Shown piece by piece: positions 1 to 64,000 of a DNA stretch of 64,000 nucleotides. How positions within the stretch are numbered: position 1 is the first letter of the stretch; the number at the start of each line of letters is the position of its first letter. Position numbers and translations under genes: made by a program. The stretch comes from Paragordius varius (Eukaryota; Animalia; Nematomorpha). Under the pieces are notes generated by a model. The model made no database searches, was not told the DNA's origin, and was given only the letters and a program-made list of their open reading frames with translations. Where the stretch lies: positions 8,246,001-8,310,000 of the forward strand of contig OZ176050.1 of the NCBI GenBank assembly GCA_964247055.1, given 5' to 3'.

Positions 1-544
1 ATAGATACGCTTTTTAACGTGCAACAATCTATATTTATAGAAATATTTTTACTTGAATTACGTAAATTGTCTTTTTATAGATACTACATGTTATTCCGTG
101 ATTAATGAGTTAAATCCAATATTATAAATCTCCCCTCAAATATCCTAAACCTTTGGTTACATTTTTTGAGCACTATTGTTATTTCGTGAGACTGCTTTTG
201 CTTAAAATAAATATAAGATAGTGCTATAATTATTTATGTATTATAACCGTATTTGGTTAAATAGTAAAATATAGGAGTGTTTGAAGGGCGAATAATTTCA
301 TCATCTAAATAGGTACCGGGTTGAAATTAATAAAATCCTAATATTTATAATTTTAACATATGTGACTTTGAGTTAAAAAATGCATATTGTATTTGGTGTT
401 TATTTTTTGTGGCCTTAATCAATATATTTTTGTTGTAAAATTCCAGAATATTCCCCCCCAAAATTTGAATTGGGTGGTAAAATAATGTTACATTCATAAG
501 CAAAAGACTTGACAAGTTTTTTTAATCACCGATCTTCAAATGTA

Positions 545-1000
545 TACTTCCTGGCTTAAGTAAATTTGCTCAATTTTCTACGCTTGGCTTATAAGTCTGC
601 GACTTTCTTATTACCCCACCCTAAAGCGTAACCGTTTCTTTCATTCAAAATAATCTGAGGTAGGCTACAACAAAATTTTGCTAAAAATTAAATTTTTGAA
701 AAAAGCACATGCAAATATTTTTAGTTGAAATCAAAATTGGGCAAATACATTTAAATCATCGTGCAATCCTGGCATTTTTATGTTTATTTTCAAATGACTA
801 CCCCATAGAAGAGCGAAAAAATTTCGGACTTTCGGAGCCCACATTTAAAAATTATTACTTGCTGGCTTAAGTACTTGCTCAACTTGGCACGCTTGACTTA
901 CAAGTCAAGTGCGACTTTTTTATAACCCCACCCTTTACTTAAGAGAACAAGCCTTTTTTAGAAAAGCGAAAAAATTCGGGACTTTGGGAGTTTGCAACTA
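545..1000. repeat. Diverged direct repeats, probably an old TE
   Basis: GCTTAAGTA..TTGCTCAA..ACGCTTG..TGCGACTTT..ACCCCACCCT at about 554-623 and 864-934; GAARAGCGAAAAAATT..GGACTTT at about 808 and 961. Confidence 0.55.
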
Positions 1001-1654
1001 ATTAAATTATTTTAAATTATTTTGCTTTTTATAGGTAATATATGATATTTTTTAGTTATATGTTGTGGAAGGAACATTAATAACCAATTTAATTATAAAA
1101 TGTGCCCAAATTTAGCCTTTTTCTGATATGAAACAGTTACCACAAAATAATAGATTTATGTTCTTCGTAAAGAACTAAAGTATCATGATAAACCTGACAC
1201 ATTTCCTGTCACATATTTCCACAGGTTATTTGTTTGTGGACACTTGTATTAAGTTTTTAAAGAAATTTTAAATCTGGGTAGTCTAAAAGAATATGAAGAT
1301 TTATAACATATTTATTTAATTAAAGCCTAAGTCAAATTGAAATCCAAAAATAAATATACATAACTTGATTTTTGTGGTAGGTTATATATTTCTACATAAT
1401 CATATATTTAAAGTATTGAATTTTTATTTTATCCACTGTTTTATCTATTTGTTATAATTACAAACATAATATATAATTATGCTCTTTCATTTTATTAGCC
1501 TATATATTTAAGCTGCATGAATGATGCCCACCTATGGAAACAGATATTAATTATATTATATCCCAATGTTTATCGAAACATGCATTAAAACGTATGTTCA
1601 AATTTAAAATGTTATATTTAAAAAATATATTCTGGCTATTGGTATGTATAATTT

Positions 1655-4600
1655 ATGCTGTTGAAAGAATTTTATTTAATAATTATATTTTTACACCAGT
1701 TATGTTTGGAGGCTGTTTCGATAAACATCTTTACCAATTCCATATTTTCTGAGAACATTGAAGAAAATGACATTGAATACCCCAAAATTAATAGTTTGAG
1801 ACAAATGCCTGGTTTTTTATCTACTGAACTTCATATTGATAATAAAACATACAAACTAGATAATATAAAAACAATGCAACTACATAAATTAAAACATTGG
1901 CCTAATACTAAAAAATTGGCCACATACATAAAAGAATCAGAAAATGCCATCAATTTTAAAAAACAACACCAAAGAAGTCACCCTCTTAAAAAATCAAAAA
2001 GCATTGAAACACTCATGCAAGAATTAGATGACGAAAGTTGATATTTATTTAGTGTTTTTTTAATACTTTTCCTTTTGTGATACTTGCGGCTACATTAATT
2101 ACTCTATTTACCTTATGTATAATAACTTGTAACACAGAGTTCATTTTTTCACCATTAAAGTCTTAGATTGTAATAAAAGTTGTTGATGCCTAATGTAAGT
2201 TTTTCGCAATGTAGATGAAAATAGGTTATAAATATTAATGATGGTATTAAGTTTTTTTTGGTTATGCTCAAAATATATAAGAAGATATATTTTTTTTCAG
2301 TAACTGTGATGGTACTTATTTCCCCCGGGATCAATGATCTATCGTTATATAATTTCACATCATGTTTTATAATAAGGATTTGAGTAAATATGTGGGATTA
2401 TGTATTGTTTTTTTTTGGAAAAAACTTATAATTATAACGTCTCTTTTATGTGATACAAGAATTTATTATTTTATAGATTAGTGGTCTTTTCGCATTGCAT
2501 GTGCAAATAAAAACACATCAATATTTTAAATTTCCTAAATTTGCCACTTTGTTCATTTAGTATTAGATGTTTCACCATCATTTATTTTTTTTGTAAAAAA
2601 TTTTGTGGCGAAAAGGTTAAAATACTGTAAATTTAATTAGTTTCATAAATATTAATATGTTTGGTGTTAAACATATTTATGATATGATAATTTTTACAAT
2701 ATTTTTTAGAAAAATTATGCGATGCGCTTGAATGTGAAACGGATGAAATATGTATCATAAAACACAAAATAGCCACTTGCATATCCTTAAATCTCATAGT
2801 TGGCACGTATAAACTATAATATTATAATATTACATTAATATATCATTTGTAAATATGCCAAACAGCAATGTATCTTAATGATAAAAATATAAAATTTCGT
2901 CATTTAAAATTTCATTTGCAATATTATAAGGTGGATATTATTCAGCAAGTTTCGTTCGTAAATGATTGTTAGAAAACATATAAAATCAATTTTATCAATA
3001 ATTTATCAAATTTGATAGTTTATTTAATTACATGGAAATTTTTTTTACAAAAGATAATTAATATTACAAAAGTTTTCGCATTAATAACAAAAATATTTGG
3101 TAATCTTAATATTTATACTGATGCTCATGAACTTATATCAAAAGCTATCTCCAAAATTGGTTATTATCTATGCTTTTATATTGAACGGGTTCATTGCCTG
3201 TTGTATTTGACAATAACAGCTATTATATCTTAAAGAGAATATCCTAGAACGTTGATTAGAGGATACTCTTAAAAAATTCCAAGTTAATTTACTTAAAAAA
3301 ATGTGCTCGATAAAACCAGATTTACAGAAGTTTAAATTTATTTTTTTTGTTTACAACAAACACAATTAAAGTATATTGATTGTAGCTCAAGTTATTCCAT
3401 CCAGTTGTCGATTATATAAGATTTGACTGCTAGTTTATGTGTGATAATTGCCATTTACGGAATATGAGAATTTTAGCAATGTTTATTAAACAAAAATTTT
3501 AGATAATTATCTTAATGGTTGTTTGATTAGCGTCTAATTAAGAAATGTGGACATACACCTTTAAAACAAAATTAGCTAATTAGATTAATGATTTTTATAA
3601 TGTTGGTAGTTGCTTATGTAATTTAGTGTTGTTCTAATATATAGATCAAGGAACATGAATTAAATAAATAATTTATGAAAATACTATTTTATAAATTAAA
3701 GATAATTTTAATTCCTTAATTTTTAAATTGAGGACAAGTGTGATTGCAAATTTATAATTATACAACACCATTTACAATAATTAAACGTAGTCGTAATTAC
3801 TTTTGTGTGTATAAAAATAAAATATCATGAAGCCAGTGCTTCTCGTACCTTTTTTGGCACCTTGTCCCCTTATATCATTTTTTGATGCACCGCCCAAAAG
3901 TTATTATCGTGCTCGCGCATAGAAAATGCAAAAATTATTTTATCACGCCTCCCTTATATTACTATGCCTCCAAAGAAGCGAGCCTTTTAGGCTGGGGACT
4001 AATACTTTTTTATTTTGGATGTTACTACAATCATATATTTCCTATAAGTTCTGTGTTGTTTTATAATGTTTTTATTCAACTTTTAGCACATCAAAGGCTG
4101 ATTTGTTGGAAACTGTGACAGAAAAAGTAGAAAGTACCACACCTAAAAATTTCGAAGCAGATAATAATGTTGTTCAGCCATCAATTATTCACACATATTT
4201 TCCTCCAAATCAGAATTATAACACAACATCAAAAGATACAAATAATATGAATTGTTTACCATGTGTAGATTTCAAGCACAGTCCAGTTTGTGATTCTCAG
4301 GGTTTCACTTACCAAAATTTGTGCGTTTTTCGTTATACCACTTGCCAATTAATTCAAAAGTTTCTTAAAAACAATTTTGGGGCAGGAAAACAAGAATTGA
4401 ATTATAGCTCTATTCTTCCAATTGATGAAGGAAATGACTTTACGAGATTTATAACACACATTCCTACCATAGAATGTACAGGCAAGTGCCCTTGTAGATC
4501 AACTACATATCCTCCAAAACTGATAGCTAGTTCTTTAACAAATTATTATCAACGCCCGCAACTAACTGAAAATCTTCTAGTCAATGCAGGTATAAATAAA

Positions 4601-6450
4601 ATACAATATAATTTATTATTTTATGCTATTAGATATACCAAACACTTATTCCGAATTATTGAATGAGATTGTTGACGAACCCACAGAAAAACACCATCCA
4701 TTAAACACAATTCGAAATTATGAAACACATAATAATTTACATGTTCAGGCTAAAACGGATATTCAACAAAGAACGCAATGGCAAAACCAATTAAGCCCAA
4801 TGACCGAGTTAGACAAAAAACTTGCAAAAGGTTTAGAATAAAAATATTATATTGTAATAATCGCAATAAACAAGAGCTGCTTGTTTTTTTATAATTTCTT
4901 TTTATTTCAGTGATCCAAGCAATTTTTTGACCCCTAATATATTTAATTTATAAATTTTGAGGCGCCCCATGATTATAGCGACCGCACCACAATGAAATAA
5001 CTTTTCAAACTCTTACACCCAATTCACACTTAAATAAATTTAAAAAATTTTATGACGAACTAGCTTGATTTACTTGAGCCATTTATTAAGCGGCTTTCTT
5101 TAGATGGGAGCGTATAAGGATATATTGAAATTTAAGACGGTAAAGAAGTTTTAAAAGAATATTTATTTTGTTCTAGAAAATTGTTCAACTGAAAAATTGA
5201 TTGAATTCAAAGAACGGTTATTGAAATGGTTTGATGTGCTTAATCAGCTAGAACATAACACCACTGATTCACATGGCGAAAGTAATTAATTTTTATCTAT
5301 ATAGCGTTTTATTAAATGAATTAAATATTTTTTTTATAATCTTCCCAAATACGTCGTAAAATAAAAATAATAGTACTCAAATTTTAGCACGCAGGCATCG
5401 TCAAGAGTTGGTAAATACTTAAAATAAGCAAAAGACAAACGTCGTATTTACGAATTTTAATCAAAAAAGCCTTCCTCGTTGCCCACACAATATAAAACCT
5501 TTCTTTCTTTTTTCATTGATTCTATAAGTTAGTCTATAACACTTTTTTAATATAAGATTATCGTAAAATTTGCAAATCGTTCGATTTGACGCATCAAGAC
5601 GACGATAATGGATACCATCACGTAGAATGGATGTTTAACATGCTGGATTTAAATCATGATGGGGTTTTAGATCAATCGGAGTTTCGGCACATAGAGACAC
5701 CATATATAAGTTCCAGGGAACCATGTCTAAAACCTTTATTAACTGTTATTTGCGATACTAATGATGATTCTATTATATCAAGTTATGAATGGTGTCAATG
5801 TATGATAAAGAAAAACGGTATATTATGTACTTTTATTATTGGGTGGTTTACATACAATATGATTTGACAAATTTTAGGTCTCATGGGTTTTTTTTTAAGA
5901 TTTAATAAAATGAAATATAATATATGCATTAGACTTTAAAAAGCTGGTGTCAAATTCCGTACCATAATGCAAAAACTAAAATGCAATAACATTAAAAAGC
6001 CTTAAAATTCTTAGAAAGACTAACTTTAAGCATTTTTTAAAAAAGAAAAACATAAAGCCCACCTTAACTATCCCTCTATTGTAAAACCCACGCAACCTTT
6101 TATGAATTATTTTAACGAAAACACTCATAGATTTTTAATCTAAAAGTTATCAATATCTAATATACTTTATAGTTATCAAACCATGTTTTGAAGCCAAAAA
6201 ACTTGCCTTGATTTCGATACCAATCTTTCACAAAGATCTAACAAAATCTCATCATAACTTTGCTATGAAACATTACATACCCAATTGTGATGATCAGGGA
6301 TTTTTCGAACCGGCTCAGTGTCATGATATATTTTGTTGGTGCGTAACGCCACACGGATTAATACGAAATGGTTCAAAAAGCAAATTTTTACATGGGCCAA
6401 AATATTATCAATGTTTTACCTCGGATGATACAGAGAAAGGTATTTCTTAA
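1655..6450 (+). CDS. SPOCK: Testican/SPOCK-family (Cow-like) secreted protein, about 607 aa, 7 exons
   Basis: Exons 1655-2036, 2710-2806, 4087-4589, 4633-4830, 5177-5281, 5557-5817 and 6173-6450 join in phase at GT-AG boundaries (1824 nt). Domain order: signal peptide (MLLKEFYLIIIFLHQLCLEA), follistatin-N-like (LCDALECETDEICIIKHKIATC), Kazal (CLPC..PVCDSQGFTYQNLC..C..CTGKCPC), SPARC EC/EF-hand (CSTEKLIEFKERLLKWF; WMFNMLDLNHDGVLDQSE; CDTNDDSIISSYEWCQC), thyroglobulin type-1 (YIPNCDDQGFFEPAQC..CWCV). Extra 3' exons (about 6666-6707 and 6782-6798, via a donor at 6440) are possible but unproven. Confidence 0.9.
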
Positions 6451-8419
6451 GTCAACTATTTATAAACGTAAAACATTTCTCCTTAAAAATTAAAGTACAA
6501 CTTTTTATTTGTTATATTTATAATAAAAATTCTGTTTTACATTGTAAAACTATCCATCGTACAATATGCAGTTAAGTATATTTTTTTAAACTCATGGAGT
6601 GTTTAATTTCGTTTTTTTTCATTTTATGCAAAAGTTATTTTTAACACAAAAATTATAAATTTTAGCAGAATGGGACAGGACTTTGTTGGCTAAACACCGA
6701 AGACGAAGTATATCACACTCTTTATATTTAATAGTTAATCCAATTTTTTTACTTTTTTTCATTTTTTTTATATATACACAGAATTGGAGGAAGAATGAAA
6801 AAATATTAAACTCAATTCGCATTTAAAAATCACGGTATTTACTTATCCAAAAGGCTTCCACATTCCTTAAAATTTTGCTTTTTTATACATTTATAGTCAA
6901 ATTATTTTTAATGTCAAACATTTGCTTGCATAAATTATTTATTGTATAATTTTCTAATTATTTAAATAATATATGTGATATTTAGTCATCATAATAAATT
7001 TTTATTGCATTGCTACCTGTTATTAGTCCAAGATCTTTTTTTTATCTTTCTTCTTTCCGTCCCCTTCTCTCAAAATTTTTGCGCGCATTAATCTATCAAA
7101 TAAACATATAATAATTCAAAATAAAAAACCAAAAGTTTGTAAGAATATTTTTTTAGAAAGTAATAAAAAAAACATTTTGATTTTTTAACATTCGATCAAT
7201 ATAAACCAAAGTCTGGTAAAAAAACTCCACTCTATTCACTTATTATACGGCGCGCACTTATAAATTAAGTCTTTCTTATACCGTTGATATATATATATAT
7301 ATAAATGGTATTGATTAAAATAGTTGAATATTATTTCGGTTTGGCTCACATTGACTATTTGGAACAAGTAAATTTGGGGCTGTCCTTTTTCTTTAAGCGG
7401 CAATGTATAGTTGTAAATATGTGCTGTAAAATTAACATTGTTAAAATTGCAGTAGTTAGAGTTTATACTCTTAGCGTTTCATTTCCAACTCTAGACAATT
7501 TTTTTACGTTCGTTACTATTATTGTCCAGTTTCTATGACATATGTCATAGCTTTTTCCGATTTTGTGAATCTTGATTTTATGATTTTTTTCTATAAACAA
7601 CCGGTAGGGAAAGGATTGTTTCCATGCTGCCCTAACGAGGATTTATTGGTAATAAGCGGAATTACAGGATGCACCTATAATAATACTAATATTTTTGATT
7701 AATTTCTCTTTTATTTTTGAAGTCTTTTGATATAAAGCATGAAAATTCGGTTCGTCTTCGGTAATTATGATCATGGTTTTTGTATTTTTTAGGCATTTTT
7801 AGTAACTATTCTAGCAAATAAGGCATTATCATAGCATAGTGTAATTATTAGATCATCAGCCTACGAAATTTAATTGGGGATTCTTACACGAAATTTTATT
7901 ATTTCGCATAATATTTATGAAACGAAATAGACAAACCCTTATGACCGTTTTTACAAAAATCTGATTCTTGAAGTTGTAAATACACAGCTGATTGAGTTTA
8001 AAATGAGATTTATTGTTATTATGTTATTGTGGCATAATGAATCTGTGAAACTTTTCCGTAATGACACAGATGGTAAAGTTTCCGTCATTTCGCTAATTAG
8101 TTATTCTACAGTTGTTTGAGTCTAAAGATGTGACGGGTTGTAATTTTATCATATGAGAAGGCAAACTGCATTGGATATATTAGGATAAAGTTGGGGCTGA
8201 TAAATCGGTTTTTTAGGAATTTTGAATGTTACAAACCGTCTTCCACATCTCCTTTATATTTGTAAATTGGAAATTTAATAGTTTTTTCCTAATCAGTAGT
8301 TATTTTAATTTTTACCAATATGTTGGATACAATTGTTAGAATAGTGATTATATTTAGGATATGTTTGATATATCTAAGGATGTAGCAGTCCTGATTTACC
8401 TACCTATTATATAGTATTT

Positions 8420-9250
8420 TTACTCTGAAAGATTACTTTTATGGATAAAGCGTTGCTCAAAAATATTCTAAATTTTCAGACTAAATTTGACAAATTTGCA
8501 TTTCACACTGATATCATAAACTTAGGAATGTGTATTTAACCTCTTCCTTGATATCCATCAACTCCTTATTCAAACACTGAAAATTTTTGTTTATTGAATC
8601 TATTTGGCTAAGTAGTGATTTAATTTCATTGGTTTGCATATTTTCTTCGTCTCTGAAATCGAGTGATAGGGTGCATTTGCGTGGGAACCAATCAAGATTT
8701 CCATCCTATAATTAATTTAATATTATAATTTTGAATATCACATTAGTAAATATAAATATTTGTACAAGTTACATATAAAAAAATCCCAAGTTGCTTTACT
8801 TATTTTATGTTTATCTATGACTTAAAAATAATACAAAAACAGAGCTCAAAACGTAAAATTTCGACGACTGATTTTCATAATTGGATCAATAAACTTATCT
8901 AACAACTGTTTAAATATATTCAAGTTTTTTTGCGTTTCTTCAGCCCAATATCAAAATGATGTAAACAATGTAGAAATGGGGCTGTCATAATATGATAATA
9001 ACTGATTTTGTTTTGTAGGGTTCGAAAGATCAACGCACACTCCTTATTTAAACATTGTATATACCGAAAGATGAAATTTCTTTAAGACATTTAGCAAGTT
9101 CTTCCTTTTGGCGGCGTTATACGGGCATTTAGATGTGCAAAAGCGTAAATTAAATAAATACATACTATGTTTGGTTAATTTTTTTATGTTTTATTAAATT
9201 ATTTGACGGCCTTTAACTGTTTAAAACATGTATTTTGAATAAACAATATA

Positions 9251-9291
<41 letters not shown>

Positions 9292-12200
9292 TATATATAT
9301 TTAAAATAATTACATATAATTCAGCCATAAAACGATTAGCAAAAAATGATAGTGAAACCTAGCATCAATTCATGATATTTATTTCATAATGTAACAAAAA
9401 TTTTTTAATTTTGATAAAAATATATGAATGTCATACTTTAATTAATTTTTGTACATAATATTCTGGGCCGGTAAATTCCGTTGGATCCTTTACTTTTAAC
9501 AATATTATGAAGTAAAAGTAGTTCCATAAGTTGTGCTCTTTGTTAACGTGGTCCTCAAATGTCATTCGCTTATTATCAAAAGCTTTTCGTTCCAAACCTA
9601 TTTGGCATACAATAAATATTTTCATTATTTAATTGCAAATCAATTAAAAAGATATTAAATCAAATAATCTTACAGCATATGAAACAAGTGTTTCGCAAAA
9701 TTTCTTCCTTTTCTTGTTTTTCGCTTCTCAAATCAGCGAAAGTATCAATGATGACACCAAATATAAGATTCAGTACGATGATGATAATGATAAAGTAGAA
9801 TAGTAAATCATATATAACTCGCAATCCGTATAAAGATTCCTAAACGGCACAAAATTAGTTTGATATATGGTCTATTATTATCACATTTAAAAATATTTGT
9901 TTGCAAAAGTTATTCACTTTTGTGTGTTGGTTATTCAAAACCGTTTATGCACGGTTATCTAATTATTATTAATTAATCTATTGTTACTTAAAATGTTTTG
10001 AGAAAAACGGGAATAGTTTAAAAGTATGACATGAAAAATTGATCCATTTATGAAATATTGGGTTTACATAAATTTTGTTTTTTGAATCTTAATTTTATCA
10101 TAAAAAAATAAAAAAGTTGGTTAATTACAGATACATTAAATGAAGTATTCATTGCTCAAAAATTAAGATCTACCTCGAATTTCGGGAATGATCCTTGTTA
10201 ACACCTCTTATTAGCGCATTAATACATTAAGGTTATCAAAAATTAATTTAAAAATATTGGCAAAAATATGTTAGCCATGCAAAAAATTAAATAATCCGAC
10301 ATTAAACCACCCATGTTTATCGTTTATTATAATATAAAATAATAGGTTAAAAGCCGAAAAAAATAAAACTAACAAAATAAAAACGCTCAAATCACACAAA
10401 ATAGGAACTTTTAAATAATTGCTACAAATAATCAAAACTGGAACAAGCTAATATAATTTAAAGGCTTGAAAGACAAAAGAATAATAATAAGTGTGTTTAA
10501 TTTTAAATTCCTATCAAGCTTTCGAATAGTCGACATGTGAATTGAAAACATATAATTTTATTTTTACTATTACCAAAATAAATTGTTTTACCTTAGTGCT
10601 TGGTTTACGCAATATGTCACCAATACCGCCTCCACTACGTAATCCCTCATTCACGGCTGTAATTAAACACATAAAAAGTGTATCACATTTACGCTCTTTT
10701 GTATCTTCAATATCCACGTCATCCGGAACATTTTTATGAGATTTGAATCCTTGATTAATTTTGTCCACTTTAACTATTAATTGATAAATATTAGATCAAA
10801 ATATATGACATTACTAAGAATTAGATAAAAAAGAAAAATTATATACAAGGTATGTGAGCGTTACAAACAAATTTTTTCTGGGCAGGATTAAAATTGCATT
10901 GTTCTATTTCATCCTCGTTTTCGTCCCAATATTGATCATTAGATTTTGAATCATCTAAATTATATTTTAGAATAATGGTATAAATATTCAGATAAAATAT
11001 TTTAGCCTTTAAGCGTGCTGTAAATTAACTTATTCAGTCCACATATTTTTGATAAATAAAATAATTGATACTCTAACCACGATTTCAAAAATATATAACT
11101 GATATTTAAGGACCCGAAAAATTTATTTTAGAACATATAAATTAAATTTTCAAATATTACTTATATCATTAAATAGGTTCTCTGTTGGAAGTTCTTTATT
11201 ATTTTGTCCAATATAATGGATTACATATTGTAAATTTTTCAGATGACAAACAAATCTATTGGTAGACTTGCCTAATATAGATAAAAGATAATTTGCAAAT
11301 ATAATTTTAACAATTATAAAAGCGTTTATAAATTATAAGAAATATTCAAACATTTTTCAAATTTATGATGTCTTCCCTCAAAATGTTGAAGGGTATCCTT
11401 AATAATTGGCCATTGCTTTATTTTATTTATCCAAAGATTTGGATAATATTGTGAATTCGATTTAACAATATGGCTTTTGTAGGGTTGGGCTTCCAAAATA
11501 AAATCTTGTCGGAAAAAGATAAACCCTATCATGGCAAACAAGTAAATGATTACGGCGAAAATTGCTGTTAATATTATTGAGCGACCATTTCTCGTAACTG
11601 ATTTGATGACGTTAAGTAATGTTTCTTCTCTGTACACCACATCTAACAACTAAATTTTTGGTTAATATATTTGCATGTTTTATGAATGCAAAAAAGCCCA
11701 GTTTGAGATGATAAATATTGGTTGCAATTATATATATTTCAAAATTTTTTCTAATTAATACACTTAAAATTGGAAAGATTTTATGGGATGAAAAAAATAT
11801 TAAATTTAAATTGTCCTGGAATAATGAATATATAATACCAGTATTCCATAAAAAAATTCATGGTATAAAAATCCAGCACAGCTAATCATGACATAACATA
11901 CATGGTAATAAATTTCGAAATCAGTTAAAGCTTTCGGCAAAGATTTTGCATATTTTCCACGGTGTCCGAATAAACTAACCAAATGTATGATTGATGTAAT
12001 AACCTAAAAATAAATAACAAGGGACAATAATACTATAAATTTAATATGTAAAATCGAATTAAAAAATCGAGATATCTTTTAATGTATTTTATTAAATATA
12101 AATAAGGTTCTTATTGTTAAAATAAATAAAATACCAATAAAAATCCGAGTATTTTCGTTGTGTATACGATTCCTAACGTCAAAATCATTCGAATAACGGA

Positions 12201-14741
12201 TAAAAATATTAAGGTTATTAAGGATGGTTTTTTCGGTAATGACAACGCAGTTATACATGTCAAAATCAATGCGATCCATATAATCATTGAGAATTTATAA
12301 TCAATTTCTGGACGAACACATATATGTTATGCAATTTATATTTATACAAAAATATGTAACATTTTATAAATTTTAATACTTTTCAGGGATTGGAACCGTT
12401 ACGAGAATATAAACAGTTATTAAATACGGCTTGAAATTTCTTAAAACCGCGGTCCTACATGGCTCCATTTTTTTTATAATTTCAATTTATATTTTGGTTT
12501 ATGTAAACATAAAAAGTATCTCATTTATTTTCACGGAATTGTGGCATTTTTAGAGCAAGCTTTAAATTTAGATATGTTGGGTAGAAATTAAAACAATTTT
12601 TGAAACCCTTTTTTTATAAAATATTTTATGCCGAATCCGATACAAATAATTTGTCTTGCAACGTAACCATAAACGGTTCGATCCCAACCCCTGATATATA
12701 TATAATATATTAGATTAAATAAGATAAAAATTCTATTTGAAACGCACCTGTCACATTGTTTTGAAACGGATAAAAAAGGGCAATAATAAGATTGAGAATT
12801 AAAACCATGTAGAAACATAAATTGCTCCATAATCTAACGTGATTGGCAAACCAATAGTATATTGGTTGAGCTAAAATATTAAAAGTAATTTTTTAAAATG
12901 ATAAAGAAATCTAATAAGTTTGGTATAAAATGCTAAGGTGCAATTAGTCACCCTGAAGTCTTTTTTGCCATTTTAATTCTGAGTACAGTTCGGGAATCAT
13001 GAGGAAAAAATCCCCAACTTTTCTTCCTTGTTCATCTTGCTTGGCCTCACGATATACCCGATTTTTTGTTGTTTCCGTAATGTATTCACAAATCGTGGGT
13101 ATTGGAAAAATTATTTGTTCCAATTTCCCATCACTACGGACAATCTAATGACAAATTCAATTTCATCCATGTAAAAAATTATGTGAAAAAAGAGACTCTA
13201 AACTCAGGTAAACAATTGCGACACTCATAACAGCTATGTTTTCTAAAAATATTTTTATAATTTTTTTAAGATATTGAGAAAAATGGAGTATCATATCAAT
13301 AATTTAACAATTGCTTTTTTATTCATTAAATTAAAAATTATTATGTTGATTAAGGCCCAAACGCCAAATTCTAAATTTCTTTATAAGGTTATAGGAATTT
13401 AAATTTTCCAAATACAATTTGTATTTTTAAGGCTCACCATTCGTGTTTGATAGTATGTCTTATGCAATTCTAATATATTTAGCATCAATAATAAAGAAAT
13501 GCCATTTATAACAGAAATTTCCCTATTTGTTTCATTATAACAAATAATACTATGCCACTGTTGTATAAAAATGATCATATAAGGTTTGGTTGTATAATTT
13601 AACCATAATATTATTTTAAAAGATAAATTATAACCTATTTAATTTTCCCTAAAAATAACTTGATTTTTACTTCGATTTGAGCCGTTTTCTTTGCATAAAA
13701 TTCTAAGGCTTCATGTGTTGTCTGATTATGAATCGGGTTGTTGGGATTCAAAATTTTGGCCAAATCGTCGTTAAAACGCGACAGATAAACGGTTAAAATA
13801 TAAATATTGTGACCAACAATCTAAACAATATTATTTTAAGGTTATATCATAAAAATAAGAAAAATATTTAGGGTTAATACTCTCAATAATTATTTATACA
13901 TTTTTTGATAATTTTCTAAAATAAAAAAAATTAAATGTTTACTCGCCGTGTCCTGTAGTTCGACGTGTTAAATATATTATTTTTATTGTTATAATATTAT
14001 ATACTTACCGTTGACTTATCAATGCAATATAAATCATCTTCAGTCGATTTTTCACTGTGAATTTTATTTTGTTCCAAATAAAAAGATGTTATTGTATCAA
14101 GCTATAATAAATTAAGTCCATTTACTATGATATTAAAATTCAAATTAAATAGGATTCTTTCAGAAGTCTCAGTATCATTTCTACTTTCCATAAGCGAAAG
14201 CAATAATTTGACCGCATTGTACTAAAAAATATTGATAATACAGTTAACCTTGATATCCAAACACAGATCCAATCTTTTGGAGGATAAGGGTGTTATATCA
14301 TTTAATATCATACCAATTATAATGTCTATTACATTGGATTCATGTTTTGATATGCAATTCTGTGTGGAAAAAAGTTGAAAAAATACACGTAAAAATATAA
14401 TCAAAAGATTAATACACCTTTAGCTATATTAATTAACTGATTATTTGAATTTAAGGATGGTGTTATTATGTGATATCATTTGATCCACCTAAAATTTGCT
14501 ACAAAATAATCAATACTTCCTATGTTTGGATTCAGTCCAATCCATTATCATGAATTTATTTAAAAATTTTACACCAAATTTTAGGCGGCATAGTAAGTTT
14601 AATTCCATTTATTGTTAAATTGGTGTTATTGAAAACATAATAGGGCCGCTTTATTTTCAAAATTTTCTGTTTGACTCTATAAATGCTACTTTAGTTTAAT
14701 TTAAAATTCGTATAAACGACTGATACCAAAATTGCAAAGTT

Positions 14742-14779
<38 letters not shown>

Positions 14780-17700
14780 GAAATTGATATGTGAAAACCT
14801 CAAGTCAAATAGTTGTGAGGTACTGGAGTGCTAACAAGCACGAAACTAGTCTACTATTAATGAGGGCATTTCACATATCCTTTATATTTTCTATAATTTT
14901 CGATTATCATTATTTCCGGATTTAACAATTGTTATTGCAAAAACTTAATATTGTAATATTAATCACCATAAAATTTGGGCAAGAAGAGGAAATACTATAA
15001 GATTAAAAGATGTTTTATAATCGAAAGTTTTTCAAAATATTTACGATTATTTAGGTCATAATAATCAGTAACAACGAAACCCCCTTTCATCAACTAGGGA
15101 AACCATTTTGATCACTGGCTGAAGAAGCTAGCCTATTTTTAAAAACTATAAAAATATCACATTTACAGATAAATATAAATACTCTCATCAAATAAATTTC
15201 AATCAAATACTAAAACTCTTACTGTAAAAATTAATAAATGCTGAAATCAGAGAGACGTAGCACTACTCATTTGAAAATTACGTAAAACTAAAAATTTAAA
15301 ATCTAAATAAAACAGCCAAATCTCTGCCCTTAAAGATGGACCACCAATAATAAAACCTAAAAAATGTTGAATGATATTTCGTAAATGGTTAATTATATAA
15401 AGTGGATCGCTTTTTTGCTTATGTTTTAGGGATATGTGTATCCATACTCCAGCATATTACATTATAATAGAGCTATTCGTAAAATATGGAAGAAAAAAAT
15501 AAAAAACACTGATATAGCAAACAAAATCAAAACACAAATAACACTACGTCTTAAAATAACCAAGCGAAAATTCAGTGTGGGGAAAGTAAACGGCAAGATA
15601 GGAAGATGCCGCATGGCTTTCCGATGGATGGACAAAATATTGTCCCTTTCTAAATATCCATCCAAAACTGATTTCAAAACACTAACGGTCGTTCTGCAAG
15701 CTTTCAACCAACCAATCAACTGCTATGAGGATTTATAATAAATAAAGGGTTTAAAATTTCGCAATTCCTAAACAAAAATCGAAGAATTTTGCATGAAAAA
15801 AAGATTATAAATAAACTAGATAGGAACATGTTTCATTTAGAGGATTCAATGTTTTAATTAATTATTTTATATTAGATATTTGAAGATAATGACAATAAAA
15901 TGTCATATACGTATTAAACCTGATTTTCAATGCAGGGTCCCTGACAGTATTCAGTTAAAGACGACAAAATCTGACAAATTAATTCGCTGTTATCTTCATT
16001 GATGTACAACCCCAGTAAACCTAAAGTACCAGAAATCGATCCACAAATAGTGTCTAAAAGTTTCAAAGTTTCGCTGACCATATTATAGTTGGTTTTGTTG
16101 TGTTGTGTGCGCAAAAAGTTCTGGAAATTAAGTGAATATTAATGATATATAAGCTATATAAAATTCTTTAAGTGTTAATTGAAAATACCTATTTAAGTTT
16201 AAAATTCTTTAGGTAACTCAATTTTAATTATTTATCGGGCTAATTTTATTAAGGCATTTCGAAATGATTGCAAAATAAAAAGATATTTTATGACAAACAC
16301 CAATATAACGGTTCGATAATTAAATATTAAAAAAAATACTATATTTTAAACTATTTTATTGCAAATTATCACTAAATATGGATATCTGAAATAGTTTTAA
16401 CTATTATTGATAAATTATATCAAAAAATAATAAAAAACTTGTAAATGGATGTTATGATTTTCACAAAGCAATTGAAGAAAACGCAATATTGGTTGCATTA
16501 GGTCTAATTCTGTAAGAATTTTTTTCTCTGTATCAGATGCCCCACTGTCAGAAAATAATCTAGGGTTTTTAACATTGTACTCTAGCGGTTAAAACTTTAT
16601 ATTGTTACCGGTTGTTTGGGATGGATAATACAGATTAACCAAAAAAGAGGTAAATCTATTAGCAGCTAAAATGTCTACTAAATAAATCTGGATTTTGGTA
16701 ACAAATGAAAATAAACTTTCACCTATATGTTATAAAATAAAAATAAATTAAAAAATTGACATTGACACTTTATAGATAATATACTTTGAATGGGTCGATT
16801 ATTAAAATCTTTTATTGCAATTTGGGATGTTTTCTTTGGTTTCACTTGTGTGCTTTTATCGATGTTATCATTCGTAGTGAGAATATTTACCTTTAAAATA
16901 ATTTATCATTCTACTTTAATTTCATTTTGAGCGGATTGTATGTGATGCGTTAGAATCTTAAAAAATGCGTCACATTTTGACGGCTCCTTTGAAAGTATGG
17001 ACGAAAAGGAGGTCTGTTTCATAAAATGTTAGACATAATTAACAATGTAAATTTTAGCGTAATTATTAAATTTTTATTTTTAAATATTTTTGATTCTGGT
17101 TTTTAAACGTATAATATGGCACTCGAGCTCACCAAATAAATTTAACGAGCTGTATTTTTTTCTTGTGGACAGTATTATCGATAATTATGACACTTCGGTT
17201 TAAATATGATATTTAAATCTTGAAGGCATATGTAAATGAATTTAAATACTTTAGATTGGAAACATTAATCGAACTGAAAACTCCGTAAAAGCACGTATTT
17301 TAAGGAAATGTATTAAAATTCTTCTACCCGTTTAAAAAAATAATTATTATCTTACACTGGTAGAAAAGTAATAATAATGAACCAGTTTTTCGAAAAAAAG
17401 GATGAACATAAATTTTAAGGATAAGGTAATTAATAATTAATGCTAAAGTATACTTGTATGACGTCATTACCACCCTCGAGCAAAGAGATTGACAGATCTA
17501 AACATTCCAACAATATTTTTTCGCTCGGATCTTTTATGATAAGGTTAATGATCATTTCAGTGCATCCTTGCTAAAATTAAAGAAAAATGAAAATGTTCTC
17601 TACTTTGTCTAATTTTGCTTGGATTTCTGATAAACTTTCCGTTTCGCTTTTGTTTGTAACATCCAAAGCTAACGATTTCAATTTGTTTCCCTTTATTAGT

Positions 17701-20700
17701 TTTTATAACGAATAATACTTGATTGCTACAAGCAATCATTTCCCTTAATGTCTCCAAAACTTTGACACATAAAACTTCCTCCTTTTCTTCATACAATTTA
17801 ATGGTGTGGTTAATTAACCTTAATTTTAAAATTATGCATAAAGTATATAGAATCAGGCCCATTTTCCTGTATTTAAAAATTATAAACTGGTTATTATTTT
17901 TTTGTTATTAAATATAATAAAAGATATATACAGGAAAAAAAATGTTAATTTTGATTTTGTTTAACAGAGTATGCATAAAATAGAAGGAAAGCTATTATTC
18001 TAAGCCGTAAAAACCGGAGTATTAATGATCCATTTTCGAAGCCTGTGTAAATATCAGAATATGGAGGAAATAAGCGTTCCGGATGATGTAAAACACCGAC
18101 TAGTGAAGCCAAATCCGAAACTATAATTGATTGCCAATCTTCATCAATTTCTTTGCAGGTATCCTAAAAACATAGGCAGAAAGATTGGATTTTAAATGTT
18201 AGTATAAATGAAGCGTAGAGAGTCATCAATTTTTTTAATATCAAAATATAGTGTAAATTATAGATGCTGTTACCTGAAAAATTTGTATAATGTATTTGTA
18301 ATTTTTGTCATTTTCACTAGTTGCGTTAGATTTGGGCTTTATGGAATCTTTCCACATTTTTGTATGCTTGATAACGGTTTGGGCTTGACTAATTATCATT
18401 TCTACTTGGTAACTTAGATCACCGGGAATAAGTACTTTGCGTACCCTTGCTAATATATAATATATATGCGTTATTATATTTACCAAAAACATCTTATCAA
18501 ATTCAAAATAATTGGTCTGATTTTAGGCTCAAAAATTTTCATAATTTTATCGTAAACTTTCTTAAAAGGAAAAATATTGTTTTTAGTAAGTTGTCTATTT
18601 TTAAATTTTTATCATAAATGTATTAATTAACAGTTTTATTTATTATATATTATTTATTTATAACGTGATTAAATGGCAAATATTTATTTAACACTTGGCA
18701 ACACCTTCGTTTCAGTCCTAAGATTCAAAGGTCTTTGGGGACCCCAGGATTGTATAAAATCAAATATTTTTAAAATTATATAACAAACTGAAACCGTTGC
18801 AAAAGTTTGCATTTATATAACACAGTTTCAAAATGTAAAAAAATTTATTTTAAAAATTGATATTACTTTAGATAAACCTCTAGGTAAAAAAATTAGTCAA
18901 CATAATATGTGTGCATTAGATAGATATAAAAATGATATAAATTAAACTACTTTTTCTCTTCTCATCATTGTTAATGTGATTGAAATAAATAATTTTCTTT
19001 ATCCTTAGCGTTAGATTTAATTTTAAAATGGCGTCGAAGTAGTTGAATATAGCATTTTTAATAACCAATTTTATTTAAATATTTGGCTTATTTATATAAT
19101 TTCCATAAATTGGAACAGTTTTTCTCAAAAGTTTTTGAATATCAACTCAAATATAGTCTGGGGTCTTTAGATGCCCTAATTTGAATCAAAGTGTTAATAA
19201 ATGATTAATTATTAGAGTATTATAGTGATATGTTACGAAAAATAAAAATATTATTAATGATTCAGATCGCCATATTACCGTCTTGACCAAGTTATTTAGT
19301 TAGCCATTTTATTGTAATTTTTTGTCCAACGGGTCACCGATTTTTACATTTTAGTTAAATTATAAACATACCAGTTTCACATAAAGATTTGATACACTTC
19401 TTAATATGATATTTATGAGTGCCACTTAATTGTGCGACCTGTGACAATTCACAAATCTTTTCTAGGAGTTGCAGGAAAATTGGTTGATTACTCTAAAAAG
19501 ATAGGCGTAAAATATTATTTTTGGATTAACATTTTTATTAGGTATATTATTATAAGAAATTCTTAATAATTCGTAATTTAATTGTTTTGATAGTATTTTA
19601 TTTAGTTATTAAACAAACTTTGACTTTACCATGCACGCATGCAAATCATCAGTCGAACAATTAAGAATTGAGTTTTGGGAGGAGTAAGGGCTTAAAAAAC
19701 ATTTATGTGATATGGGTATAATTTTTAAGTTCTCCACCGAACCAATTCGCTTTTTCATTTTGGACTCCATAAGAGCCGGAAAATTTGGGATGTCATCACT
19801 ATTGAAGCGTGATAAATGATTTTTCTTCATTATAAGTCGTTTCTTGGAAGACGATGAAAAGATTTCAACATCAACCACTCTTGAATCATTTATAAATACA
19901 TCACATAAAGGCGGGCTTTTGGATAAATGCTGTTTTTTGGTCCCTTTTCGCAGAAATGAATTTTCGTTAAAAAGGTTAAGTGGTTTAGAATGACATGCAA
20001 GATATACAGTACATGCAGATAATTCTTTCTAATTAAAAATTAGTACAGAAATATAACTAGCTCTCTAAACTACGAACGATTTTGGTATAGTTAGGATAAC
20101 TTATATAATCAGATAAATTTTTTTTATATCATTCTAAAAATTATTTAAGCGCTGGGTTTAAAAGATTCTTTTAGGAAAAACTACCTTAATTGACAGGCTT
20201 TGATTGGAAAAGGGCGAGGTGAAAAAGGCATTTATAACATTCATCAATGTGACGCATACGAAATTTTTAGCTTTTTCAAAACGTTTATCATTCGTTTCAT
20301 ACATGAAGGGATGAATAATCTATGATATATTAGGGGGATTATTTACCTGATCCATATCCTCCAAAATATTTTCAAATAATGTCCAAATATGACTGCTTGA
20401 ATAAATTTCTTTAACCTCAATTTCCGTATCAATGTAACAATGGTTTAAAAAGTTGATGTATGCGTCCTTTACCTATTTACAAAATATAGATTCATATCGA
20501 TATTTTTTTTATAAAAAGTTTAATTTTTAAACAACGGGATTTAAATATGAAGTAAACAAAGGTTTCAAAGCATTGTTATCCGTAGATAGCGGCAATGTGC
20601 CATGCTTTAACAAAAATTAAAGGTAATTAATGTTTAAACAAATATTTGCCCTAAATTAATTCTGTATAAGCAAAAGGAAGAAGAGTCTAACCCGTATATT

Positions 20701-23700
20701 ATTATTTCGATGGGGAGAAATGGATGGATTAAATTTCTTTAAGTTTTATATTTACCCTTTAAAACAACAACTTTAAAATTAGTGTTTAAACAGTCCTGAT
20801 GCATCTGTGTTTAACAGAAAATAATAAAATTATTTTGAAAAAATAAGCATGATTCTTGACACAAAAGATACTTTATTTTAAAATGAAAGTAAACTTCAAT
20901 TATGCAATCGGGATGTAACACCATTTTGACTATGTCATCCAATGGCAATAAAGAGTGACATTTGATTTCGGTGAAAGCGTTTTTCCCTTCAGTACAACTT
21001 GCTAATAAACGAACTAAACTGATGTGGTACCACAATGGCTCAAACATAGGATCATTGGGTAATATTTTTGACTTTATTATTAAAAAAATGATAAAATATA
21101 ACTCCAATTCAAACAATTTTTTAGAAAAAATAACACATTATATTTGATTTATATCTTACAAACACAATACCAACCTTTATATATGGCTAAATAAAATCAA
21201 TTAATTTAAAAAGACAATAGGTCATTAAGGTTAACCTGGATCAAAGATACATTCGTTTTTGTAAATGATTTTGCAGAATCAGATTTTAGTGAGTCGCAAG
21301 TTTCCGAATATGTCTTCATTAAATGAACAAACGCATTGAATGCGACGGGTTCATTGTAAAATATCAAAACGTCGTCTCCCACATTATCTAACTGGTAATT
21401 GCAATATTTAATAGAATAATTAATACTTATTAATATTTTATATTCTCGCTTCTAATATGATTAATTGGTAAAGTGCCGTTTATAACTTTATTTAATTAAC
21501 AAACCTATATATATAATTTTCCCTAAAAAGATCTTACAGTGTTTTTTCAAAGTTTAATCTTTTATTAAATCTGTGCAATGGACTAATGTAAATACGCGGT
21601 CAATCGTATCGAAAGTAGGGCATTATTTTTTATTGAAGGTTACACTTAGATATGAAACAGCTCCTCTCTTATTGGTATTTAATAATACCCTTTAGCATAT
21701 GTTTTAATCTAAAGGTGATGATAGAGAGTTACACATTATAAAACTTTACAAATTATATCATGGACAATATGAGTTTTAAAATTTCGATTGAGTTGTATTG
21801 TGGTGTCGATTTCGGAAAAAACGTACAATATTAATGGCTTATATATTTTTAATTCTGCCATACTTGCGTTGTAACTAGATCCTGGCATTTTCTAATGTAT
21901 TGCCCTTCAGCTTTGACAATACATTCCAAAAATTTTAAATATTCTGGGTTTCGTCCATACGTGCTAATGCAATGTATAAAATGTTGAACAATATTATCGG
22001 TTATCTCATTGCAAAGTTCAATGTTGTCCTTAAATATCGATTTTATAGTTTTGGGTTCAAATATCTAAATTTTTACAAAAATATGTCATATTGGGATGTA
22101 AAGATAGATTTATTTAAAAAAATACTTTTATATTCATCAAAAACGTCAAGTGCTGGTACATTAGGCTTTGATTTGTTTTATTGGCTAGGCAAAAGTTTCG
22201 AATAAATGCATGTGCAGTTTTTATAATATCCATCAATTTATTATTTCCCTAATATATATATATATATATATATATATGCGTTTTTAAATCTGTATAAATG
22301 TACTTCATAAATTCATATTTAAGCCATATATAGACATAAACCAATATCTAGCTAGTTTACCAATTGGTTAGCGGTTGTTCAATATTAACGCTAATATAAT
22401 TAATTTTTTTGATAAAATAATTTTCTAATTATGACACCATGTGCGCTCTTAAAAATGTATAAACTATAATAAAATCGATAGTAGAGAGTTCATTATATGG
22501 TAAAATATTTAAATATTTTAGTTTTTAGCTAAAATTAAGAAATACGGTATTTTCGAACATTAAGAAAATGTAACACAAATAAAATTGAAGCGTACTGTTA
22601 TTAGTACTAGGTTTCATAAGGTTTTCACATATTATTAATTGGGGCTTCGTATTTATATTTGGAGGAGCCGTTAAATGACTAACAATTAAATATAAATGCA
22701 ATTTGTCGTAATGATTGAGCAAAACTTGAATATGCGGTATGTTTCAATTTTAACTATCATACTATATTATATGTATATAGCCCAATATATAGCCTTGGAA
22801 AGACGGAAAGTAAAAAAAAACACAGATCTGATAAACAGTGTTTGACAACCACAATACCTGTTGCAATAATTGAATCTAGTTTTAAAAATGCTTTTTAGTG
22901 GTATTTTTTCACTAAAATTTCTTCAAATAACAGATCTACATGATCTTCTTAAAAGACAAAAATTTAATATTGATTCCAAATGATTCATAATCGACATTAT
23001 ACAAAGAATTGGAATAACCAAAAGTTTTAAAAAACCAGTTTATACCAATTTTATTCCTTAACTAAATGTAGAACTGGTTTAATAATGAAAAGACAGAACG
23101 GAAACCGGTTCCAATCCTTTCAATTCTGGTCTCAAGGGAGTTAGATCTCTTAAAAATAAAGTTTAATCCTTTTAACGATATTGAAAATATAATATTTGTC
23201 GATAATAATAAACAACAATTTTAATTATAATTATTGTACCTTATTACAGGGTATTTTAAGCAGATCAAGCACCACTTCATGGGCGCCTAAATTTCTTAAC
23301 AAACGTTGATCTGTTTTGGAGGACATAAGAGTTCCAGAAACATCCTTAGCGCATATTAAAACAAAATGGTTCAGAATTTCCAAAACGGTAGCATAATTTT
23401 CGTTCTCATCACTCAACAAATTGATGCTGCTAAATACATCCCCAGATTGGTACTATTATATATAAATTAAATTACAACTTTAATAAAACAATATAAAAAT
23501 ATTATATTAGGTTTGAATAAAACACTTACATCTTTTTCTGTCCCGTGTTTTATTTGTAATCGGGGTAGAATAGTGGATGATAACTTTTTACGCTTATATT
23601 CTTTTTGTATGTTTTTTATATCAGTACCAATATCAACCGTGGTATTCGTTGCACATTTTTTATTATCATTTATTTTCAATCGCTTGTGATATAATGCGTC

Positions 23701-26700
23701 ATCATCGGATGATATGTACACCGGAGATAACTGAGACTCAATATTAATTAACACACCATTATCCTCACTATGGTCCAATTTATCTGTTATAAGAGTGTTC
23801 TTTTCATCCTTAGTTAGCACCGTATTTTTTGGATTGCAATCATCAACATCATCATAATATTTTATCCAAAGCTCAGCTTTTTCCACCAGCAATTTCAATT
23901 CATCCAATTCCTGCTTCAATTGTTTGTAATTGTTAACTTCGGTTGGGGAAATCAATAATTGCACCTTGAAAAAATTAATCAATCTTGTTATTATACTTGT
24001 TTAAGCGAATCTATAAATTCCGTTTTTTGACTAAAGTACCGGAATAAAAGTCGTAATGAAGCTGAAATCAAGGGCCCATAATCATGCATAACATAATAAA
24101 GGATAAGTCTCAATAATGACAATTTTTTGTTGTTGCTTACCGTCAAACTAATGTTGTACATAAAATTTTATAATCGAACATTTTTATATAATTTTATAAT
24201 AATTCTGTTATATATGTATAATAATGGGATAACATTACTCATCGAAAAGTGGCTCCATAATTTTCCAAGTATCACCTATATTTATAAAATGTATACCATT
24301 CTTGGCAGACATTTCGTTAGAATCTGCCGCGGAGTTATTTTTTGTAAGATACATATCCAATTTAATAGGTAATATGTCATTTTTAAATTTAGCAAGATAA
24401 CAAGATATACGGTAATCCATCTGCATATCCATAAGAAACTACAAAAAACATTTATAAAAAATATATGTTAAAACAACCATTAAACACCAAATTTTGGAAT
24501 TTAACATTTTAATTTGCCCAAAGTTGTTTGGCGCTCGGTGCATGAATCCGTGCATGCGACCCCTTAAATTTTTTAAAAAATGAGTGATTTTTTATGTATT
24601 ATTTAAAATAATAATTTTTAAAGACCTATTTTTTTGAAATAAAATAATTTACTAAAACCCGGCGCCCCTTCAACTATGGCGCCCGGAGCATCAGCGCCTC
24701 TTTCTCCCCTCTAGCTACGCCTTTGATGAAATGGTCATATATTTCCATAAACATTTTCCTCATATAATGCAAAAATTAAATAATTATAAATCAAAATTTC
24801 TACAAAATGTTTAATAATATAACATTGGAGGAGCTTCATTTTACGAGTAGTGTTGGATCTAACAGTCATAAATATTTTAAACAAAATTTGTAATAAAATG
24901 ACATTTTAATATGATTTATTTTTTTAGTGATAAAAATTTTAAATAACTTGGAAAATATCGATTAGATATAATTTAGTTTCCATAATTAGATTATCCCTTC
25001 CACTGGAAGTTGCCAATGCTTGACTATACTTATAATCACAATTAATAGCGGTGAGTGATTTTCTTTTCCCATTTTTAAGCGTATACAATGTTTCTTTTGT
25101 CGCAGTTGATTTGTTAGAATGGAAAAACCTTGCTAACATGATCCAAAGTTTATTTTCGCCTAGCATAAATTTGTTTTATATTAAATGGTCAATCGTTAAT
25201 TAAAAATAATAAAAAATGTAAATTTTTCATAGAGTATACCTAAAGTTAAATTCGTTCTATCATTGAGGCCAGGTATTACGCCAGAAGATTGGTCCAAAAG
25301 CTGTAATATTCTATCCGTCATATTAATCAAACTGGTGAATGAATAAAATCCGAAGTAAACGAGACTTTTGGATAATTTCATTACCTATATATATGTAATA
25401 AAATAGTAACATAAAATTTACTTCAAAAGTCAATCGATTACGTTCATCATCTTCAAATGGCTGCGAAAGAGAAAATGTTTCCTTAAAATAATTTTCAATG
25501 AAATTTAAAATAGGAACGAATTTTTCGGATTCTATTTGGGTTTTATCTGCTAAACATATTTCATCATATCTAAACAAGAAATGAATTTTATACAGTAATA
25601 TATGTGTGATGAATACATATTTAATATTTTAAAACTTCTTAACAATGTTATAAATATTGGTAAAAAGACTTATCTTAAATCAATCATAATTCATATATGG
25701 ATAAAAATATTTATTTATATGTCTACTTTTTGGTGTCTGTACTGTTCATTTTATAAGCATCTGACCACAAACGGGCATATTTAATTGGTGTAATCACTTC
25801 TTGGGGTTCACGATCAATATGAATGTGTAATAAAAGTCGGATAAACGCTGCACGCAACAAATAAGAAAGTTGCTGATTTGTAATGCAACTAAAAAATTTA
25901 AAATATGATAACAACCACACCAATGATGTAGTAAACTATTTGCCTTGGAGAGGTCAAAAGCTAATTAATATAATTAAAGCAAATTAATTATATTACCAAT
26001 ATTTACATCTAGATTTCAACAATATCGTAATAATATTATGGTATCTTAGTCAAATATAAAAACTATAAATCTATACAAATAAGTCGAAAATATATTTGTA
26101 CAAAACAATAAAAAACGAAACAAATAAAGACATGGACAATGTAAATGAGTTTTATATATTGATTTCTTGTTAAACGGGCTAATAATGGTAATAAAGGATC
26201 GAGTTAGATGTTTGCTTCATAGAGGACGAAAGGGAAATCCATGATTTTAATAATAAATATTCTATCTATAAAATAATTATTGGATGTTTATACCTAAAAA
26301 ACATTATGATCTTGACCAATATTAATTTATAACGGTAAGATTGAATACATTTTTGACTTACTGTAAATAATTATTTAATGAATTGGAAATCGATAGAATT
26401 CAACCACAAAATCATAAAATTTAATTAATAGTAAATTTAATGTGATTTATATAAAATAAAAATGTTACTTCAATAATAATTGGATGGAAAATTGTGTGGC
26501 TAAATCATCGATTGCCATGTATTGGCGATCCAAACACAAGTTTGCAAACAGCAATAATTGATACCTGTAATATCTTCAATATGTTAAAAAAACAAGTACT
26601 TTAATGTCTTTGCATCTTCTTTATTAGTTAAGGCATCATTGTTAAGATCGATTAACGATTTGGAGATGATGTTTCCATTGTTCCAATACAGATAAACCTT

Positions 26701-29700
26701 AAAAAATATTTTTAACAACACTCTTTTAGTAATGAATTAATATAATAATATTTTAAAATCTAGGACCAATGATTATACAGTAAAAATTTATGAAAGGTAA
26801 AGGGCATTTGTAAAATACTGTCTTTATTATATCTACTAACTTTAATATTGATCATAAAAATATAAACTGAAAAAAATAGTTTTTATCGTGATCATTGTAA
26901 AGAAAGGTAAAAATTATAGAATGAAGTCAAAAAATTCGATAAAATTAATATAAAGATCTACTTGGGATTGTTTTTCACATTCACGAGACTCAAAACCAGT
27001 TTCTATAAGAAGCATGCGACGTTTTGGATTTAATAAACATCTGCAAATCAATTCTTGGATCACTGGAATCGCAATTTGATTCGATACACAGAGATCAGAT
27101 AAATATTCTAGATATCTATCAAATTTTCATTATCATAATTTAGACAAACACATATTATTAATAGTTTTTAAAAAACATACCTGCATTCCCTTTTGGTTTG
27201 TAGTAAATTAACAAAGGTTTCAATTTCTTGATATTTGATATGTTTTTCCAATAATTTACGATTATTATGAAGTAGGGCTGTAATTGTTTCTTCCGCCAAT
27301 ACATCATAACCTATTTGTTTTTGCATGAATGCAAAGTGACGTGCAATATATTCCTATGCACAACAAAAAATTTTTCAATAAAGTTAGCGAAAACGGCTAC
27401 TTTTACTTAAACGCTAGTACAAAATATATTTAATAGCAAATTTTCCGAGCCGACTTAAGCAGTGATTAATGCATGCATAAACTTATAATCTTTTAGGGTT
27501 AAAATAAATTTTAGCGTATGAATTACTAAATTACCTAAAAAAATTATTTTTATTAAAAAATTAAATGGCATCCAGTAAACTCTGGTACTTTACCCAAAAC
27601 ATGTTGAAAAAATGAATTTTTTTATCATTATTGATATTACTTGGTTTTTTCGGTAGTTCAAAAAAGATAATTTGAGAGATCTATAACACAATCTAAAAAG
27701 CTGTCGTATATGTGAATATTTTGGATCATTTAATTCTTCCAGTTTTATAAGATTAGAATTTGTGGATAAAGACTCGAATGGAGCCTTCAAAACAGCAAAA
27801 ATCTATATTAAAAAATGTAAATTGATAAAATAAACAGTTAACATTGTATAATTTTCATAACATTAGGAATGACTTTGATTAACCTCCTTAATTATATTAA
27901 ATTTATTTTAAAATGGATTCATAAAATTACAGTAGCCATAAGGAATTTTTTCAAAGCGTCTAAACTAATTGACTCATGCTTATCGTTGTCTTTTTTCCCC
28001 AAGCCCTAGTTTGTCAAATACACAATCGTTTGACTATATTTCTTTACAAAAAAGGGAGATCATTAGGATAGGGGGCAATATGGTATTTTCAAATAAAATA
28101 ATGACCAAAAAAAAGTCTGTTAACTTAGCAAATAAATTTTTTCAAAACCTTTAAAAAATAAAAAATAATCTGAATTACCTCTTTTAAAACGTCCTGCTCT
28201 CGCAACAGCTTCTGGCGGTCTCTTACGGGGTCTTCAACCACCAAATCTAATGCATCCTTATTTTTAATCTGTTGTTGATTATGTGCCAAAAAATATATGA
28301 GTTCAGTCAGAAGCTTTATACCTTTACTAAATAATATGTATAAAAAATTGTGTTATATAGTAAAATTTAATGATTTTTTGGAGTCATAAAAAAGCAATAT
28401 TTAACGGATACTATCAAGTGATATAAGCTTTATATATAAAGTTTATATTTAGTATTTTAATATATCATTCATAATTTTCGATAACTCGGGATATTTTATA
28501 TCTTTATAATTAAAAATTTTTAATGGTTGTACATCGTAAACAAGGAATTCAACTTTGAGCCAATATTTTTTGATTTATATCAAATATATGGATACATTCC
28601 GCAATTCGAGTCATAAGTTAAGAAAAATATATGTTAACAAATTTAATTTCGATATGTTTCGTTAAAAGCGAGATTCAAAGTGTGAGCTAAAATTTTAGGC
28701 CCTTTTTATAACCGGTTCCTTTTTGGTTTGATTTTGACAATTTATAATACGTTTATAATCGTTTTATAATACAATTTTATGTTCTTTAACAAAATATCTA
28801 TTTTTTTCTATGTCTAACAACGCCTTCATTACACAAGTATACAATAAAGTTGAGTAATTATATAGTTTAATTTCAGAATTTACGCTGTTTTCTGACTATT
28901 TTAAAATTTGATGGTTTTACTTTACATATCGATTAAGGTAGAAAGGTGGTGAAAGTCATAACACATGTGGATGTGTTTTAATATTTAAATACAACCAAAT
29001 GTGCGAAAAAATGCGATTTTACCGAATGCGGATAGGCTAATAATTTTGTTGGATTTTAACCCAATGATTGATTTTAATTATTTTATTGGTTATTAAACCA
29101 TATATAATGCTAAAACATTTATATTTGAGATGCCCTTATAGTACAAATTAACTTTTTTCCATAATTTCAAAGTACGATTAATTATTAACCGTTTTTCATT
29201 CTGTGTGAAGGTATCCTGTTGAAGAGCATATGCCAACGATTTTAAACCATGACTCACATCATTGACAAAATCCAGATCCCTCACTTCATCGGGCGAAACG
29301 TAAATTAACAAAAAGGCTTCTTTGTCATCTTTAGTTTTGTTAGCTCCTAACTATTAAATAATATTTGTAACTTTAATTAAATGGTATAAAAAATTAAAAA
29401 TAGATATGTATTGAATCAACGATTCAGATTTCGAAGAAAGCAGAATAATACAAAAATGCAACAGTACATCCTCATTTAATTCACAGCGTGTGAAATTTGC
29501 AGTTAAAAAAACTAAAATCTGGGAGTCAGGTAGAAAAGGTATCATTAGGTCCCTAGGTTCGAGAAAGCATCACATCTTTTCCATAATAAATATAAAAATA
29601 ATATTTCGTGTATAGCGGACCGCTTCAGTCCCATGACCCCGATTGTCGGAAACTACATGGGTCATTATCTGCATCATGAACCTTTTTTTAAAGATTTATT

Positions 29701-32700
29701 TAAATAGATATTGACGAAAATTTAAACAATATTTATTTATTTAAATAATATATGATAAATATAAAAAATGATATTTTTTTGTTGTTTTTGGCTCCCTATG
29801 AGGGTCTTATAAAACGGAAAGTTGTTTTCTACATTGAATGATCCGCTATGCAACAAAATTTAGCTATTTCTCCAGGTACTTACAATTTTTAGAAATTAGA
29901 GAGAATTATATATATATATATACATATATACCTTATAACGCTCATGAGCCTTTTATCCACGAAGTTTCTACTGAAATCTGCTTTGGCAAGTTATAACAAA
30001 ATATTTTTACATATGTTTAAAATTACATTTTTTAAAGCGGCTGTTTAAATGGGTATCTTTTTTTTGAGCCAACAACCTAATCTTTATATCTTGACAATAA
30101 TGCCCGAAAATCCTTTCGCTCATATTTTAATAAATAGCTTTGCACCAATTTTTTTCTAAATAGGTTTTTTATATACGACCATTTAAGTTTACACCCGGAT
30201 ATAACTTATTTTAAACACAACTTTGGTTCAGACATGATTCAAAAAACACACCAAAATTTATGCCATCTGCCAAAAAATCTATCGGTTGTCCCATCCATAC
30301 TTCTGAAAATTGGATGGCTCTCATTGATATAACAGCACTAAATTCAAATATGACCATTAATCTATATAAAAAGAAGATGTATATATTTTATTATAAAAGT
30401 TATTTTACATGTTTAACTCTACTCAATAAATTGAAAACTTTGACGGTGTAGATATATGTGATTTGCCATAACTGTTTCAATCAATGAATAATTTAAAAAA
30501 AGGTGAAAATGGGTTAATTATATTTATGGAATGCGTGTCGCGTGTTTACATTAATGTGGTCAATATACTCTAAATAGGCCTACTATGGTGCAGCGTTTAC
30601 TTTAGTAAGCCTAGTATTAGCCGTCAGAAAAGAGTATATTCATAAAATTATGGCGTTTTAGATTAAGGAACTAACCAACATTTGTAATTGTTTACGAAAA
30701 ATTTTTATAATAAAACTATGTTAACCTGTCAAAATTATATTACAAAATTAAAAAAATATTTAATTCTGAGAAAATCAAAGATTAATTTGTTATTATGGTT
30801 TTTTGGAGCCAAATAACAGGAATTACCTTGAATAACATATGGGCATTAGCATCTGTTTCATTTGAGGGGAATGGAATATTTGTACTAAATATCCATAGCC
30901 GTGATTCCAAATGTTGCATTCTGACATAAGCTGAGCTAAAATATCAAAAATATCATAAAGTATAATTGTTCCTGAATAAGCCAACAATTGCATAATAATA
31001 AAAGTTAATAGTGATAGGAAATAAAAACTCATCATGGTTTTTAACCTTTCCCATATAATGGATGCAAAAATGAAAATAAAATTATACAAAATTTGTGGAT
31101 AGCAAAAAGCATTTAAGCTTGCTCGTTATTAAAAGCTTGTCAAATTTAAAATCTTTAGATCATAAAATCATATTTATTCCAAAATAGTTATATAGATGTA
31201 TACTTGGAAATCAGGGTATCATCGTGTAAAATTTTGGTGGTAGGATGTAATTCAAACAATGTGTCGGATTTATTGCCATCGTTAGTAACAGATAAAAAGT
31301 GGCAAAATTTATCTTGCTTGGTATCAGTGTCATTATCCGCCTTAGAAAGTAAAAAAAATAGTTTAGACCAGGGGTGTCCAAATATTTTACAAGGCCGCAA
31401 GAAATTTCACAAAATTAATACAGAATCTAAGTAAATTAGTTTTTTAAAAAGATTTCGAATAGATCTTATCGAATTTTGGTTAAGAACTAGCATAAAATGT
31501 TAAAATAAATGATAGTTTGTGCGGTTTTACGTTTGAAATCTAACAAATTTTTTATAAATGCTCATAGATTTCGACTGCAGCTGAATTTTTTGATCCAAAA
31601 ATGCGGCCCGCAAATCCATTTGTGTTAGATGCCCCTGGCTCAGGAGTACCTTTTTGCTTTTTTTATTAAAGGGTAAGGTCTTAAATTGTCTCAGGACATG
31701 TGAAGGTTTTAACACTACCTAGAGACAATGATGATAAAATTGCGTATTTTTATTCGAATTCTGCCATTCCACACCGGGCCCTACATACTATACGATCGCG
31801 CCTTCTGCCTCAAAAAGTAATAAGGATTTAAAATTTACTAGTATTGTTAAGTATTTTCCCGTTGCCAAATGCCGAAATCTAAAAAGACTGTTCCAGCGTC
31901 CGGCGCATGTGAGAAAAGGGTTTTCGGTTGCAACCTATCAAGAAAAATTTAAGAGATTTTCAAGCGATTATATATTAATCAAATATCGGACAAACACAAA
32001 ATGTGAGAAATTTATTGAATTTTATGCCACATATGCTTAATTATAATAGATAGTACAAATATTTTTTATATATTTGTTTGAATACCAAATTACAACATAT
32101 TGCAAAATTTCCTATGGCTAATTAAGATTTTATTATAAAAAATGCCTTATTTGTTGGATGCGTTTATATTTATTAATAAAATTATAGAAAGAGTGTTCTA
32201 TTTCCTCGTTTCAATTAATAATTATTTCAAGTTTATTGGAATTATAATTTTGTTAAAATATAATTTGATTTATTTTTTAGTTGTTATTAGCACCCTTGTT
32301 ACAAAGAACCTATTAGATCAGCTCTATGAATGGCCTTTGTATTGAGATCATTAAGTTGGTTCTATATTTTTTTATAGTGTATTTGTGATATTGGATTGGG
32401 AGATACAATTAATAGCAGATGATTTATATCAACTCCCGATCTTTTTTGCAATGAATAAATGTTGTTTTAACGCAATATTGGGTTTTTAACTTGAAAATAT
32501 ATTTAACAAAAAACTATCTTATTGAATTTCCAATATCATTGCCACATTTGAAATTAACTTTTGCATGTCTAATCTACGTTTTCCCCTATATCATTTTTTT
32601 GAATATATACGGGTAATTTTTGGGCATTTTATTTGTCGTCTCTAATAAAATCCCCACCATCTATTGTCTAGACAGGTTATTTGTAACTTAAATCAACTGT

Positions 32701-35700
32701 TAAACACTAGTATTTATCTAATCTCTACAAAATATTGAGTAATATATATACCCAAGGTGACCAGATTTTTTGAAGGAAAAAGCGGGACAAATCTAAGAAA
32801 GGGAAGGGCATGGGGGGGGGGATACAACCAAAAAATTTTAAACAAAAATTTATTGTAATATTTCATTATTTTTAGCACAAATACAATATAAATATAAAAA
32901 AATATTTTATTTTTTGGTATATTTTTTATTTTAGTGAATGCGTTTAGCAGATTGTCATCATTTTTTAAAATATTGTGGAAGTCTTCACAAGAATTAGTCA
33001 AATTATATTTGAGAGATAAAATGGCCTTTAAAGTTTCAACATTTAAATTTGATTTCTCCGATGTCCACACCTGATTTACTTTGGAAAAAACGCGCTCAGT
33101 AGCAGCGTTAATTCCAGGTAAAGATATTGCGAATTCCACAATTTTTAAAATATTATTGTATGATGAAATATTTCTAACCATTTCTTTTCTTTCTGTTGTC
33201 CATAATTTAAGTTTTTCGTTATTAATATTTTTTAACTAATGATACTTCAGAAAAAGGATCATTTTCTGAAAGATTACATTTTGGGAATTTTTGGGAGATG
33301 CAGATGTAATCAAATGATTTTTGAACATCGTACCAATTAAATTCAGGTTTTGATGTTATCGAATGAAAATCATCAATTTCATCGAATTGCTTCCAAATAA
33401 TCTTTACAGTTGGTATTAAACATTATTATATGGTGGAGGATATTTTAGCGATTTATTAAGCCTTGTTTTTCTAAATTATTAATAATATTGCGGATGGTTA
33501 ATGGTATAAAATTATTTTCTAACCTTTCTTGACATTGGAATTTTAAGTTACTAACTTCATTGGCTACTTCGATTGCCGAAATTTTGTCACCTTCTATCAA
33601 TTTAATAACACTAGACAACAAATTTTAACTTTTTTTAACTGCCATTCTTGTAAATTTAAAATTTATTTCATTAAAGTACATAATTAGTATATCTGAAAAG
33701 AAAATTGGTCTAGCATGGAAGAACTTTTTTATATTAGAGTTTATCGATAATTTTTGGCCCCGATTTAACATTAAACTCAAAATTTCGAAAATTAAAAGTT
33801 TTAGATATGAAGCCATGTATTTTATATCATTCGAAAGAGCGCAAAAAACTGCATCTTTTAAATGGTAGTAAGTCATTTAAATCCATCGGATGTAAAAGTT
33901 ATTTGGATTTAAATGGTCGAAATTTTCAATCCATAAATAAGTCAAGAATTTTCACAGACAAACTAATTTGAAAATATAAATTATTTTAATATAATTATTA
34001 GGGTTATATTAATATTTAATTTTAAAAAAATGTTTGAAAAAGCTTTTGGTTTGCTTTTTTAATAAAAATTATTATTATCATAAATATTTTCCCTAGTGGA
34101 TATTAAAATGCATAGTTATAACTGTAAATTTTATACATAATGGATATAAAAGATCAAAAATACCTTAAACTTTGTTTTTATCTTTAAAATTTCGAAATTA
34201 TCAGCCTTATAAAGAAAATAAATTAATATTGATGAGATGGTAATTTTTAAAAAACAAAAAACTTAAAAATGGTTGTTTTGAGTGATATAAAAGCAATAAA
34301 AAAATGTTTTATTCAAAAAAACTTTCTTGTGTTATTTTTTTTGGACATTCATCACCATCTAAACAAAGTTTGAGCTATTTTCATCCATTAGTTTTAAAAA
34401 TATAATAATTAAAAAAAATGCTCTCGCTTCGCGCGTTTGTCGCTCTTTGTGTCCAATAATAACTGTCGATGTAATACATATTAGTATACATTTTATAGAG
34501 TTTTTATTACTCTTTCGAATGATATATTACAAATGGGCATTACTTGTATTTTCAAAGAAAAATATTTTTTAGTAAAATTTTGATAAAGAGAGCGCATAAT
34601 CAAAAAAATCAAATTATACAAAATTCTTCCAACGAGTTATATTTTTTATTTCAGATTTACTGTTAAAATGATACTAAATATCAGAAAATTCAAAAAACTC
34701 GAGTGGCAGAAAAATTTGTTGTCCAGTGTAACATTTTGAAAGAGAGAAGCTTGATTATATAAGAACTCTAACCATATTTTTAAAGAATAACTTTCAAAAA
34801 ACTTTTCCAAAGTTGTAGGACATTTGTCCCGTGATAAAAAATAGGATTTTAAAGGATCATACATTTTAAAATTCTTTCGATAGCTGAGAGCTAACCAACG
34901 AGTTTTACAATATCCAAGCATTTTTTGATATTGAACTTCTGCATTTTCACAGAATTCCTTTAGCGCTTCAAAGCGTACCGTCTATATTAAAATAGGAATA
35001 TATTTTAACAACTACATTTTTCACATCTAGGGGTAACAAATCAGCAGTTTGAATAGCTTTGTGTATTATACGCGCTGCACACCCAACGCCAATAATGTTT
35101 TGATTAAGATTATCTGCTATATTTTGAAAAATATTTTTTGTCCCTCCTTCCTTTTCCACCGAAGTTCGTATTGGTGTTGTCAGCGCAATATGCGATGTTT
35201 TTGTCTTTAAAATTATTTTTTTCTAGAATATTTATTATTTAGTAAAAAGGCATTGTATACAATGGCTTCAGCCTTTGTACGGGCACACGTGATTTTTTAT
35301 TGAATAAGGTGCGAATAACCTGTGAGATGCAATCCATAGATCTAAAGGATAGATTGTGGTTAACGGCGTGGAAAGATAAAACGCCTTCGGCTAGTGCCAA
35401 ATTCTTTTCTTCCTCTCCAAAAGCGGTTTTTCGATAAAAATCCCTCATTTTGTAAGATGATGCCGCCATATCTAAACATTTTTTATGTTTCTGTGATTCC
35501 ATATGCTTTGTAATTTCATGCTTGCCGCCATGTGCTAGGGGGAATTCCCCCCATAAAAAAATTCAACAAATGATTCATTCTTCGTTTTTTTTATAAAAGG
35601 AAATTCTTATATTTATTCATCGTTTAATTTACAACCTCTTTTTATACTCATATTACTAATATTAGTATAAAAAATATTATATTACCTTAGTTTTCTGGCG

Positions 35701-37511
35701 TAAACGTATAAGCTACCGATTTGTGGTATTAATTTGTCTTTTTGATAATCTTGACAGTAGGAGTAGGAAGTGTATAATCATATGATATAAATTCGAAAAA
35801 AAATAAATATTTTTAATTTAAAAATAAAAAATTTTAATTTAAAATTGAAATAGATTTTAAAAATAACTAATGATAAAATATAAAACGGATAAAAAATAAA
35901 TTTTTTATAAAAATTTAAATGTATTTTAAAAAAATTTTTTTATGATCGTGAAAAAGCGGGACATTTCAAAGACGCGGGACAAAGTGTGAAAAAGCGGGAC
36001 GTCTGGTTACCCTATATATACCAGATATATATAACTCATATCATGTAAAGGCAAAAAAACTGCTTGAAGCGTAAAAGTTATTGCACATTTTTTGAAGGTA
36101 GCATTTAAGAAATCCGTTAAATATAATAGATGGTTGTCCTTTATGTATCTTACATATAATTATTGTCATTCTAATAATATGCGAAAATAAAAATTTAATT
36201 CATTATGACCAACTTCAATTTCCCACAGAGCCTTTGAACTGGTGGCCGAAGTAGCAGTAACTCTTCCCGTCGAGCGTAAGAATACATTAAATTGATTGGA
36301 CGAAGTTTCGTCACAGGTGAGAAATTTTTGTTGTTCTGAGTGAAATAATCGGATAACATCGCCCTTTATTATTAATATAGATTTGGAAAAACTTAAATGC
36401 GTTAAAAAAAATATATATAAACTACTATTAATTACATATTGCGTACCCCCTTTATCGTGTTATTGATATTTTCTTTTTGTTGTAAGTAAAGAATTAATTT
36501 CCAATTAGTGTTTGATTTAATGGCATTTATCTACAATAAAAAATAATATATAACTTTATTTATTCTTTTTTAATTAAAAGAATATAAAACTTCTTTGCAC
36601 AAATTGTGATCTGGTAAATCGCAAGGACTAACGTGCATTTCCTGATTTGCAGAAACAGATACGAATATAACTTTATCTCCAATAACAACCTAGTTTGCGT
36701 ATGATTATAAAATAAAATTAGTAATAAAATTATTGATTTAAATAATCATATAAGATACATTGTCTCCCAAACTTCTTAATTTATAGTAGGGTTGGATAAA
36801 AAACCATGAGCCCTCGTTTCCATCGCAATCTAAAGAAATGCGCATAGCGTTTCTTTCTACTATGGCTGGGAGGCGTTTGTTTACGGTAACATACTTATTG
36901 CTCATAACGTGCAATAACTAAAAAATTTAATTTATAATAATATAATATTTAATTGAATGTTTAAAGATTATCAGATAATAATAATAATAGTAATGAGATA
37001 TCGATTACAAACCTGAACAGAGTTGCCATATTGAACAATTGTTCCTAAACTTTTTATTTTTTCTTTATCATTCTGTATAATTTCCATATCTGCCGCTTGC
37101 TTTAATAAATCATAATATATAAATATTAATGTTATTATAGTACACTTAAAAATATTAGGAAATAAAAATTGAATTATACTTTTAATTTATTTGTGAGTAT
37201 TTTGTCAGAATTTAGAATATTAGAAAGAAAGCCATTTCCAGTTTCATGTATTTTATAATACTGTTTTTGAGCTGCATATCGGTTTAGAGGAAGAACTTTA
37301 AAAGTAAATGCTATGCACATTAAATATATAATAAATACTTCTGATATTATTTGGCTTAATATCAATTTTATCAAAACAGTAATTTAGGGTGCAGCGATCA
37401 TCGATCATTCTAAAATTATATTTAAATTTACCCCACAGCCGTCATATATCCAAAAATATTTTCATCAAATGACAAAAGAATAGTATCTCCAATATGCAAA
37501 AATGTACTCAT
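8420..37511 (-). CDS. ITPR: Inositol 1,4,5-trisphosphate receptor, about 2980 aa, about 60 exons
   Basis: Exons 5'->3': 37432-37511, 37339-37409, 37180-37310, 37013-37099, 36759-36917, 36591-36689, 36447-36530, 36214-36363, 31839-31934, 31204-31340, 30827-30935, 29190-29350, 28179-28326, 27641-27802, 27181-27353, 26962-27115, 26600-26697, 26469-26573, 25727-25888, 25422-25569, 25240-25384, 24948-25159, 24239-24438, 23997-24147, 23530-23964, 23240-23452, 22126-22248, 21864-22064, 21236-21391, 20895-21071, 20347-20472, 20185-20319, 19630-20028, 19372-19492, 18274-18449, 18015-18163, 17719-17818, 17604-17690, 17454-17570, 16915-17013, 16785-16890, 16609-16722 (uncertain), 16439-16581, 15920-16120, 14249-14359, 14126-14221, 14009-14101, 13671-13820, 12952-13144, 12748-12870, 12135-12307, 11839-12003, 11352-11649, 11161-11271, 10847-10954, 10592-10773, 9674-9839, 9437-9597, 8541-8705, 8420-8467 (uncertain; otherwise the stop is at 8514). 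Total 8943 nt, in frame. Hallmarks: MSTFLHIGD start, [10 protein letters not shown]3 ligands ([22 protein letters not shown]), [12 protein letters not shown], filter [11 protein letters not shown]6 [29 protein letters not shown]. Confidence 0.97.
12384..12693. mobile_element. Old hAT-type MITE in ITPR intron 50
   Basis: Ends CAGGGATTGGAACCGTT / CAGGGGTTGGGATCGAACCGTT; no TSD preserved. A related end lies near 23103-23118. Confidence 0.55.
18688..19197 (-). mobile_element. Diverged MITE copy in ITPR intron 34
   Basis: TTAACACTTGG.. and ..GAATCAAAGTGTTAA ends; internal AAAATGGCGTCGAAGTAG shared with 45222-45240. Confidence 0.75.
24520..24726. mobile_element. GC-rich MITE-like remnant in ITPR intron 22
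   Basis: Repeated GGCGCCC motifs ending in CTAGCTACGCC, resembling hAT-type non-autonomous termini; the left end was not found. Confidence 0.4.
31369..31637. mobile_element. Old hAT-type MITE in ITPR intron 9
   Basis: TIRs CAGGGGTGTCCAAA / CAGGGGCATCTAAC with internal GGCCGC motifs; no TSD preserved. Confidence 0.6.
32753..36014 (-). mobile_element. hAT DNA transposon with a decayed transposase, in ITPR intron 8
   Basis: TIRs CAAGGTGACCAGA / TAGGGTAACCAGA; perfect 8-bp TSD TATATACC (32745-32752 and 36015-36022); subterminal AAAAGCGGGACA repeats. Transposase remnants: BED-like [35 protein letters not shown]. Frameshifts and stops are present. Confidence 0.92.
33609..34728. mobile_element. 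CACTA/CMC-like non-autonomous element nested in the hAT transposase
   Basis: 18-bp TIRs CACTAGACAACAAATTTT / CACTGGACAACAAATTTT and a 3-bp TSD TAA (33606-33608 and 34729-34731). Removing it restores the transposase reading [14 protein letters not shown]. Confidence 0.82.
37410..37431 (-). other. 22-nt GT-AG intron (ITPR intron 1), the shortest of a tiny-intron class
   Basis: GTAAATTTAAATATAATTTTAG. Removal joins TAVG|MIDDRC (canonical TLG|LVDDRC); retention gives an immediate TAA. Confidence 0.88.
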
Positions 37512-37607
37512 AAAAATCGTCTGCAATTAATTTTTAAATTGGCTATCTATAAAATACGATAAACCCATATGGTAAAATATAATAAATGGAAGGGGCATTT
37601 TAATATT

Positions 37608-37766
37608 ATAACACTTCGATTCAAATTGGCATCGAAATACCCCACAGAATATTCAAGTTGATATTTTTAAAAAACTACCCGAAACGTTTTGCTTAGTAGT
37701 TTTTTAAAGATATTAACTTTAATATAGTCTGGGGTAATTAGATGCCCCAATTTAAATCGAAGTTAA
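37608..37766. mobile_element. Hairpin derivative of the MITE (two left ends head-to-head), about 100 bp upstream of the ITPR ATG
   Basis: CACTTCGATTCAAATTGG..AAAAAACTAC arm, a short spacer, then the inverted arm GTAGTTTTTT..CCCCAATTTAAATCGAAG-TTAA. Confidence 0.75.
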
Positions 37767-38174
37767 ATCCAAATAAAGCAAACATCTGAATTTAAAATCA
37801 CTATGTAAGGGGAATTTTTTATTCGAGCATTATTTATATTTAATTGTCGGTTTGGAAGGAAAAAAATTTATATGCGAAAATACAATTTTAATTTTTAAAA
37901 TATGAATATGCCAATCGTATAGAAAAATATAAAATTTGGCCCAATTTATTAAATATTATGTTATTCAAATTATCAATCGGTCTGGGTTATGCAAAACTAC
38001 CCTCTACATCAGTGGTAAACACGAAATAATTATAAAGGACCTCAAAATTATCTTGTCATCGACCAGATAATACCGATAAAAATTTTATAGCTGCTTGAGA
38101 AAAAGCACTGGGTCTTCATGGGACCCGTGAGGCAGGGTTGAGTGTCCTCGCACTACACAATAAAAAATATCCTG

Positions 38175-38177
<3 letters not shown>

Positions 38178-38222
<45 letters not shown>
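38178..38222. repeat. (TA)n microsatellite; others at about 7287-7303, 9253-9287, 14744-14778, 22252-22277 and 44719-44750
   Basis: Seen directly in the sequence. Confidence 0.95.
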
Positions 38223-38224
<2 letters not shown>

Positions 38225-38786
38225 CAGGCAGCTTTTTTAAATAAAGTTTTTTACTACTTTTTATAGTAATTCCAAAATAAATCGGAAAATTAACGCATAT
38301 TATGATAAAATTTTTGGTTATAATCTTAAATCTATATGAAATATAAATATTCTGATGGGAAAATGTATCAGAAAAATCACGGAGGGATTTGAGAAAGTTA
38401 TTTACACTTTTGTAGTAGCTGGTCCATACACTGCGTTTATCGGGAGTTATATAGTTATGACATATATATTCTAATAGGAAAATTTAGGATTAGCATGGTG
38501 CTTTTGGATTATTTTCAAAAATATTATAATTTGGAAATTTTTGAGAAATATAATAAAATGATTTTTGAACATCGTATTAATTAAATTCTGGTATTACTGT
38601 AATCCAACAAAAATGATCAATATTATCAAATTGTACCATCCCTTCCGAATAATTTCAAAGATGTACGTACAAAAACTTTTCTAAAATTGCGAACATTTGT
38701 CTTGGAGAAAGTAGCATTTTAAGGGGTCATACATTTTCAAAATTTCTTCGATAACTGGCAGAAAGTACACCAATTCGTTTTACAGC

Positions 38787-40286
38787 TATTAACTATTTGT
38801 CAACTGGCGCGGTCGATAGGATCCGAACCTATGCGGTTCCTTGCATCCGTATAATCCCAAACTACCTATAGTCTTGGAAACCGACGCGTCAATGTCGGGA
38901 TACGGTGCTATTTTATCACATAGAACAACAGCGGGTAATCGCCCGATCGCCTACACGTCAAAAAAATGCTCTCAGGCTGAAGGAAACTATTCAGTAATTG
39001 AGCGAGAAGCAAAATCTATCCTAATAGCGTTAGAGAAGTTTAAAACCTTTTTGTATGGCAGGAAATTTATAATACAAACGGACCACAAACCTTTAGTGAA
39101 ACTATTTGGGCCTCAAAGAGATCTAAGTAAAATTAATAATTGTAAACTAGTACGCTGGATAACTAGAACATCGGTATTCGATTTTAACATAGAATATCAC
39201 CCTGGTACAGAAAACATAGCTGACTGCCTATCGAGACTCCCCATTGAAAACCAGGAGCCGATGGCGTTTGAGAAAGATGATGAAAGTAGCAATGTTCATT
39301 TGATTTGGTCCAACGAATTAAATTTAAATAGAGAAATTATCTATCAAGAGTCTATGAAGGATCCTACTATAGCAAAGTTAAAAGTAGCCCTAAGGTCTAA
39401 TAATTGGACGGACCCCCTGGTCAAGCCTTTCATAGCAATAAAAAATGAAATTGAGGATGCATACGGTCTATTATTTGTGGGAGATCGGGTAATAATCCCG
39501 AACAAAATTAAGCCAGATATTTTAAGATACCTGCATAGTGGCCATCCTGGAATACAAGCCATGAAACTATTAAGCCGTGAAAAGGTTTATTGGCCCGGGT
39601 TGAGCCAAGATATCGATAAATGGGTGCGTAGTTGCCAAAATTGTCAAAGGCTGCGCCCAAATGTACCCGAAAATCCCACCTATCAATGGAACGGGAATAC
39701 AACCTAAACAACAACTTAAACAACAATGATAATAACAGTGAGGAAAAGACTAAAACCTTAACCAACAACTTAAACAACAATGATAATACCCTCCGAAAAC
39801 ATCCCACGGAACATGAAATAAGAACCCCTGAAAACATCCAGGAGAATCCGGAATCAGAAAGTGCGCCTTCAAGTGAGAATACTCCTGTGCAAACAAGTGA
39901 CACTTCTCCTACCACAACTCGCCGGTACCCGATTAGATCCCGAAAGCCACCCGACCGATATCAAGCTTAAGGAAGAAGGTATGTTAAAAGGGTTATCATC
40001 ATACGCAAATTATCTTTCTCTTTTTTAGTGCATAATACACTTTGGTCCTTGTTACGTTAAATATATATATTACCTTGGTTGTGAATGCAAATTATTTTAT
40101 TTATACTATCTTTAACAACGTTTAAACCCCACAACTTTATCCTTGTGAATGCAATAACCAAATTTCCTAATGTATATAAGGAATCATTGTAACACACAGA
40201 ACACATTATATTATATTATTCGGTTTTGATGTTATACTAAATAAATAAATATATCCTTTATAATTTATATTAACTATTTGTCAACA
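38787..40286 (+). mobile_element. Ty3/Gypsy (Mag/K02A2.6-like) LTR retrotransposon relic: 5'-LTR stub, PBS, RNase H, integrase Zn finger, integrase C-terminus, PPT, 3' LTR
   Basis: ORF 38841-39707 carries RNase H (LETDAS, YSVIERE, TDHKPL) and the HHCC zinc finger (LHSGHPG..YWPGL..CQNCQ). C-terminal RRYPIRSRKPPDRY; PPT AAGGAAGAAGG at about 39969-39979; 3' LTR 39982-40286 (TGTT..AACA), whose last 18 nt recur at 38787-38804 just before the PBS. Gag, protease, RT and the integrase core are absent. Confidence 0.92.
38805..38835 (+). other. Primer-binding site, a 31-nt complement of a tRNA-Ser-like 3' end
   Basis: The reverse complement CGCATAGGTTCGGATCCTATCGACCGCGCCA comprises a T-stem ATAGG/CCTAT, a 7-nt T-loop, the acceptor strand, a G discriminator and CCA. 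Confidence 0.85.
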
Positions 40287-40740
40287 GCCAAGTATTTTCT
40301 GAAATTTAACTTCCGCTACTAACACAAAGGAGCGCAAAAAATGATTTTAATACAAAATTTAACTGTATTCTAAAAGGGGACTTTTCATAAACTTAGCGGG
40401 ACGCGGGACAAATAGTAAGAAATCGGCATTATCCCGCCAAAAGCGGGTTGATGAGAGTTATTATGCAAACTTGACTCCATGCACAGTGTCCACAAAAAAA
40501 TAAGCTGATGAAATATATATATTTTGTTAGGAAAATGTATCAGGATTATCTTGGTGCCTTTGGTTGTAAAAAATTGCTAGTGATTATGAAAGTTATTTAC
40601 ACTTTTGTGGTAAGTGCTCCATATCAAAAAATGGCAGAATAAGCACCTTTTTAAAAAATATATAATAAACTACATTTAAAAAGCGAAAAATATTTTAAAA
40701 CTATAATATTTAGATATGGGCTTTGAAATTCCCAATTTTT

Positions 40741-41430
40741 ATTATTACATTACATGTTTTCACTCGTGGGGGTCATGTGAGACAACCTGTCTCGCCATAG
40801 AACTCTTTATTATAGGGTGTTCTGCTTTTGGCTCATATTCTGGTAGCTCTCTTCTTATTGTGTCAATCCATCTTGTTTCAGGCCGCCCACGTCCTCGTTT
40901 TTCTTCAACTATATGCCTTAGCGTATTTGCAATATAATTAAATTCGCCCCTGCCCAAACCAACGTAGCCTTTTTTTTGTCATACTCACTATTGGTTTAAC
41001 ATCTATAACACGATTATATCTATTCTTAACTTTGTCCTTTCTTGCTACCCCCCACATCATTCTGAGCATTTTCACTTCCTAACGTTAAAATGTTTTTCTC
41101 CGCCACGTCGGAGAATTATATATCATTGTGGGTTGAACCAATGAACTGTATATGTTACCTTTCAGTCTAACATCAATATTTGGATCACATAACACGCTCG
41201 AAATTTTTTTCAAATTTATTCAACTGCTCTTACTCAAATTAATATCGTCGGTCAACGATTCATCTGAACTTAACATTGCCCCATATATTTGCACCTTTCT
41301 TTATACCCTTCAAAACCCCCGCATCAACCTTTATTTGATGCTGTTGACCCCCAAAGTAACAAATCAGTTTTTGCTGAGTTTATTTTCAGACCGTTTTCAT
41401 TCAGTATAATAACCCATTTGTTTACCGTTT
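40741..41430 (-). mobile_element. RTE-clade LINE, 5'-truncated, decayed RT C-terminus
   Basis: GLKINSAKT, KYMG, LCDPNIDVRLKGNIY, RGRGRPETRWIDTIRR; 3' end ..AAAACATGTAATGTAATAAT. Confidence 0.85.
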
Positions 41431-41469
41431 AAGTCCCAAATTTATATCGCTCTTCTATAATAGGATATT

Positions 41470-42095
41470 TCTTATAAAATAAACGCAAAAATGCCCATAT
41501 CGCGGGAGGAAAGGCTTAAATAAATGCTAAATTTTGATATAAAATAAAAACATTTTTTAAAAATGCATGCTTTTTTAAAAAATGCATGCTTTTTTCAAAA
41601 ATTCACTTCGTAGCGAAATTTTGATGAAGCCTTCTTACTATTTTGAGTCATGCTGGAAAAGGTTTAAAAACGCTTAAAGATATCACAAAAACACTTTTTT
41701 ATATAATTCTATATGTTGAACATTTCTATCGCTTCAGAATTTTAATTTAAATGTTATTTTGCCTAATAACTTTGAACCAATTTTTTTAAAAAACACAATT
41801 TTTATTTAACATAAATTTTAGGATAAACAAATATTTTAATTAACATTATGAGGTGGTAAAAATGTTCAGCATCATTGATTTATATAGAAAAAATGTTTTA
41901 ATGATATATTCAAGGGTGGTTAAACCTTTTACACAACTCATACTAGTATAAAGTAAGCTTGAGTAAAATTTTTTTAAAATTAAATTTTTGAAAAAACTAT
42001 GCATTTTTTAAAAAAAATTTTAGTTGATATCAAAATTAGCATTTATAATTTTTATCGTGCAATCTCGGCATTTTTGAGTTTATTTCAAGAGGACT
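41470..42095. repeat. Foldback element with inverted arms of about 130 bp
   Basis: AAATAAACGCAAAAATGCC..TAAATGCTAAATTTTGATAT..TTTTTCAAAAATT at the left and its diverged inverse at about 41977-42092. The right arm also resembles 685-815. Confidence 0.6.
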
Positions 42096-42390
42096 AGCTC
42101 ATTTTAGAAGAGCAAATTGACTTTAACACTTCGATTCAAATTGAGGTATCTAAATACTCAAGACTAAATATGAGTTAGAATTTTTGCAAAACTATCGAAT
42201 GGCCCCAATTTAAATTTATGCTTTTATCCTAATTAAAATTATATAAATATGCCAAAATATCTAAATAAAATTTTGTTTTGAAAAAAAAGTTCCATGTCAA
42301 ACTACTTAGACGCCATTTTTATTATGCAAAATTTTTGCAAAATATCGTCTACAATTGATTTTAAGGGTAAAATTAAAGCTAATTTTTTAT

Positions 42391-42973
42391 TTAACACTTC
42401 GTTTCAAATTGGGGTATCTAAATACCTCAGACTAAATTGGATTTATTTTTAAAAAACTACTGAAGAAAACGGTCCAAATTTAAATTTATGCTTCTATCCT
42501 AATAAAAATTATATAAATATGCCAAAATATCTAAAATTTTGCTTTGAAAAAAAAGTTCCATGTCACACTACTTCGACGCCATTTTTATTTTAGAATATTT
42601 TTGCAAAATGTCGTCTTCATTTAGTGTTAAGGGTAAAATTAAAGCTAATTTGTTATTTAAATTACATCTAACATTGATAGAAATAGAAAAAGCGGGTTAT
42701 TCTGTATTATTATTCAATCTTACCATTGTACACATGTCACGTTGACTAAATTTTTACCTCTCGGTTTTAGCTTAAAATAAGTAATATCAATTATTTTTGA
42801 ATAATTTTTTTTATATATTTCTGTTTATTAATGTTATATAAGTGCACAATTTTGCCATGGTTTTGATTCCTTACATATATTTTAAAGAATATAATTTTAA
42901 ACTGGCCTGGGGTATTTAACTACCCCAATTTGAATCGAAGGACTTAAATCAATGTGTTGTATCCAAGTGTTAA
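42391..42973 (+). mobile_element. Full-length copy of the same MITE inserted at an internal TTAA of the host copy
   Basis: TTAA at both ends (42391-42394 and 42970-42973); the host sequence resumes collinearly after it. Confidence 0.85.
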
Positions 42974-43262
42974 CTTAAATCTAACATTGATAGAAATAGA
43001 AAAAGCGGTTTATTTTGTTTTATTTAAATTCTACCATTGCACACATGTCACGTTGACCAAATTTTAACCATTCGGTTTTAGCTTAAAATAAGTAGTATCA
43101 AGTATTTTTGAATAAATTTTTTTATATATTTCGGTTTATTAATGTTATTTAAGTGCAAAATTTTGCCATGGTTTCGATTCCTTCCATATATAATTTTAAA
43201 CTGGCCTGGGGTATTTAACTACCCCAATTTGAATCGAAGGACTTAAATCAATGTGTTGTATC

Positions 43263-44543
43263 TAGGGTTGTGCATTTGACAGCTTTTATAAAAAAATCCG
43301 GTCAGACCCGGTCAGACTATGGTCATGATCGTGGTCATGACCACTTTTTACTTAAGTAAGTATCATGCGATGTTGGATTGTCAAAATAATGTTAGGATTA
43401 CTTCAACCAATAATTTCATGTTTTTTATTAAAAGTTTGTATTAAACATTTTTTAAATATTTATTAATAAAATGTTTTCAATCAAATTTAATAAAGAAATT
43501 TGTTTTCAAATGAATTTTGTCACATGTTTGTGGCCTTCTGAATCTTCAAATCATAGCTTTTAACACTTCGATTCAAATTGGGGTATCTAAATACCCCAGA
43601 CTAAATTTGAATTATGATTTTAAAAAACTACTGAAGAAAACGGTCCAAATTTAAATTTATGCTTCTATCCTAATAAAAATTATGTAAATATGCCAAAAGA
43701 ACTAAATTAAATTTTGTTTTGAAAAAAAAGTTCCACGTCAAACTACTACGATGCCATTTTTATTTTACAAAATTTGCAATATCGACTTCATTTGATTTTA
43801 AGGGCAAAATTAAAGCTAATTTTTTATTTAAATTACATCTAACATTGATGGAAATAGAAATAGCTATTTATTTTGTATTATTTTCAATTTTACCATTTCA
43901 TGATTAAATTTTAACCCTTCGGTTTTAGCTTAAAATAAATAATATCAAGTATTTTTGAAAATATTTTTTTATATACTTCGGTTTATTAATGTTATTAAGT
44001 GCAAACTTTAATGGTTTCGATTCCTTTCATATTTTTTATAGAATTTAATTTTAAACAGGCTTGGGTACTCAACTACCCCAATTTGAATCGAAGGACTAAA
44101 ATGAATGTGTTGTCTCCAAGTGTTGAAACTGGATATTTCAAATAAAATTTAACCTAGTTTCTCTCTCTTTCATCATAAAAATATCCAATTATAGGATGTT
44201 TTTCTTTTATTGGTGTATTAATATGGAATAATTGCATGTTTTGCAAAGTGCTTGATTTTTTTTGTTATTTGAAATAACTGAATATGCTTAAAGCTAACGT
44301 TGTAAGGATGCATATTTAAAATTTATTAATATATTGTTAAATAAACAATTTAAATATTTAATTTTTTTTTACAAAATATATATTTAAAAACAATAAAAAT
44401 TATACAATCTCTCTAAAAAAATTTACTAGCAATTTTTCGAAAACAGCTGTTTTTATAAATGACCATGGTCAAAAAATAAATAGTCATTGTCAAGTCATGA
44501 CCCGATCAATTGACCGGGTCATGACTTGGTCAGCACAACCCTA
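43263..44543. mobile_element. Non-autonomous hAT element
   Basis: Perfect 11-bp TIR TAGGGTTGTGC; perfect 8-bp TSD GTTGTATC (43255-43262 and 44544-44551); GGTCA/TGACC subterminal repeats at both ends. Confidence 0.9.
43560..44126 (+). mobile_element. MITE copy nested inside the hAT element
   Basis: TTAA-CACTTCGATTC.. at the left and ..CCAAGTG-TTGA at the right; collinear with 42391-42973. Confidence 0.85.
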
Positions 44544-44589
44544 GTTGTATCCAAGTGTTAACCTAGCTTCTAGCTTTCACCAAAAAAAT

Positions 44590-44716
44590 TATTTAAAAAT
44601 TGTGCAAAATTGCCATTTTATATGGAGCATTTCCCACAAAAGTGTAATTAACTTTCTTATATCACGAAAGGCCAAAATTATAAAGAACATGATAATCTGA
44701 TACATTTTCCTATCAA

Positions 44717-44718
<2 letters not shown>
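44590..44718 (-). repeat. Dispersed repeat family (AAAATGTATCAG..GAAAGTTATTTACACTTTTGT..CCATA)
   Basis: Copies at about 38358-38430 (+), 40530-40625 (+) and 44590-44718 (-). Confidence 0.55.
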
Positions 44719-44751
<33 letters not shown>

Positions 44752-44831
44752 CTAATCAGGTTATTCCCCCTGATTTCTTACGCAATGTATATAGAATAAT
44801 TAATATTGTTAGAGCTGAAAAAAGAATATCA

Positions 44832-45423
44832 TTAACACTTGGATACAACACACTCATTTTAGTCCTTCGATTCAAATTGGGGTAGTTGGATACCCCAGGC
44901 CTGTTTAAAATCAAAATACTTTAAAAAGTATGGAAGCAATCAAAACCATGGCAAAATTTTGCACTTATATAACATTAATAAACCGAAATATATAAAAAAT
45001 TTTATTCAAAAATACTTGATATTACTTATTTTGAGCTAAAACTGAAAGGTAAAAATTTAGTCAACTTGACATGTGTCAAATTGTAAAAATTAAAAAATAA
45101 TAAAAAATAAACCGCTTTTTCTATTTCTATCAATGTTAGATGTGATTTATATAAAAAATAAGCTTTAGTTTTACCCTTAAAATTAAATGAAGACGATATT
45201 TTGCAAAATTTCTGTAAAATAAAAATGGCGTCGAAGTAGTCTGAGATGGAACTTTTTTTTCAAAACAAAATTTTATCAAGATATTTTGGCATATTTATAT
45301 AGTATTTATCAGGATAGAAGCATAAATTTAAATTGGGACCGTTTCCTTCAGTAGTTTTTTAAAAATTTTAATTTAAATTTAGTCTGGGGTATTTAGATAC
45401 CCCAATTTGAATCGTAGTGTTAA
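44832..45423 (-). mobile_element. Full-length MITE copy in inverted orientation
   Basis: TTAA-CACTTGGATACAAC.. at the left and ..GAATCGTAGTG-TTAA at the right; reverse complement of the unit at 42391-42973. Confidence 0.88.
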
Positions 45424-46062
45424 ATAAGCTGCATTTATCGGTTCATATTACTCTACCTTAAATATTATAAAACACTATTGTTAGAACCAAACTCAGAGTG
45501 TGGGGAGTTGGAAACAATACCGGTTGGTTCCCAATTTTAATCAAACCAGGATACAATGCTTATTCTGAATTGCTGAATGTTGTAGTTGTAAATCCAATTA
45601 CATTCCTCACTCATAAAACTGTTAATCAAACTTAATTCATTTAAGCGTTTTTCAGTAATAAAAATTTATAACTCCCCCCATGAAAGATGATACCCATAAT
45701 ATCAAAAAATGTTTATATCGACGCTTAACAAAAAGCGTTTTTAATCACCACCATCCTCTATAAACTGTTAAAGGCATAAATAGTGGAGGAAAAGAGAGAG
45801 ATTATAATACTTGCTCTTCAATGATTCCAAAATATCTCAACTAAAATTAATAATTTTATAAGTTTTCATTGAGTGCCAGATATTTGTCTTATTTTTCGTC
45901 AAAATAGAAAATAAACCTAAAATGGAAAATCGGTTAATTAATTTTATTCACCGCCTCCTAGGAATGTGGGAAGTGCTAGATTGTAGTTTTTTAATCCTTA
46001 AAATCTTAGTTTTTTCATAAATTCTCTTAAAATAATTGCCATTTATCATTGTATAATTTAAA

Positions 46063-49000
46063 TTAAGCATAATAATTGGGAGAAACAAGAAGATCAGATA
46101 AAATTTCCGATTGTTCATCCGTAAATTTTTGTTTATGTTCTGACCAATTATCCAAATGAGTTCGTTTAAAGTTGGCCATCGTTTTTCGTATAATTTGGTT
46201 TACGTTAAAACGATTTGGTTTTCTATAAAAGTATTAACGATAATAGAAAATAAAAAATATGTTCTATATTCATGATTTAACATGTATCCTTTGGATAAAA
46301 TAATACTTTTGAGTGGCCGTATGATAGGATGAGGTTGTTGTATTGTGCGCAATGTTAGATAATTTGATGAGAATGGATGGTAGAAAATGGGGTATGTCAT
46401 AAGGGAATGATTCCACTATAGCACACAGGCCAAGAATACCCGCAACATAAAAATTGTCTAAATTAGGTGTGACACGTCCTTGGTCAATACTTGTAATATC
46501 AACGTCTTTCTTGCTTCCGACATATATGGCAGATAACAAACTAGATACATTAAGCTCTTGTGGATGAATGTAGTAAAATCCTGTATAGTATATGAATGAC
46601 ATATTATAAAAAATAAGTTTGCATATATTTATCATTGTAGTAAAGTTTCCTTTCTTCTATTAAAAAATAATTGGAATGTTAATTAAAAACCAAAGTGTTT
46701 TTTGAATAGATAGATGGCTATTGTCAAGAAATGGTTAAATGTATTTATACATTTGGGAACACTCCGAATTGATTAAAAAAATAAATAGGTGATTTTTAGA
46801 ATTTTGAGTTTAATGTTTAATTGCAATCATAGATTGATCAATTTGATCTATGTCCTCCGAATTAGCATCTATTTATAAAATACTATAGCATTTCTATGTT
46901 TTCCACTAAATTTAATGATATAATAATTAACTTTATTGTTTTACTTATAAAACAAATTTTAAACGAAATTAATTAAAACAAAAAATCTACCGTTGTTTGG
47001 CTTAAGATCAGATTTTTTGCCCTGCCCAATAACAATAAGATAATTCATCATGTCGATATAACTTTGGGTGTTTAAGTGAAATTTTTGAATTTCTTTATTA
47101 ATGGTAGGATATAAGTTTGGTGGTTCTAAAGGAAAATATTTACAGCGCAAAAGTCCACTCAATGTATCTTTAGCCTTTTCTCTAACTTCAATAACTGGAT
47201 CTAAAAGACCAGCTACACAAAATCTCCAAACCATATGTTTCATGGAAACTATGTGATGAATGATATAAAAATTTACATTATGACAATTTCATTAAGTATT
47301 TTATTGGTAAAAATACAAAAAATAAATATCAATATGCAAAACAGAAATCATTATAATCATAGTAAAATTATCATTTTTAAGTGGTAGAATTTATTGTTAA
47401 TAACAAAAATATATGATTACAAGTTTACTTTATGAGGAATTAAATAAAAAAATATATTGAGATTAATTAGATGATAACAAACTTTGCTTGTTATTGTTTG
47501 ATTCAAATATTGCATTGCAAAAAGTCGTATCTCTCAACATTTGCCAAACCAGTGTCCGTGTTTTCCAAAATTTTGTGGTACAATAATCGAAAGCAAGAAT
47601 TTTCACCATTTTTTCATACATGTTTGCGATGTCCTTAGAATTCGCTATATATACATATAAAACAAATTGTTTACAAACAAAAAACAGATGAATATATATT
47701 TCAAAAAATTTAAATAATTAATACCATCGAGTAAAAGACAACGAGATATGTAATAACGAGTGGCTGAAAGTTCACGAGACCAAATGGGATCTTTGCTCTC
47801 ATATTTTTTTTCGGCATAAAACGAAAATGGTAGGAAGCCCAATGTAAACTGGTTGATTGGATGGAAAGCCTAATTATATTTTGTAAAATCATATACGCAT
47901 TTCTTTAACAAATTATCAAAATCGCAATCAAAAATATTTTTTTAGTATAATCAAACAAAATATAAAAGTGTAAAACCTCTTGCAATACGGTATTCAATAC
48001 CCTATGAAAAATTTTGATTGCCAGTAAAGATCCATCATCTAATGTTGTTATACTGTTAAGATTTGATGATTGTTTCGCATCTAACATTAAATAATATATT
48101 GATACGACCAATTTAAGTAAAAAAACTGTAAAGAAAAATATTTGCCAACCCGTTAAAAATTTATTTTCAGTCGATAAATCAATTTGTTGGATAAGGTAAT
48201 CAAAATAGTTCATAGCGTTTGATATATTTTGTTGTGATATCGGATCCATACATATTTGATACAAAAGTGATGGAAGTAAGGGGATATTCATATATTTTTC
48301 CCATAATTTACCTAATTAGTAATATATAACTAAATTTTCAAGTTGGCTGTTAGGAACCCAAAATGACGTATGCAACATAAATTATTTTGTTTTGTTAAAA
48401 TTATCAAGCGCGTATAAATTATTTTACCATTAGTGTCTTTGTCAAACATATCTTGATTCAAAAAGGGTAGGGAAAGGATTTGAGAAATAGCACCTTGAAG
48501 ATTCTTAGATCTAGCGTTGTAATGAAAACCATTACGTTCATTACTTAAAATACGGCATTCCAATATATCTATATTTAGAGAATTATCATTTATAGTTTTT
48601 GACCGCTGTAAATTATCCGCTAAATGCTTAGCAAAACTAGTGACCCATTTATCTTTTGAAGTGTTAGCGCCTCCAAATGAAGAATTATTAAACGCGACAG
48701 AGTTAATTTTAGGGAAAAGAGAAATGATCGGTTCAACCAATTCGGGGTAAAGTGGATTTAACTTCCAATTAAATTCGATAAAAAGCTCAAAAATAATCTT
48801 TAATGTGTAACTAACGTTAAGTGTTGACCAAACATGAGACAAATTAGTTTGTATTATTGGTGGGAATTGGTTATTAATTTGGTTTTTTGTATCTTTATCT
48901 AATGGATCCGCACTAGAATTAGCTATTAATTGGGCTTCATCATCTGTATTGATTACCATGTCATCTAAACTAATCACGTCAGAAGTTGGATGATTAGGGA

Positions 49001-52000
49001 TGATGACGTATGGAGATGTGTAACTTGGAGTCTCCATAAAAAAGGATTGACACAATTCAGTAAAATAATCCAAAAGCCAATATATGTGTCGAGGATCCCG
49101 ACTTTCACATCCAACGCCGAAACAGGGTCGCCAAAATTTGAAATTTTCCGGTGTTAAACCTACAAACACGATTGAAAAATTGAAAAATTAAATATGACAT
49201 ATATGTTTTACAACAAAAGTATGTTTTTAAAAATAATTTATTTACCTTTAAGAATACACTCAGTTAATAATTCTTTGTAACGATGAAAAAATGTAAGGGT
49301 GTGATCCAATGGCCAATACTTTGTGGCTCTTAACCAACCTGCAAATATTTCGGCGGCTAAGCAATGAATGCTTAATGGGACGAGTGAGGCTTTACCTTTA
49401 CCAACTGAAACACTGCCATTAATAATTGTCCCATCTAAAAAATCCATAAATCCATTTTAATCAAAAAAAATATTATAAACAGATGGATTATATTATTGAA
49501 TTACCAAAACTAATTGAATCGTCTGGGACATCCAATTGTTCGAAATCCATATTATCGTTATGCTCAACATTACTCGTTTGGCTTTTAGGAGATGTTTGAT
49601 CTGATTTATTCTTTAACGCATTTTCAATTATCATTTGAATTTCTGTGTGAGTTATAGGGCCAGCATTTTGAGTTCTGTTTGTCAGTATATTTTGGATTTC
49701 CTTAGCATTTTCGGATGTTATACTATAGTTTTTCAACAAATCTAGTGATATATCATCGGTCTCTACAAAACTATCAATGTGTTCATGATTGCGCGTTTGT
49801 TCATTTTCGCTTTCCGCAGAAATGTTTGAGAAATTATCTTCGATATGGCTATCGCCATTGTTACTATTATCACTAGTTTTGTCATTGCCAGCAGCGCTAT
49901 TTACATACAATAGATTTTCTGCTATCCAATCTAAGTAGTGTTGAGCAAGGGACGGACCAGCGTTACGAAAGAGACCCTTAAAAAAATTAACCCTTAATTC
50001 GTCAAATTGGATATCCGTATCTTCAGAGGTATGTAAACTGGACAAAAGAGTCTTTATGGCCACTGACTGGGAACAGATGCGGTATATTATGGACCATGGA
50101 TTTTCTGCATCGTTCAGTGACTGTTTTAATAGGACATTAATATAACAAAATTAAAACTTTAAACAAAATATTGGCAAAATTCACAATTTTATGAAAAAAA
50201 ATACTTTAGAAACGGTATGATAGGGTTTATTGTAATATGCTTGAAAGTTTTTGTCAATCAGTGAAGTATCCATAATTGGTACCATCATGTCAAATGAATA
50301 ATCATCCCTTTCCCATTGCTGGAAATCAAGTAACGGGTTTAATAGATTATAGTAAATAAGGCCTCCTTTGTGTACATAAATATTGGGTAAAACATTCTTA
50401 TTTTCTGTCCTAGGATAAATACTATAATTCTGTAGTATATAATCATCTTTAATCGTACATCCGTATTCAGTGGATGCCTTTTCCTTGCCCCCCACGCGGA
50501 TAACAAAATTCTTTTTGCCATAAAAATTGGAGCTGGGAAACTTTAACAGCCTAAGTATACTGCTACAAGTAGAGAGATAAAGACTTCGTATAAGTGAAGA
50601 CTCATACACCGCACTACTAATTATGCCTTGGAAATAAAGGCTAACACAGGCATTAGACAAGGGATGTTCCCTAAACATAGCCATATCCGCTAAAACATGC
50701 AGGGCCACAAAATTGTATCGCCAATTTATGCCTGTTTGTCCGGAGGAGAGGAGGTAATTAAGAATAAACCGTTCAAAATTGACAAACAATGTATTATCCG
50801 TGGCGTATGGGATACTTATAACGGCATATTCTTTCAACCATATTGGATTATCGTTACTGGTATTGGTAACATTTTTATCCCCCTTCGTTCCATACAAAAT
50901 GGGCAAAAAATTGATTTTATATACGGTTTGAGCAATTAAATGGGTATCATCATTGATTTGATTAGCAACAATGTTGTGTAAATTGTCATGTGCAATGATA
51001 TAATTGGTATCGAATTTTGTTGTCGGACATGGTGTCATAAGAGCAAGTAATTCAAACACATCACAGGGAACACAATATTGACTAAAACATTTTTTAATAT
51101 TATGATAGGTATAAAAGTAAATATGTTAACTACAATTAGATATACCATAAAGCGATTTTTCTAACACAAAAAAATCATTCCTAAATATACAATTGTTTAA
51201 TTATCATAAACCATTTATTGACGCAACTTAGGCGCGGATTAATGTATGAATTAGTCCAAAATCACGATTCATGTAGGCCATAACAAACATAAATACTCCA
51301 AATCATAATTATACTATTAAATAAAAAGCATTCCCTAAAAAATAATGTAAATTTTTTTAATAATAATAAGAGTAGATAATTGCTGGTTGTTTTTAACACA
51401 AAGCCTATTAATTTCCGTACATTACATTAATTCCAAAAGCTTTAGGATAGCTATTTCAATGAAATTCTAAACTTTGAATTCGGTTCCAAAAAAAAATTCA
51501 AAGAATAAACTGAAATAAAAAATATCAATCTATTTATACTTGTTTAACCTCACTTTTAACATTGATTTGATAAGAATATTGTAAATAAAAATTATCGAAA
51601 AAGTAGACATATGGTTATATATTTATATTTTTGAATATATAATTACAATGTACATGATATTAAACTTTATAATTTTAATAATTAATTCGATCCCTGTAAA
51701 ATTCTCAACCCTGTTCTTAACCCTTTTCTAAGAGCCAAAAGACTAAGATGGGCTGGTCATCATCGTAGACCTCCAGATAATTATATCAATATAATGGTGT
51801 CTTACAACCGAGCTCAAAACCTGTTAGACCCTTCAAAAGCTGGCTAAGTACTATATATATATGATGACGGAGGCCAAACTAAAAATAGCAGCAATTGAAA
51901 AACAACACTAAAAACTTATCTCATTCAGCTACCTTCAATTTTGAAGATCAACAGCTTTGATGATATTAATGATAGTTACAATGTATCAAAATAATAAGAT

Positions 52001-55000
52001 AATCAATAAATGTTACAATATGAAACCAGAACCATTTCTTTTGCAATAATTTTATGACCAAAAACATTTGGTTTAAAACGGTTTTTTTCGTTGAACATTA
52101 ATCAAATCAGAATCACATACAATAAAAATGATAAGGTTATGGTTCCCACCATCCCTAATTTAAAATAAAATCTTTTTTTAACAAAAAAACCTTTTTAGAT
52201 TTATGAAAACTTCCTCCAATACAATGTCAATAGTGTCGTCAAATAAGTCAATTAACAGATTACGTTCTGGTATAGGGATAGCAAATAAAAGTCTCCATAT
52301 CATACAGTTATCATCAAAATAATTTGTAGCACCCAAACTGTTGGTCCAATCATCTTTGTTGTGGTTGGATGAATTTATACCTAATATTATAAAAAAATAA
52401 TTAATTTTTAGCCAAATATACATAGAATGTGTAAAATGTTAACATCCAGTTGTAACTTTTTTCAGATTCATTTTTTATGATAGGGTGAACAATGGACTTT
52501 TATGGACCGGAAAAAAACTTGTCATTTGTGAACATTGGATTCGTACTTAATTTAAAATGAATAAAAATATGCAGATAAACTTAGAATTTATGCAGACTTT
52601 TCACGTACAAAATATTAAATAAACACGCATATTACTTATAATCAATGTCCACTTTATTTTCATTAGCATGATATACATAAATTTTTACTTAAGCAAATTT
52701 GAATTGATTAAAATTTTTTTTAAAACAGAAATAATAACCTTTTTATAGCTTTAAACAGAATCAGTCCTTTTTGTACGATATGCAGGATAGCTCAAAAAAA
52801 TAATTTTATTTCTAATATTTTATCAACTATGATGGGTTGTAAAAAAATTTTTATGAGGTAAAAATAGCACATAAAAATTAGTCCTGTTATAAAATAAAAA
52901 ACAGCGAAAACGGCTATTTCGACGCTGAAAAACAAATACGCTATCGAAATTAAATATTTTCAAAAATGCTTTTTGAGGAAAAAAATCTAGTTTAATATAT
53001 TTATGTACGATTTATATTTTGTTATCCAACAGCAATTATATATATCAAGCAGAAATAATATTATTTTTATTTTGATCAAAAAGGTTTCACAAAAAGAGTA
53101 AGGCAAGGGTCAAAAAGGTCTGCAATTTTTATAATGAAAAAATCGTTTTAAATAAAACACTAATTAACAAGGATGTACCATCTGTAGGTTTAGCAATCGG
53201 ATAAGCTCTGGAATATCCTTTAATTAAGCCATACAAAGATTCAGCAATAAGTTCAAGTTCTAAAGCGGAAATATTCGGGATTTTCTAACATAAATAAATT
53301 AATGACTTATGGTAAGCAGATAAGCTACATAGTCTGTTCAACTTCAAAATATTTTTGAAAAGATAAAACTATTTCCAACTTGTTATTTATATAAAAACTT
53401 AAAAACGCTATAATTTTTTATGCAACATTATCAAACAAGGCATAGGCCATTAAACACAAATCATTACCAGCTTACATTTTTTTAATAAATATAACATTAT
53501 TTGTATTGTAAAAAAATCAATAATGGATGAATTAATATAATATATTTTTACCGACGTTATATGGTTTTGAGTTAACTCTGAATAAACGTTTTCCGTATTT
53601 GGATCTAGGTATATGCACAACATATTTGGTTGCTCAAATTTGATTGCCACATAAGTGTATACCCAATTCAAAACGAATTTATGGGATGGACCTGGCCATT
53701 TAGTCATCATAGAATCCAAAAGTTTGAGTGCTTTAACACACACTCCTCGATAAGCAATACTTACAGATATCTGTAGACGATAATCAAATAAAGTTAGTTC
53801 TATAAAAATATTTTAATATTTATGAGAAACAACTAATTTTCATCTTTTTATATTTTAGCCTACAACTACAGTTGCACAATATAATATAACATCCTATAAA
53901 ATATATTAATCAAAAAAACTTTTAGCTCTTAAATTGTTTTGATTAGATAACTATCGATATTAATTCTCAAGATATCTCGAAAAATAATAGTAAAGTATTT
54001 TAAATATCAGCCATCTTCTTCCATCCTTATTTGTCAAGGTACTGGCTTAAAATATGTTAATTCCATTCTATGGCGGTAGTTTCCAGATATTTTTTATAAT
54101 TTAGAGTGGATATAGTATTAATTGATCCTATCTATGTATACCCTTTGGATAAACCTATCAAGTGCACCATTTTAGTGGTATTTGTTACGGCATTGTTTTT
54201 TTTCAAGCTATAATTCTGATTTCAATATTCACCAGTTTGATGAAATTTAAATGGAAACAGCATATATCGACACGATTTAAAAACCTAACTTAGATATTTT
54301 GAAGACAAAACGTAATGTTATTGTTTTTTCACATTTATCATTTTCTCTTGAACAAAGTTACGACTCATTTGATTTAAATATAATTAGATTTAGCTTAATT
54401 AACCATATAAAAATAAGCTATTCTTTTGTATATTTGAAAAGTTAAATGGGGAAAACATATACCCTTAACAAATCGTTCATAATAACAGCATGCCAGGGCG
54501 TCAAAGATTCCGGTGATACATTATCCATAAATTTTGAGTCCAAATGTTTGCAACAATAAATTTCATGTTGCAATTGTGCTCTAAGAGCATATGCAAAACG
54601 TGGTAAAAGTTTGGGATACCGGAATTTATCTCCAAAAAATGTTTTAATGTGTTTGTATGTTTGTGACCTACAGTTAAAACGAAATGTTAAATTATGTTTA
54701 ATGTAGAATAGAATAACATTTAATAAGCAGTATGATAAATTAAATATTATATAATAACATATGTTTATTAATTAGAGAAAAATGAACAAATTAAAATATT
54801 AATATTAAAATAACACCACACTTTGCCTCCAAATCGCTTGAATAGTATCCTCGGTAGAAAAGAATTAGTCTATAGGAATTTATAGCATAACCCAAAGATA
54901 TATAATCATCATTTGTTGATTGTGTGGATTTCGCACTAAATAAGCAGCGTTTATAATAAAAAAGTCCATTAAATAAAAAGCAACAAATATCTTTTTTCGT

Positions 55001-58000
55001 CAAAAGCCTCTAAAAATATATTTAACATAGACCTAAGATTACACCATTCAATACCGCAAACGTTTAAAAGCTTAAATCATAAAAAATATATTTTAACAAA
55101 ATGATGCTATATACAGTTAATGTTTAATAAGATTACTTTACAACCTAAAATAATAATAGTTTGATAAAATGAAGATTTCATAAGATTTAAATGTTACTTC
55201 AATCCATTATCAGTATCCGTATTTACAGATTGTGACTCGATTATATTCGTTGTGCCATTGTTTTCCAACAAAAAATAATTGGCTAAAAAGGTGTGAATGG
55301 CATTGCATAATTTCATGCGAAAATCGCTAAAACCCAATTTTCGCAACAGCTTTGTGGTAGCTGGTTTGGATAAATAATTGGTGGCCGTTTTATTTGTTCC
55401 ATTTTTTGAGTCTGTACTTTGTGAGCTTTCATCAATCTCCATTGATTGTGTTTCAGTATCGTTGATAAGGGGTGTGTTGTTGCAAGATGCCTCAATGATA
55501 CACGTATTAATATATGGGTATGAAACTAGGGCAAATCTTTGCGTAGATACTTCCAATGCTTTTTCCCAAAATAATTGAGCCGTATTACAAATTTCTACAT
55601 TGAATTTATCGGCTTCAAATATGGCAAATGGTCCTAAATCACGGACTCCGGTTAACACATCTTTTGCGGCAGATGTTTGATGGCTTAAAGGGGCACATAT
55701 ATAACCACAGCCAATTATAGACTTTTCTATGATGCAAAAGGCCCGTCTCATGTGTTCCTTATAACATGATGTACCCTTTGGATTATTATTTTTGTGTGAA
55801 AATTGTCCAATATAATTGATACATGGTTCAACATAAAGCTTAATTAGTGAATGTACAAAATGTAATCCTGTTTCGGTGGGAACGTTCCATTCTAATTCCA
55901 CCTAAACAAAAGGGTATAAAATATGAGATTTCAAATTAAATAAAAATTAATTTTGTATGTAATTTTACCGTAATAAAATTAAGAAAGTTATACCTCATTG
56001 AATTTATAAAGTTTGCTCCAAAGTTCGAAAGGTGCCTTAGATGTGCTATTATCCGGTTTAAAATCCTTTTGTTGAGTGATAAAATATTTCCAATCCACCG
56101 GGTTCAAATTTTTATAATCTTTGATGTATATTTTGGTCAGCGAAGACATAATGTTTGCCAACAAGTCAACAAATATTTCAAATATTTCGGTGGGTATTTC
56201 AAGGAAAGGGGATTTAGCATTGCTGATATCTTTCCCCAGAAGGTTAATCTGATAAAAAAATTGTGGATTTACAAAAAAAATAAAAATTTACCATAAATTT
56301 TATTAATAACTTATTTTAATAGAGTAATTAGTGTGAAATCCTAAAATTATGTTTGAAAATACTTTCAATCCCAAATCCAAAATATTAAGGAAATCATTTT
56401 CATACACCAAAAGGACTTGGGTACCAGTATTCTTTATAGTGTGAGATAACAGATGGGCATACCAGACAAGTTCTGGATCTTCTTTACGCTCATAATTATT
56501 ATTTGAATCTAAACAAGGATAAGAAATATTTCACATGCTAGTATAAATCCAAACTTATACCTTAAAACTAAACCTATAAATGGAAGGGAAAACCTGGGTT
56601 TATTTAATTTAAAAAGCATCAAAAAAAGTCATAACCGGATTTTAATATACAAAAAATACATAGGTTACAACTACATATAATACATTAACGGTTGATGTGT
56701 AAATTGTTTTAATCATTTCTTACTCTATAATTGGTGAATTTATATTCGAATCATAAGGGATTAATAATACATGCTAAATTATTATAACAGGAATATAATA
56801 TCAAGCAATAAGTTAAGCAGCCTGCAAAAGCACCTAATTCAAAGTCGTTTAGTTAAGAAGTTATTTAGTTAACGTGTAATCAAGATAATTTTAAATTAAA
56901 ATTTAATTTATAATCAAATCGATTATACTCGAGTATCCAGTGTTCAACAATTGTTTGACCCTTGCAATCAGATATGTAATTATAATCGGAAAACTAATTT
57001 CAACGTTGGAAATGCAAACACCAAGGCAGAGGTCTGCAACTATTTCAAGTGCTTGTTTTGACGAGTATAATATATCTAGGGTAAATATATATTTTAGTTT
57101 AATAATGTACTAAGTAATTATCGGAGTTAATTGCATTTAATCATTAGATTCCATCAATTCAATATAAATACTCTAACAAACATAATTTGATTTAAATAAA
57201 TATTACCAAAATATAAAATAGCATCGTAAAAAAATAATTTAACTCAACATAAACATGGTAATGTAAATACTTTTCAGACGTGTCAATACATATTCTACTG
57301 CCTCTTTGTATAGATCCGTGGAACAATGCCTAAGAACTGTTTCGATACCCCCTATATATAAAGGTTGTACATTAATGGGTAAATTTAATGAAAAAATACA
57401 TTTATTAAAACACAATTTTATAAATATTTACAATATTTAAAAAAAAATTTTAAACATATTTTAATCAATCTACTTTTTAATATATAATCTTTGGCTTCAT
57501 ATCGATAGATTTCGATACTGTATATATATTCAGTAATATCGAAAAAACATCAAACACAATATTTTAAAGTAGTAATATTAATTTATTTAATGAATAATTA
57601 TTCAGCTTTACCCCAGATTTATATATCTAACACTCTTTGTATTCAAGAAAAAACCCATTATATCCAAATTTAAAAATCAAACTCTCTAATATTCAAGAAA
57701 CCCATTACATTTGTCAGGGAAAATGACTGACTTTAAAAGTTATTATCAAAGATTCAGACAATGTAAAACTATGTAATATACCCATCATAGCTAAGCTTAA
57801 AGACGTTTCATCAGCATTCCTTAGAGTTTGAACGTTGGTACCTCCCTTAAGTTCTTCCATAGATTGGCCCGCCATGGTAGAGGTTGTCCCACCCGCTGAA
57901 ATAAAACCGCCATAATCAAACGATGAATTATCCAAACTGTCGGCAAGTTTAAAGCATTTATCCAACAGGTTGAATAAAAACGTGCGAAACATATCACTCG

Positions 58001-61000
58001 AAGCATGTACAAATTCAATCACCGTGCTAATAAATATAAATACAATGTAAAGATAGCTAATGTTTCAAGTAGGTGCAAAAGTTTGAGTTGATGGTTTAAG
58101 AATTACCCATCCCACCTTCTTTCCTAGTAACCCCGATTAAGGGAAAAAATACATAGCTCAATTAAAATGATATTTAATTAATATTCAGTTTTTTTAATAA
58201 TATATTATAATATTTTATATTCTAGAATATTTAATAAACATCCAAAAGTTATAATTAAACTACATTAATATAAAGAGCGCTTAAATGTTCTTCTTTATAA
58301 AATGAGAATGATAATAACCTGGAATGTTTATTCTCATCGTTGTGAAAGTATGGATGATTGGATAAATCGGCAATCGGTGTAAGGGAAGTGAGAGCTGATA
58401 TAAGCATGAGCGAAGCCATACTTTTAGGAGGGTCATTCGGATCGATCCCTACTACCGATTGGTTTAAAAGTTCAAAATATTGCCTTAAAATATTTTGACT
58501 AGCATCTAATATACATGAAAAAATCAGTTAAATATAGATCCTAACAGGCTTGGGTAAAATATCATCAACTTAAATTAGTCCTTAAAAATAAACACATATC
58601 AGCAAAAAACAAAGGTTTGATTTACAAAGCCGGCATACGTCCCATACTCCTGTATGGTAGCGAGACGTGGCCGATGACAGATTCAATCGAGAAAAAACTA
58701 ATGAACTTAGAAAAACGGATACTAAATTTATTCCAACCCAATAAGTCAAATTCAAATTTACATCAACTGAAATCGAACCTTTAAATGTCATGCTCAGAAA
58801 AAATAGGCTTAGATATTTCGGACACATCAAACGTGCTCCAGAATAATGGACAAATAAAATTTTATCCCTACATCCCGAAGGTTACAATCGCAGGGGCAGA
58901 CAAACATTTAACTGGGAAAAAACAATAAATAATGATTTAAGTGTTGCCAACATTGATGATAACGCCTGGCAGGATCGCAAATATTACAGACAGCTTCTAT
59001 ACGGATACAATGGCTAGCCATTACACAAAGACGATACGATATAAAAAGTTTCAAAATTAAGTTAAATTGGTAAATATATGATAGGTCATTTAAAAGCAAT
59101 GAATTCGTTAAATGCAATGATGGACCGTCAAAAATACAAATTATCAACTTGTTTAAAAATGTCATACCCATTATAAATAATTGGTATGTTTTGTAAAAAC
59201 CTTAATTAAAATTATGTCTGATTGATTTATTAACTAAAATGATTAATGTCGTATGTAAAACAAACCAATATCTCCAATATTCCAATCCTCAGTGTCGAAT
59301 TCTATCGAATTGCTTATGTTTAATACATTTTTTTCGGTTGTTGAGCTTTGAATTGGAGATGGAGGAGGACTTAACAAAATGCTACGAAGACATTTGGACA
59401 GAGGCAGGCAAATAATTGAGGCCGCAGCTAAACAAGATTTTAACCTGTGCGGTTCCAACACAATTTCAAATGCATTTGATATAGTGTTTAAAAGTTCAGG
59501 TAACATGAGATGTGGTGCGAAGGAAACAACTGTCTTAAGCGACACTTGTATGCTTCTACATAAAGAAAAAGGAGAAAGATAAATATATTGATTTAAAACA
59601 ATATTTGATTAATTTCAAATGTTTTCGAATTATCGCATTTAACCGAAAATATACCATTTATAATTCAAATTCACCCTAAAAATAAATTATTTGCTTTCAG
59701 GCTAATATAACTCATCATTAATATGAAATAAATTTTTACTACATAGTTGATTATTTTTTCAGCAGTATATTAATTTTAAACAGAATTTTGTATTTTAAAA
59801 ATATTAAAAAATAAAGGTAATTTTAATCTTAAAAAAACATTAATTATTTTAATTTTGAACTGTAAATGGTATACATATTTTTTTCTTTTAGTTCAAACCA
59901 CGAATGTCAACACAAATGGCTTCGCGGACCGGATTGATAAATTTAATCTTTATCTTATTTAGTAAAGCCAAATTTTGAAAGCGAAATATTTTCGAAATTA
60001 TCATTAAGGTTCAATGGAAGTCAACATTTTTTTATTCTTTTTAAACATTCTTTGGTAAAATTTCGCAATCCGAACAAAAAATCAATACAAGCCGTGTTTG
60101 CTAGACATTTCTCCATTAAAAGTATTTAAAAATTATACGCTAATAATTATAATTTAAAAATTTACCTGTAATGATGTTTGTCAAAAAGTAAAAGCATTAG
60201 AAGAGGTTTTACAGCTGCGACGAATGAAACAATCTGCGCATTAGTCAATCGTGCCTCAACCGGTACAGGTGTTTCCCATTTAAACTTTTTATTGCGTTCA
60301 TGATATAATCGGTTTTGCATGCACGTGACTAAAGAATTAATCAACTTGACTAGGGAACCTGTCCATTTACCTAACGAAAATAGAAAATCATAGAAAGATA
60401 ATTTAGATTAATTCAAATATTATATAGCTTTTAAATTCTCTAAAAACACTAATGTTAATACTGAGAACCATATATACATGTACCAAATTTATATTTTAAT
60501 ATTTTTGCGCTGTTAGAATATTGCACATAAAAATTGATGAAACTAAATTCCTAATTAAATTATTGATTGCGTTTATTAGAAAGCGTTCAATTTATAAATA
60601 GGATCATGAATAAATAAATTAAAATAATATTAAATTTATCAGTTTTTCTTCCAGAAAGAGAGCGTTTTTACTTGCCGATTACCTAATTAAAACGGTTTTC
60701 AGTGCAATTAACAATAAATGCAAATAAATTATTATACGTACACAAAATTTGATGATAAAACAAATCAACCATCTATATCAGTGGTACTCATCAAAATTTT
60801 TTTAAATTGCAGCATAAAACATTTTTCATGCCTCAAGGGCTATAATACCTATGTAAATTTCATTACCATTTGACACATTTGCAAAATGTTATACTCTAAA
60901 ACGTAAAACAATTTAATAAATGATTCAGGGCCATAAAAAAGCACTTTTAGGGCCGCGGCTTTAGCAACACTGATCATATCAGTAATACTCAAACCGCGGA

Positions 61001-62287
61001 CCACCAATGCGGCCCTAAAAGCGCTTATTTATTAAATTTTTTGGGGTACATCTTTTGAGTATAAACTACAAATATGTCAAAAACTATGAAATTTATCGAT
61101 ATTATATGGTGCACGGCCCTGTAAAATTTTTTGGCAAGTACCACCGATCTATATAGCTATACTAATTAAACGTTTCGAATGATACCTGCATTGGACGGAT
61201 GCAAATACGTTTCGATCGAATTTAACAGGGAGTTTAAACGCGTTTGGATATAATTTTCGTTATTTTGTGGCTGTTTGTAAGGATGTATTAGATTGTCACT
61301 GGGAATGCTATTTATTATCCATTTTGCAAAATCAAAAACAGGAAATTTGTAAAAAGTAGCAGATTTATGCGCTAAGGCAACACCCGATATGGGTAAATTC
61401 AATCCTGTCAAAAACTTTGAAAATAATATTTCTACCAATTTTTCAGACCAAACAATGCGACCAACATTGTGTTCAGATATTCGAGCAAAAAGAGCTATCA
61501 AATGTTTCTCCCAACATGGAAAGTTTTGATAAGATGCAAAAAGATTTACAAATGTAGCCAAAAAATTGTTAACTGGATTACCAGTATCAATAATTATAGG
61601 TAAGTCAGTGGTGTGCTTCGAGAAGACAATATTATCCAAAAAATCAGAATCATTCTTGAAAATTGACGGTAAAAATAGCTCCAACAAGTGCATATGTTGC
61701 TCAAAAATATGAATGTCATATGGATTCAAGATTGGTAGAAGTAGTTTGTATTTGTGACTATACCAAATATCCTTTTTAAAATATATGCGAGCATGTCGTA
61801 TAAGAATTTCCAAGTTACGACCAAAATTTTTAGGAAAATGTATGATTGAATACAAATTTTTATCATCATTTTCTCTATCAATGACGGTTAAATTATATAA
61901 CTTTAATAAGGGTTCGTGATCAAATACAATATCGGTATACTTTTCTATTAGCTCGTGTTTTTTCAATAACTCTATCAACAATAAAATGCATTCATGGATA
62001 ATGTCAAAATCTAATTCTGTCTCAACAGTTAATTTGTAATATAATTTAATTAAAGTTATATGGTCAGAATATGTAAATTTCCACCCATGTCTGATAATAT
62101 AAAGCCGCATTTGATGTGTCCAGTGAAGTAATCCTGGCCGAAAATTGCATTTGGAAATGGAGAGATAGATATTTTCTTTAATATGTTCAAAATGTTGCAA
62201 TAATTTTTTGTTTATTATTGGAAAATATGGAAGAAATTTATCAAATTTATTAGATTTTTGAAATTTCATTTCAAGCGAATTTAACAT
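46063..62287 (-). CDS. PSME4: Proteasome activator subunit 4 (PA200/Blm10), about 2660 aa, 25 exons
   Basis: Exons 5'->3': 61186-62287, 60166-60370, 59266-59555, 58319-58505, 57782-58026, 57271-57351, 56929-57075, 56363-56508, 55994-56248, 55227-55901 (3' boundary less certain), 54822-55009, 54463-54667, 53552-53770, 53179-53284, 52191-52380, 50205-51081, 49505-50120, 49246-49434, 48428-49159, 47977-48311, 47725-47869, 47483-47644, 46991-47248, 46307-46580, 46063-46222. Total 7989 nt, in frame. Motifs: [76 protein letters not shown], and the C-terminal LVSPNYYA* (HbYX motif). Confidence 0.95.
51725..51900 (+). mobile_element. RTE LINE fragment in PSME4 intron 15
   Basis: Reads [23 protein letters not shown]. 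Confidence 0.7.
58605..59040 (+). mobile_element. RTE LINE 3' fragment in PSME4 intron 3
   Basis: Reads [50 protein letters not shown]. Confidence 0.85.
60779..61146. mobile_element. hAT-type MITE in PSME4 intron 1
   Basis: TIRs CAGTGGTACTCATCAAAA / CGGTGGTACTTGCCAAAA and a perfect 8-bp TSD ATCTATAT (60771-60778 and 61147-61154). Confidence 0.85.
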
Positions 62288-62338
62288 CCGAAGATTTGCA
62301 TTATAAAATTAAACAACTGGTATAATTATAAGCGTCAT
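62288..62338. promoter_or_regulatory. 51-bp head-to-head spacer between the PSME4 and PAGR1-like start codons
   Basis: PSME4 ATG at 62287 (-) and PAGR1-like ATG at 62339 (+). Acceptor-like AG sites lie 6 nt (TTATAAG|CGTCAT ATG) and about 30 nt (TATACCAG|) upstream of the two ATGs. Confidence 0.6.
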
Positions 62339-62969
62339 ATGGATTCTGTGACCAACCCAATATTTTACTATCCCACTCCAGATAAAATTAAAGAATTATT
62401 TGGAAAATTAAATGACAAGGTAAAGTTAAATTAAATTTTCTAGAAACTTGAACTTAAATGGAAAACTCCCGGGCGCATTGATTTAAATGAAAAGCCCGTA
62501 GTAAAAAAGCAGCCAAAAAAGCATATCCACCGAAAACCCACAACGGCACATAATTTACAAAAACCTGACTTGTATGATGTAGACATTGATTCAAACAACG
62601 AAAAAGATGACCTTAAAAGTTTTAAATTTTGGCTTAAAAGCGAATATTAATATAATAATTATCAACGCAGCCTTTCCACAGAACAATGTAAAGATCGTAA
62701 TTTATGGAGGAAACTACTTCGTGGATACAAAACTCCGAATATGGAGTCCTAAAATTATCCATCCATCCATTTATTATTTTTCCTTTATAATTTTTAATTA
62801 AATTTAAAAATGCAAATTCAATCCCTCATCCATCTTATAAGTTTTATTTAATTTTATTTTAGCTATTACGTCTTCATCTAAAAAGGACAAGAAATTTTCC
62901 CCAACAAACTTTGATTCTGTTTTAAAGGATGTGATAAAACATAAAATATGGGACAAGGAAAAGATATGA
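62339..62969 (+). CDS. PAGR1: PAGR1/PA1-like protein, 120 aa, 3 exons (not in the ORF track)
   Basis: Exons 62339-62419, 62444-62618 and 62863-62969 join in phase: MDSVTNPIFYYPTPDKIKELFGKLNDK|KLELKWKTPGR..PDLYDVDID..|..TNFDSVLKDVIKHK..*. This matches the recalled PAGR1 pattern W-x-P-x-P-x-x-I-x-x-L-Y..LEL-x-W-K-x-P-G-R..FDFD..LDKVL-x-DM-x-RH. Family assignment is from memory. Confidence 0.68.
62620..62750 (+). mobile_element. Probable RTE 3' fragment in PAGR1-like intron 2
   Basis: Reads FKFWLKSEY*..CKDRNLWRKLLRGY, similar to [14 protein letters not shown] at about 58970-59010. Confidence 0.5.
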
Positions 62970-63294
62970 ATGTTATATAAATTAAGATTAAATGGGCATC
63001 ATGATCTCGCGAAGGTGAATATATTTACACTCTTGGATATTTTTAAACTAATTATGATTTTATTGTTTATATTTATTTAATAAATTTTATTACAAGGACC
63101 AAAATCTTTATATGAAAAAACAACTACACATAGCCTACTTTGGGTTTGATTGATTAAAAGAATCGTGGCTGACCGCTTTCACTCCATTACATTTTGTGGT
63201 AGTTTTATAACCCAGGGCGATTTCATTTTTGGATACTTTGATAAATATTTAAGATATTAAGCCGATTTTAAAAATATGCTTTATACAAACTATA

Positions 63295-63482
63295 TAGATA
63301 GGCATATTAGGAAAACAAGGACGTGGGCGGCCTAAAGCGAAATGCATAGACACATCAAAAAGAGAGCTAGCAGAATACGAGCTTAAAGCAGAAGACGCCA
63401 TAGATAGAGTATATGGCGAGACAGGTTGTATAACCTGACCGCTCTCACGAGTCAAAACATGTAATGTAATAATAATAATAAT
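63295..63482 (+). mobile_element. RTE LINE 3' end with a (TAA)n tail
   Basis: Reads GKQGRGRPKAKCIDTSKRELAEYE; terminus ACGAGTCAAAACATGTAATG(TAA)n is nearly identical to the terminus at 40741-40770. Confidence 0.85.
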
Positions 63483-64000
63483 ATAACAAAAAAAATTTCT
63501 TTAAATGTAAATTTGTGAAAAAATTCTCATCTCAAACTTTGCCGCCATTGCAACAGTCAAATAATGTATATTATTAGAAAATGAAAAAAATTAATTTAAA
63601 AAAGCGTTCAGGCTATATTTTACCACCAAAAATCGATATATTTTGATTTTCTCAGGTGTTTGTTTCAAGCGTGTTTTGGAGCTGTCCCAAGTTTAGGTTC
63701 TAGAAGTCACAAAACTGTAAAAAATATAATTTTTTTCTAATACATGAGAATTAAATTATAACTAAAATAACTTTTATAACTGTAGTTTATTTACAAAATT
63801 GAGCTTTGAGATGTAAAACTACCTCAAAGGGAAACACGTCATAAAATTTAAGAATTTCGAAATCAATTAAATAATATATTTTTCAGCGTGTTAATTATAA
63901 TTAGCAAAATCCGCGAACCTTATTATTTTAAATAATTTTTTTCGTAAACCCTAAATATTTTTAACCAATATATTTCGTATAGTTTTATTATAATTCTTAG

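What the first reader, a model, noticed from the sequence alone, without database searches (positions are those of the whole stretch)
14102..37431. Ultra-short (22-37 nt) spliceosomal introns in an animal IP3 receptor gene
Keeping the conserved ITPR frame open requires GT-AG introns of 22 nt (37410-37431), 28 (37311-37338), 26 (26574-26599), 37 (25385-25421), 32 (23965-23996), 27 (20320-20346), 28 (17691-17718), 33 (17571-17603), 24 (16891-16914), 27 (14222-14248), 24 (14102-14125) and probably 27 (16582-16608). The PAGR1-like gene has another of 24 nt (62420-62443). Removal restores conserved peptides such as AVG|MIDDRC and LK|YYRYQL. Introns this small are known from ciliates, nucleomorphs, microsporidia and dicyemids but lie below the usual minimum for most animals. 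Here they coexist with kb-long, TE-filled introns, so the genome is not globally compacted. This implies a spliceosome able to define very short introns (inference).
Basis: partly seen in the sequence, partly recalled or inferred. Interest (0 to 1): 0.75.

Follow-up and report, generated by a model that had tools for sequence, protein, structure and literature searches.

The report
Tiny introns in hairworm IP3-receptor gene
The only IP3-receptor gene of this AT-rich worm genome (most likely a horsehair worm) is split by at least eight, probably eleven to thirteen, ordinary-looking GT-AG introns of just 22-37 bases, next to introns of up to 4.3 kb. Introns this short are published for only two other animal groups, and I could get no RNA to show them being cut out.

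Summary
A spliced protein-to-genome aligner of my own (GT-AG only, minimum intron 18 nt, flat penalty) was run with four distant IP3-receptor proteins: owl, whipworm, acanthocephalan and mite. It rebuilds a 56-exon minus-strand gene (37511 to 8538) and recovers 11 of the 12 claimed micro-introns at exactly the claimed bases. Eight are found by all four references. Exon-by-exon PDB alignments show the flanking exons abutting residue to residue. Three sites (17691-17718, 17571-17603, 16891-16914) rest mainly on reading-frame continuity. 16582-16608 is undecided against a 51-nt alternative. The "PAGR1-like" identity found no support.

Micro-introns are 20% of this gene's introns (median 189 nt). 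One long intron of 4279 nt holds a hAT remnant. U1 and U2 snRNAs carry canonical recognition sequences.

The mitochondrial contig has coding palindromes and the invertebrate code. That points to Nematomorpha and excludes Myxozoa.

Introns under 30 nt are published only for Dicyemida and Myxobolidae. The scan has already noted the same intron class in many other windows of this genome.

The parts
8538..37511 (-). IP3 receptor (ITPR) gene: 56 exons and 55 introns in the model built on the owl ITPR1 reference. Start codon at 37511.
   Evidence: Spliced alignment score 4597, reference residues 4-2717 of 2744, 46.8% identity over 2538 columns. It is the only ITPR locus in the genome; the second RIH_assoc locus, on C5, is probably RyR.
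37410..37431 (-). 22-nt GT-AG intron, phase 2
   Evidence: Found by 4 of 4 references. Exon ends map 2 reference residues apart, with the split codon between them. PDB spacing is exact.
37311..37338 (-). 28-nt GT-AG intron, phase 1
   Evidence: Found by 4 of 4 references. Contiguous in 2 of 4 anchored alignments. PDB spacing is exact.
26574..26599 (-). 26-nt GT-AG intron, phase 2
   Evidence: Found by 4 of 4 references in the global model. Contiguous with the owl ITPR1 reference. Local score gain 30 and 12 in two references, 0 in the other two.
25385..25421 (-). 37-nt GT-AG intron, phase 0
   Evidence: Found by 4 of 4 references. PDB ITPR1 residues 865|866 abut.
23965..23996 (-). 32-nt GT-AG intron, phase 0
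   Evidence: Found by 4 of 4 references. PDB ITPR1 residues 1099|1100 abut.
23453..23475 (-).
   Evidence: Joins a 175-codon and a 73-codon open frame. One reference uses this acceptor. The chance of 163 open codons at this base composition is 6e-7. There is no homology support on the upstream side.
20320..20346 (-). 27-nt GT-AG intron, phase 0, with an in-frame stop
   Evidence: Found by 3 of 4 references. Local score gain 13-34. The upstream exon end is firmly placed and the downstream start lies in a variable region.
17691..17718 (-). 28-nt GT-AG intron, phase 0; moderate support
   Evidence: Found by 1 of 4 references. The upstream exon end is firm at reference residue 1681, and the downstream exon lies in a variable linker. 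Rests on frame continuity.
17571..17603 (-). 33-nt GT-AG intron, phase 0, with in-frame stops
   Evidence: Found by 2 of 4 references, plus one 17567-17603 variant. Contiguous in 2 of 4 anchored alignments.
16891..16914 (-). 24-nt GT-AG intron, phase 0, with two in-frame stops
   Evidence: Found by 4 of 4 references in global models. Local homology is weak, with a score gain of 0-3.
16582..16608 (-). Claimed 27-nt intron: undecided
   Evidence: Not chosen by any reference. Acceptor 16582 is used by two references with a donor at 16784, and 16545-16595 (51 nt) is chosen by one. No local score difference.
14222..14248 (-). 27-nt GT-AG intron, phase 0, with an in-frame stop
   Evidence: Found by 4 of 4 references. 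PDB ITPR1 residues 2088|2089 abut. Local score gain 35-65.
14102..14125 (-). 24-nt GT-AG intron, phase 0, with an in-frame stop
   Evidence: Found by 4 of 4 references in global models. The upstream exon end is firm at reference residue 2112. Used locally by 2 of 4 references.
31935..36213 (-). 4279-nt intron holding a hAT transposase remnant
   Evidence: Found by 4 of 4 references. Dimer_Tnp_hAT at 32717-33235, E=2.8e-5, above the curated cut-off.
62420..62443 (+). 24-nt GT-AG segment with an in-frame stop between two open frames of a small, unidentified gene
   Evidence: Read directly from the sequence. No family hit for its exons in Pfam or the Atlas.

Best explanation
These are genuine U2-type GT-AG spliceosomal introns of an ultra-short class (22-37 nt) in the single, functional IP3-receptor gene of a bilaterian, most likely a horsehair worm. 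About a fifth of the gene's 55 introns belong to this class. The rest run from about 51 nt to 4.3 kb.

The likely mechanism is ordinary intron-definition splicing. U1 pairs with a minimal GUA 5' site. U2 pairs with an A-rich patch about 11-12 nt upstream of the AG. The 3' AG follows a short U-rich stretch. The distance from 5' site to branch point would be only about 10-25 nt.

If an intron is retained, the result is always a stop codon or a frameshift, so unspliced transcripts would be non-productive.

Shown: anatomy, exact positions, conservation of the reading frame, and presence of canonical U1 and U2. Inferred: RNA excision, branch-point use, and the fate of unspliced RNA.
For: - 11 of 12 claimed sites are recovered at the exact bases by an aligner blind to the claim, with four references from four phyla (names).
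- The score loss is 168-330 when introns under 45 nt are forbidden.
- Decoy splice dinucleotides score 2901-3251 against 4597. Null alignments score 52-54.
- Exon ends abut residue to residue in PDB ITPR1 numbering at three sites, and the spacing is exact at the N-terminal pair.
- Apart from these GT-AG-bounded segments, no stop or frameshift breaks about 2,630 codons.
- All five micro-introns whose length is a multiple of three carry in-frame stops.
- GTA occurs at 10 of 11 donors (p=3e-4). A occurs at -12 in 9 of 11 (p=0.003), against 22% in the longer introns.
- Micro-intron GC is 18.8%, against 33.2% in exons.
- This is the only ITPR locus in the genome.
- U1 carries ACUUACCUG at its 5' end and U2 carries GUAGUA.
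- An unrelated gene, a CCT subunit on contig 2, has a 36-nt in-frame GT-AG intron inside a conserved motif.
Against: - There is no RNA evidence.
- Three sites lie in variable regions where homology adds little, and one is undecided.
- I could not test whether the positions match introns in other animals.
- The signal statistics rest on 11 introns.
- Most CCT and PSME4 introns checked elsewhere are ordinary, so the class is a minority.
Confidence: 0.85

Rival explanations
1. The introns are real as a class, but some individual calls are wrong or regulated. The weakly supported sites (17691-17718, 17571-17603, 16891-16914, 16582-16608, 23453-23475) may use other boundaries. They may be part of longer introns that skip poorly conserved mini-exons. 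Or they may be retained in part of the transcripts as a way of lowering expression.
For: Local score gain is 0-13 at these sites. References disagree there: 17567-17603, 17571-17673, 16582-16784 and 16545-16595 are all proposed. Microsporidian ultra-short introns are reported to splice inefficiently (PMC13644364).
Against: Skipping the mini-exons would break long open frames that are unlikely by chance at 8.4% stops per codon. All four global models keep 16891-16914.
Confidence: 0.1
2. The gene is a decaying pseudogene, or the assembly is faulty, and the short segments are insertions or assembly errors that happen to look like introns.
For: No RNA evidence. The genome is AT-rich, so GT..AG pairs that join open frames arise by chance: the opposite strand of the same region gives 66 ORF-joining candidates.
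Against: Every interruption of about 2,630 codons is bounded by GT and AG exactly where the alignment to four references is contiguous. Decoy dinucleotides fit far worse. GTA is enriched at donors. This is the only ITPR locus. Random insertions would not all restore contiguous residues on removal.
Confidence: 0.03
3. The segments are removed by something other than the spliceosome, for example DNA elimination in somatic cells or another RNA-processing route.
For: None directly. Such short lengths strain the usual spacing between 5' site and branch point.
Against: The termini are canonical GT-AG with a GTA donor, like the longer introns of the same gene. Canonical U1 and U2 are present. Equally short GT-AG introns are spliced conventionally in dicyemids, myxobolids and ciliates (PMC13644364).
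Confidence: 0.02

Closest known systems
Ultra-short introns of Dicyema japonicum (Dicyemida)
   Same: Canonical GT-AG introns well under 30 nt in a parasitic bilaterian. The 5' site is reduced to GTa, the polypyrimidine tract is weak, and a few A residues sit upstream of the AG (PMC13644364). Here GTA occurs at 10 of 11 donors and A is enriched at -12/-11.
   Different: In Dicyema the short class is the norm in a compact genome. Here it makes up 11 of 55 introns in a gene whose median intron is 189 nt, and introns reach 4.3 kb with transposon remnants. The lineage also differs: mitochondrial features here point to Nematomorpha.
Ultra-short introns of myxobolid Myxozoa (Henneguya, Thelohanellus, Myxobolus)
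   Same: The median there is 22-27 nt, the same size range. The U2 branch-point recognition sequence is canonical, and the introns sit between conserved exons (PMC13644364).
   Different: Those are cnidarians with reduced genomes. Here the mitochondrial AGA codon aligns with Ser or Gly, not Arg, so the invertebrate code applies and Cnidaria is excluded. Micro-introns here are a minority class.
Tiny introns of ciliates (Paramecium, Stentor) and nucleomorphs
   Same: GT-AG introns of 15-33 nt handled by a conventional spliceosome. Retention gives premature stops; that point for ciliates is from my own knowledge.
   Different: Those are unicellular lineages in which essentially all introns are tiny. 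They are not animals.
Small introns of nematodes and parasitic flatworms (modes about 35-50 nt; from my own knowledge)
   Same: An ecdysozoan or parasite setting, and an intron-length distribution with a small class beside long introns.
   Different: Those small classes sit mostly above about 35-40 nt. Eight of the eleven here are 22-28 nt.

Membership tests
U2-type GT-AG spliceosomal intron | GT at the 5' end and AG at the 3' end on the coding strand | tested here: met
   All 11 supported sites, and the candidates too. Decoy dinucleotides fit far worse.
U2-type GT-AG spliceosomal intron | Removal restores an uninterrupted, conserved reading frame | tested here: met
   Four-reference spliced alignment. 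PDB residues abut at three sites.
U2-type GT-AG spliceosomal intron | Excised from pre-mRNA | not testable with these tools
U2-type GT-AG spliceosomal intron | Branch-point adenosine upstream of the 3' site | tested here: inconclusive
   A at -12 in 9 of 11 and at -11 in 7 of 11, against 22-33% in longer introns. The sample is small and no lariat data exist.
U2-type GT-AG spliceosomal intron | Cognate snRNAs with intact recognition sequences in the genome | tested here: met
   U1 at 124 bits with ACUUACCUG at nt 3-11. U2 at 178 bits with GUAGUA at nt 34-39.
Animal ultra-short intron class (as in Dicyemida and Myxobolidae) | Introns of 30 nt or less at conserved exon junctions | tested here: met
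   Eight introns of 22-28 nt, and three more of 32-37 nt.
Animal ultra-short intron class (as in Dicyemida and Myxobolidae) | Splice signals reduced to GTa ... AG | tested here: met
   GTA at 10 of 11 donors. There is no G at position +5. Position -3 is T or A.
Animal ultra-short intron class (as in Dicyemida and Myxobolidae) | The short class dominates the genome's introns (median under 30 nt) in a compact genome | tested here: not met
   The median intron of this gene is 189 nt, and 44 of 55 introns are 51 nt or longer. CCT and PSME4 introns are mostly ordinary. Transposon remnants lie in introns.
Inositol 1,4,5-trisphosphate receptor | Full-length collinear similarity to ITPR proteins, including the N-terminal ligand-binding region, RIH_assoc and the channel end | tested here: met
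   Reference residues 4-2717 aligned at 46.8% identity. Ins145_P3_rec and RIH_assoc hits. PDB hits are to ITPR1, 2 and 3 only.
Nematomorpha (source organism) | Long perfect inverted repeats inside mitochondrial protein-coding genes (PMC6649704) | tested here: met
   Arms of 208, 140, 138, 131, 92 and 80 nt at 95-100% complementarity, most of them inside long frames open under the mitochondrial code. The code is the invertebrate one. No sequence match to a named hairworm was obtained.

The most novel reading that the evidence does not exclude
Horsehair worms form a third, independent animal lineage with spliceosomal introns under 30 nt, and the first such lineage in Ecdysozoa. Unlike dicyemids and myxobolids, they keep these introns as a discrete minority class inside a repeat-rich genome with kilobase introns. 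If so, extreme intron shortening is not a by-product of genome compaction. Standard gene finders and BUSCO-type assessments may also break hairworm genes at these sites, which would inflate the reported gene loss in the phylum.
Probability: 0.7. Interest if true: 0.72.

Novelty: new variant of a known kind. Interest (0 to 1): 0.62.

Why it matters
A September 2026 survey of 51 animal genomes found introns under 30 nt only in myxobolid cnidarians and a dicyemid. It linked them to parasitism, small body size and compact genomes (PMC13644364). Here the same size class appears in a large, muscular, neuron-bearing ecdysozoan parasite whose genome is not compact, and inside a 56-exon gene that also has kilobase introns.

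That separates "can splice 22-nt introns" from "has shrunk all its introns". It also gives a system where short and long introns can be compared within a single transcript.

There is a practical side too. Hairworm genome papers report low BUSCO completeness (71.6% for Gordionus), and the searchable ones never discuss introns. Aligners and gene finders whose minimum intron length is near or above these sizes would mis-model such genes. Those tool defaults are from my own knowledge and should be checked.

Tried and rejected
- **Pfam on single flanking exons.** Too insensitive: only 2 of 20 pieces hit ITPR families.
- **Typed peptide look-up in a script.** From then on I worked by coordinates only.
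- **Word search for proteins of the same species.** The 165-aa open frame 23470-23964 and the conserved 67-aa exon gave nothing above 76% identity. No transcript-level evidence resulted.
- **The look-up of encoding contigs.** Closed. I could therefore not fetch orthologous loci to compare intron positions.
- **COX1 fragment search to name the species.** 6807 hits, none above 79% identity and none with an organism name.
- **Protein Atlas and Pfam for the "PAGR1-like" gene.** No hit.
- **ORF-joining alone as a criterion.** Rejected as unspecific: 162 candidates on the gene strand against 66 on the opposite strand.
- **Micro-introns in other genes through Pfam six-frame hits.** The PSME4 exons in this window and most CCT genes have ordinary introns. 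One CCT gene has a 36-nt intron.
- **Clustering of micro-introns along the gene.** Three adjacent pairs against two expected, so no signal.
- **The joined (spliced) protein model.** Never sent to any search tool. All database searches were exon by exon and by reference. Joins were made only inside my own alignment script.
- **Human sequence.** The contig is not human.
Full report
**What is there**

The window is 27% GC throughout. On the minus strand, from 37511 down to about 8538, lies one large gene. Its open segments carry unmistakable IP3-receptor peptides.

Each either shifts the frame or contains an in-frame stop. Deleting each one joins two open frames.

**Is it more than chance?**

Joining open frames is not enough here. 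With a 28-codon threshold, the gene strand gives 162 GT..AG candidates of 18-45 nt. The opposite strand still gives 66. So I needed homology.

Pfam on single exons was too weak. A word search with the largest exon found nothing. I therefore used the one exhaustive protein search on a conserved 74-aa exon. It returned full-length IP3 receptors from:
- a barn owl (P0079),
- Trichuris (P0146),
- an acanthocephalan (P0126),
- a mite (P0129); names are.

**An independent gene model**

I wrote a protein-to-genome spliced aligner. It allows GT-AG only, any intron of 18 nt or more, a flat intron penalty, affine gaps, and no stops in exons.

- With the owl protein it gives a 56-exon model with score 4597, covering reference residues 4-2717 at 46.8% identity.
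- It places introns at exactly 11 of the 12 claimed coordinates.
- All four references agree on eight of them. Three agree on 20320-20346, two (plus a 4-nt variant) on 17571-17603, and one on 17691-17718.
- Forbidding introns under 45 nt lowers the score by 168-330.
- Replacing GT-AG by composition-matched decoy dinucleotides lowers it to 2901-3251. The aligner still tries to skip the same spots, so the interruptions are real whatever bounds them.
- A reversed protein and the opposite strand score 52-54.

**Residue-level checks**

Anchored alignments of the flanking exons, each taken on its own, put the last upstream and first downstream residues next to each other. Where a codon is split, one residue lies between them. 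This holds at 37410-37431, 37311-37338, 26574-26599, 25385-25421, 23965-23996, 17571-17603 and 14222-14248.

An independent tool, phmmer against PDB sequences with exons given by reference, agrees:
- Exons abut at ITPR1 residues 865|866, 1099|1100 and 2088|2089.
- At the N-terminus, the 29 residues between matched positions 29 and 59 are filled exactly by 2+1+23+1+2 residues across the 22- and 28-nt introns.

**Grading the sites**

| Grade | Sites |
|---|---|
| Firm | 37410-37431, 37311-37338, 25385-25421, 23965-23996, 14222-14248, 20320-20346, 26574-26599, 14102-14125 |
| Moderate: variable regions, so they rest on frame continuity and the global chain | 17571-17603, 17691-17718, 16891-16914 |
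| Undecided | 16582-16608. Two references use its acceptor with a distant donor and one prefers a 51-nt intron, 16545-16595 |

It would join a 175-codon open frame to the next conserved exon. An open run of 163 codons has a chance of about 6e-7 at this base composition.

**The second claim**

The 24-nt segment at 62420-62443 on the plus strand has the same anatomy. The gene's identity as PAGR1-like found no support.

**Properties of the class**

- Intron lengths in the model are 22, 24, 24, 26, 27, 27, 28, 28, 32, 33 and 37. There is then a gap to 51-110 (14 introns), then 131 nt to 4279 nt. The median is 189.
- The micro-introns are spread along the whole gene, after reference residues 31 to 2112, and not only at the 5' end. 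Eight of eleven are phase 0.
- Donors are GTA in 10 of 11 (p=3e-4), with no extended consensus.
- Position -12 is A in 9 of 11 (p=0.003, before correcting for about a dozen positions tested), against 22% in longer introns. Positions -5 and -6 are mostly T. This resembles the weakly conserved A residues described for dicyemid and myxobolid micro-introns.
- GC is 18.8% in micro-introns, 24.8% in longer introns and 33.2% in exons.
- All five micro-introns whose length is a multiple of three carry in-frame stops.

**Context**

- The 4279-nt intron holds a hAT dimerisation domain. A Gypsy RNase H-integrase fragment lies just upstream of the gene.
- The genome has one ITPR locus.
- It has full-length U1 and U2 snRNA genes with the canonical 5' splice-site and branch-point recognition sequences. 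Nothing suggests an unusual recognition machinery.

**Beyond this gene**

- PSME4 exons in this window and most CCT chaperonin genes elsewhere have ordinary introns.
- One CCT gene on contig 2 has a 36-nt in-frame GT-AG intron with two stops, inside a conserved motif.
- The short class is therefore real in other genes too, but it is a minority.

**Whose genome?**

- The assembly is 110.6 Mb in 44 contigs.
- Its 15.7-kb mitochondrial contig carries perfect inverted repeats with arms up to 208 nt, mostly inside frames that are open under the mitochondrial code. That is the feature described for Nematomorpha (PMC6649704).
- Mitochondrial AGA codons align with Ser or Gly, not Arg, while CGN codons align with Arg. 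The invertebrate code therefore applies, which excludes cnidarians and so myxozoans.
- I could not match a named species.
- Published hairworm assemblies are 200-300 Mb, which leaves this assembly's size unexplained.

**Literature**

A 2026 survey states that introns under about 30 bp were considered absent from animals. It found them only in Myxobolidae and Dicyema among 51 genomes (PMC13644364). Searches for hairworm or Nematomorpha together with intron terms found no report of such introns.

**Limits**

- I could not compare intron positions with other species.
All searches were exon by exon, by reference.
- The contig is not human.
- Earlier notes of this scan report the same intron class in many other windows of this genome. 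I used them as leads for the taxon only and scored on my own tests.

Noticed in passing
G000 contig C44 (L003 1-10000, L004): The 15,693-nt mitochondrial contig has perfect or near-perfect inverted repeats with arms of 208, 140, 138, 131, 92 and 80 nt, mostly inside long frames open under the mitochondrial code. It also has a tandem array of a ~50-nt palindromic unit at about 6750-7450.
   Followed up: partly
whole genome G000: The assembly is 110.6 Mb in 44 contigs, about half the 200-300 Mb stated for published hairworm genomes. It may be an unpublished smaller species or a partial assembly; this remains unexplained.
   Followed up: no
window 23476-23964 (-): One 163-codon ITPR exon carries a lineage-specific, acidic and serine-rich insertion of roughly 90 residues. 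It has no counterpart in the four reference proteins, and the aligner tries to treat it as an intron.
   Followed up: partly
L006:721-756 (G000:C2:9804720-9804755, +): A CCT chaperonin subunit gene has a 36-nt in-frame GT-AG intron with two stops inside the conserved ATP-binding motif region. The other CCT genes checked have introns of about 60 nt or more.
   Followed up: partly
window 4103-6450 (+): A testican/SPOCK-like gene: Kazal, SPARC calcium-binding EF-hand and thyroglobulin type-1 domains on separate exons.
   Followed up: no
window 46000-62287 (-): A proteasome activator PSME4-like gene (HEAT_PSME4_mid hits on five exons). The introns between the matched exons are 600-800 nt, with no micro-introns among them.
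   Followed up: partly
G000:C3:257000-528000 and other contigs: 46 U2 snRNA matches, more than 20 of them clustered in about 270 kb of contig 3 with scores decaying from 178 to 38 bits. There are also 17 U1 matches, mostly clustered on contig 6. These look like snRNA gene and pseudogene arrays.
   Followed up: no
window 38100-38220, 14710-14800, 9230-9300, 22250-22300: Recurrent (TA)n / (ATATAC)-type microsatellites, which read as IYIYIY in translation, inside and around ITPR introns.
   Followed up: no
window 38841-39707 (+): A Gypsy-type RNase H plus integrase zinc-finger open frame lies immediately upstream of the ITPR start. Another note of the scan covers this element.
   Followed up: no
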